Shown here piece after piece: positions 1 to 64,000 of a stretch of DNA of 64,000 nucleotides. The notes beneath the pieces were generated by a model, which was given only the letters and a program-made list of their open reading frames with translations, made no database searches and was not told where the DNA came from. Source of the DNA: Glaucostegus cemiculus (taxonomy: Eukaryota); the NCBI GenBank assembly GCA_976551045.1, contig CDPCPM010000011.1, positions 5,766,001-5,830,000 of the forward strand. The letters are read 5' to 3'. The position numbers and the translations under genes were made by a program. Position 1 is the first letter of the stretch, and each line of letters starts with the position of its first letter.

Positions 1-1249
1 GTTTAAGTTAACGGGTCAGTGCATACATCCTACAATGTGGGTTAAAACCACAATTTCTGTGGGAGGACTAGAATAATGAATATTTCGGAATGGAGAACAA
101 AAGTTGAAGGTAGAAACTATTTTGAAGCCATACACAGTGCATTTAACTAAATATTTAACAGTAGAAAGATGAATATTTTATGCCATTGGCAACCCACATA
201 ACATTACATTTTCTATCATACATATAAGCTGTCATGAGATCAAAATCAGTGCCGTCACTTCTACCTTGCAGCATGAACCGAATGAGGCCAAGTTCCATCA
301 CCACAGTGCACAAGGAGAAGCTAACTGACAAATCACTGGCAGACTTAATACTCTCTCCTCACACTGCCAACAATGTTAATTTATATGTTGAATTATGCTG
401 GTGTATTTTCCAACTATTTCCAATCTTGATGACCAGTGTCAATTTTAGTTGACAGCATAAGTACTTGCTCTTCTTGTGTTGGCTTGAATAAATCATAACT
501 ACTTTCCAGCATCTGTAGCTTTAAAGCACATCACACTAAAATAGTTGTTGGCTTTAACAAAAATCCAAGCTGTGAAGACTCAACAAGATGTCAAAGGGAA
601 AAGCAGAAATAATGGGATGATTTATTCAAGAAAAGAGAGAATTAACAAATTTCAGATGAAGGAAACTTTGAATACAATTTGGTTAGTGATTTTAGCATTG
701 ATGCAATTCATTGTGGGTGCAACAATGTATTTTGAATTAATGAGACATCAGAGAGGATTGTCACAATTTTCAATTATATTAGTAATCGAATGGTCTAATT
801 AATTCTATTAGCTCAGATGGTAAACACATTCCTCAGTGTGGAACTTAGAAATAGAAAACAGGAAGACGTAGGTATGAACCCTGATTTTTAAATGATGTCA
901 ACTGCAGACATTAATGAAGGGTTTTAAAATTGGACCAATTCCCCATACTGGGAAAGAATGGAATATTAGCCAGGCTCTCTCACATCTGCTGGTTAATCAG
1001 TGATTTCTGCTGGAAAATCTTGAGCATTGGCTGAGGTTAAGATTGGATTCAGCTCCAGTGCTCCTTGTGGTAAATTACCTGTCAACACCTACTTCCAGGG
1101 CAATGTGAAAAATGACTACTTCTGTGAAGTACTCAACAAGATCTAATGCAAGTAGAATTGCACTTTAGTACAAGTCCTTAAGGAGCAGGGGACAGAGCAC
1201 CATGTTGGAAGCAGATGTATGTTTAAAACAGACCAAACAAAGAGCTTTC

Positions 1250-1462
1250 CTTTACTGGAAATGGCATAAATATTGCTTTTATATTCTCCGAACAACTCTG
1301 AGGTTAGAATTCTCTTCATGCCACAGGACACATTATAGACAATTGTGTCATCCACTCTACTGAATCCAAATAAGATTACACTTGAAAAAAAAATCTTATG
1401 TTGGAAGTTCTGTGCAGAAAGACTTCTACAATTCCCAGATCTACACAGAACTCTACAGCTGT
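1250..1462 (-). pseudogene. Pseudo-exon, PIN-like C-terminal segment
   Basis: Acceptor tcctgcctcccccactgcag|. Reads TAVEFCVDLGIVEVFLHRTSNIR, reminiscent of the TASOR2-type 'C..AGI.EVLPYH' segment. 3' end uncertain. Confidence 0.3.
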
Positions 1463-1691
1463 CTGCAGTGGGGGAGGCAGGAGATGACATTAGTGCTATT
1501 CATCACCTTGGAGTGTTCAATGGCAAGTTTTTTTTCTCTAAATTATTTACAAGACCTGCATTTATTGCCCCTTTCTCACTACCCTTGAACCATTGCAATG
1601 CATTTACAGAAGGTGTTGGGTAGGGAGCCTAGCAGGATTTAGACCCAAACACAATGAAGGAACAATTATTACATTTCAGATTAGGGAGCAA

Positions 1692-1917
1692 CACACACAA
1701 AACGCTGGAGGAACTCAGCAGGTCAGGCAGCATTTATGACAGAAAATGAACAGACGACGTTTTGGTGTGGGACCCTCATCAGGAGTCCTGATGAAGTGTC
1801 TCGGCCTGAAACGTCAACTGCTCATTTCCCTCCATGGATGCTGCCTGACTGACTGAGTTCCTCCAGCATTGTGTGTGTTTAGCACCAGATTTCCAGCATT
1901 TGCAGTCTCTTTGTCTC
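1692..1917. mobile_element. Penelope-derived palindromic non-autonomous element with hammerhead ribozyme core
   Basis: Arms gctggaggaactcagcaggtcaggcagcat / atgctgcctgactgactgagttcctccagc, symmetric about tcatcagga-g-tcctgatga (centre 1785). CTGATGA...GAAAC-GTC at 1788-1815. Confidence 0.8.
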
Positions 1918-2064
1918 ACAGGTTAGAGTGCAATTTGGTGGTAAACTGATAGTTGTTACTTTGAAGGTTTCAGATTAAAAGTAAATATGATCCACAAATC
2001 ACACCAGAACATTCAGAGATCCGGGCCCATCCCAACAGCAATGATAGTTTTGGAATCATTTTAC

Positions 2065-2162
2065 CTGTCAGAATATTAATGGCATTACAAATATAAAGCA
2101 TCCTCGAGAGAAAAAAACAAAACCAGATCTTATTATACTCAAAGTGCAGGTGAAGATTCATG
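2065..2162 (-). pseudogene. Pseudo-exon
   Basis: Acceptor cttgccctcttttag| and donor acag|gtaaaa. Reads MNLHLHFEYNKIWFCFFLSRMLYICNAINILT. Confidence 0.35.
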
Positions 2163-2689
2163 CTAAAAGAGGGCAAGAGTGCTTGATATCAGTTTGGATC
2201 ATTTGTCAGACGTTTGGGGTGGCCATCCGAAGGCTATTTAGGGATGTGGAATGCCCTGCAGTGAGTTGGTGTCAAACTTAATTTGGTCTGGCTTTCCCGA
2301 AGAAAACAGTATGTTTTCTTAAAAAAATATTTCAGCTTGATATGGAGCCAAGAAGAGCAGAATCTCAATACTGGGCTTCACAGCTCTGCAAAGGCCCACT
2401 GCCAGCCTACAACACCCCACCCATCCTCAGTCCCTACCCCTCCCTCCCCACAACCCCAAGTGAAATTCCTTTCCACACTCCTCCTCAGATTTCATTTAAT
2501 AGACAACAGACGTTGGCCAAAATTTGAAATAAGGAATAAGGTGAGAGGACCAATTTGTGGCATGCCTTGAACCACCTGGTTGGGCGAGCGATGGTTACAA
2601 AGAAAAGGGACCAGAGTCAGGTTCTCTTCCCCATGTCCTGGAATATGGCTCCTCTTAATCTCTATCTTTTATTTAATCCATGATTATTT

Positions 2690-2975
2690 AAATCATGGCT
2701 TTAAGATTATGGGTGGGAAGTTCATGGGAGATGTCAGAGGGATGTTTTTCACCCAGAGAGTGGTTGGTGCATGGAATGCACTGCCTGGGGTGGTGGTGGA
2801 GGCAGATACATTGGACAGGTTCAAGAGATTGTTGGATAGGCGCATGGAGGAATGTGGGATAGAGGGATACGTGGGAGGAAAGGGTTAGATAGTGTGAGGT
2901 GTGGTTTGATGGACAGCACAACATGGTGGGCCGAAGGGCCTGTGTTGTGCTGTATTGTTTTATGGTTCTATGTAA
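2690..2975 (+). mobile_element. CR1-type LINE 3' fragment
   Basis: Encodes GFKIMGGKFMGDVRGMFFTQRVVGAWNALPGVVVEADTLDRFKRLLD (CR1 ORF2 C-terminus), followed by the ggccgaagggcctg 3' UTR. Confidence 0.92.
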
Positions 2976-3466
2976 CATGAAAAGCCAGTCTGGATGTCAA
3001 TGATCAGTTACATTTTTGATCAAATTTCCTGGATAGAAATGTGTAGATCAATTACTTTAACAGGAAAAAAAAAACCCTCCTAGAATAGTATCAAGGCAAA
3101 TAATTTGGAGTTTGATTTCAATCCTGATCAATGCAGACAGACATCATAAAGCATGCCTTTAATTAAAGATAATTGGGCTGAACATTTTGGAAGCTGGGAA
3201 TGAGGACATGACTGATCTGCTGACTCTGAAAAAAGAATATTTTTTAAAGATTACAGTAGTGAGTTGATGCGTTTAGTTTCAGTGCCAATATTAACCAATT
3301 ATAAGTCCTTGTACACTAAAATACAGAAGAAGCATTGATCATTTTCAACAGCAAAAACTCAAATGTATTATGAACAGAAACAATGAGAAAAAACAGAACA
3401 CCAAATGCCTACTTTTGATTACAGCATAAACCTGTCCCAGGCTTTAAGCTTATATTCTTGTACAGA

Positions 3467-3680
3467 TAACATAAGACATAGAAGCAGGAGTAGCCCAACT
3501 GGCCCTTTGAGCCTGCTCTGTCGTGCAATAAAATCATGCCTGATACTGTGGCTCATTTATTTTGCAGCTTGATTTCCTATATCCTCCAATTCCCTTCGAG
3601 TCCAAAAATGTATCTATCTCAGCCTTGAATACACTCAATGACTGAGCATCCACAGAGCACTCTGAGGTAGAGAATTCATA
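3467..3680 (-). mobile_element. CR1-type LINE 3' end
   Basis: acataagacatagaagcaggagtagccc... is the reverse complement of a CR1 3' tail. Confidence 0.8.
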
Positions 3681-3686
3681 TGCTAC

Positions 3687-3899
3687 CATGTGAATCAGCC
3701 CAAATACCAGCTACAATGTAGAAGTGAAATCGCTACCGTCTCAACTGGCTGAAAGCTTCTTATCGCAAAGAAATAGCTAATAATCTTTTCCAACAGTGTT
3801 TTTAACTGCTATTTGGATAGCACTGAGCTTATGAATGACAGAATTTATTGTGGTGATCAGGTCATTCCAGTCTATTCTTTTCATAGCATTTTTTAAACA
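3687..3899 (-). pseudogene. Pseudo-exon, possible PIN-like segment
   Basis: Acceptor atttattatag|. Reads CLKNAMKRIDWNDLITTINSVIHKLSAIQIAVKNT, then stops. Abuts a CR1 insertion. Confidence 0.3.
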
Positions 3900-4031
3900 C
3901 TATAATAAATATCAAGGAGTAAAAAAAAAATGATATGGACAAGATTATATTGAACCCAGTTTGAAATTCAAGACATACTGCGAGAAAACAATTTACTGTT
4001 TAGTGTGTTCCTATATTATCTATCAACGCAC

Positions 4032-4252
4032 CTCATAAACTTCTTGTCTGAAATAGGATAGAATTTATTTTTCACTGTAGTGGATAATTTCAGTGTAGCT
4101 GCAGAACCTCTCCCCACAATCTTGTGAAATCTTCTACTCTGCGTAATGTCGGAATATAGATGCCTGCAGCACCTTTTGCATTTTCATCTAAGCTATTTTA
4201 CACTGTAACATCTCGACAATTCTCAGAGATACTTGAGCACCAAGTCATTATA
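4032..4252 (-). pseudogene. Pseudo-exon
   Basis: Donor gag|gtgcgt. Ends with ...TVKNKFYPISDKKFM. Internal stops. Confidence 0.3.
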
Positions 4253-4309
4253 CTTAGTATTTAAGTTTATTTTGTACTTTAAATATCACTTAGTTTCATT
4301 GTGCATATT

Positions 4310-4525
4310 CAAGATACTGCAGCTACTGGAAATCTGAAACCAGAACAGCAAATGATTGGCAGATCAGATGGCACTGTGGAGCAGAGTATTATTGTTTCAA
4401 GTAAATGATCAATTATGTCTCTAATTCAATCCGGATCTTACGTCCATTTGTAGCATGGTCTGTTCCTCTCTCCATATTTGCTGCCTGACCAACTCAGTAT
4501 TTCCAGCATTCTCTGGTTATATTTA
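4310..4525. mobile_element. Degraded Penelope-derived element
   Basis: Contains the family motifs actgcagctactggaaatctgaaa and gctgcctgaccaactcagtatttccagcatt. Confidence 0.65.
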
Positions 4526-5775
4526 GCATGCTTGTTTCCATTCTTGGGAATGGTGGGTATATTGCCAAATATAAGGGGTACTAGAGATATACAATTGATA
4601 AGTAATTTTTATTGTTCCCATAACTGTTTTCCTATCAATGGTGAATGATGAAGATGTTATCCATATTTGTTACAAAGTACATTTCAACAGATCAGCAAAG
4701 CATTATGAGATACTATGTAGCAATAGCTGGAAGATGTCTGCATATTAGATTCTATGTACAGTTTTTAGAAATTGTGCCACTTTTTCCTCATAAAGTGTAA
4801 CCCGAACTTATTTGTCATCTGCAGCATTCCAACCAAAATTACCAACGAGAGCTGCTGAAATGAAAGCATTGAAGTTACACGCATTATGAATAGCATAGGT
4901 TCATAGAGATTGAGGCAGTTAGATTTAATGGGAGGCCTTTTTAAATTCAACACTAAAGCTGCCTATTTAAAAACCCTGAATGCTCAAAAATTTTATAATA
5001 GATTTGATGATCTTCTTGCTAGTTTCCATGCCTACAGAAATTTCTTCTGCTCCAATGCAACTTAAAGATTCTGTGTCAGCTCAAACAGATCAATCGGTGT
5101 GTGCACAATTGTAAGACGCAAACACTCTGCAAGGTCTTATCCAGAGACAGCACATTCACCATATCTGATTATGAGCAGGCATCAATATAAATAAGGTATT
5201 ACAAGATCTGAATATTTCAGTAATCAATATAAAACATGACTTCAAGCTACATAGTGCAACATGTCCTTTGGTAAATTGTTTGGAGACATTTTGAAAGAGT
5301 GGAGATTAGCCTTCCATTAGTATCTGTTCTGTGTTCATTTACTGCACCAAGTATCCATGTATTACGAGTTGTAGAGCATAGAATAAGGTGACTCTGAGGA
5401 AGGGAACCTCACATAAGCAAAGTGGGAAGCAGGCTCACCAGCTCCCAAGGAAACAGCTAGATCAGCACTCAAACAGAAAGCAAGCGTAACAACATCCAAG
5501 GAGGCACTCATGAAGGAAGCAGCCACATTAGCACAAGGTAGGGAGCAGGCATGGCATCATCCTTGTAGGAGACATTGACACTATGATTCACACAGGAAGC
5601 TCACATTCTAAAACCAATGTCGGAAGCACCTAACAGCCGGCACTCTCTGCACAGCTTACACCTGTACCAATACTATGTGAACCATATACTGTATAGAGAA
5701 GCAACACCACATCTGCAGCCACATTTGCGTCCATGCATATAAACCTACACCACCCCCATTGCATGTAATGCCATT

Positions 5776-5977
5776 TTGACAGAATATCATTAATCCTATA
5801 AATACAACAAACATGCATGAACCAGGACATTAAACTTATTTTGCAAGGCTGGCATTTATCATTTCTTGACAAAATACCATTAACCCTCTGAAACACCAAA
5901 GTAGTTTTGTACCTTATCACCATATAGGACAAGGTTAGTATTTTAAAGTTCATTGACAGAATTCCATTAACCATCTG
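5776..5977. repeat. Three spaced copies of a ~22-25 bp motif TTGACARAAT..CATTAAYC
   Basis: Copies start at 5776 (ttgacagaatatcattaatcct), 5866 (ttgacaaaataccattaaccctctg) and 5953 (ttgacagaattccattaaccatctg). Spacers are dissimilar. Confidence 0.75.
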
Positions 5978-6299
5978 ATGCAGAAATGCTGCTGGTCGCT
6001 GCAAAATGCCGCACAAGGTTTTCTAATCATTCTCTCGCGCTGCTATCTTTATATAAATTAAAATATCAATTAACTAATTTAGTCTGGATTTCAAGGTGCA
6101 CATCTGCAGATCTGTGTAGTTTATGAGCCCACTTTCTCAGATCTCATTGGCTTAACTTGTGTGTACAATTTACACTTTTTGCAGAAAGATATGTACTTTA
6201 GATGTTCCCTGTCTCATTGTTTAATGACAATAAAACCAAACCGAGGCAGCAATATGTAAAACCTGCTCTTAATCTGTTGAGAGAAGATACTTGCATCCA

Positions 6300-7915
6300 A
6301 GAACACATGAACTCAAGAAAATTGGAGCAGAAGTAGGCCATCAGGACCCTCCAGCCTGCCCCGCCATTCAATATGATCAAGGCTGATCTGTGCTGGCCTC
6401 AACTCCTCCTTTGTGCCGGTATGCTCTAGCCCTCAAGTCATCAACCTTTCGACTATTTATCTACCTCCTTCTTAAATTTTTTGAATGATCTGCCTTCTAC
6501 CACTCTTGGAGGTAAAGAATTCCAGAGATTCACTACCCCCTAAGTGAAGACATTTTTATGCACCTCAATTTTAAATGATTATCTCCTTATTTGTAGCTCT
6601 GTCCTCTTGGTCGAGACTTTCCCACTAGTCGAACCATCTCATTGTTTACCCTGTCAAGTTCTTTAGGATTTTATATGTTTTAATATAGAACATAAACACC
6701 TACAGCACAATTCAGGCCCTTCGGCCCACAAAGCTGTGCTGAACATGTTCCTACACTAGAAACTACTAGGCTTACCCATAGCCCTCTACCTTATGTTGCT
6801 CCATGTACCTACCCAACAGTCTCTTGAAAGACCCTATTGTATCCTCATTCTTTTAAACTCTGAGGAATACAGACCCAAAATGTGTAGCCTCTCTTGATAG
6901 GACATACCTCTCATCCAAAGAATTAGCCTGGTGAATCTCCTTCAGACTGCTTTTAATGCTACCATATCCTCTTCTCTGCAAGGGGGCCAAGACTGTGTGC
7001 AGTGCTCCAGATGTGGCCCCTCCAACACCTTGTGCTAATATAACAAAAGTAAGAATAGGGACCCTATACTCCAATCCCTTCACACTAAACAAAAAGATGG
7101 AGGAATCCGGTGGGTCAGGCAGCATCTATGGAGGGAAATGGACAGTCAACATTTCAGGTTGAGACCCTTCACCTGGACTGAAAGATAGAGGGGAGATAGC
7201 CAGTATAAAATGGTGGAGGGAAGGGGTGGAGCAAGAGCTGGCAGGTGATAGCTGGAGCCACATGATCTGCAGTCTCTTGTGTCTCACCTTTGCAATAAAG
7301 GCCAAAATGACATTTGCATTCTTATCTACTTGTCAGACCTGCTTGCTAACTTTTTTGATTTGTGTACAAGAACACTTTGAACTTTCTGAACTTCACTCAT
7401 ACAGTCTCTCTCCATTTAGATAACAATCCTTTTGATTTTTCTCACCAAAGTGCATGACCTCACACTTCCCCACACTACCTCAATTTGCCAGATATTTGCC
7501 CAATTATTCAATCTACTTATATCCTGTTGCATAATCCTAATGTACTCATCACAAAATATGCTCTCACATATTTTTCTTATCATCTGCAAATCTGGAAATC
7601 TTACATTTCATTTCCCCCTCCAGGTCATTAATGTAAATAGTTTAGAATTGAGAACTAGGAGCTAATCCCTAGAGTACGAGACCAGTTACATCTGTCTAGC
7701 CTGAAAAGGACTCATTTATACCAACTCTTTGGTTTTTATCTATAGCCAATTTTCAATCCATTTGTGTGCATTTCTTCTAATACCTTGGGCTCTTATGTAG
7801 CATCATGTCAAATGCCCTCTGAAAATCTAAATACATGACATCCACAGGTTCTCCCCTATCAACTCTCCCTGTAACATCTTCAAAAATTCTGAGCAAATTT
7901 GTCAAACATTGATTA
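6300..7915 (-). mobile_element. Degraded CR1 LINE with nested CR1 3' end (~6687-6845) and Penelope-derived insert (~7085-7285)
   Basis: CR1 tail ggagcagaagtaggccatc at the left end, RT-region remnants (tgtcaaatgccctctgaaaatctaaatac), and a second tail tagaacataaacacctacagcac. Confidence 0.8.
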
Positions 7916-8411
7916 CTTGCATTTTATGGAAAGTAAAACATGTTGCTGTAATAAAGTGAAACATGAAATAAACCTCTATTAAAATCTGGAACTGTTATTT
8001 GTAGGCACAGCAGCACAAATATGTGTTTTCTAAAGCACTGTAGTGCATGTTTCTGACTGATTTTTTCATTTAGTTCATTTGGGATAATTGCATAACCCTT
8101 GAATTGCATGTTTCTAGTCACAATATTATCCTGTACATGTCATAATATTTTTATTAATTATTTTATTCCCAAGTAGCAGTTTTGGTCTCAAGGCCCTGCA
8201 GCATTATGCAAAATTGTACCAATAAAAAAAATGTAATAGATTTAAGGAAGAACTGACTACATTGATTAACATACTGCAATATGTTCGAATCACATGAAAA
8301 AAACACTTCCTGTTTTTTTCTTAATCATTAAGTCATCAAACCTTATTAAAATGATCATCTTCTGACACATTTGGAAAAAAAATCTCAAACAACAACTTCT
8401 CGTAAACTCAC

Positions 8412-8655
8412 TTAGCTGTAATTTGGCACTGCATCGCAGAGTCCTTGGTTTCTCTTTATTGGTGCAGTCATACTGCAAACCTTGCAATACTGTGATCTGA
8501 TTTCCTGGCCAGACTAGCAATCCAGCATTATAAATGTAGCAGAACTATGATTTGCTGGGCACTTTTAAATCATTTTCAATGCCATCTGGAGAAGCTTGTC
8601 TCATGCCACTGGTATTTCACAAGATGTATTTAAAAGTCAACAGATAACAATGAGC
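8412..8655 (-). pseudogene. Pseudo-exon, PIN-like segment
   Basis: Acceptor ttatgcag| and donor taa|gtgagt. Reads NQITVLQGLQYDCTNKEKPRTLRCSAKLQL, resembling recalled TASOR 'LVEILSYHNCDSQTRNAPELDCLIRLQ'. Confidence 0.4.
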
Positions 8656-8924
8656 CTGCATAAACCTTAACAAGACCTCAATTTAAATACCATGCACAGA
8701 ATTGGAATCCAATCTAATGTAGGGTCCTCAGGAAGAATACAGTACAAATTCACTGAGATGCTTGCTGATCTAAAGAAATAACAAAAAAGAAAATTGGGTG
8801 TTTTCTTTAGAACACAGCAGATTACAGAGGCAATATATAGGTATATTCAAACACATGGAAAGATGAGGTACAGGAGCAAAAGGCAGTAGAATGGCAGAGT
8901 GTTTAATTTTCTGGACATATTCAG

Positions 8925-9215
8925 CATCCTGGACTATTGATTTGTGGATGAGTTCAAATCCAACCACAAGAGGAATTTCAAATCAAGTAATCAGGTAAAT
9001 CAGGAATAAAAAGTTATTATCAGTAATGGTAGCTATGAAACTATGGGGTATCACAAAAATCCATCTGGTTCTCCAATGTCCTTCAGGGAAGGAACTCTGC
9101 CTGGTCTGGACTGCTTGTGACTCTTAACTCTCCTCTGAAACGGCTGAGCAAGACACTCCATTCAGGGCAATTAGAAAAGGGTGATAAGTGTAACTTTGAT
9201 ACGAACAAATAAGTA
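8925..9215 (+). mobile_element. tRNA-derived chondrichthyan SINE
   Basis: B-box-like gagttcaaatcc, body ccatctggttctccaatgtccttcagggaagga, tail cagggcaattag. Confidence 0.75.
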
Positions 9216-9717
9216 AAATAAGAGCATATTAATGCTGTCAGTGTATGTTTTGAGAATAAAATGTCTGTGGATAAAAAGATGAAACATAAGTACCTTAGGA
9301 AAAAGTAATGGAACAGTCTCAGCAGAGAAGTGAGATTATTGAATTAAATTCCAGGACTAGCAGGTGAGACCAAAAAAATCTCAAAATTAAAGAACGGATT
9401 GGTAAAGCAGATGTAAGGGTATGGAAGCTGGGTGGGTAAGTGTAACTTTGTTCATTAAAGGTACGTGCTGATACAGAAATGTCAGGCTGTTTCCCCATTG
9501 TAACTTCAATGTACTTTTATTAACGATCTTTGCTTGCCATATAGAATTTATAACGCAAAAAACTGGAACTTTGTCTCAGCAGATCTATGCCAGTTCCACA
9601 CTAGCCTCCACCCACTCTGTTTGCTTTATTCCCCAACACTGATGCACCTTTCTTTTCTTTCTTATATAGTCATCATCTATACAGTTCACCACAAACACAC
9701 CTCAGCAGTAGACTCAC

Positions 9718-9805
9718 ATTCTCATCAATATCCACATAAATAACTCTTTTTCATAATTCTTTCCTTGATGTACTGGTGACTGCGTCCCATAGCTTTGGAT
9801 TCTCA
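9718..9805 (-). pseudogene. Pseudo-exon (88 nt)
   Basis: Strong acceptor ttttttctacttcag| and donor aat|gtgagt. Confidence 0.45.
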
Positions 9806-11479
9806 CTGAAGTAGAAAAAATTATGTTTGTCTGGAAAAACAAATGCAGGCCTTGCATGCAACACCTACATCCTGTGAATAAATAAAAATCTTAATAAACA
9901 CCTTCATAATCTTAAAGTGCTATATCAGGTCAGTAAGGTATAAATGCTCCGGCTCTTGTTACTCCTTACTCAGAGTTTCGACATCCATTAAAAAATCTTT
10001 CTTTTAGCACTTTTGCAAGTGCTTCTACTTTTGTAATATGGAGAGCACAAATGTGCAGAAACATTTTAATCCAAATTAATACCAATATAAAGCCAACACT
10101 TAAATATTGAAATGAACATTTTCTTTGTATTCGGAATTGAAATTTGATTCTTATTCTAGCAGAACCACTACTTAAAATTTAGCACATTAATAGTGAGTTG
10201 TCAGAATGTAAAAATAAAACTTATTTTGTGCTTGAGTAACTGCATATATAACTGAGATTGTCCATTAAGGGGAATGCTCTTGAATAGTCAAATCGCCTCA
10301 TTATTCTATTGGTGTGACAGATCACATATTATTATTCATTCAAATTTCAAACACAATACTTCCACAATCAAGACATTCCCTATTCAGTGAATGTGCTTTT
10401 TATTGTCAGGCATCTAACACCAGTGATTGCACCATCTAATACTCAAGACTGTAGAGTTTAGTTTTTAAATCCTCTGCTAATTTAGCATTATTCTTTCATC
10501 TATCTGCCTATGTCTTACAAGTCCTCATTATAACTTAAAACATGCCTATTGCTAAAATATCATCTCAAGGGATTAAGGGAGGCAACTGCAACTAATTTTG
10601 AATCAGAAACTTGAAGTAAAAGTCAAATATCATGCAATCTAAAACTTTCTCCACTCTCAACATTATTATTCTCTCATTGATCCAAGATCATGCAGGGAAC
10701 TAGAGAAGAGCCAATGTATTGTCCTCAGTGACAAACCACCACATTTGACACCCTTGATTGGCACTAATTATATCAACCACTAAATTTGACAGACAACAGG
10801 TTTATGAGACCATCCACAGGTTGCAACCCATTCACCTTGACCCCAACTCCATTTCCATCTGACAATTTATTCACATATTTGTCCCTTAGCTACTGGGTAT
10901 TTCATCAAGACCCATATTCTTGAGCTAACCCATCTGTCTCAATTTTCTTGTCACATAATTACTCTTGCTCATTCGTAAGTTTACTGATATTTTTAATGTC
11001 TACCTTTTGTTGGGCTCTTTCCTTCATTTCAAGATGGCTATTGTGATACTTTCTCAAAAGATTCACCAATCAGTTCTCAATCCTCGCTTGTTACAACCCA
11101 AAGTGCCTTTTCTCTTAACACAACTTTTATGAATATCCTTGAACTTCAAAATGCCCTCCATCCTGCCCACAGCATTGAGTCTCACTGGCTGAAATCATTT
11201 GCAATATCGTTTGTGACCAACATTAGGCCAGTCCCTGCTTTGCCTACTCCTCTATTCCAAGTCTTCATGTTCTTTTTATTTCATGGAGGGACTTAGAATA
11301 GACCAGCAACAGAAGCGTTCGTTGACAAAACCATTTAGCTTGTTTAGCTCTCAACTGAAGTTCCACATCTTCACAAGAACTCTGGCTGCCAGTGTAGTAA
11401 CTAAATAACCTAATCAGGAAACAATGTACAAAGCCGGAGAGTTGAGCTTCATCCAAACTATCATCAAAACTGGTTTCCT

Positions 11480-11830
11480 TTTTTTAAATTTAAGCATTCC
11501 AGGGACATGGGCACTGCTGTCAATGCCAGCATGTATTGTCCATCTTTAATTGAGAAGAGAGTTCGGAGTCAACAACAGTGCTGGGTTTAGAGCTGCATAT
11601 AAGCTAGACCAGGTAGGGATAGAAGATATCCTTCCCTGAAGGATATTAGTGCAGCATATCTCACAGTGCCCGGATCACTATTACTGACACGAGATGTTTT
11701 AAGCTCTAGATTTAGTTAATTACTTGGATTTAAACTCCTCAACTGCTGTGGTGAGTTTTAAATTCCTGTCTCTGGATCAATGGTCCTGAACACTGGCTGC
11801 CAGTCCAATAACCTCATCACCATGCTGTTA
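11480..11830 (-). mobile_element. tRNA-derived chondrichthyan SINE (same family as 8925-9215)
   Basis: Reverse-complement match, e.g. ccttccctgaaggatattagtg and gggacatgggcactgctg. Confidence 0.75.
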
Positions 11831-11849
11831 TACCTCTGAATCACAACAC

Positions 11850-13100
11850 TCATGGACTCAGAGAGATACAGCACAGAAACAGGCCCTTTGGCCCATCGAG
11901 TCTGTGCTGAGCATTAACCACCCATCTGCCCAGAGGGCAGATGTGGCAGCGTCAGACTCTTCTCACAAACACAAAGACTATTGCACTTCTACCTCTGCAA
12001 CACCTCTCTTCATCATTACATTCTGTCTTATTGGAACATAGAACAGTACAGCACAGGAACAGCCCCTTCGGTCCATAATGCCATTCTATCCCATCTGCCT
12101 ACACAATGTCCATATTCCTCCATTCTCTGCACATTCATGTGCCTATCTAAGAGCCTCTGAAACATCTCTATCTTATTTGCCTCCACTATCACGCCTGGCA
12201 GCACACTCCAGGCACCCATCACTCTGTGTAAAAAAAGTGCCCCATGCATCTCCTTTGAACTTACCCCCTCTCACCTTAAATGCATGCCCTCTAGTATCAG
12301 ACATTCTGACCCCAGGAAAAGATACCGCCTGTCTATCTACGCCTCCCATAATCTTATAAATTTCTATCCGGTCTCTCCTCAGCCTCCACCACTCCAAAGA
12401 GGAAAAAAAGTTTGTCCAACCTCTCCTTATTGCACATGCCCTTTAATCCAGGCAGCATCCTGGTAAACCTCTTCTGCATCCTCTTCAAAGCCTTCACATC
12501 TTTCCTATAATGGGGTGACCAGAACTGAATGCAATACTCCAGACACGGCCTAACCGGAGTTTTATAAAGCTGCAACATGACTTCCTGAATGTTGAACTCA
12601 ATGTCTCTACTAATGAAAGCAAGCATGTCAAATGCCTCCTTTACCACCCTATTAATCTGTGCAGCCACTTTCAGTGAGCGAAAGCCTTGGATCCCTCTGT
12701 ACATCAGTGTTGTTAAGGGTCCTGCCATTAACTGTGTGCTGTCCCTTTATACTTAATCTCCGAAAATGCAATGCCTCACACTTAGCCAGATTAAACTCCA
12801 TCTGCTGTATCTCCACCCACATTTGCAACTGATCCACATCCCACTGTATCCTTTGGCAATTTTCTACACTGTCACAATGCCACTAATCTTTGTATAGTCT
12901 GTGAATTTACTCACACACCCAGCCACGTTTTCATCCATTTCTATACATCATAAACAGCAGAGGTCCCAGTACAGATCCTTGCGGAACACCTCTCGTCACG
13001 GACCTCCAGCCGGAATAAGTTGCATCAACCACTGTCTTCTATGGGCGAGCCAATTCTGAACCCAAACGGCCAAATCATCATAGATCCCATACATCTTGAT
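11850..13100 (-). mobile_element. CR1 LINE (RT C-terminal half plus 3' UTR) with an extra short CR1 tail at the left
   Basis: Frameshifted ORFs QMEFNLAKCEALHF, LQLYKTPVRPCLEYCIQFWSPHYRKDV and FKVRGGKFKGD are typical of CR1 ORF2. Confidence 0.92.
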
Positions 13101-14742
13101 CTTATAATATCTGAAGCTTGATCTTACACTACCTCTGACTCAGTTGTTCCAATGTTAAGCTTTTACACCCCGCCCTTTTGAAATTACATGACCCAAGCTA
13201 AGCTGATTTCTTTGAACCCTGCCCTACACCCTCCCACTTCATCTCTGCCTAGCTGCTGAATTTCAAGTTCAGGTGCAATATTCAAAATATCCTTTTCTCC
13301 TAAATTCTAGTTTGTACCCACTTCTCTTTAGATTCTGACCCACTTTGCACTTTTCTTTCTTAGTTTTATTTCCTGGCACTGTATTCTGGAATGTTTTACT
13401 TGAACCTCTCAGGCTAACAGCACCACCACTGGGTATTTCGTTGGTTTGCCACCTCTGTAATGAACTTTCCTTTGTACTAACAGTGCCACCTAAATGCTGA
13501 CAGACTTAAAACTGTCCACCGTGAATTTGGATTTCCTACCAAGTATAACCTGAAAATGCTTTACAGCCAGAAATTGCCTGCAACTTGCAAGTGGTAAAGA
13601 AACAGAGCCAAATGCTTCAGTAACATCAAAAACTATTTACAAATGTTTTAGTGTATGCTTGGTAATATGATAATTTGTCTTTAGACAAGAGTACACTATT
13701 ATTGGATTCTTCTTCAGATGTGAAAAATCAGTGATAGGACTGTTTGCAATAAAATATTACTGCCCACAGGCAGTGGATGTATTAGGAAATTCTTTTCCAC
13801 AGATGTATTACCATGTCAGGAGATGAATATAATCGGGTTGTGCACATTTCTTCTAGCAATAACTGGTCCATGTTCACTGAGAAGTGGATCCACAGACATC
13901 TTTTGGTACTAAGTATCCAAGAAACACTGACTCAGACAGTACATGACTTTTTAGTTCATCTGTGATTTGAATTACAGACTTTACATGCAAATATCAGATT
14001 GATGCATCAGTGTAAGAAGAAATTTCTGTGCTGCTAGGTATTGTTGTGAAATTGTAACCCAGAAATTGGATCCGTTGCACAATTCAAGCATAAGATTTCA
14101 CATAAATCAGATCAATATGTTCATTGGCACTTCCATATGGAATTCACCTTTACACATCTAATATTTTCCAGCATTAGTTGCACAGCTATTGATGTCAGAA
14201 GCTATGCACTGCACACATCCTCCTTATTGACATAAATTGGAGCTGTTGGGTGCAATATACAACCTTTGTCGAAGAATCCCAAAAAATTTGAAGTACATTT
14301 CACTGGGACAGGCAATGAGACTTCAGTAAAAAGTCTGCATTGAGGCATTAATGTCTTGCTCAGTGCATCTGCCAGCCTTACTTTTCAAGCAACATCATTG
14401 CTTGCTCCATCACTAACTGCAGTCTCTTTAACAGTTGAGCTGCATGCTGTGGTCTCTGGCCCTTTGATCATCCTGCACCTCAGTGGTGTGGAGCCACTCA
14501 TGGCAGATAATCAATTGGAAGAGAAAATCATGCGAGCCTATACACAGGACACCACCTTTTCCCCCTTCTCTGTGTGTTCCCTCACCTCCACGATGGCCTT
14601 CTGTGCACCTGATGCTCGTCCTAGTGATTAGCGCTTCAATGACACAGCAGCTGCTGATGGAAATTTCAATTCCCGTTGATTCCGTGTGCAAATCAAGATC
14701 CCGCTGTTTTTTAGTGCAATCTTGTCTAATATCACAATTTTT

Positions 14743-15392
14743 AGACCAGAAGACACAGGAGCAGAATTAGGCCATTTGACCCATCGAGTCTGCTCTGTCA
14801 TTTGTTCATGACTGATTTATTTTTCCCTCTCAACCCCATTCTCCTGCCTTCTCCCTGTAACCTTTTGACACCCTCACTAAACAAGAACCTATCAACCTCC
14901 ACTTTAACTATACCCAATGACTTGGCCTCCACAGCTGTCAATGGCAATGAATCCACAGATTCACCATCATCTGGCTAAAGAAATTCCACCTCATCTCTGT
15001 TCTAAAGGGATGTCCTTCTATTCTGAGCCTGTGCCCTCTGGACCTAGACTCTCCCACTGCTGGAAACATCCTCTCCACATCCACTCTATCCAGGCCTTTC
15101 AATATTCGGTAGGTTTCAATGAGGTCCCCTCTCATTTTCCAAATTCCAATGAGTACAGGCCCAGAGCCATCAAACGCTCTTCATATGTCAACCCTTTCAT
15201 TCTTGGGATCATTCTTTAAACCTCCTCTGGACCCTCTCCAATGCCAGCACATCCTTCCTTAGATATGGAACCCAAAGCTGCTCACAATATTCCAAATGTG
15301 GTCTGACCAATGCCTTATAAAGCCTCAGCATAACATCATTGCTTTTATATTCTAGTCCTCTTGAAATGAATGCTAACATTATATTTGCCTTT
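14743..15392 (-). mobile_element. CR1 LINE 3' fragment
   Basis: Encodes LYKALVRPHLEYCEQLWVPYLRKDVLALERVQRRF and RGDLIETYRILKGLDRVDVERMFP. Confidence 0.93.
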
Positions 15393-15439
15393 TTTTTTAG
15401 GGAATCCAACTGAGTGTTAGTATTATGCATACCAAGAAA

Positions 15440-15729
15440 TTGTGTAGCAGTTAGCGTAACACTATTACAGCACCAACAACCTGGGTTTAAATCCAGCCAC
15501 TGTCTGCAAGGAGTTTGTATGTTCTCCCTGTGTCTGCCTGGGTTTCCTCTGGGTGCTCCAGTTTCCTCTCACATTCCAAAAGATGTACAGGTTAGGAAGT
15601 TGTGGGCATGTGATGTTGGCGCCGGAAGTGTGGCGACACTTGCGGGCTGTCCCCAGAAATATTACGCAAGAAGATACATTTCAATGTGAGTTTCAATGTA
15701 CATGACTAATAAAGAAATCTTAATCTTAA
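15440..15729 (+). mobile_element. HE1/V-SINE-like tRNA-derived SINE
   Basis: B-box cctgggtttaaatcc, V-domain ggagtttgtatgttctccctgtgtctgcctgggtttcctctgggtgctccagtttcct, tail aataaagaaatctt. Confidence 0.85.
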
Positions 15730-16904
15730 GCGTATATCTGATAAACATGAAAATGCTTTCACTTTTAATTACTCAGACTACATCCCACCAAACATTTTCT
15801 CACCCAAGGCTCTTGACTTGACTCATAAGTTGAAGGGCACACAGTCCACATCTGCAAGTTTTGGTCAGCTGAGGAGACTGACAAAGGAATTGCTTTAGAG
15901 ACTTTACCCTCATATCAACCTAGATATTTTTCCTTTGCCTTTGACTCTTAAAGAGTCCAAATTGCAAGACTGTTGCAGGTGGGTGAAGCAGGAGGTGAAG
16001 GAGATGAAGGAGGAGGTGGTGAAGGGGAAGAGGAGAAGGAACAGGTGGTGAAGGAGGACAACGACTAAAAAGCATAGGAAGAGTTTAACCTGGGGTCACG
16101 TGAGATAGATCAAATAGTCTTGCCCTTCTTTTCTAAGTAAGGCTTTAACTTGCAGTCTTGTTTCATTCTTGAAGATTTGCTAAACTTCGATTGTGAGCAA
16201 GTCAGAAAAATCATAGTCACATTATTCACAAAAATTAAGTATTCCTATTTCCTTGGTGTTAGTGATAAGTTCAGCACTAACCCTGTAGAAACTTAAACTC
16301 TAATGTTAGTTGTTGCTGTGTTGGCACTGCTGCTAACAAGTATTTTCAGTTCTTACTGCTGAGCTTCAATTAAACAAGAGTATATCCACGACAACAAATC
16401 AAAAACTAAACTGCTGGGATAGATCTGAGGATTTTCTTGCATGGAACTAGCTCAAGAGATGTTTAGAAGAAGTCAAGTTTGTCATTAACCTATGGTACAG
16501 CAATAGTACATCTGGCCTTTGAAATGATGTATGAAGACTGGCAAATAAACAATTTACAAGTCTGAAGTAAACTCCTTAGTCTATTATTTTAGAAAGTTAC
16601 ACTTCCATTAGAACACTGGTCTCAGGCATTTAATATAAATGCATTGAGCATTTGCAAATTAATTTTCACATGCTTACTTTGAAGCTATTAGCATTGTGAA
16701 CTTGTGTAATGATATACCACTTAGTGTAGTCAGATCAGACATGGTAGGAGCATTCAAAGAAAGTAATGGATAAATTACTGATTCAGTGAGAATAAAGGTA
16801 TATCAACTTAATATACCTTGATCCATAGCAGGTAGTAACAACTGTCTACATTTATCCTGAAGTGCTAGCCTCTGTTTAGTGGTTCTGAGCCAAATGGCTG
16901 CATA

Positions 16905-17480
16905 TTTAATACTCATTCCAGAGATTTGAGCACGTAATCCAGGTTGGCATTCCACTGGGGTAGTGAGGGAATGCTGCACTGTTGGAACTGTCTTTTGGAT
17001 GAAATGTTAAAAACAAAGGCTCATCTGGCCTCCAGAGTGGATATAAAATTTCTCATGACATTATCTAATGATGAACAGGGGGATTCTCACTGGTTTCCTG
17101 GACAATAATTATCCCTGAACCGATGTACCTAAACAGATAATCTGGTCATTACTGTTGGTGGGAATTTGCTGTAAACCTATTGAATGCAACAATTTAAACA
17201 CTAAAAAAAGAGATGACACAAGAGACTGCAGGTACTGGAATCTGCAGCAACAAACAATCTGCTGGAGGAACTCGGTCCTGTTCCTGGAGGTCTGAGGCAG
17301 GGTTTCAACCTGAAGTTACAACAATTCCTTTCCCCCCCACAGACACTGCTTGACTCACTGAGATCTTCCAACAGATTGTTGCATTAAAAAAAGTAACTGC
17401 ATTTAAAGATATTTTAATTGGTTGCAAATTATTTTGGGTCAACTTGAAGATGTTGAAGGCAATATATGACTGCAAGCTCA
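16905..17480 (+). mobile_element. Deu-domain SINE (SacSINE1/AmnSINE-like) interrupted by a Penelope-derived hairpin (~17213-17380)
   Basis: gagggaatgctgcactgttgga...ttttggatgaaatgttaaa...aacagataatctggtcatt matches the Deu domain, and the tail resumes after the insert. Confidence 0.8.
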
Positions 17481-17599
17481 TTCCACCTTGAGTTATGCGA
17501 TGAAACTGTTTAAAGGATGTTTTCTCTATCCTATACTTTGTAACCCCTATGTCTTAAAATGGTACAAAAATCCTCAGGTAGCAATATAATGGACTTCAC

Positions 17600-17914
17600 T
17601 TAAACATTCTTTCCTTTATGGTATCAGGTATGCTTAGTAATTGAGGATATAGATTGAATTGTACAGTTAAAAAAATCTGCATTGCACCAATTGCAAAAAT
17701 AGAACTCGCACAAATAAATACTTTCTGCACTAAAGGAGCTAAACACCAATGATGGAATTTTCTCCCATTCATAGTCGACAGAAGGAAATTCTTGCCCAAA
17801 GCACATGATCAATACTACTATCCATCATATCTGTCAACATCAGGGGAGTGTTGGGATCAAGATTTACGATCAAAGTGAATGTGAACCAGCATATACCCAT
17901 TTAAACGCATGGGT
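17600..17914 (-). pseudogene. Pseudo-exon
   Basis: Acceptor atattcag| and donor taa|gtgaag. Overlapping partial frames include EFPSVDYEWEKIPSLVFSSF. Confidence 0.35.
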
Positions 17915-18073
17915 CTGAATATATTTTATGAAAGAGCTTTACCAAAAGAGAGAGTAATTTTTATTTAATAAATTAATATGTTCCCCGTAAGAGTTAAGTG
18001 TTGATAAGCCTGCATATGTAATATTTAAATGCATAAGTTCACAATCACTTATAGAAATGAGAAACAATATTAC

Positions 18074-19118
18074 CTCATCCATTGATGTGTACAATGGAAG
18101 CAGCAAGAACATGGCCAGAATGCTAATGCTTCCTCAATATCTACTTACACTTGTACTGAATGTTCACTGTGCAGCATTGACTCTGGGGTGAGGCAAGCAT
18201 CCTTATCTGGTTTCCTTTTTCCCTGTAGATGTAACAGGACCTCCAAGACATTCAGGAGGAAGACAACTGGCCAAGGATACAGGTGACAATGAACTGGCAT
18301 AACTGTGTGCACCAGCAAGTCTGTCCCATTTTGAATAATTCTCAAACTGAATTTGAGTAACAGAAGGCACAGTAAATCTACCATGATTTTGTGGAGTATA
18401 AATATTTCCCTAGGACACTTAAGGCAACAGGTCTGTGGACTCTACATCTTATCTCTATGCTCAAAGGTGGAAGATTTGACATGGGATTAGTGGAACATAA
18501 AGCACTCCGAGTCCCTTTCACTTCCAACAACCGTGTACCAATGCACTCTTTCCAAGGGGTATTTGGGTGAGGACCAGCATTTAGTCACTTTCTCTTGCCT
18601 GGTCTTGTTCTGGCATTACAGCAAAGTGAGTATTGGCCTTAATAAAGCCAGTCAATAGCTTTGTACATAGAGATGTATCCTCTGGGGAGTTATTAAGGCT
18701 GTTATGTTCTCTGATTAATATATAAATTGGAAGCACTAAGGTTTGGTGGTCAACACTACCTCTGGGATTAAGAGCTGAATGAGAAGGTTGGTCGATCATT
18801 AAGAATAGCATTAATGATAATAACACTGACAAAATTAGGAGGAAGTGCATTACCAGCAGATTTGCACTATTTAACCACTAACGCCATGTGCAACATTTCA
18901 CATTGCCTGCTGTTCCTTGGCCTTGTTAGTGGAATGCTGTTTCCAACGTTCACTACTCTTTATTCATTACTTAAAAAATATAGTGAAGAATATGATGTAA
19001 TCAGCACCCAATGGAAGAAATGTGCTGATCGATAGCAAGAGTCTTTAAAGTTTAATGGTGTTTGCTGTAATGGCTGTGTTATGATTACCGCGGTGAGCCA
19101 TTTATGAAAAACAATCAC
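18074..19118 (-). pseudogene. Pseudo-exon (~1 kb, Ser/Pro-rich)
   Basis: Acceptor tctttctttaag| and donor gag|gtaata. Fragments such as NIYTPQNHGRFTVPSVTQIQFENYSKWDRLAGAHSYASSLSPVSL are broken by frameshifts. Confidence 0.5.
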
Positions 19119-19291
19119 CTTAAAGAAAGATACAGCATGGGAAGCAAATTATATGCCACTAATTTCCATACCTTTTAACAATGAGATATTCAATTCATTA
19201 AAATTTAAATTACTAACATTTATAAACACAAACAGAATTATACACAATTCAGATTGTGCTTTCAGTGCAAGCACTTAATCCTCTGCCTTAC

Positions 19292-19532
19292 CGGTTTAAT
19301 AGTGCAAGTTGCTTGCTGACTACTGTTAGCAGACTCTGGGGAACCCTCTCCCAGCTCATTACCTGAACACTTAGATTTGTTGAGATGCACCATGCTATTT
19401 TCTCATGAATGACTATCTGGTTGGCAAATTGTCCAACTGCAGAGTCTAGATCTCCTACGACAGGTGTCGTATTCAAAACTAACCAACAGAATTCAGACTG
19501 GCATTTTATCACAACACATTTACAACAAGAAG
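19292..19532 (-). pseudogene. Pseudo-exon
   Basis: Acceptor cattttag| and donor ccg|gtaagg. One frame ends GNELGEGSPESANSSQQATCTIKP. Confidence 0.45.
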
Positions 19533-20457
19533 CTAAAATGTTCACTACAAACTTTTTGTGGAGGCTTTTGTTTTATTGTCAAAATAATTATATTTTAAAG
19601 TAAGTATTCTCATTTTAACATTCAATTAATGCCTAGAAGACTGATGCAAGTATTATGTTATTAAGTTGAGGAAAATATCATTTCTTAATTATATTGAAAG
19701 ACTTTTCCGGCATGTGAAACAGAAACACACTTGATCTTGCCACGCACACAAACATAAATGAGGCCAAAAACAAGCATTTCTTCAATTGATATTTAATCTT
19801 ATAAAAACAGAGTGTCAGAATTCCTGAAGGAAAGAATGATAAAGCTAATGATGCACACTTTTATTTATTGGCAAATGCATTGTTAAATGCAGATATCCAA
19901 AAGTAGCATTAGAATTTTTTGCTACTCTACCATCACCTTGGTGGCAGAGGCATCTCACTGCTTGCTTTGCCACAGAATAGTGCGAAGCTGCTGGGTTTGC
20001 ATGGTGGATGTTAATTAAACTCCATAATCTTTTCAAGTGTAAGCATCCTTTAATCAATGTATTATATATTAATTAATGCAAAGCAAGATTTCTGAGATTG
20101 GAAATTCACAAATGTAAGTTTCTTCAGGCTAAATTGTGTAAGAGATTTAAATTTTTTAATTTATTCTCTATTTTTCCTTTCTGAATATGCACTGGCAAGT
20201 CTTAACAAATGACAATTGCTATCAGCTACCTTGCTTTTATATTTTACAGCCAAAACTATGATGACTGAACTTAGACCGACAATAGCTGGAAAATTCAATC
20301 TTCATAAATGATGTGGGTATTTGATTCAATACGTTATCAGTATAATCTTCTTGATCATGTGATTAGAAGTTGACAAAAAATTGCTTCTTCAAGCAGCTCA
20401 AAAATAGGACAGGAACAGAATATTCAAAAGTAATGGTACAAAAATTCTGCTGCATAC

Positions 20458-20850
20458 CTGTAATAATACCAAAACTGGTGTTCATGGTAGACAGGTAATG
20501 ATAGAGGAAATCCTATGCTATTATCCTTTTGTTTAAACAGTAAATATATACAGATGTATTTGTAAGATATGTCTCTGATGCCAATACATTTTTTAAGAAC
20601 TTGTTTGGTCATTGTGCCATCCAGAGAATTCATCTCTAATGTACCTTTTCTCCTTTGTTGCTTAATGGCTCAGGATTTGCAATGAGGAATAGCAGCATTG
20701 CTAATGGCAGTCACCACTACAATAGAGGAAACCGTATAGGGACTTCTGGACTACACAGAAGGACAGAACTAAATGCAGAAATCCAGAATCAGTAACCATG
20801 ATCACCTAGTACTCTAGTGAGGCTATTTTGCAAGCTTTCTTCAAGGTATT
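20458..20850 (-). pseudogene. Pseudo-exon containing DHGY motif
   Basis: Acceptor atttctgtag| and donor cag|gtatgc. Begins EYLEESLQNSLTRVLGDHGY*. Confidence 0.5.
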
Positions 20851-21205
20851 CTACAGAAATCTGTGAATTGAGAACTTCATGTACTTACAGAAAAATTTTA
20901 CTGTTTAAAAAAAACCTGAAGATGTTATGTTTTGCTGGGTTAGATGTAACTGAGATTTTGATAATATACTGAAACCTAATTAATAATTTACAACTTCTGG
21001 TCCTAAAATACTAATTTTAGGAGTGTGATCAGAATATCAATTCAAATTTCCACATCTAGTTAAAATAATGTGTTTTTACTTTACCTTTTAAAATTGGTTT
21101 TATTACAATCTAAACTTCTGCGTACGTTCCTGTTGTTGGTTTGCAAATGTTTGTTATACTGCAAAAATGATACAAAAGATTTTGAATATTTGTTAAAAAT
21201 TGTAC

Positions 21206-21608
21206 CTTTAATTTCCTATTTCAATGTCTGTGAGAATTTTTCTCCAGAGGTTTCCTGAAGCTGATATTTGACAACAGTCAACATCAGGAATGGGGGAAAT
21301 CCATGAGACCAAGTTTGCTAGATTTTTAAGGGTAGTTTTCTAGGATATCATTGCCATTTGCCATCATTGCATTGCTGACTGCGGACTCCAAAATCTGGGG
21401 GAACACATCAATATCAAAAAGACATTCCTGAATGATATATTTCAATGCCAGACCAAAAAGACAATTTCCATCCTTTACAATGCTGGCATCAACTCTGGGA
21501 ACACGAGACCAAGATATAAGGGCTATATTTGAGCTAGGATTTGGGAAAATCCACAAAGGAAGCAATGAAGAAAAAGATTTTGTACTTTTACAGTGTCCTT
21601 CACATCCT
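21206..21608 (-). pseudogene. Pseudo-exon
   Basis: Acceptor ttgcctag| and donor aag|gtacaa. A ~95-codon open stretch (CLFGLALKYIIQECLFDIDVFPQILES) precedes stops. Confidence 0.45.
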
Positions 21609-22179
21609 CTAGGCAATCAAATGTTTTACAGTCAATTAAATGTTCTAAATGTGTTAAAGTGTGTCTTTTTGCAATTAAGGCAAACATATAACCAATTCAT
21701 GTACAGCCAAGTCCTATAAACAACAAGAGATAAATGACTAGCTAATCTATCTCTAGGGTCTGTGCTCCAGAGATAATTTTTGGCCAGAACAGTGGAAGAA
21801 TGAGCATTAGTGATGTTTTTGATGGCACCCTTAGATATAGTGTGATTATCACAGTTCAACATCGGGAGGTTCTTGAAAATGCATTTTTTGTCAAATGCAT
21901 TTTTTAGTAAAAAAATGTAGGTCATTTGAACTTTGAGTATTTTGGAAAAAAACAAAAATGTTAGAAATAAATTAAGTTTAAAAAGGAATGAAATAGAGCC
22001 TACTGATATTAAAAAAGGTGATGTTTTAAAATATAAATACAAAGAGTTATAGTAAATACACATAGAAATCTTTCAAAGATTATTATTGTATGGTGTGCAG
22101 TTTTGAGTTGTACTCCATGGGAAGGATATTGAAGTAACAAAAAATGTTCTTTTGAAATTTACAACAAACTTTGCATTGT

Positions 22180-22620
22180 CTTTCTTAGGCGATGCCTTGG
22201 ATGAATTGCTTGCATCCTGGTTTTATGGGTTGTGAGGCAATTGAAAAAACTACTATGGGACTAGCAGGTCCTTCCACAAATGGAGCAGGAGATGCCTGGC
22301 AAGCTGACCAGGTGGGAAGTTTGTGTGCTCCTTCTATTATTTATGCTAGGCTTCTGTGTGTTCCTGATGTGTGGACTTAACACCACCAATGCCATCGTGA
22401 AAAGTTCTGCTCCCTTCTGGGCAGTCATGGGCCAAGAGTTACCATGAGTTCATGGGAATGTTACACTTTTTCCAAGGAGGCTTTGAGAAAATCTTTGAAT
22501 CTTTTTCCTCTGTCTATCTGATAACCTTTTCTCATGACAGAGCTCGGAATAGATTGCCTGTTTGGGAGTCTGCTATAGGGCATGTGAACCACATGGTCTG
22601 CACAACAGGTCTCATTGTGC
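22180..22620 (-). mobile_element. RTE-clade LINE 3' fragment
   Basis: CADHVVHMPYSRLP...GKRFKDFLKASLEK matches the RTE C-terminal motif WAGHVVRMPD.RLPK...KRFKD.LKASL. Confidence 0.8.
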
Positions 22621-23173
22621 ACCTTTAGTAATTGCCTAGTATGAAGAAATGCACTCATTCAAATATTACTTTATTACAACAGGTGGCAAAAAAGGATGAT
22701 TTCATTGAGGTGTTTAAAATCATGAGGAATAGAACACAGCAGGTAAAACTAGTTATCACGTCTGCATGATCAGCACACACCTAGATACGATAAGAAGATA
22801 AAAGAAAAGCTAACTGCCATAGAATAGAATGCTGTTTGAGTACAACACAGTACAACAACTTGACTGTCATATTAAACAAAAACTGTTCTCTTTCAGACCA
22901 GTGAAGTTGTGTATTTTGGGTATTACACTACTCCTAACAAAAGTTTTGTTGGAAAAAGTGCTAGCACATGCAAAACACTCACTGAAGAGTCAGAAGTTGA
23001 CTTTCCCAATGGAAGTTAAGAGAAGCTGGCACAATTTTGCTCCACTCTTGTTTAAGCAATTTTGAACTGCACAGTTTCAGTGCATCACTATACAGGGAAT
23101 ACCAGCTACTGCTTTCCTTTGGAGTTGTGCGAATGAACTTCTAGGCCAATGTATTAGGTGAGATTGTTCAGAG

Positions 23174-23293
23174 CAATCGTTGTGCTGTTCATTACTTCAA
23201 ACTGCTTGCCCATACTGCACAATGTTAGTGGTTAGTGTTTAAAACAATTGTTATGCTGTTCATTACTTCAAACTACTTGTCCACACTGTACAA
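23174..23293. repeat. Diverged tandem duplication, period ~71 bp
   Basis: caatcgttgtgctgttcattacttcaaactgcttgcccatactgcacaa versus caattgttatgctgttcattacttcaaactacttgtccacactgtacaa. Confidence 0.85.
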
Positions 23294-23355
23294 AGTGAGC
23301 ATGTTTGAACTAGATGTCGTAAAATAAATTATTTTGCCTAGAAATTGGAATTTAC

Positions 23356-24268
23356 CTTCTTTAAATGCACTCTTTGGATGCAGTGTGGAGCCCTGGCACC
23401 CAATTATGGGACACTCCCCCCAAAAAAATCAGGAAATTGGCAAAAAGGCTGGTTCAAATAATTGTTGTGTTTTATTAATCCTGAATCATACCTGAAAATA
23501 TTAGCTCCCTGCAGCAAATGCAACTGCTGTATCACCACCTCTATGAAGCATGGAAAGGAAGGCAGAGCCTTAAAGGTCTTTCTCCATGGAATGTGCCGGA
23601 CAATTGCAAGGAAGACAGCTATGGTGTTGGGGAACATGTCCATGGAGCACCTGGCTATTCTTTCCCTACCGCGGTTGCCTACATAGTATGAGTCCCACAC
23701 CACAAGTGGCTTGACACCACTACGAGGTATAGGCTGGTAGAGATTACAGTGTATGTCTGCACTGCAAACTAAGTGGAATGGGTATAGGGACACCCAACAA
23801 TGCTGTTTGGAATACTCTGAGCAATAGCAACAGAAAACAACAGGTGAACTTAACAATAGGGACCCTTTAAGTCGTGTCTCCTAGTTGACTCCCTTAGCTT
23901 TTTTTTGTGAATTAAAGATCCAGGCTGAGGGCTATCCACTTTGCAGCAATTTATCTCAGTGAATGTGAGAATGGTCGCTGGGCACAGGATGACATGTGTA
24001 ACAGTGGTCCTAATCCTGGCCACAGATGGGATGGTGGAATAAGCAAGGGAGGAAATAGATTGGATTTCAAATCTTTCCCCAACCATTGCTGCAGCTTTGC
24101 CAGGTGTCTGAAAACAACTCACCCACCAGTCTTTTGGATCAGGGAAAAGGTGTGTGACATAGTGGAAGGTAAAACTAAGGAAGATAATGATATAACATTC
24201 CATGATAAAAAGACAACAACAGTCTTGAGCTGGATTCAGGTTTGAACCACATCAAACTGGAGATAAGC
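23356..24268 (-). pseudogene. Pseudo-exon (~0.9 kb, Pro-rich)
   Basis: Acceptor tatattgcag| and donor aag|gtaaat. Fragments FRHLAKLQQWLGKDLKSNLFPPLLIPPSHLWPG and LFEPAFLP...PKSAFKE carry in-frame stops. Confidence 0.45.
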
Positions 24269-24989
24269 CTGCAATATAGAATTATTTAAAAGTTCTAGAA
24301 AGAAAAAAAATAAAAATATCCCACTTAAGCTGGAAAGGAGCTCTTTCACAGCTCAAATATTCATTGTGATATTCCTCCCACAACTTTATTAATTTTCTTT
24401 CCATAGTATTTTTCCAAATGTATTGGAATTAAATTAAATTAAATGTGCAAACAATCTGATGCCACAAACAAAATTCTTGGAAGCACTAGTGTTTGAGTAC
24501 GATTGTTTTGATCCTTCTTTCAGTATTAGAGGTGACAACACAGGCAGATTGAATATTTTATTCTCTTTGCACCTAGCAGCTTCATCAAGCTTTCTGTCCA
24601 ATATGACAGGCACTGTAGTTGAGAGATCCTTTTGATACAATGACTCAAGATGCCCTATGATTTTCAGTGCCATGGTGGAGTAAGATGTATGTTAAGCTGC
24701 AGTGTTCTGGGGAAATCTGTGCACAGGTGACATACATCAGTTCTTCAGCCATTTGTGTAAAGTCCTCCATCATTTATGTCCTTCTTGAGTTACTGACACT
24801 GAAACCCCACTTTCAGAACAGAACTCATTAACAGAGCTCTACACCTCCCACACTAGCCCATTGTGAACTCTCCATGCATTCATGTTAGCTTCACTGAGGA
24901 TAATTTATTTCTCTTTTCTTCTTTCCCTTAACTTCAGGTCATCCACATGCCTGCTGCCTGTGTCCCACAAGGCAGCATTCACCCATCAC

Positions 24990-25215
24990 CTTAGGCTGAT
25001 ACTCGAGTAAGCAGTATCAACATTTTAAAATTTACAGCCCCTATGTGTTCAAATCCTCACTGATCTCACGCCACCCTATCTCTGCAAATTCCACCACCCT
25101 GACGGGTATCTACACTTCTCCATTTCTGGCCTCCTGAACATTCCAGAATTTAACCACTCCACCATTCGCAGTGGGTCTTCAGCTGCCAAGGCACAAACCT
25201 AAACAGTTCCCTTAT
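24990..25215 (+). mobile_element. L2-like LINE 3' fragment
   Basis: ttttaaaatt...tgttcaaatcctc...gccaccctatctctg...tctggcctcctg...cttcagctgccaagg is typical of L2 3' ends (FKI..FKSL.GL.PPYL). Confidence 0.6.
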
Positions 25216-25929
25216 CTGTTCTGGCTAATTATAGGACTCCAAATCTACCAATATGGTTGACTCTTAACTCAGGGGCAATGAGGGATAGAAAACAAAACCG
25301 ACTTTGCCTGTGACATCTTCTTGTTAATGGATCATTATCTTGGTAATAAATAGTCTGAAAATAACTTAAAAACTACTTCAGAGCTAACCTGAAGGTCACA
25401 TATTTGAAACTCTTGAACAAGACCATAATTTCTTCTGTCAGTTTCCAGACTGTAGACAGAGTAACATCACAAGAATAATAGCTCAGATAGCACTAAGATT
25501 TGTACTCAGCATAACTGCAAATTTAACTACTGAAAAAGACTCTTTCATTGGTTTAAAATAGTTACCATTACAATGGATCTGGCTTAGAAAAAAAAGTGCT
25601 CAAAATTTTAAGCAGTTTTATTTTTTTTTAATTATGCCCCAGTCTTCCAAAAGAATCTCAATGATGCCACCTTGTGATTCATAACATTGACTCTACGGCT
25701 AGAGGAGTAAGCTGGTCCAGGTTGTACAGCTTCTTACAAAACCCTCATGCCTTTGTACCACTAGACAAATAACACTGAATGTACATTTCCAGCGTCGTTC
25801 ATAAGCATGAGAGCCCGGGGAAACAATGCCTCTTAGATATTTGTTCACAGAAGTTGGATGCCTCTACTGGTATCAACATTTATTATCCATCCCTAATGCC
25901 CTTTGAACTAACAAAGACGGTAGATTCAT

Positions 25930-26390
25930 TGATTCAGAGTTATACAGCATGGAAAGAGGCTCTTCAGCCTAACTCTTCCATGTCGACCAAGATGCCTATT
26001 TACATTAATCCCATTTGCATGCATTTGGCCCATATTCCTCAAAACCCTTCCTATCCAAGAACTTGTCTGAATGTCTTTTAAACATTGTAATTGTACCCAC
26101 CTCTACCATCTCCTCTGGGAACTTGTTCAATACACCCACCACCCTCTGTGTGGAAAACCTGTCCCTCAGATCCTTTTTAAATCTTTCCATGCTCACCTTA
26201 AACCTATGCCCTCCAGTTTTAGACTCCCCTACCCTGTTAAGAACACTGTGCCTATCTGCTGTATCTACGCCCCTCATAATTTTATAAGTTTCTATAAGGT
26301 CATTATTCAGCCTCTTTCACTCCATGAAAAATAGTCCCACCATCCAGTCTCTCGCTATAAGTCAAACTCTCCAGTCCAGGTACTGTATAT
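25930..26390 (-). mobile_element. CR1 LINE 3' fragment
   Basis: Encodes MRGVDTADRHSVLNRVGESKTGGHRFKVSMERFKKDLRDRFSTQRVVG. Confidence 0.9.
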
Positions 26391-27988
26391 GCACAAGATG
26401 TGTTGAACCTCAATGCCTTTGATATAGGCTTGCATTTGGGGCTTACAGTTGGCAAAATGTTTGTCACTGAAATCCCAGGGATGTCCAAGTGAATGATTGC
26501 TTCCTTTTTCTCTGTGTTTTTTTTTCTCCATCTCCCCTTTCCTGCATCTTTATTTTCACTGATCACTTTGCTTTCAGATTGGCAAACTATTTCTCTCTCG
26601 GGATGCTCAGAGAAAGTGAAGCGACTCCTCAGTCAAGATGGCCCCCCTTTAAAGCAGTGGTTAATCATGAACATCCTGGACAAGAGAAAGATCCTAGACA
26701 GAGAGAAGAGACTCCCTTACCCTGGTAAGAAAACTGATTATCTACTCTATGCCCTCCAAGTGCAATTCAAGCAACGCTTTGTACAACTGTAACATGACAT
26801 TCCAACTCTTGTACTCAATGGTCTGGAATAGGTTGCTGGAAAACAGATTCAGTTTTCAAAGATGAATTGGACAAACACCTGAAGAGAAGAAATTGCAGGA
26901 CTACGGGAGAAGGGAAAAATGAATAAGACTAATTGGATTGCTCCACAAAGAGTCCACTTGGCTCAGTAGCCTATCTAACAGTTCTATGTAATAGGAACCC
27001 TCACTTGAAACAATGGAGGTTTTATAGTTATAATAGGGGGTGCTTATTCCTCCTCTAACTGCTGAGAAAGAGAGTTCCATTGTGATCTCTTGATTTCTCT
27101 CACCCTCCAGCACGTGGCAAACACATATCAGGAATTACCAGGCAAGGTCGGCACAAAGTTCAGAATGGAGAATGGAAAATTGCTGAATCCCCCCAAGGCT
27201 GCTGACAACCTGGGAGCTCTGCAAGGCCTCCAGTCATAAAGTTGACACCTGAATAAAGAAAAATGTTTCAAAGCCAGATTCAATCTATTAAGAGATTTAG
27301 AAATATTTAATATATACAATACTGAGAAAAACATTACACAACTTAATTCATTTTTTTCTGCAGATTCATTAATTTTAGATTGTGTTTGTTAAGGAAAGGA
27401 GTAAGCAATATTCTTGTCCAAATATTGACATGGACGCACTAAGTTTATGTGTTTATTATGTTGTAAGTGCTGCTTTTGTCCTGATTACTCCAAAGTTAAT
27501 ATAAAGGATAAATGAATAAAGGATTAACAAGATTTAGGAATGCAGACACAGTTTATGGAATGTAATTGGTGTGGACCGTGGGAGATTGAACACAGCAAAG
27601 TTACACTGCTAAAATCCAAACAGTTAAATGAAATGAACCCCTACACACAAACTCCAGTCCTCCCACCAGGTTGCACCAGATCAAGTGCGATAACCTCTGC
27701 ATGGAATGAAGACACTTGAGTGCAATAAACCCGCAGCGCAGTACCTAGGAAGATGGGCTTTACTTGGACTTAAGGAATTGATTTAATGATTTCCATACAC
27801 AAAGTGCAACAACTTCGTTCATCAGAGATTGTGTATTACATGGTATAATCCTAGTGTGTTTGAAATGGTAATAAAAGTTTAAAGATCCATCCCAATTTAT
27901 CATGCTTTCAGCCCCGTGTTTACTGACATCTTGGCTGGACTTTTAAGCAAATTACAGTCAGGACATTGCCAGTCAGTGATGGAGTTAC

Positions 27989-28233
27989 TTAATATTCTTG
28001 CTACTAGCTGTAGACAGATTTGCACCAAATATTGGTCCAATAGGTTTTTCTCTCTTCATTCTGCAGTGTTATGCATCTTGGGACATTTTAACAAAATGCT
28101 TGGAAAAATTCAACCCCATTGCTAGACAAAGTCAGAATGGAATATGTTCACTTTTCAAGTTGTATATTTATGGAAGTTTCATTTCTCTTTCAATTTTTCT
28201 TTCAATTCTCATTGCAATTTAGTTTGTAACCAG
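27989..28233 (-). pseudogene. Pseudo-exon
   Basis: Acceptor atattttag| and donor taa|gtaact. Fragments GVEFFQAFC and KNLLDQYLVQI. Confidence 0.3.
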
Positions 28234-28800
28234 CTAAAATATTTGTATGACTGTGCTGTTGCTGCGAGAGGAAACAGTGACCCTTCTGTCAACACTGGAA
28301 CATAAATAAGGTGCCACTGGCAGCACAGATTATCAGCTCAAGACCTGGCTTCCCTGCTGTCACCATGGGGCAAATATCGCAATTCTCAGCTACATCCTAC
28401 AATGTAGACGTAGAAATTCTCAAGCAGCGCGAGTGAAAATACTTGCTGAGCTGCTCCAGACAGAAAGTTCAGCAATATATCTGTGGAATTAGCCCTGAAT
28501 TTTAAACCTCTGACTTAATGCTGAAATTTAGTCAAAAATATTTTTATCCTGCCCCAAGTAAATTCTGCCCAGCTTATATAATTTTGTTTTGGAAAAGAAG
28601 TTTCACACCTTTCTCCCATTTTATTTGCTGTTCTATTTTATGTCTTAGTCATCAACATTTATGTACAATTACTTGCCCACAAAACTCTAAAACATGAGAA
28701 AGTAAGGAAGACAGTTATGTAATGGGATTGCAATTATCAAGCTGAGGGAAAACTATTTCCCATATGTGATGTGAAGGTTGTAAACATTGCTTTTAGATAC

Positions 28801-29094
28801 ATTGTTGGAAAGGCTTCAATGCAAAAAACATTACAAATTGTCTTCGAGTTTATGGACTCTTTTTCACATTGTTCAAGGTCTTGCTTGATATGATATGCAT
28901 TGTACTCATTGAGCTTGGCTTCTTCAGAAAAGATGGTTCAGACAATGCCAAAGAATAGGAACAAATGCAGGAATCTCCAGTTGTCAAAATTTAGTCCATA
29001 TGGTATTATTAAAAGAGCAAATATTTACACGCCCTCTGGAAATATCACTGCATAGTGTTGGAAAGTACTGGAATAGTGTGGAGTGTGAGCGAAA
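28801..29094 (-). pseudogene. Pseudo-exon, SPOC-like C-terminal strands
   Basis: Acceptor tttttcaaattttcag|. Reads QHYAVIFPEGV*IFALLIIPYGLNFDNWRFLHLFLFF, compared with recalled TASOR 'GYLFLL...VLHALFLF'. Confidence 0.45.
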
Positions 29095-29181
29095 CTGAAA
29101 ATTTGAAAAATTGCAAATAGTATTGGAGACTAAGTGAACATGCTATTATCCATTTCTGGATTTCTTCACCCTAGTTTTCAC

Positions 29182-29347
29182 CCTCTTCTAAAATCAGTCG
29201 TTCATGCCATATCATAGTTCTACACGTCAGCAGTTGTTGGCCATTTTCTGCGTAATAGTTTTTGAAGGAAATTTTGGGATAGTAATGGACCATGAATTTG
29301 TTTGAACCTGTCCACTTCTGACAAACACATCTTTTTTGTACTTTCTG
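29182..29347 (-). pseudogene. Pseudo-exon, SPOC-like N-terminal part
   Basis: Acceptor ttttactttcactgcag|. Reads KMCLSEVDRFKQIHGPLLSQNF, compared with recalled 'VMSIDHLKQKIPPALF'. Confidence 0.35.
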
Positions 29348-30355
29348 CTGCAGTGAAAGTAAAACCCTGTCTAACTGCTATGTCTTCTAGTCTTGAGGCA
29401 CTGAATCCAGTTAGAACACCCTACTGCCATCCTGAGTGAGATTGGCAAGTTCATTGCATATTAGGAATCACACCTGGGTCCTGTCTGACTGGAATGTCCC
29501 AGTGAGAACAACAGAGAACTTAAATCCACCTCAAATGCACAGCTAGAGATAATTATAAGTTTGCTACTATTGACAATACTTTCAAATCATATTTGCCAAG
29601 CAATATCTAGTTTGCAGCTCTCCATCTTAAAAGGAATACATTTAAATATCACTTGAATTAACAGCCACAAATAGACTGCCTGATATTTCGGGTTTAAAAG
29701 TAGACTGACAGCCCAGAAAACTAAGGATGAACAAGGGCTTGCCCTGGTGTCAGAATTCACTAATTAACACATTCAAACTTCTAGTAAAACCTCTCCACTT
29801 TGTCTTTTCGCCTCTGGTCTGCCATGCTGCATCTTTGCCAAGTAGTTACTAGCCGCAGTGAGTAAATATCTCATTGTGACAGTCGCTAACATGCTGAACA
29901 GTAATGGAGTCAGAACAGAAACAGCCACTTTTAATCAAACCTGTCATCATTTGTTTTTCTCAACACATCGAAAATGCCATCCTCTCCCACACCAGCACAT
30001 TACTTATACAATGCAGCCGCAACTGAGAGGAAGCTCCTTCTGATAATCTGGAACCTCCACAGCTTGCTAGCAAGGGGAAGACACAGATTGGTGGTCTGGA
30101 AAACACAGTGACCAAGCACTGCAATTGCATATGTCTGAATGAATATTACATAAATGACTGGCACTGTGACGCTGTCTCACTGAAGGCTGGGAGTGCTGAA
30201 GAGCCTTTTGTTTGCCAAAATGTGAAATTAAAGACAACGCCACATGTACAACCCACCCTCATCATAAGGAGCTTTGTTGTTGGGACCTAGGAGTCACTTC
30301 TCTATTTTGGCCGTTGAGGGACATTCAGTAATGCATGCTGTTCATTAATGCTCAC

Positions 30356-30453
30356 AAATATCTGCCTCCAGGGAATCCTATGATATTGAACCTGAAGTGA
30401 ACTCACTGATCCTAATGGCAGTTCACTTCTCATATTTCTGACTGCACTTCAAG
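30356..30453 (-). pseudogene. Possible pseudo-exon
   Basis: Acceptor atttattgcag| and donor ttt|gtgagc. Confidence 0.25.
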
Positions 30454-31189
30454 CTGCAATAAATACTTTTGAATAAAGAATTCTGTTTAAAGTTGTAAAG
30501 TACACCTCTATCATTTTATTTGGCTCAGTACCCAAAGGAAGTTCTCAAGCTCCAAAGGAAAGGGAGATTGCAATGAAACCACTAACTGTTCAATGTGTTG
30601 GAGTACTCTAAGCAACTGGTAACAAATTCTCAGTCAGATTCTAACATTGTGGGAGTTTCTTTTTCACAAATTTTTGGTCTTTAATTTTTGGTACTTTTTT
30701 TCCAGTCTTTTATTGAAACCCCTAGATAGAGCAAAATAAATAATGGTAATTGGCAGCAACATACATGTTAATGCAGTGCTGTGATAGATGCCAACAGCAT
30801 AAAAGATTAAGCAGAGAAGGTGATTAATTATTCAATTAAATAATAATTTACTCCTCTCTAATGAGTTCATACAATAGCATGACTTTTAGTACCAAAGCTG
30901 TGGTCAGTGTTCAAAAACAAAAAGATACATTAGTTCTCTAATCAAAATGTTGAATGAAGGAATGACAACTTAAGCACACTAACCTGTAAGATCATTACGT
31001 GACACACCACAAGAAACTAGAGGGTTCTACCTATTTTCCAGTCAGCATGCAATACAGCTGCGTAAGCTGCTCTAAAATTGGTCGCTGCACAAGCCATAAT
31101 CCAGCAACTTTTCTCAATTTAAGAGATAGTGTGTGACTGGAGCCGGAGAGGTTGGTCTTTGTGGTTTACATTCAGTATATTGTTCTCAC

Positions 31190-31379
31190 ACAGACCCAAC
31201 TTCCACTTCAGTGACAAACTGCTGCAATCGGAAAGGCTTTCAATTTCCCAGCATAGTGGTGCCTGGTACAGTGAGGGATAACAATACTGGGAAAATTATA
31301 AGAATAAGTATATAGCTGGTTAAATCCTGTCCATTCTAGTGCTCTTCCCCTTGTGGCATGGGTAATTTCTTCCTTATAC
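31190..31379 (-). pseudogene. Pseudo-exon, pseudo-PARP (DUF3715)-like end
   Basis: Pyrimidine tract ctctttcctctattctacgtaag|. Reads GFNQLYTYSYNF...TRH...FPIAAV, compared with recalled 'TQYYFYEY...RPRHVCPYAVV'. Confidence 0.35.
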
Positions 31380-31676
31380 CTTACGTAGAATAGAGGAAAG
31401 AGATTATAATCAAGAAATACCATTTCCTTTACAATTTCCTTCTGCTGTTCACAGTTCTTGTTTCTACTTGTTTGTTATTTGTTCCTATCTGTTCTTATCA
31501 TCTCACTGCCTCAGTCCTTCTCTTGTCCCCAAGTGCCCTCAGCTCAAATTCTGCTTTCAGTAACATAGATCCTATCTAGAGGCTTTCCACAGGTCACTCT
31601 GTTATCACGGTTAACAGGGATTACATTCTTGCTCAGAGCTCTGCTGTGATAATGCTCATTTGTACTATTAGGTTAC

Positions 31677-31827
31677 CATTCGGAGACTCTGTGAAATTGC
31701 AGCTCGCAGCAGAATCACAATTTCACACTCCAATGTCATGAAGAAACCAGCAGATAATCGATGCTAAATGAATTATGACATGCATTTGGATTACTTCAGG
31801 AAACTGTAAACATTATGGTATAATGTT
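31677..31827 (-). pseudogene. Possible pseudo-exon
   Basis: Acceptor ctatttcag| and donor atg|gtaacc. One frame ends ECEIVILLRAAISQSLRM. Confidence 0.25.
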
Positions 31828-33239
31828 CTGAAATAGTAGCTGATATTATCATATTATATCATGAGACTAAACAACCCATCAGAAGTTTCTTGCCATTCAT
31901 AAAAGAAGCCAAACAAAACTGAGAGTGCCTGTATCCAGACAGCTTTTGTATTCTCCAGTTAAAGAATGTAACAGCAAGTATTTGATTTTCTGCTTTTTGT
32001 TTGACATTGACCCTCAGTTCTATCCCATTTCTCTCTCCCTTCTCTCTAACTCATTTATTGACTGTGTCATGTCCTAAGAGAATCATGCACGTCTTAACTA
32101 GAACTCCAAGAGATTACCGAACAGAGCGGTACAATGCTGATGAATGGTCCGGTCAAGCTGCAGAACCAGGACCCTGCTGGATACCCCACTGAGCAAGAAA
32201 ATGAGGCAGGCATCCAGAAGTGGGACACACACCTGCAACCTGGTATCATCAGACCACAATCTGTTTGAGGAATCACAGACCCGAAGATCTAGGCATCAGT
32301 AATTTTATGATGTGGAGTGAGCACAATTGTGAAGCCCAGCCCGAGTTCCTGAATATTTGGACGGGTGGAAGATGTTCTAGCTCTCAGTGTAAATTATCCT
32401 TGCCCATGCTCACTATACCAAAAATCTAAACCATGCTGCATAGGTTCATTCTACATCAGGCATTGATCTTCAGTCTTTTTTCTAATACGCTAGTTATTTG
32501 GATCAAAATTTAAGGTTTGTACTTGACCCGAAAGCAGAATTGTTTTATGAATTGGAGCCGAATACTGGGCAGGACATGCACTGCCCATGACTGAAAAATC
32601 TAAATCACCTATAGCCAGTTTGGGACATGGACTGTGCCATACAGCTACCCGGTCAGTTTTTTTGAGCACTATCACTTTGCAATACTGCAAAGAAAGTAAT
32701 GATGACATCCACAGTTTTATTCCAAATGAAAAATAGAACAACGCCATCAAAGAGAACCAAACAGACAAGAATTGTGTCACAGTATTTTTCCTGATTTTGA
32801 TTTTCTTCATTTGACCAGCTATAGTTCCTGGATTGTTACCTGAAATATCAGTCAGGTTATTTCTCTTTCTGATCTCGGCAAAATAAAGGACTAAAAAGGA
32901 ACCAGCACACAGCATTGTATTTTGTGAAGGAAGAACCTTTATATTACTATCTGAGAAACACCGAGATCCTGAATATTTTGTAGTCGGTTATGTCAGTGTT
33001 CTATTAGCTGCTTGGTAGAACCACCACTTTTGTATGGAACTCTAAGGAAGCATCTTTTTCTATAAAATGGCTACATGGAAGTGCTTGATTACTATTTTTT
33101 ATCTAGGAAGTTAAATGAAAGATTTTTTTTACAATATCATTCTTAAAGACCTGACAAATCTCACACTAAAAATAAAATGTCATGACAATATGCCAGTGAG
33201 TACACTAACAAAAGCACCTTGAGCATATTTAGAAGTTAC

Positions 33240-33329
33240 CAAATCATTTTTTTAGGCTATCCTCTCATTAATTACATATTGAAATCATTGCCACATTCCT
33301 CTCTAGGCTTTGACTTTAATGTCCTGGTA
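33240..33329 (-). pseudogene. Possible pseudo-exon
   Basis: Acceptor tcctgctctgtacag| and donor ttg|gtaact. Reads FQYVINERIA* with stops. Confidence 0.25.
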
Positions 33330-35897
33330 CTGTACAGAGCAGGATAATAATTCTTAGGTTCTTTTTTTATTCCTAAAACATTCAGTTCAAAAGCCCACTA
33401 TACAGGTTAGTAAAGTAAAATAATAACAGCAATAAAATTTAAAAAAATGAAAAGCAATGTGCACCAAGCATGAATGTTGAGAACCGAAGGGAAAATCTGT
33501 TAGATTTCAGAATAAATCTATTTCTGAATGCCTGTAAAGTTGGAGTTTCATTATTAAAGAATAAAATCCATGGGCAATTTCTACTCCCTGGAGTCAAACA
33601 CTATTGCATTTGCAAAAATCACATTCAAATTGTATCCATGCACAAAAAATCAATTTTGTTGTTAAACAATGATGGGCAAAATTATAATACAAAAAATCTC
33701 TTCTGCTGCATGCACACACATTCCAGTCACTTTGAAAGCTACAAGTAAAAAATGGATTTCCCATATTTTTTAATGTTCAAATGAATTTGATTTTAAATTA
33801 GCATCCTCTGCATCCTAATACCTACTTTTAAATTGTAATTAAGATGCTAAAAGCTTTGTTTAAACTAATGTCTACAGGTGAGAATGATGGGAACTTTGGG
33901 TGCTAGCTAGATTTAAATTCTGATCACCGTTGGGAAATATTGTTTGTGGCAAAAAGAGGCCACTGCGCCCGCCTCTGTTCACGCAGTGAGAGCAGGCACT
34001 GTATTCACTGCGTACCCAGGGAAAGAGGAAAGGCAATGCAGGATTTCCACAGGTGAATTTGTAATGTATGACATGAATAACTCATCATCAGCATACATAC
34101 ATGCACACACATTTGGGCGCGTGCACAGATTCATGTCCCCGCGCACCATCACACACTGCGAGCACCTCCAATTACAACAATAGAAATACCTATCAAAATG
34201 TTTCATTTATACTATGGAACTCACATCATGGTGTCATCCTTTTACATTCCCAGCCGACTACTCTGTGTAAGCAAGATATTCTGGAAGACAAAAACTTTTC
34301 ATGACAGTCTCCTTGATACCCTTATCACACACTGCATTAATAATTTTAAAAAAAGCTTGTTCTGCATTTAACCCTAAAACCTGAAGTAGCAACCTGAAAG
34401 TGAAATACTTCAGGAGATACACATCTCAATGGGTTTGTTGTATCTATCAGAGAAGACTTGTATTGTCATATCAGGGTTACAGACATAGATCGATTTTCAG
34501 GTATTCACAGACTTCATTGAGATACTTACTCCCAAACTAGTTTCTAGTTTTGAAATAGATTTTTGACAGATTGTGCACTGGAAAAACACTAATGATATGG
34601 AGGTAATACAAACAGATGTACTGTGAAATCATTATTACTCCAATTTCACATCAAACTTTGAAACTATTCAGGAACTACAATTACTTTACACAAATATTTC
34701 TTTAGTCATATTTCAGCAACATTTTTACAATTATTAGAAACTTTATAATCAAACATTTTGTTTATTTTACTGTGAATTATTTACACCACAAATTCTTAGT
34801 CAGTATCTCTGTAAGATGTCTCTCAAGTTTGTGTGAATGAAAACATTTTCGGCATGATTACTGAACCAGTATAACACATTTTACCAATCGTTCCTAAGAG
34901 GGTTTTAATTCTTTTTTGTAAGCAAATTGTATCTGAACAGCAGAGGGTCACAGTTCTGTTGTTAAAGACTGTTACCAATATCAAGCATTTTAATTCCTAT
35001 CCTATTGCAGTTTTATAAAAAGCCTTGTTGCCTACAAAAAACCCTGTGAGTAGGACAGCAGTGAATAAAATATTGTCAATAAAAGACCAGCATGTTTTGG
35101 GACATGTTAAACTTTTAGCAGGAAATGAAAGAAAATGGGGAAAGAATTAACCTGTTTCAGTGGGCTGGACCTGCCCTATTGCCCTTTAATTACACAAGAA
35201 ATTGTGTCGTGAACAGAGAAGCCACCAGCTCCACTGAATCTCTGCTTAAATGTCTGCAGAAAGCAACCAAGAGCTAATACATTTGATTATACTCACAGAC
35301 AAGCCAACTACATTACACTAACAGCTGAAAGACAGCAACTCAACACTTTAACAGAGTCCAAAATTGCAAACCAAATTTACATTTCCACAAAAGGTCTGGT
35401 ATGCAATATTTTCCAAATCTCAATAAAGAATATTTTTCAAATCAACAATTTAAAAAATGTAGCATTTGTAAGACTGCTCCGCTCAATAGTCCTTGTTTTT
35501 TTTCCAAAGCAACAGATCACTGATCAATCGTGTTCAGGCTAATGGTTATATTCTAACCGTGCAGCAGCTCATTGACAACTTCTAACTGCATTCGGTTTTA
35601 CTGCACTGCATGCTCTTTTCTCGCAGAAATACAAAGTTTCCTTCAGTGCACACAATATAATATTAACAAGCGTAAACCACATTATGACATCCAGGAGATT
35701 TAGTTTTCAAACCTGCATATAAATTTTAATGCCAATGAATGGGTTGAAAGCAGGCAACTACCAACATTTAACCCTTTTTCTGTGAACTAATAGTCTGTGT
35801 CATTCAACATCTGCAATAAATTGCCAGAGCTAACAGTGGCGTTTGAACAAAGCTGAGAGCTACTTAATGTGGAATAACAGTTCCAAGGTGTACCTAC

Positions 35898-36225
35898 CCA
35901 GAAATACATCATCATTTCGAAACCCAGGATAGTCAGAGTGTCTTCAATGGGAGGGAAACAGCAGGTACACTGCAGCGGCCACCAGAATCTCTTTCACTCT
36001 CTCGTGTTCCCTGGCTCTGACTGAAGGTAGGGTGTTTCTCTTCTTTTTTTCTTCTCTCTCACTCCCTCTCTTTGTCTTTCTTCTCTCAGCAGTATTACAC
36101 TAGCTGTGATCTGCAGCAACCGTCTCCTTTTTTTTCCTCACAGCTGAGCTTGTGTGGTCAGAGTCGATCGTATGGCTCTCGTTTTTTTTTGCTGTCCCTT
36201 ATTGGTAGAACTAAATCATTCAGTT
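35898..36225 (-). other. Candidate first exon (GA-rich 5' UTR, short coding start MMMYFW)
   Basis: ATGATGATGTATTTCTGG|GTAGGT donor at 35897. CpG-retaining, TE-free sequence downstream of a TATA-like box. Confidence 0.45.
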
Positions 36226-36660
36226 GAAACTGAAATCATATGACAGTTTATAGCAGTTTAAGCCATTCCGGGGTTGTGTAGCTGTTTTTCCAAACTAACA
36301 AGAAAGCAAAAAAAAAGTGAGAGGGGGAATAATTGGGTGGGAAAGGGGTTGGGGGGAAATTATTATTGCAGTAAAATAAAATGCACACAAATGGAACAGA
36401 TGAAAATAAAGAGCACTGGTTAAACTGAGTGGTCCTGTAATCTTTTTACTGCAGTCTCTTTCAAATGATGGGGCTGTGAGTGTCGGTCTTTCCAAACAGC
36501 CCAATCAGAATGCAGGCACTGTGCTGAAGGCTTTGAGATGAGAGGCTGCACACATGGTCAGCTGGGGTGGAGGCAGCTTTGACCAGCTGGCTTGCTTGCT
36601 CCCAGGAACACTTAACCTGTGTCAGCACTTTTCACGTCATTCCAGCATAGAAATGGACCA
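36226..36660 (-). promoter_or_regulatory. Candidate core/proximal promoter
   Basis: CTATAAA on the minus strand (36247-36253), CCAATCA at 36501, CRE-like TGACGTGA near 36635, E-boxes and G-rich tracts. Confidence 0.4.
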
Positions 36661-38269
36661 GCCTTAGAATTACCCACATGCCTCTACTTGGAACCTTTTA
36701 TCACTGAAATACATCATGTTTATCAAGCATGGAAGAAACAACACTTTAAATAATTTAGTGCCAAAGCGAGAGAGATCAGGCCGTGCTCAGAAGGATGAGA
36801 AGAGAAAGTAAGATTCTCTCCCTGGCTGCAATTTTCAGTGCAGCTGCACATTTAACTTCACCTCATTCAGTGAGGGGAGGGGAGGGGGGGGTTGAAATTA
36901 AAGTAAAAAATCCCATTTCTGAGAAATGGATTAAACCATATTAATGCCACTCAAAGGTTATTGAAAATGCTAATGTAATTGCATCGACTAAAGCAGCACA
37001 ATGGTGAGATGCGGGTTGCAAAGATTCAAAAGGTTGTATGTGACCGTTGAACACAGAACAAATCATGCAGTTCACCAAGTTTGTCCTGTTGGTTGCTACA
37101 GCGATTCTTGCTACCTGGAATGTGACTACAGCAAGCTGGTGATATGACATGCAGATGAACAAGAAGAAAACTATTCCACTGACGAGAGGCATTTCATTCA
37201 TTGTTTGCTTTCCAATTTTCCAGAAACAGCAAAATAAACCCAAAAGCCTCTCATAGGTCTTCTTGCGTGCAGTTTGCAGGAGGTGGTGGGGGTTGGGGTG
37301 AGATTGGGGTGGGGGGGGGTGTGTGGTGCAGGGTGTGACTGTTATTGTTCCTTTCCTTATGGGAATGAGCAGTATTTTCTCTGCCAGGAGGGTGATAATT
37401 CACACAAGGGAAAAATAAAAACAATAATTACACGTGTGAATTAGCTCTTGACAGTTGACAGCTGCACATGACTCTCTAGAATAAATTGAAAATTTGTACC
37501 AAAAGGATTGCAAAGATCGTTTCCTGTAACAGAGCAACTGTCTCATTGGAGTCAGTGTGTGCACAGCACTTTTGTCAATTGTGCAAAAAATAACCAACAT
37601 ACTTCATACACGTAAAAGTTCTTGAGTGTCTCACTATCAACGTTTAAACATGCAGATCTTCCATAAGCACAGCAAGATCAATTGTTATCAATTGTAAAAA
37701 GGAGCACAATATTGTGCCAGAATAAAAACATGTTTTTTGGTGCTTGTTTCAAATTTTGAATAATGTAGAAAATATGGATTCCAATCTCCTAGAAACCTGA
37801 CCTCACATTGACTGCTTCATTGCTAAGATTGACTGTGACTGAACAGTTCCAATGGCTTATATGCTTTATAAATTCAATGGCTTGTGGTCTGTTGGGCTCT
37901 TTCTGGACCGAGCCTAGTTTGTTAATCTTAATACTGCTGACATCTAGCTATGCTAGAAAAAAATTCCTTCAGTTTCATTTTGGTCCAATTTTCTTCCCTT
38001 TTTTTGCCCTAAAAGATTAAGTTTCCTGGGTGCCTTTTGTCCTTATTGCATTGGCCAAATGTTTATTCTTCTGGTGTGAGTCTCAAGACAGTGAGCAATG
38101 GGCCATTTGTTGTTAGTGGCAGTGCATTCATGCTGAATGTGCTCTTATGTTTGGGGATTCAATTTTAACCTAAGATCACAAAGTGGGAAACAGTATTGGG
38201 ATCTTTAGGGTTGGGTAAGATGCCAGTTTTATCCTATCTTCTTATTTTCTAATAAAGTTAATATGAAGT

Positions 38270-38660
38270 AACCATGGTATCAGTTGGTTAAGAAGGATGC
38301 CATTTGGCCCTTTGATCATACCACTCCCTTGAAGAGTAATCTGTTCTACTCTTCTGTTTTCCTGTTGCCCCATAAATTTATTTCAAATGCCTTTATAATT
38401 CCCCTTTGTTTGACTGTTTCTATCATACTTGAAGGAAGTTAGCTCTAGACCACCCTCCATTCTCCCTGTACCTCTTACCCATAGCTTTGAACCTGTGTTC
38501 TCAGACCCTTGAAACTGCTGCTAATGGGAACAGACTTTTATTTTATTACTAAACCCATCATAATTTTGAATACCTCCTTCAAGAGGATCAATTTCTCCAC
38601 TCCAAACATGGAAGAAATCCTGCATCCTTGGAAATGTTCCAGGAAATCTCTTCTGCATCA
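38270..38660 (-). mobile_element. Degraded CR1 3' fragment
   Basis: aagaaggatgccatttggccc tail and ctttgaacctgtgttctc, the reverse complement of the GH.FK motif region. Confidence 0.65.
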
Positions 38661-39624
38661 TCTATGGGACGTTCAGACAATTGGACTTGCTGTCAAATCT
38701 GGTGCTCCATCTGATCCTACCTGCTCCCCATGGGTATGTTAGGTTAAACTGAACCTTCATCACCTCAATTTCATTATTCATTGGAGTTTACTAATCTTAG
38801 TCTTTTTTTTAAACTCTGAACCAGTAGTGGTGAGTACCTCAAATCCTTCCAGTTCCAGCAGTGACAGTAATTTGCTGGTGAAAGTGAAGTAGGTGGAAGT
38901 CGTGACACTTTAGAAGTATTACAAGCTCCACAGAGTACTGTGATCATGTGTTAGCTAAAGTGTTAATTGTTGAAAAGTGTCCATATATCTAGACACGAAC
39001 TAGATTAATCAGTGTGTGACGGAAGTTGATTATCATTTCTGATTTATTTGTGTGGATTATATACCATTCATTAAATGTTTTGCCATCTGTGTCCCTTGAA
39101 AGTCAATTTTACAAAATCATTTGTAATTATTTATCTTTTTCCCCATTTTAAGGCTCAGTGAATTGCTCTTATGAAAGATTTGTACTGGCATTTCTTTCCA
39201 TTCAAATAGATTGTAATGCATTCTGAATTCATTGAATATAAAATGTTCTTCGCAGCTTTCCAAATACACACCATATTGAAAGTATTTTTCACTCAATATT
39301 ATGAAGCAGAATTAGGGAATATTTTGCCAGCGTTCAAATAAACCAAAACAGTGTTATTGAATTGCTTTAAAAACAATGGAATAAGCTTTTAAAATGCCAC
39401 AATCACAATAAACTCCAACAGAATTCAGAGACAAACTCCAGCAGATCTACCCTGATGTTTCCAATCATTCTGAAATAAAACTTCTATTTTGACTATGAAC
39501 AACTTTTGCCAGCAGTTGATTCTGTACTTGAATAAACAATGAGGAAACTATCTGCTGGGTAATGTTATTCCTTTCTATTTAAGATGCCCAATACTGGCAC
39601 AGACTGAACCCAGATATATAAAAG

Positions 39625-40160
39625 TAAAATTCTGCAACTGCTGGAAGTCTGAAGTAAAAACAGAAATGCTGGAAATGCACTGTATTTCAGGCAGCATCTG
39701 TGGAGAAAGAAGAGCTGATATTTCAGGCTAATGACCTTTCATCAGAAATGGGAATATAAGGCATAAGAAAGGGGAAGAGAGGAACCAAAGGAAAGATCCA
39801 TGACAAGTTGAAATGCTTTGTCACTTGATTTCTCTTGCCTTTCACCTTGTCGTACACCTCCTTCTCTCTTACCCCTTTTACTGCATCTTAAAAATTGCCT
39901 TATTTCTAACTATGGAGGGAAATGGACGATCAATGTTTCGGGTCAAGACCTTTCATCAGGACTATTTTCTCTCCATAGATGCTGCCTTACCTGCTGAGTT
40001 CCTCCAGCTATTTGTGTGTTGCTTCAGATTTCCAGCAGCCACAATCTCTTGGGTCTCGTCTTTATTTCTAACTATTCCCAGTTCATTGAACTGACACATT
40101 AGAAGTTTCTCTCACCACAGCTGCTGCCTGATCTGAGTATTTCCACCATTTCCATTTTTA
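39625..40160. mobile_element. Nested Penelope-derived elements with hammerhead cores
   Basis: Family motifs aaatgctggaaat...ggcagcatctgtggag. Minus-strand CTGATGAaaggtcttgacccGAAAC at 39935-39959. Confidence 0.75.
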
Positions 40161-43100
40161 ATCCCAGCTACCTCATAGCCAGAGACAAACTATTGTTCTT
40201 AATACTCTTAGCTCATCAGCACAGCTAGTTCAAAGTGTTCATTTTCCAGTTCCCATTTCAGGCTCCCCTGCGATCTACCTGAATGTCAATGATGACTTTC
40301 CATAGTCAGCACTGATCAGCAACGAGGCTTAGATTCTGAACCAGGTCCCAGAGCTCAAACTGCAGAATGCCAATGCGCAACATCGTTGCTGCCTCCTTTC
40401 ACAGTGGTGTCACTTCTGAACTTGGGGCACTGAGGCCAATTGTAGTACTTCACTTCTTGAAGAGATGTTCTGCTGGAAACTGAACCTGAGATCTTCTGAG
40501 AGTGGTTCATTGCTCACTGCATAAACTGAGCACTGGGGGAGCTCACAGACACATTTTACACAGTTTATTTTGACACATGACAAGTTTGAAACTTGCAGGC
40601 AGCATACTGTTCCCCAAGCTGCGGCTGTGATGTAAATGTACATTCTCAGGCCTGTTTGTCTCATTTAAATATTAATCTGACTTCCACATTTTCAGAAAAT
40701 GCAACATGGAACATAAAATAGCAATATGAGGTGATTAGGATCATGGCAACTTTTAGAATTCAGAGTTTTGTTTTGTGAATTGACTCTTACTCTTGCTACA
40801 GTTTCAAAAATAAAATTTGAATTTCCTCTCTTAACCATGTAATTCCCTCTCAGTTCCTCAGAAACGGCTCTGACATGCAGTTTTGCCATCTGCCAAAGGT
40901 TTTCTGACATGGATTCAGGCCACTAATAAACACGGAGCTTCCCTTTCATTTTATCATACATACAACATAATTTCCACAGCGGGGGCGCGAGAGAGAATGT
41001 TACAGACTAAAATCATAAGCGCATCACTCCATTAATCCTCAGTAAAGGCGTATCAGTTAAGATTAATCAATAGTAAAAAAAAGAAAATCACACTGATATC
41101 ACAACTGTCTCTTATTATTCATATGAAATGCAGATAAGAGTAAATTTGAATTGTTCAGTATAAAACAGCTATTCAAAAATAGTGCAGAGAAGCTGAAGTA
41201 ATTAAGTCTATGCAGCAGTGGACCTGTGGAAACTGATTTATGCTGTTTAATAATGCACACAGGCATTCCCTGGCTAATACATGCTGCAGTTTACAAGCAG
41301 CCTCATAAACCATTAACTCGCTGACCAGCCAAGCACACTTCATCATCTCTGGACTGCCTGGCATCCTTTCTCTGAGTCAGTCACTCAACAGGCATGTTCA
41401 CTTGCCTCTTTTTCCTCTGGTAGTAAGCCATTTTATGGAGCTTATAGTTTATAGTCCTTTTGCAGCTTTTGCTTCCGGTCAGCTAAATTTAGTCAGTGAC
41501 AAGGCTGCACTTTAATGCTCTTGTTTTAATGGAGAAGGGTTGTCTCAATTTCAAGTCTCCTGTTCTCTCAATTTTAGTCTATACCTCCATTAATCTCTAC
41601 TCTCTCTCTGTGCCCTATCTGTACACCTCTATTCCAAATGTTCTACCATCTGTCTGCTTTGCCTGTCAACTCTTTTTACACTGAATCCCATTTTCTTAAA
41701 CCATAAAATGTTTCAGTTTTGTAAAATATGGTACTTGCTTGCACTGAAGACAAGAGCACAACATTAACTGTTACTTTGCTTCAAGGTAAATTCTATGCAC
41801 TTTGAACAATACCTTACAAATTAAGACCAGATATGATCATAGGTGTTTAAACCCCTCCTACTGATCAATCAGCAATGCTAACTATTAGTTAAGCATCAAC
41901 TTTGACAGAATTATCATAGTCAATCTTTTCCTCATTCATCATCAGTTTTGTCAGATAATGGGGTCTATTTTATAATTTGGACAGATGAGAGAAGCTATCA
42001 AAAGCACCTTATTAGGAGCTGTTACTAGGCTCTCAAAGGCTGCCATGTGCATCAAGGCCCCCTTTATTCTAAAAACAAGCATATGCTGACTTGAATCTTA
42101 CTTCAGACGCAATATAATGTTTGACTTTTGCAAGGATGCGACTGAAAAATTTTGGGAATCTGAGGGACCATCTGAAAATAACCATATTGGTAGGATTTGT
42201 ACACAATTTTGAGAGGAGCACATAGCAAATCTCTAGTCTACTTTCCTTACAGTGGCTAAGTGGTAAGGAAATACATTACATAACATAAATAGGGAATTAT
42301 GTGCTCAGGTACTAGTGGTATATTCGGTACCAGAAAGCTGCATACTGTATGTAATGGATTTAGTCATCCTCACATTTGGAATTTGGAATATTAATGCATT
42401 TCTTTCAGACATGAATATCCAAGTTTAGCACAGGGTCAAGGGTTCACTTCTTGTTAGAGATGTTCTTTTTTTTCCCCTGACAGCCACCACAAACATGAAA
42501 AAAGGTGTGATGGTTTCTAACAAGAAGATCTGTTCTCTCCTACTGTTGAAGTATGGACTGGATGAATAATAAGCAACTGCCTTCATTTATGCAATAACAG
42601 TTGCAAAGAATGACTGTTTTAGCCAATAATTATGTGCTTTTGAAAGGCTTTCCAATTCTATTTGTGTCAACCAGTTGTTAAACATATTAGGAAAAGTTCA
42701 GATTTAAAAATAAAAATGGTCACAGATTTGGCAATGGTCGTCAAAATTAATGATGTTGTAAAATTCTGCAGCATCAGGACTACCTATTTGAATAATTTAC
42801 TTTTTTAAATTCTTGCATAATTTTCATAAGATGAAGTGAGTCTTTATTAAAAAGTGATTGTCTCATTTAAGAATCCATGTTATCAAGAAATATGGTTCTC
42901 AACCAGGAACAGAACATAGGCAGCAAGACCAAGTTGTTCTTTTAACTACGAGGGCAAGCCTAACAACTGAGGTGCTGAGCTAGTTTGTGAATTTTGTTCT
43001 GTAATTGCGATTAAGAAGGGACTCTTTCGTCTTTAAAGCTTGTAATTAGAACTTTGAATGTGAATTTCATTGCTGCGCCATTAGACAGGAATGTGCCCCT

Positions 43101-43299
43101 CTAAACAAAAATCTACTTTAATATTCCAGTTTCCCTCAATGTAATACAAGAATGATTAACTCATCTAAAGATGCTGAAGCAGTGCGATTCCATAGCAAGT
43201 GCACACTTTTAGAACAGATATGATGCGCGGGATGATTCCCCGAGTGTCAGTCCGACTGTGCTGCTACCCTGTCAGGAGATCTGGTTCATTTTAGTGATC

Positions 43300-44110
43300 A
43301 AAATGGCAGATGGAATTTAATGCAGACACGCATGAAGTGTTGCACTTTAGGAGGACAAACCAGGGTAAGACTTGCACAGTGAATGGTAGGGCTCAGATAT
43401 GTGGTAGAACAAAGGGACCTGGGAATACAGATCCATAATTCCTTGAAAGTGGCATCACAGGTAGATAGGGTTGTAAAGAGAGCTTTTGGTACTTTGGCCT
43501 TCAGAAATCAGGACATTGAGTACAGGAGTCGGGATGTTATGTTGAAATTGTACAAGACATTGGGGAGACTGAATTTAGAGCATTGTGTGCAGTTCCGGTC
43601 ACCTACCTACAGGAAAGATATCAATCTTGAAACAGCGCAGAGAAAATTTACAAGGATGTTGCTGGGACTTGGGGACCTGAGTTATAGGAAAAGGTTGAAT
43701 AGGTTAGGATTTCATTCCCTGGAGCACAAAAGAACAAGGGGAGATCTTATAGAGGTATACAAAATTATGAGGGGTAGAGATAGAGTGAATGCATGCAGGC
43801 TTTTTCCCTTTGGTGTGGGTGAGACTAGAACTAGAGGTCATGGGTTTAGGGTGAAAGGTGAAATATTTAAGAGGAATCGGAGGGGAAACTTCTTCAGTCA
43901 GAGGGTGGTGTAAGTGTGAAACGAGGCGCCAGCGGAAGTGGTAGATGCTGGTTCAATTGTAACATTTAAGAGAAGTTTGGATAGGTGCATGGATGCAATG
44001 GGTTTGGAGGGATATGGTCCAGCCGCAGGCAGATGGGACTAGGCAGAAGGTCAGGTTGGCATGGACTTAGATGAGCCAAATGGCCCGTTTCTGTGCTGTA
44101 TTACACTGTG
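43300..44110 (+). mobile_element. CR1 LINE 3' fragment (176-aa open remnant of ORF2)
   Basis: Encodes EQRDLGIQIHNSLKVASQVDRVVKRAFGTLAF...LYKTLGRLNLEHCVQFRSP...FFSQRVV, followed by the 3' UTR. Confidence 0.95.
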
Positions 44111-46304
44111 ACAAGGCTGTGTTTGCTTTGGGCCTGTAGGTAGGTAGTCAAGTAGTCAAGAACCGCAGGGCATGCCTTCACCTCCAAATGGTTATAAGGT
44201 CAGCCCGTCCTCTTGAATAGAAGGCAAGTTGTTTGGGGACACTACACTGTATGGAGGTGCAAAGATTTAGAAGGCCAGCAGCCCCAGTGACCTCAGTCCC
44301 CTTCCAGTGACTGATACTTGCCAAGGCACAGAAGACATCAAGGTCCATTTGGTTATAAACAGCAATCCAATCCTCGTTGACATCTTATGACTTCAATTTC
44401 CATTTTCAGTAGATCTGCCTAATCCTGGAGGACGTCATGGCAGACTGGTAGCATGCACCACCAAACCTTAGCAAAGAAACAGAGCTGTGGCAACAACAAT
44501 GTATGATATTGTTCACCCTTACAGAGCAATGCCACTTTTCTTGGTAAGATATTATTATTTACCTACTGGGTTATATATATGTCAGTAAAATGGTGTATGT
44601 GCCTGCCACTTGTGTCTCCTGCCCTTGGAGATGCTCTTTTGATTACTTATCTAGCATGTATCCCTTTACAACTGCTTTATAGAAAGGCTAAAGTTGTGTG
44701 AAACTATTTTACTGCAAATCTATGATTTGCATAAAGTGGATAAATAGCTCAAGACACAAGAAATGCAACAGTAATATGAATGAAAAAGAAATACTGAAGA
44801 TGTGAAGAGTATTTTGGAACACTTCATTCCAAAGGAAACTTGCAAGCTCAGGACTCAAAACAGGGATAGTTTAATACAGATCGCAGAATATTTGCATCTA
44901 AACCAAACATTATAACTGAAACAATTGGAAAATTGCCCAGATATTGAAACATTAAATAACAGTTCCCAGAAAATTGATACAAATTAAAAACCTCTGGTGA
45001 CAATGCTGGATTAAGAGACAGATGCAACACCTTTGCTGATATTTTTCCCTGACCAACATTGCTTCATTAGGTAGGGTGTTTGCACAGTTAAAATATAATC
45101 GGATATTCACAGTGATGGCATGAGATTAAGAAGCAGTTATCCGTTCCTCACTATGGTTCTCAAAATAACAGCAGTGAGTCATGTTTCCACAGATAGAATA
45201 ACTGGGATTTCCTAGGTCAATTACGCAGATCTGTCGAACAGCAGATGAGGTTTTCCACAATGATTGTACAGTTGCAGTGGAAGGGCAAGCCATTGGAATT
45301 ACCCCAATTATAGGAGGAGGAGCAGTGGGGTTTACCAAGTGTGAAAACCTTTTGAAAAATAAAATCACCCTTTATAGCATACACTAAATACACAACTTAC
45401 TTATGTATATGCTTCAAGTTCTGCTGATGAAATTCAGCTTACCCATGGAACCAAATTTCAGATGTGGCTCAACATGCATGCATTGTTAATACACTGCATG
45501 TTTGGTGCACACAACAGTTTGACTTTACAGAACATGGAATAATTTGATTTTCCAGGCTAGTTGGATTGACGGAATCCTGCTTACCGAGCTGGAACACAGG
45601 GATTTTCCAGGTGACTATAAGAATCCTTTAGAGCTCAAGTTCCTGGATTTGTTAGGTTCCTATAGTTACCTTTGCCTACAAAAGGAAAGCACTTTCCAGA
45701 TCTCCAGAACTTTGTAGAATTTCTAGAGAGCTGCCAGTTGTATATTTTAAGTGTAAACTAGTTTGACTGAGTAGTTGTACTGAATGAAGAAAAAAGATGC
45801 AGTTGTTTGTGCAATATTGTTAGTTTAGTTGATGAAGCACACAAGATCAAATATTTGAAGGACTTGCAATTGGCACCTTCCATCACCCGAGGATGCCCAA
45901 AATGTTTTACAATTTATTAAATACTTTCCTGAAGGGCACAGTTGCCCTTTGGAATGTTAGGTCTGAACCAAACTGCCAAGCCAGAGTCCTGGTGAAGAAA
46001 TACAATCCCAATTTCTATTATTGGCACTATTAGCAAAAGCAGGCAAATCATGGGAATTTCAGCAGGTTGCCTTCCAGGAAGTCCTGATTTCTGACTTCCT
46101 GAAAATCAGGAAATCACCATGATCCTGATTTAGAAATACATCACTGTTCTTTGTCAGCACTGGGAACTGTCTTTATAAGGACTGTAGCAGCTGACCGCCA
46201 CCTTTGCAAGGAGATTTGGTTTAGGCAGTAAGTTCCTGAACATTGGGAAATGACATGTGTGGTATCTCCTGCAGTTACATGCAAACTAGCTTCATCATAG
46301 GTCG

Positions 46305-46790
46305 CAGAGTCATAGACAGACTGAACACAAAAACAGGCTCTTCAATCCATCAAGTCCACACTGACCATCAACCACCCATTTACACTAATCCTACATTAAT
46401 CCCATGTTTACTCTCCACAGATTCTGCCACTTTACTGTAACCAATTAACCTATCAAACCACACATCTTTAGGTGAAAAAACACGATGATGCTGGAAGAAC
46501 TCAGCAGGCCAGGCAGCATCCGTGGAGAAAAGTAGGCGGTCAGTGTTTTGGGAAAGGAAGAAGGGTCCTGAACCGAGCTGTTGACTGCTTGCTTTTCTCC
46601 ACAGATGCTGCCCAGCTTGCCGAGTTCCTCCAGCATCATCGTGTTTTTCATTTAGATTCCAGCAGCTGCAGTCCTTTGTTTCTCTGGAACATCTTTGGGA
46701 TGTGGAAGGAAACCCATGCATTCACAGGGAGGATGTGCAGACTCCACCATAGGTCAGAATTGAACCTGGGTCACTGGAACTGTGAGACTA
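46305..46790 (-). mobile_element. CR1-tail/HE1-like SINE interrupted by a Penelope-derived hairpin (46473-46685)
   Basis: Minus-strand SINE motifs (ccaattaaccta, ggaaacccatgcattcacagggagg, gaattgaacctgggtc) flank ~70-bp inverted arms at 46473-46542 and 46582-46650. Confidence 0.8.
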
Positions 46791-47094
46791 ATGCCAAGCA
46801 AAAGTATTGAAAATCAAACCCATGTGTTGACTGGCACTTGTCCAGCCTTAAATTTTATGATATCAAATGGGGATCTGGGGTCCCTGATTTTAGGGCTGCT
46901 GTGTGTTTTGAAGATGGATATTCCCCATGGTTTGATTGGGAAATAAATCCTGAAGAATGTTAATACCTCCTGCAACATAAAACAAATACATTTTTATCAT
47001 TAAACGTGCAGTTTTCTCTCTCAGTTACAAAGACCCAGAATTTGCATAGCTGCAAAGCTCATCACCTTGGTTTTGGACCCTTGAGTAAAATCTA

Positions 47095-47220
47095 TATGGA
47101 GTCATACAGCATGAAAACAGGCCTTTTGGCCCAACTCATCAATGCTCCTCTAATCTAATCCCATCTGCCTGCATTTGAAACATGTCCCTCTTAGTCTTTC
47201 CTAGCCATATATCTCCTATA
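47095..47220 (-). mobile_element. CR1 3' tail
   Basis: gagtcatacagcatgaaaacaggccttttggcccaac. Confidence 0.7.
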
Positions 47221-48019
47221 TAGCAAGGAAGACAGGTGAATGAATCATTCTGCATTATTGATGTGTAGATACACTTTAAGCTTACTGGCTTTGTCAATTT
47301 TAATTGCTTATCTATAAAACTGGGGGGCAAGGATTGAATTCAAATATTCCAGTGATTCAGAAACTGAACCAGATCAAGGCTGTGCTCCTCAGTCAGTGCA
47401 GAACTCATTGATCTTAGCCTCATAATTATCAATAAGCAGAGTAAGATGAGAATCTACAATGACTCTTGGGGGTTAATAACCTTAATAAAACCTTCCATTG
47501 AGGGACTGCATCAACATTTCAGCTACACAACAATAATTGCATGTGGGGATAAAAAAACAAGAACCTTGGTTGAATGCAGCTCTTATTGTATTTTACACTC
47601 AGATTGTCCAAAGCCATTGGGTGCATAATCTCTGCTGTGGACTGTGGTTCCACTGGTTTTCTGGAGATAATTGCTGATAAACTGAGACTGTTGCATTTTG
47701 TAAGGCAAGGTCACTAGCTGGATGGATACAGACACAGAGTAATCATGATCTAAATGAGTATTGGAACAGGTTCAGGTAAATGAATGGACTACCCTGTTGC
47801 TAGGAGTCCAACTCAGTTTTTTTTTCACTAAGGCTCAGGCATGTGTGCGACCATTATGGAAACAAGATTGCGGGACAAGGTTGATAACACATCAATTATC
47901 TGGTGTTGAAGTACTACAATCTGCAAACAGAACTCACTCTGCAAGGTGATCAAATGGTGATTAAATTGAGATGTCTTCGTTCCTGAAGGAAACTGATGAG
48001 GTAAACACAGGCAAATTAT

Positions 48020-48430
48020 TCCCATGGATGGGGGAGTTAGTTCAAGGTGACATCACCTTAAAAACAGAACTAAACAATTCACTCAAAGATTGTTAGATGT
48101 GTGAAACTCTCTAACAAAAAACAGCTGATGCTAGCTTAATTAATAACCTCAAAATGCACTCATACATTTTTTTTTTGCTGATCAAGTGTTGAAAAGGTTA
48201 TGGAAACAAATCAAGATGTAGATTAACTGTGACCTGACAAAGGGTCTTCAACCTGGAACATTTGTCCTCTTTCTTTTTCCACAGATACTGCCTAAACTGC
48301 TTAGTGTTTCCAGCATTTTCTATTTTTATTTCAGATTTCCAACATCTGCAGTTTTTTAATTTTCATTAATCATGTGTTATTGAATGGCAAAGCAGTCTCA
48401 AAAGGCACAGGGCCTATTCTTATCCCACTG
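48020..48430 (+). mobile_element. Degraded CR1 3' end with Penelope-derived insert (~48232-48365)
   Basis: ttcccatggatgggggag...attgaatggcaaagcagtctcaaaagg, with insert cagatactgcctaaactgcttagtgtttccagcattttc. Confidence 0.6.
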
Positions 48431-51099
48431 AAAAACTAAGAGGAAGAATTTCAAAGCAGTATTCACGTGACTGGAATAATAAACTGTCTTTGCACTTAAT
48501 GAGATCCAGTCTAGTCAGAATTCATAAAAGCAGTGTTGGTAGAGGAATTTGGCCTCAGGATTCTATCAATGCTTGTATGGTAGACAGGTATCTTAGCATA
48601 GGGGTAAGGCTTTGATGAATAAACCATGTCCCCAGAAAAGCCACATGAGACCTCACTGAGACACCAACCAAGGAATTACCTACAGCTTTCTGATACCTCA
48701 GAGAGAGCACCTTTACCCTATAGTTTCAAGGTGAGCTGCTGAGAAATCAGAGGCAGGTAGCAGAACAGAAGATTTCAAGAACTAGAACAGTTGCAATGAG
48801 CTGTAAGATGTGAACACCTTCACATTTTGCTTTGGGGAGAATAGTCAATCATCTAGAGAAACTGGGAAAAAATACACGGAAGTGAATCCATTCGTTCCAC
48901 ACTGCAATGGAATGCTCTGGAACAATTCAGATTTACTCCTGGTGCCTCCTGCCCAAGCTCAAAGCAACAAAGCAGACATGCATCTCTGATAAAAAGGAAA
49001 CCTCAAGATGAATGGTTTGGAAAAACCATAGAACAGTCAATGATCTTTTTACCAAAATGCTTTTCCCAAGATTTCTGAACAGGTTAGCCCACAGAGCATC
49101 CCACTCCTTGACAGATGGAGGGCTATAAATCAGAGACAATGTATTTCAGGTTTTAAATATCGGTGAAATGCATTACAATAAGTAACTTCACTCAGAAGCA
49201 AAATGAATAATAATGTTAGGCTTGCACAGCGCTTGTATAAGGATTGTGATAAAATGACACTATCTGGAATTTCATGTCTTCTCATGATCTTTAACCCAAG
49301 ACTCTTTACATAGAGAAATGCCTGAGAGGGCGTGGAGATTGGTTTCACTCACGAAGAATGCAGCTGAACTAAGTGAACAAAATATCCAAAAGCTGCTGCT
49401 CAGATATAGACTCACTTTTCCCTTGAGGAACAGGCCACTAATTATGGTATTATTTGTATCTATCAGAGTGGATGGGTATGTGTATTGCAGCCCCATCATT
49501 ATCTGGAGAGGCATTTACTAGGTCAAGCCTCAAACATTGCCTATTGCAATTTCTGCTGCCATAATATCCCTAATATGTTTTTGTCCACTACGGGCAATGA
49601 GCTCCTCTTCTTTTCACCTGAACAGTCCAGGAAACAAACTAACTGGAAGTACCAGTGAGACATCCTTTCATTTAATTAGATTTGTTTTTAAGCAATACCA
49701 TAAACAGAGATGAATCACCACCATTTGAACTCACTATTATTCTCCAGACAATATTGCTTAAAACTCAGCCCCAAGGAAAATACTGAAGTATTTCCTTTAG
49801 AAGCACCTGACAAGAGTTCCATTTTAAACTCCCAGCACACTTGCTTAGCTACAATTCCATATGAATAAAATATAATACAGATATAGTTGATGATATGGTG
49901 CAGATTGCTTGAGAAGAACAACTATTGTGTGTAATGTCCAGGGATGACTAAAGAACTGAAAGGTTGCTTTGACAAATGTGATGGTTTGCTAATCAGTTGA
50001 AATGAGAGAGTGGAAAAATATGCTGGTAACCCATGAAATGTGTAATTGCCTGTTGCAAGAAGCTGATGACAATCTGATCACTGGTGTCCCTAAAATTAAT
50101 AGAACATTTCCAGGTACTGTATTTCAATGACAATCCAACAAAAAATATAATAATGCTGCTCAAAAGGTTAATTTGCAATATGGATATCCATTTTTCAAAT
50201 AATGATCCAGGAGATACTTCTAAAGAATTCAAGAAGTTTGCTGAATATGAAATTCTAAGTATATTATTTCATCACCAAATATCAACGAAGAGCTGGAAAG
50301 GCAGTCCAAGCAACAAAATTACCAAGGAGAAAGATGGAAACATCTAACGTAGATCTCCCACTGGCAGTGGAATATCTTTTGCCTAATGATCTAAAATGAT
50401 TCAGCACTGCCAACCGGAAGATCTAAGGGCTCATAAACACAACAGGAAGATCACTCAAACATGATTAAAGCAGAGTAACAAAATACTGAGCTAATTACTA
50501 TTATCAGGGACTTCCCTCTCCCAAAAGTGCAAGATGGGGAAAGTGTTGTCAACAGACAGTGAGAAAGAGTTGGAAGAAATAGTAGAGGCAAGTGTCAAAT
50601 CCCCTTTGTGACAGTGAAACTTACCATGCAGAAGGGACAGCATGCCCGTTCAAGAAATAAAAAGAATCAAAGCCACGCTGTTGCAGCCAGCTATGGAAGG
50701 ACTGGCTCATTGAAAAGGTTCAATAATCTGATTATTCAAAGTGCTCATTTCTGAATACAATTTAGCTAAGGAGGTGTAAAATAGTTTGCGCAGAAATTTA
50801 TAGTTTATCATGGCAGAGAGAAACTTACCCCAGTCACACTGAATATTTAATGGGTGTACTATAACATATATGGCATGTGTAATATTATTTGTTAACAATC
50901 ATTGCTGTGTGAAGGTTGTTCCAACTTAAGGGTTGCATTATGTAACTTCCCTCAGTGTTGTGGCAATATGGCTTACAGTGGAAAGTCCAAGAGTCCCTTG
51001 GCATCCATGGAAAAATCCTGTGCTGATATTATACTTTATTTTCCATATATAAAGTATCTTTTGTTAGTCTGAGTCACCTACTACTTTCCAGTATCTGGA

Positions 51100-52515
51100 A
51101 GACATTGAACTATACAACTTTGCATTTCCATCTGCCCTCATAACCTTTCACTCTCTTGCTTATCAAATATTGATCTACCTGTTTCATATTAGAAAACCCT
51201 GCTTCCGCCACCCTTTGAGGAAAGGTGTTCCAAAGACTCACAATCCTCCATAAAAAAAAGCTTCATCTGTCTGAAATGGCTGACCCCTTATTTTTGAACA
51301 GCGATGCAGAGTTCTAGAGTCTCCCACAAGGGGAAAAGTCCTCTTACCATCTACTGTCAAGATTCACCAAATATCCTTTCACTTTTCCAAATTCCAGCAA
51401 ATACAACTCCAGCACGTCAACCAATTGTCTTCTATGCAACCTACCCATTCCAGCTATTGGTCGAGTAAACCTTCTCTGAACTCCTTCTAATTCATTAGCA
51501 CCTTTTCTTAAATAAGGATACCAATAATGTACACAATAATTCCAGTTGTGGTTTCACCAGTGCCCTATATAAATCAGCACAATCACTCTTCCCTTATTTT
51601 CAGTTTCCCTGCCAATGAATAATAATGCTCTGAAATTAAAAATAAAGAAAAAACTGCAGGTGCTGTAAATCTGAAATAAAAATAGAAAGTGTTGGAAATA
51701 CTCTGCAGGTCAGTCAGCATTTGTGGGGAGAAAATGCAGTTAATATCAATAACCCTAAATAAGCTTAGAAAATCCTGTGGTTTATCTTTACCCATGGCAC
51801 ATGTTATTTTGTCAAAGATCTCAGATAAATTGGTCTAATGTGATTTACCTTTCACAGAATCAGATTGACTTTGGCTGCCTTGCATTTTCCAAACTGTCTT
51901 CCTGTGATATTATTAATAATGGTCTCTAGCATGTGCCCTTATAAATATGTTTAGCTAATTGACCTGTAATTCTGTGTTATCTTTGCTCTTTCTGTGTAAT
52001 ACAGTTATATTTGCCATATGGAGACACAAGAGATTCTGCAGATGCTAGAATCCAGAGCAACACACACAAAATGCTGGAGTAACTCAGCAGGTCAGACAGC
52101 ATCTTTGGAGGGAGATAAATAGTCGTTGTTTCGGGTCGAGACTTTTCATCAGGACTGCTATATTCCTATTTAATGGAACCTTCCCTGAATCAAGAGAATT
52201 TTGAAAACTTAAAGCCTAACCATTAACTAAAGCCACTACCCATTTCTTAGGATGATATCCGTCAGGATCCAAAGACTTATTTAGCTCACAACTCCAACTA
52301 TTCGATCAGTACCACTTCCCTTGTGATTGCAATTTTCCTTAAGTCCTCCCTACCAATTCCCAAGTTATAGCTCTTTTTGGAATGTTACTTACATCCTGCT
52401 TAGTGAAGACTGAAGCAAAATACCTGTTTAGTTCATCTGACATTTCCATTGTGAATTCCCCAGACTCACTTTTTATTGCACCAACATTCACCTTGTTAAC
52501 ACTTCACCTTCTTTA
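51100..52515 (-). mobile_element. Degraded CR1 LINE with Penelope-derived inserts (~51640-51750, ~52020-52157)
   Basis: CR1 remnants (ccaataatgtacacaataattccagttgtgg, gtgaagactgaagcaaaatacctgttt). The second insert is young-looking: gagacacaagagattctgcagatgct...tcatcaggac. Confidence 0.7.
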
Positions 52516-53859
52516 AGCATTAAAAAAGAGCATTAAATGAAGTACAGAAGGACCATCTAGCATCTGATTTACTCACTGCAAGGGTAGGTGCTGGACTTCA
52601 AATCTGACCACTCTTTGAGGGCACTTTAAACATATGCAAATTATACACATATGCCACATTTGGCATGCAATGGATCCCTGCAGATAGTCAAAAGTTATAA
52701 TCTTTGGCATCTTAGATATTGTGTAGAACCAAACACACAGCATACAACATCCTTGATGGTGGTGTGGAATTAGTCCAGCCAACCTTGAAGTGTTTATTAA
52801 TTGGCATCAGGACTCAGATCAATAATTGCTAATTATCACTGTCCAAATTCACACATGGTCATTTCTGCAGCTCAGCTTTAGTTTTGTGCCTGTCTGTAAT
52901 CCTGTGAAATACCAAGGAATTTTTTTTTTTGAAGATGTTGTATAGAAATGCAAGCTTCCCTTATGGTTTGATAATCTTTCTTTTTGTCTAAACTAATTTT
53001 GGTTTATTGGTTAGATCTCAAAATTAAGGGAGTAATTGTAGGCACAGTTCCATTGGTCCCAAGCACCTTTAAATAATTGACCACATTATGAAAAACTTGA
53101 GGGGATAAATTATTCTGCTGGTAACTAGTCAGCACGTTCATGTAATATTTCTTAGTCTGCTGTGGATGTGTGTTAAATCACACAAAACTATTTTCTGTCC
53201 TGATTAAGTAGTACACTATACTACTTTAGAAAATTAACTCTCTTCTCTCCCCTACCAGTGCCACTGAATGTCTTTTGAAATTCATTATAAAAATCTTATT
53301 AATTTTCCCATGTGCTTTTCACTTAGATCTGAGCATTTATTCAGTTATGAAGACTGCCAAAAGTATCTTGATTATTTACTGGACCATCATTAACATAATG
53401 GCATTTTCTATCGGTGGTATATCCATAATCAGAGTCTTTCTTCAATGGTTTCATGTTTGTCCACAAGCAAGAATAAAAGAATCATGCAATATCATAAGAT
53501 AAAGGAAAGAAGCACAAGACATAACCTAGGCAACACAAATGTCATTATCATCACAGAGCTTTCATTTTGTAAATTCAATCGCATTTGAAGAATTCATTAA
53601 AGACAGATTTTGAATTCAGTCATTGTAAGTGCATGCAAACTTGGAACTGTGCAGAAAATGGCCTATGATTCCAGAATTATGTATTTGACTAAGATTGAAA
53701 AGAACTATATTTCTGAATATTCTTCTATGTTCTTATGACCAAGGATTAGCCTAGAAACATATCCTTTAAAACTTAAATATAATGGAGAACAAATATTTAA
53801 TCACTGACTTCACAATATCTAAATTCAGAAATCCCTGTCAGAGCTCAAACAGGAGAAAA

Positions 53860-54270
53860 TATGTAGAGCTTTTTACATCCTCGGGACAGAGCACACTTCA
53901 AAGCTAATGAAATACTTTTGAAGTGGATTCACTGCTGTAATGTAGGGAAGCACAGCAGTGAATTTGCACACAGTAAGATCCTACAAACAGCAATGAAATA
54001 AATGACCAGCTAATCTGTTTTTAATGGTGTTGGTTGAAGAATAAATGTTGCCAAAGACACTCTGAGAACTCTCCTGCACTCTGTCAAATTGTGCTTTGGG
54101 GTCTATTGAAACCACCAGGTAGGACAGAAACACATCTTAAAGACAGTACCTCCAGCTGTGCAACACCTCATCTGTAGTCCACTGAAGTCTCAGCCTAGAT
54201 TGTGTGCTCAAAATGCTGAAATGAGGCCTGACACCTCAATCATCCAATTGAAAGCAAGGCTAAGAACAAT
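53860..54270 (-). mobile_element. Deu-domain SINE (SacSINE1-like)
   Basis: Reverse complement of the Deu domain and tail: aatgaaatacttttgaagtg...ttgcacacagtaagatcctacaaacagcaatg...cagcctagattgtgtgctcaa. Confidence 0.8.
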
Positions 54271-55989
54271 CTGTGAACTCAGATGTTGAAAAGACAAATG
54301 ACTTAACAGTTTTTTGTCTGAGAAGAGTTTGCAATGTAGATTCTCTACTGTTCTAAAATCTGACCCACTTTTATTAGCCACAGGCAACTCTCCTTAGCTT
54401 GGCGGAGTGCATTAAAAAATTACCTTACATTGTCAGTAGGATAAGCTGCAAGTAAACTGTTCATTAGCCTCTTATTGTTGTGGTGAGTTTTGGTATTTGT
54501 AACAAAATGAGATATCAATGAAACCTATTTTCTATTGGAGGATTCAACAATGATATGGCAAATATTTTAAGGTTCTTCCTTTTTCTCCCACTGCATGGTG
54601 AATATTCCCACTGTTACACTTTCCCAGTTCTTGACAGCTTGGAGCATGGTGACTTCAAATGCAATTTCAATTTTTTTTCTAATCAAGCCCTGTTATACAC
54701 AAGAATCAACACTGTTTCAGTGCTGGAATGCGGCAACGGAAGGGAAATGACCACTAATAATGATATGTCCTGAGGGTAGCACTAGTTCACCACACAACAT
54801 CCCACTGTCTCTGACAGTATTGCTAATGACTAATCTAAATCCAGATGGAGGAAAGAGACAAGGAGGTTTGCCCAAACCCACCATAATTGGAGAGCTGTGG
54901 ACATGTTTGCCAATTATACTCAAATATACTCTGGCCGAAACTCATGTTCCCAATGGATAAGATTTCAATCATACACTGTACAAAATGATTGCAAATTAAA
55001 TTGCCGCACTGGCCGAGTTACCAGCTACTGATCAAATGCAGGTACAAGAAAATGTAACTGTATAATGTTAAAGAATGCTCAGTGACAAACTATTCCAATT
55101 TATTTGCACAAATGACTATAATGATTTTAAATTCAACTAAATCTGCAAATGTTTTCCTTAGGGAAACCAATGTAGGAAAGGCTTTAACCAGACCCCAAGT
55201 GAATAAGAGGGAAGGAAAGTGCCTGAAATGGTGAGCAACATAGTCTGTTGGAAGGTAAACCATTGCACTGTGGAATAGAAAAATAAGCTGAATATGGAAA
55301 GCTTTCAATTTTAAGTCTGAGATTTGAGAAAACTTCTCATGAAGATAGAAGGAGAATGGTGTCAGACACAGATCACTGGGAGCCATTTGTGGGTAGTGAA
55401 AGAAAACAGTCTGCCTGGTTACTGGGCTGCCAAAGGGCAAGATGGAAGTAAAAACTGAAGGGGATGAAATGAAAATACATGTCTCAATCCCGCAAAGTAA
55501 ACATGGAATTCGTGGATTTGGGGTTAATGAAAGTATGAAGAAAATTGTTGCAGCTCCATTTTCTCTCAATGGTGCAACTTTGTTGGTCAGCCAGACAAGC
55601 CATAACTTGTAATTCCCACGAGAAGCTGGGAAATATGAGCAATGAATAGTTTTAGATCAAGTTCATGCCTCATCATCTGGACACACAACCCCACCCTCCC
55701 AACCTCATGCACTCCACCCCAAACCCTCCATCCTCAATCTTGGCAACTCTGTAAAACAAACATTGAAGCTCACTGACCCTTCACAGGTTGAAATTAACCA
55801 ATCCAGCCTCATCGTCAGCAAAGAATTCTACCTTCAAATCCAAATGGGTTTTCCCCAAAGGAAGAAAAGCTTTGAAGGAAGAATAAATCCTGACATTTCA
55901 TCCAATTTATACAGTATTCTTAAATCAAATTCACAATAGTCAATACTTTGATATTTTTAAAACCTTCAATCTCAATGGAGTTGAAAGCA

Positions 55990-57255
55990 GAGGGTTTTGC
56001 TGAATGATTGAGATTTCAGACTGGAGGGAAAACTATAGGCATCTACCCCAGGGGTCTGTATTGGGACTACTGCTCTGTTTGATGTAAATTAATGATCTGG
56101 ATGCAGCATACAGGACATCATTTCAAAGCTTGCAAATGACACAAAGTTCAGAAATGCACTAAACAGTGAGGAGTATTATCAAAGACTTCAGGAAGGCATG
56201 GATGGACTGATGGTTAGATAATGTTTAACAGAGAGAAGTGTGAATTGATTTATTTTGGTAGAAAGAAGGCAAGATAAACCAAATAGTAAATTTTAAATGG
56301 AGTGCTGAAACAGAGTGGCATGGGAGCATGCATACAACATCTTTATAGGTGGCAAGATAAAAAGACATACAGGATCCTTGATTTAGAAACGGAAAAAAAA
56401 TGCACAATAAGTTGTAACAAAAGCTAAACATTTCAGTAAAACTCTAATAATCCGCCATCTGAGTTTTCTGAAATCCTGATGGTTCAGCAGCTGGCTCACC
56501 TGGGTCTGCTTCTCACACACCTTTTAAACTCACCAGGGCCCCATGCTTCCTTTAAATCCACCTGCTTCACTGGAAAATTAATTATACTGCTGGGTTACAT
56601 CTTAAAAAAGCTTGAATTGAGAGCGTGTTGGGATATTAAAAGGAATAATATCCATTAGTGTGAAGATCTAGTCGTCCTGCACCACCAAAATCCTAGGGCT
56701 GCCAAATTATCAGTTTTACTGTATAATGCTGAGTCTGCTGTTAGAATATTGCAGTTAACTATGAACACTATACTTTAAAAAGAGGGCATAATGAGGATGA
56801 AGAGGATATTTTCCTAAACACCATCAAGGATGAAAGACTTCCGTTGCATGAGAGAAGGGAGAAACAGCTGTTTTTCTCCATTGGAACAGAATGGTTAAGA
56901 GGAGACTTGACATAGCTGTCGAAAATCATAACAGGTTTTTTAGGGTAAATAAGGGACAACTAACTGAGGAGAGCTAGTTCCAGTTGTTGGTGGTGTAGTT
57001 GCTCAGAACCAGAGGATGCAGAATTAGGCATCTGGGAAAAAGCACCAGAGCAATGACCAGAACATTTTTAATACATTGAATGTACTGCCTGAAACTGTGG
57101 CGTCAACAGTTTCAATAGGAACACTCAATACTTAAAAAAATATGAAAGACGTTGAGGAAAAAGGGAAGGAGTAGGAGAAACATTCATAGGTCCTTGAAAG
57201 AGCAGATACAGGTAAAAAGGAGCCTCTTTCTTTGCCATATCATTCCACGGTTTGA
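55990..57255 (+). mobile_element. Degraded CR1 LINE (RT to 3' end)
   Basis: ccccaggggtctgtattgggac (PQGSVLG), aagcttgcaaatgacacaaag (KFADDTK-like) and ttaagaggagacttgaca. Confidence 0.75.
56434..56721. mobile_element. Tc1/mariner (Tigger-like) MITE inserted in the CR1
   Basis: Imperfect terminal inverted repeats cagtaaaactctaataat / attatcagttttactg, with TA immediately 3'. Confidence 0.6.
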
Positions 57256-57799
57256 TCATATATTATGTCTGAAACATTCTAAATGGAAAACACTAATTTG
57301 TAAAAACCTCTGCTTGCAGTTAAGTAATATAGAAGTTAATTTATCAATAATGTTCCATTGCTGGGAATGCCTACTGAATTCTTATCATTTATCACTGAAT
57401 GTGAGGACTAAAATCAGAGAGAATATTGTGTGCAGAAAACCAAACCAAATTACACTTACTTAGGGATATCCAGCATAAGCCTATAGAAAACTCACAAGTC
57501 TTGTGAATCTTAATAGTGATCAGTAGTTACTCTCAATTTTCCATGAGGGAAAAAGAGAGAATTCAAGCATTTTACAATGGAAGGAGACAGGTATGTGGCT
57601 TGTGATGATATTCCTGGAGATTTCATTCCATGAAATTATATCTGCTATTTAGAAAACCTTCCCTTGACTGCCTTCGCCTGTATAAACCATCATCTTAATC
57701 TAATTATTACATGATTTCCATCTCAAATGCATAATTAGTGATAGTGATCTCTTTCAAAAGCAAAATGCTGAATGTTTGAAATAAAATGGCTGGGCCTTC

Positions 57800-58480
57800 G
57801 GGGTACAAATACATAATTTCCTGAAATTATGTGGCATAGATAGACAGGGTGGTGAGGAAGGCACATGGTACTCATGCCTTCGTCGACTGAGACACTGTGT
57901 ATAGCAGGTGGGATGTCACGTTACAGTTGTACAAATCATTGGTTAGGCTGCACTTGGAGTATTATGTGTAGTTCTGGTTGCCATAAGGATGTGATTAAAC
58001 TAGAGATAGTACAGAAAAAAAATTTCACAGGAATGTTGCCAAGACTGGAGGGCTTGAGCTAGAAAGAGAGATTGGATGGGCAGGGACTGTTTTCCCTGGA
58101 GCAAAAGATGCTGAGGGGTGACCATATCAAGATTTATAAAATAATGAGGGGCACAGGCAGGATGGATCATCACATTCTTTTTCCCAGGGTAGGGAAGTCA
58201 AAAGCTAGAGGGCATAGGTTTAAGTTGAGAGGAGAAAGATTTGAAGGGGATCTGAGGGGACAGGTTTTCCCACACAGAGAGTAGTGGATATATGGACAAG
58301 CTGCCAGAGGAAGTGGTAGAATCAGGTACAATTGCAACATTGAAAATACATTTGGATGTGGACAGAAAGGTTTTAAGGGCAAAGTGCAGGCAAATGGGAG
58401 TAGCGAGATAGCATCTTGGTCAACATGCACAAATTGGGCTGTAGGATCCGTTTCTGTGCTGGATAGCTTGATGAATTTTA
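57800..58480 (+). mobile_element. CR1 LINE 3' fragment
   Basis: Encodes GLFSLEQKMLRGDHIKIYKIMRG...KARGHRFKLRGERFEGDLRG. Confidence 0.88.
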
Positions 58481-58489
58481 TGAATTGAG

Positions 58490-59005
58490 AAAAAAAACCC
58501 AGAAAAATTGAAAGCGCTCAGCAGGTCAGGAAAGATCTGTGGAGAAGAAAACTGTGGTGATGAACTTTCACCAGAACTAAGAAAACCTAGAAATTCGATT
58601 AAAATTGCAGAGTAAGTGGGAGGAGCGGAGTGAGTGAGGGGATGGAGACCAGAAGAGAATGAATGACAGAAGTGGAGGTGAAGCCAGCTCACAGAGAGTG
58701 GTAAAGGCTCATCAATAACAGAAGAGGTGCCTGAGGAGATGTAAAAGGTGGAAACAAATTAAATCTGAAACTGAATGACAGCAATGTATGAAGCAAAGCT
58801 GCTATGCTTGATTACCAGAAATTGTCAAATTTATTATTGACTCTGGAAGTCTGTAATTTGCCAAAATGGAAGATGAGGAGATGTATTGTAAATGTTATCA
58901 ACCTGAAACATGAACTGTTCCTTTCTCCAATGATGCTGCCTGACCTGTTGAGTATTCTCAGCAATGTTAAACAGCATCTATTTTTCCATAAGATATTCTA
59001 GCATC
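58490..59005. mobile_element. Degraded Penelope-related element
   Basis: ctcagcaggtcaggaaagatctgtggaga ... gatgctgcctgacctgttgagtatt. Confidence 0.6.
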
Positions 59006-60074
59006 AGTGATTCCAAGATCATTGATAAAACACATGAAGGTAATAAGCACAGACTCTGAGAGGCCTTTGTTTGATATAGTGTTCAAAATTTAAACTTTTC
59101 ATTAATATCCACCTTTGGTATTATGTAACTTAAAGTAAAACACTCTCAGGCACTTTACTATTTCTCCAACGATATCGCAACATCTTGGGCTGGGGAGGGA
59201 GAGTTTCTTTGAAGTTGGTGGATTTGCATTGACACAGCACTTCCTGAATGATCTTCATTTCATATAAATAGGGTGAATTCCACTGGGGTACTTGCTTCAC
59301 ACTGGTTCACTGCCACTAAGAGGGAGAGAAATGTGGCTGAGTCAGTGTATTTCCAAGTCAATGGGTATTTGAAGGATCAGAGGCATTGAACCAAAGGAGA
59401 AAAGAGAAGCTGTTTTACAATGGAAGAAGCAGGCATAGTTTGTGGTGATATCTCAGATATTACCAGTAAAAGAGAGGATATGTTGTTGGCTGAGAGAAAA
59501 GTTGAGGAAAGGCATCCCTGGGTAGTGATGGATCACACAACATGGATCACTCAAGGCCAATCAACTGATCCAGACTACAAAGTGCTGATGAGCTTGTGCA
59601 TGATTATGTCAAGTAACATCATGAATGCTCATGCAGTTCTTGAAAGTCAATACAATTTGGTGCCTGGGCAGTGACTTTTGCATGACTCACCTCCAACAAC
59701 TGTTGCCCTGATGGTTCTCAATTTGTTTTGATGGTTCTGGAGAAGAATGGTAACAAAGATGGATTGAGGGAAGATGGGCAAGAGGTCCAAGTTCTGCCCC
59801 ATTGTTGACATTGGCAGGCAGGGAGGAAGTAAAGACAAGTCAACAGTAGTTGACAAATGGATTGTGTTTGGAATGATGAGAAGGAGTTGGTCATCAATGA
59901 GAAATTGTGTCTTCTTTTCTACTACGGGCTTGCCAAATTTTGGGTAAAATTACAAAATATAATTCAGCCTATTGTTTCTGAGATGATTACAATTACTTGC
60001 TCAGGATACTCTGAGAGCATTTTCCAAACCCAATCTCTCTCACCAAGGAGGAGAATGGTGGAAGATGCATGTAG

Positions 60075-60290
60075 ATATCACCACTAGCAGATTTCACTCC
60101 AAGCCACAATCCACCTTCACTTGGAAAGCTTTTGCTGTTCCCTTATCAATACAAGGTCAAAATCTTGGGCGTAATTCCTACTCAACTGCACTGTGGGAAC
60201 TCAGTCACTAGAAGGACCCCAGTGGATTTAAATGTGGCTCACCACCACTTTCTTAGAGGCAGTTAGAAATGGACAACACACATCTCAAAA
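60075..60290 (+). mobile_element. Degraded LINE (CR1/L2-type) 3' end
   Basis: ccaagccacaatccaccttcacttggaaa...gcactgtggga...ggctcaccaccactttctt...gcagttag tail, related to the SINE tails at 8925 and 11480. Confidence 0.55.
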
Positions 60291-60869
60291 AAATGAAGGT
60301 GTGCATTAAGTAGGGTGGCCCATTAAGATATATGCAGCATTAAAAATAATCCAACAATCTTTTTTAATTGGGTGATTTAAGTTAGGAATGCTAATTTGCC
60401 CAAATACTGACAGATATTTAAAGCCTAAAAGCAGGAGTGACTACACTGAATTGCTTACAATCTGGTAACAGCATTTATTACACCATAAATGAATGATACA
60501 GCTCAATTTATTTTTCCGAATTGTTTCAGCTGTCATTTTGATTTGAAATATAGTCAAATATAAAGACATATAAATAACATATAAAAACATAACCAAAATG
60601 TGCATTCAGACATTAAAAGTATTACTATGATTAGGACCAGGACATAAAATGTTAATGCTTCCGAGGATTACACTGCCAACATGTTCCAGTCTTATTATTG
60701 CCAGTCTACAAAATCCCAATGGCCATTCCAGGGTAAAGAGAAAGCATGAGAATTGAATGATGCAAAATATTAAAAACAATCCCTAATATAATTAGGTTTG
60801 TGAATGGGAAAGATGTTGTTAAAAGCAGGGTGGTGTTGATTAGAGTCCTAAAAAGAAAACTGCTCATGG

Positions 60870-61825
60870 AGGCAGAGGGCATGGTAAGGTAGTGAATGAG
60901 TAGCTGATCAATAGGAAGAAGATACTATAGGAGCTTCACTGAAGGAATTCATGGTTTAGACATTGGATAGATTAAGAGGGGGAATTGAAAATGTTGCTGC
61001 ACCTAGAATGGATCAATTCCCTGGTCCAGATGGGAAAAGGAAGTTGTAGAGGCCCTGGCCTTACTCTTCCAAACATCTATAGATTGAAAGATGGTGCTTG
61101 AGAACTGGAAAATTGTAGCATTTCATTTCAAAAAAGTTAGGGATTAACTCAATAACTACAGACCACTCAGTTTAACATTCTGATGGGGAAAGTTTCAGCA
61201 ACAATAAAGTGCAATTAATTAGATAAAGTCAACATGGATTTATTAAAAGGCATGGAGTGTTTAGCTACTTTGATTGGGTTTTTGACAAAGAAACAGAGGG
61301 TTGAGGAGAGAAATGACATTTATGTGATATGTACAGATATCCAAAGGCTTTTGATAAAGTGCCACATTCTAAACTTGAAATCAAAATTGAAGGCCACAGC
61401 ATAAAAGGGGCTATGGCAGCATTTACAACAGGTATTTACAAGCCAGCACATGTCAAAAGCAGCTTTTCATTTTGCTATTTCTTCCACGTTTTTGTTATCA
61501 TCCAGTTTGCTTTGTCGTCCTTTGCCCCTCATGATAATGTGCCTCAACTGTACCTGAAGCATCTTTTCCTTAAAAGCACCGCATTGTCCTTCCACAGTCA
61601 TGCCTGCTGACTTTTGTTTCCAATTTATCTGGGCCATATCCACTTGCATCCCATTGCATTTGACCTTACTCCGATTAAATAACTTAATTTCGGATTGCTA
61701 CATCTCCTTTCATAAGGCTAACCTAATTCCTAAGATATTATATCACAAATCTTATATAAAGCTAGAATGAACTTGATGGGCTAAATAGTCTCCTTTCATG
61801 CTGTGACTATTGTGTGATTCTGAGA
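60870..61825 (+). mobile_element. Degraded CR1 LINE with an inverted ORF2 segment (~61455-61745)
   Basis: Plus strand gives PGPDG, NYRPLSLT, QHGFIK and KAFDKVPH. Minus strand gives DMAQINWKQKSAGMTVEGQCGAFK (EN-RT linker). A plus-strand 3' tail follows. Confidence 0.75.
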
Positions 61826-64000
61826 AAAGTAAACTGATCACTCCCTCCTTCAATGTTGCATCTCTGAATGCCTCAGACTGGCATCCTTCAGTAAACCATT
61901 GTCCTGCATGCTCAGCACCAGTCAATCAATTAACTCCAGCCTAAAAGTATTGCTTTCATCAAGATGCACACTTCATTAGGCTTGAAGTGCTGACGTCCAT
62001 TAGTCCTGTGATCGTAAAACCTTCAAATGCTCGCAACAGAAAAAAACAAAAAAAAGTTTAAATTTAAAATGGTAATGATGCACCAATAAGGTGTCAGAGG
62101 AATTGCCTTAAGGTTTCAAGTTGAAAGAAAATTATGCCAGAGATCTTATGTCATAATTAAAATACAAAAGCTGCAGCAGCATAAAGTCAGGTGGGAGGAA
62201 TGAAGGTCTGCTCTCTTCAATAGATTAGACATGGTTTTTTTTTTCAACCCTGCCACCCAAGTTTGAATCCAGCAAACTTAAATGTAATGGAAGACATACA
62301 TCACTGAGCAAAATATTTGGACCAACCTGAGGGTCATCGCCATACACTTTTTAAGTACCATTCAATATCAATTAAATTAAAGTTATATGCGACTCTCAAA
62401 TCCAACACAAACTTAATAATCGTCAGACTGACTTCAAACAAATGACAGTGTGTCAAATGGAAAATGAATTTTTTGGACAAATTAGAAGCAAGACATTTGC
62501 TCTCCACAGATACAGCAAAACAAAAGTCGTACTCCAATAGATGGCATGAGCTATCTAAAAGAAATTCTTGCTTCATGAGTGAACTAACAGTAGATCATAA
62601 TATTCACAGAATTTACATTGCTTATCTTAACACACACAAACATGTGATGTTGATTTAAAATCATACTGTCAACATGCATGCATCAATGAAAATTATTTTA
62701 TACTTCCCAGGTGAAGATAAGCACATGAAATGCAACTACTTAGAAATCTGTTCCATGATACTGACCTTTTGGACGCTAAATTTGTGTGTTACCTTTCATT
62801 TCTACACATTTTTATTACTGATTTTTTAAATAAGAGTGACAAGCATAAAACATGAGTGTTGTGTAGCTGTTACCCTTTATGTATCTCTCTTTTTGACGGG
62901 AAGTGACAGTAAAGTAATTGTTAATTGCTCAGTGGAATGCTTGGATGATTTAAATGGGTTGGTAAATCTTAGGAAATACGTAAAAGATTGTTCATTGGTG
63001 TGTGTCATGTGATCATACACTGCAAACTAAAGACATTATAGCTCTTGTGCTGTAATAACATGACATCACCTTCAGAATTGGGCCAAATTTCACTTTAAAA
63101 AAAATCAATTAGGGAAATACACTGAAAATCCAAAAGCAAATAGCTTGTTGAGTGATAATACAAATATAATCTAAGCCCTGTAAAATATGCCTGGTAAAAC
63201 AATTTGAAATCCCCACAAAGTAATGCTCAGAAAGGAAGAATTGCCTTTTTAAGTTTTGGATGAAATCCTATTTGTGGAGCAACTCACACTAAAAGCTTCA
63301 CTGTTGCCAAATCAATAATTCATTTAGTTTAATGAGATAAGTACTTTGGAAACTAATCGGCAATTGCTTCATTTACTCTAACTTGTTAGAATCTTAATGC
63401 ACTGTATTGCTCCTCTGGTAAGCAATCTTTCAGCAACTGACTTTCCTAAAAACAGAGAGCTGACTTGACATCTTCCCTAATACTGTGGGATTCAGAAGTT
63501 ACAGAAATATTTTAGCAGAATTCAGGAGCACTTGAGACCTCAGCAGGTCTTGAGAAGAATCACGCAAGGTTGACTAGTTATCAACTGCATGGACCTTGCT
63601 GCTGCACCATCCAGCAAGGCTGACAGATTGTGGTTAACCAGCAGCCATTATATTGGGGGGGGGGGGGGGGATTAAATAGCAGTGGTAATGTCTTACAAAA
63701 CAGGATAACTAAACAATGGTCTTGCCACAGAAAGGGAATTCTTGCAATGATTGGTCATTTGAAAGCAGCATTTATTTCTTCGGGGGAAAATAAGCGTGGT
63801 TGTATCCTTTAGGGAGGGCCTAGCTGGAATGAAATAAAAATATTATAAATTTAAAAATAAACATGCCCACTGTGTCCCTGTTTACATCTTGCTAAGGACA
63901 CTGACCATGCTAAAAAAAATGTTCAACAAAGGCACAGGACATTGATGTATGTTCTGTTGAAATTTAGCACCACATTATCAAAATCCAATTAAAAATCATA

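Follow-up and report, generated by a model that had tools for sequence, protein, structure and literature searches.

Does the minus strand of this window (the whole 64-kb stretch of DNA that was analysed) carry a dead gene of the DUF3715 family, and if so, where are its traces and which kind of member was it? Three DUF3715 genes are reported for vertebrates (PMC10578480). TASOR (FAM208A), the core of HUSH, has the order DUF3715-SPOC-DomI-DomII/PIN (PMC7532188; PDB 6TL1), and TASOR-like proteins have DUF3715-SPOC-DomI (PMC10578480); TASOR2 (FAM208B, TASORB) is the core of HUSH2 (PMC11532391, PMC7619638), and TEX15 is a piRNA-pathway DUF3715 protein (PMC10578480). HUSH is reported to appear first in cartilaginous fish (PMC7619638). 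The original prediction placed a 32-kb, multi-exon pseudogene, possibly of the TASOR family, at 1250–33329. Above-chance traces were found only about 9 kb outside this interval, upstream on the same strand. With slightly better than even confidence, these belong to an intron-containing DUF3715-family gene (TASOR/TASOR2/TEX15) that died long ago and is traceable at 43.3–43.1 and 42.5–42.3 kb.

Within 1250–33329 itself, some 20 minus-strand segments had been said to combine splice signals with protein-like, broken frames. They were not listed individually; the named motifs were tested, together with candidates found in this analysis. Generic splice matrices gave 90 acceptor-donor pairs on the minus strand; the plus strand had 81, and 100 Markov nulls had 87±12. 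Splice pairs are thus at background, and about 20 exon-like segments could be picked anywhere. Protein-likeness scored 90 on the minus strand, below the 111 on the plus strand. There was a mild excess of minus-strand ORFs of at least 80 aa (19 vs 12.1±3.6, P 0.035; 15 on the plus strand), and two minus-strand splice pairs were strong (27248–27104 and 9805–9701). None of 358 non-repeat ORFs of at least 48 aa reached the Pfam cut-off, no intact exon was found anywhere in the window, and no neighbouring gene was identified within the 64 kb.

Database searches were similarly blank. No TASOR-family or TEX15 model was reported by Pfam for the read-through frames and ORFs, a weak negative because eight of eight repeat-derived ORFs also went unnamed. 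Four queries against PDB with phmmer did not match TASOR, while the positive control matched 6TL1 (E 7.6e-43). A homologue search with the 29-kb frame gave none among 365 candidates (lengths 421–2000 only), the 8.4-kb ORF had no phmmer match among 1.84 billion representative proteins, and Rfam reported nothing.

The picture is different at 42–43 kb. A profile of DUF3715, the pseudo-PARP domain, was built from nine family proteins (six TASOR-like, three TEX15-type). In a blind HMMER scan it gave 14.2 bits at 42479–42372 on the minus strand, with the next independent site at 4.6; none of 310 whole-window nulls reached this score (null maximum 13.8). The main remnant, likely a decayed exon, spans 42345–42476 (44 codons, profile columns 136–181). 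It was the top match in 6/6 sub-profiles and 9/9 leave-one-out profiles, as against 0/120 column-shuffled ones, and it aligns in one register with all nine family proteins at 9–14 identities. Stops interrupt it at 42446, 42407, and 42362, and it is bounded by a weak acceptor at its 5' end (score 4.4), which may coincide with the start of a TASOR exon, and a weak donor-like GT at its 3' end (2.8).

A second, weaker minus-strand piece at 43135–43295, likely the remnant of an upstream exon, corresponds to columns 79–135 and is distinct from the main remnant in both DNA and profile columns. Blind alignment joins the two collinearly, with a two-exon, frameshift-aware score of 39.7 vs 27.7±2.4 in nulls (maximum 35.5, reached by 0/150), 29.5 when reversed, and 30.9 on the other strand. 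With a length bonus the upstream piece is the window's best site for columns 80–135; for the adjacent 1 kb its P is 0.018 with the bonus and 0.098 without. Stops at 43274 and 43211 break it, and its frame shifts at least once. The two pieces resemble successive parts of DUF3715 in the correct order. Their exon-like frames are disabled by five stops and at least one frameshift over both, their splice-like ends are weak, and an intron-like gap of about 660 bases lies between them. The end of the main remnant also resembles a known exon boundary: it terminates on a Gln, 24 residues after a conserved Asp, followed by GT. This spacing is 23–25 in 6/6 TASOR-like proteins, the Gln is absent in 3/3 TEX15-type proteins, and an intron lies at that position in all six loci carrying the motif.

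The trace does not extend further. Across the whole domain, the family profile was matched above nulls only at 42–43 kb, and only for columns 79–181. Directly downstream, a stretch at 42289–42344 (minus) resembles the end of DUF3715 as a possible continuation and may be chance (adjacent 1 kb P 0.10 and 0.37; anchored extension 0). Anchored extension from the core gave 0 on both sides (0–1.1 upstream), columns 1–79 were not found upstream of the remnant, and the best site for columns 182–212, at 50648–50604, is on the wrong side of it. The best tblastn E-value at 42.4 kb was 1.6. Pfam PF12509 reports neither 42–43 kb piece nor those of the original prediction at E up to 10, with HMMER's filters applying and the pieces short and broken; it does report 24–28-residue fragments of intact relatives. 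A retrocopy had come into question when the spacing was seen to coincide with that of a fish gene model short of 31 residues, but this intronless reading of 42.8–42.3 kb was unsupported (P 0.69–1.0).

Could all of this be chance, with ordinary intronic or intergenic DNA and its repeats producing look-alikes both at the predicted motifs and at 42–43 kb? Some caution is warranted: corrected for the use of five profiles and several parameter sets, the P for the DUF3715 match is nearer 0.01–0.02, and Markov nulls understate real DNA, as a presumed chance DomI match on the plus strand beat 372/372 window nulls. The margin in a sliding-segment table was modest (best real score 22.3 vs null maximum 19.8). 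Chance matches of 11.5 bits to SPOC (in a repeat) and 9.4 bits to TEX15 (plus strand) exist in the window, and the background-level splice and protein-likeness statistics, the blank Pfam, PDB, tblastn, and phmmer searches, and the lack of anchored extension all fit such an account. It leaves unexplained why none of the 310, 120, and 150 nulls matched the 42–43 kb score, why there is a second collinear piece, and why the main remnant ends on Gln plus GT at a known intron position; we consider it unlikely, though a serious alternative.

On the preferred reading, a dead DUF3715 gene, the remnant agrees in strand and position with the TASOR-family guess of the original prediction, which used other coordinates. 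That guess gains from a DUF3715-like remnant upstream on the same strand; its placements inside 1.25–33.3 kb are unsupported. The predicted motifs do stand on the minus strand where they had been reported. The domain order read from them was not borne out, with four target windows scoring 14.2, 16.2, 13.5, and 14.5 vs null means of 15.5, 14.9, 14.2, and 15.6. When the nine family proteins were run with tblastn, the lowest E was 0.055, for a plus-strand site. An ordered chain over the predicted range scored 154.4 vs 148.1±6.1 by a path that avoids the motifs, and the whole chain scored 168.3 vs a null maximum of 168.7 and 167.2 in the reversed window. The predicted sites were never among the top three of the 24-column segments. 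With splice pairs at background, family profiles at null level, and Pfam, PDB, and protein searches blank, the proposed 32-kb gene anatomy was not recovered.

Individually, these candidates vary. The putative DUF3715-end motifs (31217–31324, minus), which would come next in the exon series, share one open frame (FNQLYTYSY at 31324–31298, PIAAV at 31231–31217). The first ranks 1 of 127,946 positions for its nine profile columns and the second 729, with 14% of 15-kb nulls equalling the match of the first (P 0.14), an acceptor score of -0.9, and P 0.19–0.35 for columns 182–212. The SPOC-like candidates (28950–29312, minus; window z 1.2–1.7) share a frame of their own with stops between (DRFKQIHGPLL at 29312–29280, FLHLFLFF at 28973–28950) and rank 216 and 1263 of about 127,900; rank 216 is that of the best nearby site, outside the predicted register. 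A candidate exon at 27104–27248 (minus) has strong splice sites (acceptor 11.6, donor 8.8) and an end resembling the start of DomI (rank 28 of 127,928), with the DomI window at null level. The PIN-like motif P..L.C...LQ (8448–8416, minus), with exon-like pieces before it, forms a candidate region at 8412–10040 (ranks 151 and 289; window z 0.4–0.8), whose pieces match no Pfam family.

How much these results mean depends on what could have been detected. SPOC after DUF3715 was at null level, with simulated detection of 0–2/30 at 20% decay; the score for DomI after SPOC was reached by 14/80 nulls, with simulated detection of 0/30, and two weak DomI-like sites compete, at 33.36 and 27.17 kb. At such decay SPOC and DomI could hardly have been detected. 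For the TASOR-profile alpha/beta and PIN region, the best score in the window was 3.3 bits, short of the expected signal; that of a decayed true TASOR orthologue was detected in 27/30 simulations at 20% decay and 13/30 at 30%, as against 7/30 at 20% for the PIN of a diverged paralogue. PF24630 and PF23314 were blank. The PIN test argues against a canonical TASOR orthologue only. For SPOC, DomI, and a diverged PIN the tests have little power, so these searches do not refute the predicted placements.

A version of the preferred reading would keep the predicted anatomy, with the 42–43 kb pieces as earlier exons followed by the DUF3715 end at 31.3 kb, SPOC at 29 kb, DomI at 27 kb, and PIN at 10–8.4 kb. 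The order fits TASOR (PMC7532188), the top-ranked 31.3-kb motif begins at the homologous intron position, the SPOC window at 30–26 kb is 4th and 2nd among the top windows listed, strong splice pairs stand at 27.2 and 9.8 kb, and the low detection rates blunt the negative results. This must be set against the null-level windows and segment ranks, downstream searches reached by 70/80, 14/80, and 16/60 nulls and chains by 29/40 and 3/40, a competing DomI-like start at 33.36 kb that precedes the SPOC motifs, and the requirement that one intron be 11 kb long and end in a poor acceptor. Comparison with a relative, in single shallow contigs throughout, also counts against it: there is a 1-base indel at 28850, several frameshifting indels fall in the 21.7–21.9 kb ORF, and divergence is 7.6–8.5% in two exon-candidate pieces vs about 6% in two pieces without candidates; in two other exon-candidate pieces it is lower, at 3.6–4.1%. 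We regard this anatomy as possible, on the doubtful side.

Which family member the dead gene would have been is a separate matter. Judged by sequence likeness, the remnant can likely be placed at the family level only (TASOR/TASOR2/TEX15), and we lean toward a TASOR2-type gene or a further TASOR-like paralogue over TASOR itself. Set beside TASOR, the two pieces look like the central and later stretches of its DUF3715, and among pairwise alignments one with a fish TASOR scores highest (11 identities in 30, no gaps); unlike TASOR, they contain stops, and SPOC, DomI, and PIN are not above chance. TASOR2, compared by description only, has the same family domain, and its main human isoform drops the pseudo-PARP exons. 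The gene may instead have been TEX15 or a TEX15 copy, for which the absent SPOC and PIN signals would be expected. The main remnant is in register with 3/3 TEX15-type proteins (9–10 identities) and ranks first with a TEX15-only profile (7.7 bits), and birds, percomorph fish, and cod are known to have lost TEX15 (bioRxiv 2021.06.08.447603). Yet the TEX15 domain (PF15326) was not found downstream on the minus strand with a two-sequence profile, the exon-end Gln is missing from TEX15-type proteins, and the surveyed cartilaginous fish have an intact TEX15 (bioRxiv 2021.06.08.447603); this identity appears rather unlikely.

Two further accounts do without a whole dead gene in the predicted range. 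If the pieces are orphan exons left by a duplication that was old and incomplete, this would explain why columns 79–181 alone are traceable, with nothing before or after; low detection power explains those blanks equally well, and no source of such exons is evident because divergence is similar from all nine family proteins. We think this very unlikely. Alternatively, the DUF3715 exons may have been shed by a living TASOR2-type gene with an internal promoter, perhaps at about 36 kb, and coding exons beyond the window, much as the commonest human TASOR2 isoform is without the pseudo-PARP domain (PMC7619638, PMC11532391). By eye, a purine-rich, first-exon-like stretch is present at about 36.2–35.9 kb, and it could belong to either strand. 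Across 42 kb downstream of the remnant there is no intact SPOC, DomI, or PIN exon, and a living gene of this kind is highly unlikely here.

The surroundings of the remnant are repeat-bearing. An interspersed repeat, presumably CR1/LINE, adjoins it upstream (43426–44041, plus; a self-repeated interval), and its ORF matches no Pfam family. Another copy of that repeat class, near 26 kb, has heavy read piles; RNA depth is otherwise about nil outside repeats at 16–33.6 kb (three runs from a relative, tissue unspecified). Stop-bearing exon remnants with intron-like DNA between them and repeats adjoining recall old unprocessed pseudogenes, but here there are just two faint pieces, and no parent gene can be named.

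If the preferred reading of a dead family gene is right, it would make no protein and would be decaying neutrally, with some 20% base change if it started as a typical family member. Downstream of the two pieces, the 1250–33329 range would hold its later exons, worn below detection. By analogy with its family (PMC7532188, PMC10578480), the living gene may have taken part in RNA-directed silencing of transposons as a pseudo-PARP factor, a role that surviving paralogues probably shared. It could even be a TASOR-like copy that arose when the genomes of early vertebrates doubled, and a fourth DUF3715 gene for vertebrates, extending from about 43 to 1 kb, dead here and perhaps alive in other cartilaginous fish; we hold this to be quite improbable, and if true, there would have been a third scaffold of the HUSH type. 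The literature searched, largely outside subscription journals, described neither such a gene nor such a loss. At present the locus is a faint pseudogene trace. A dead family member here would mean that the lineage lost TASOR2 or TEX15, or else that a fourth paralogue has gone unrecognised, and would indicate which arms of silencing are dispensable to a repeat-rich genome.

Sequences for profile building came from metagenome contigs, in which a short-motif scan yielded 38 loci. Six of these (L001, L010, L018, L020, L023, and L029) include a DUF3715 (pseudo-PARP) exon, which in each begins at an intron inside a conserved aromatic motif. One metagenome locus led to DUF3715 proteins, including P0002, which matches TASOR 6TL1 (E 7.6e-43), and from there to seven long proteins: two fish TASOR, one from amphioxus, one unnamed, and three TEX15-type, with TASOR2 not among them. 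Protein P0013 was classed as TEX15-type by alignment, Pfam detecting only DUF3715 in it. Our profiles comprised nine sequences for DUF3715, four for SPOC, and two each for DomI, alpha/beta-PIN, and the TEX15 domain.

Ordered, broken, exon-like pieces resembling DUF3715 are found on the minus strand at 42–43 kb. In an unfiltered search of 1278 six-frame chunks of the window, the DUF3715 profile scored 14.2 bits at 42479–42372 (next independent site, 4.6). Neither the 310 whole-window nulls, which peaked at 13.8, nor the 120 column-shuffled profiles, which peaked at 10.7, attained this value. This main piece ranks first with all six sub-profiles, three of them without shared sequences, and all nine leave-one-out profiles, and nine of nine family proteins align to it in the same register. 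There is a weak acceptor at its 5′ end (score 4.4; such sites occur about eight times per kb), and 44 codons on it ends with Gln and then GT (donor 2.8), which, as was noticed after the fact, is the position of an intron in 6/6 unnamed metagenome loci. The best site for profile columns 80–135 is 0.7 kb upstream, at 43292–43148 (P 0.018 when a length bonus is applied and 0.098 when it is not). Jointly the two pieces, which contain five stops, score 39.7 vs. 27.7 ± 2.4, unmatched in 150 nulls.

Our profile places the pieces in the DUF3715 family, whereas Pfam's model does not; neither Pfam PF12509 nor PDB searches detect them. Extension anchored on the main piece scores 0, sliding segments exceed the null by little (22.3 vs. 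19.8), columns 1–79 were not found, and chance matches of 9–11.5 bits arise with other profiles. To allow for the use of five profiles and of several settings, the corrected P for the signal was set near 0.01–0.02; coincidence seems an unlikely explanation for it. For columns 182–212, the best site lies upstream of the pieces, at 50604–50648 on the minus strand (score 21.4; the highest 1-kb null reached 19.0); this match, which consists partly of a splice-donor word, is either coincidental or a tandem copy's end.

The original prediction was of a 32-kb minus-strand TASOR-family pseudogene at 1250–33329, with domains marked by FNQLYTYSY and PIAAV (31.3 kb), DRFKQIHGPLL and FLHLFLFF (29 kb), and P..L.C...LQ (8.4 kb). 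All five motifs lie where it put them. In fixed registers they rank 1, 729, 216, 1263, and 151 among ~128,000 positions, the first (31.3 kb) being equalled in 14% of 15-kb nulls and having a poor acceptor. Splice-flanked segments were not in excess on the minus strand (90 acceptor-donor pairs vs. 81 on the plus strand and 87 ± 12 in 100 nulls), nor were minus frames more protein-like than background (frameshift-tolerant score 90 vs. 111 on the plus strand). ORFs of at least 80 aa are slightly enriched on the minus strand (19 vs. 12.1 ± 3.6, P 0.035; plus strand, 15).

Homology searches likewise gave the domain placements no backing. A frameshift- and intron-aware aligner scored the four regions at null level (14.2, 16.2, 13.5, and 14.5 vs. 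null means of 15.5, 14.9, 14.2, and 15.6), and tblastn of nine family proteins, a set without TASOR2, found no significant match in the whole window. Pfam, run on 42 read-through frames and pieces of 1250–33329, reported neither TASOR nor TEX15 models; PDB searches with sequences from this range were blank; a word-based homologue search limited to 421–2000 aa gave 0/365 candidates; and phmmer with the 8.4-kb ORF found no match among 1.84 billion proteins. An ordered domain chain through the range scores 154.4 vs. 148.1 ± 6.1 (46 nulls) along a path that bypasses the motifs. Run along the full minus strand, the chain reaches 168.3 vs. 156.1 ± 5.6 in nulls, which peak at 168.7. The reversed window gives 167.2, and a chain in one wrong domain order 169.2. 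A DomI-like start and end at 33284–33358 and 32574–32685 (minus), in conflict with the predicted order, form the top DomI window at one setting (z 3.5) and not at another (z 1.9). At 383–1038 (plus) a weak TEX15-domain match, at 9.4 bits equal to the null maximum, is probably chance; a minus-strand Pfam ABC_membrane match below cut-off (30667–30831, E 0.0002) is probably a pyrimidine-rich then lysine-rich stretch.

Searches for further domains downstream of the 42–43 kb pieces were also at null level. That the pieces are an orphan duplicate is improbable. In simulations of decaying genes, a typical family member whose best DUF3715 exon still scores ~14 bits has changed at about 20% of its bases. 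At that decay SPOC was detected in 0–2/30 cases, DomI in 0/30, and the PIN region in 27/30 for a true TASOR orthologue and 7/30 for a diverged paralogue. Since detection is otherwise so low, the null results tell against canonical TASOR only.

Part of the stretch at 27–33.4 kb was present in 13 of the 24 sequencing runs listed, none of them containing more than 24% of its words; they were therefore taken as relatives rather than the same species. RNA depth over 16–33.6 kb (three runs of one relative, 18–24% of each read, tissue unknown) is almost confined to repeats, as are all 15 read joints shown of 59. The exception is ~2× depth in one direction at 31262–31848 in one run, near zero in the other two; this overlaps the start of the predicted 31.3-kb piece. 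Single shallow DNA contigs of another relative, in which errors are possible, diverge by 3.6–8.5%, with frameshifting indels at 28850 and 21.7–21.9 kb, and show no clear exon-restricted conservation. A moderately repeated element at 22150–22750, within the supposed disordered exons, has read depth in 4/4 runs and was missed by self-comparison.

The window is ~38% GC, with interspersed repeats evident by self-comparison, which we take to be CR1/LINE and SINE elements. Rfam has no matches in it, and no intact coding exon nameable by Pfam was found (0/358 non-repeat ORFs of at least 48 aa pass the cut-off). It is quite improbable that the 42–43 kb pieces are exons which a TASOR2-type gene, itself still alive, has lost. 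The purine-rich minus-strand stretch at 35880–36230 is first-exon-like, with a TATA-like word ahead and ATG triplets then a donor-like GT near 35.9 kb; its plus strand has strong acceptors at 36090 and 36144. It may be a promoter or 5′ exon of some gene.

A dead DUF3715-family gene is the modestly favored reading, probably a faint, new pseudogene of this known family. It gains credibility because strand and order agree with the original prediction, which was derived from different coordinates; that agreement may not be fully independent, the whole window having been in view. The 32-kb gene model is unproven. Within the dead-gene reading, and overlapping one another, the full predicted anatomy is doubtful, and a TEX15-type gene or a fourth paralogue are each rather unlikely. 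No dead or fourth DUF3715-family member in sharks or rays was found reported in the literature searched. The 42–43 kb pieces, presumably without function today, would belong to an unprocessed pseudogene read right to left and be its best-conserved exons, with a repeat directly upstream and the remaining exons extending into 1250–33329. Two papers describe DUF3715 as needed in TASOR for transposon silencing and exchangeable with that of TEX15 (PMC7532188; PMC10578480). When alive, to judge from its family, the gene would have taken part in the RNA-directed silencing of transposons.
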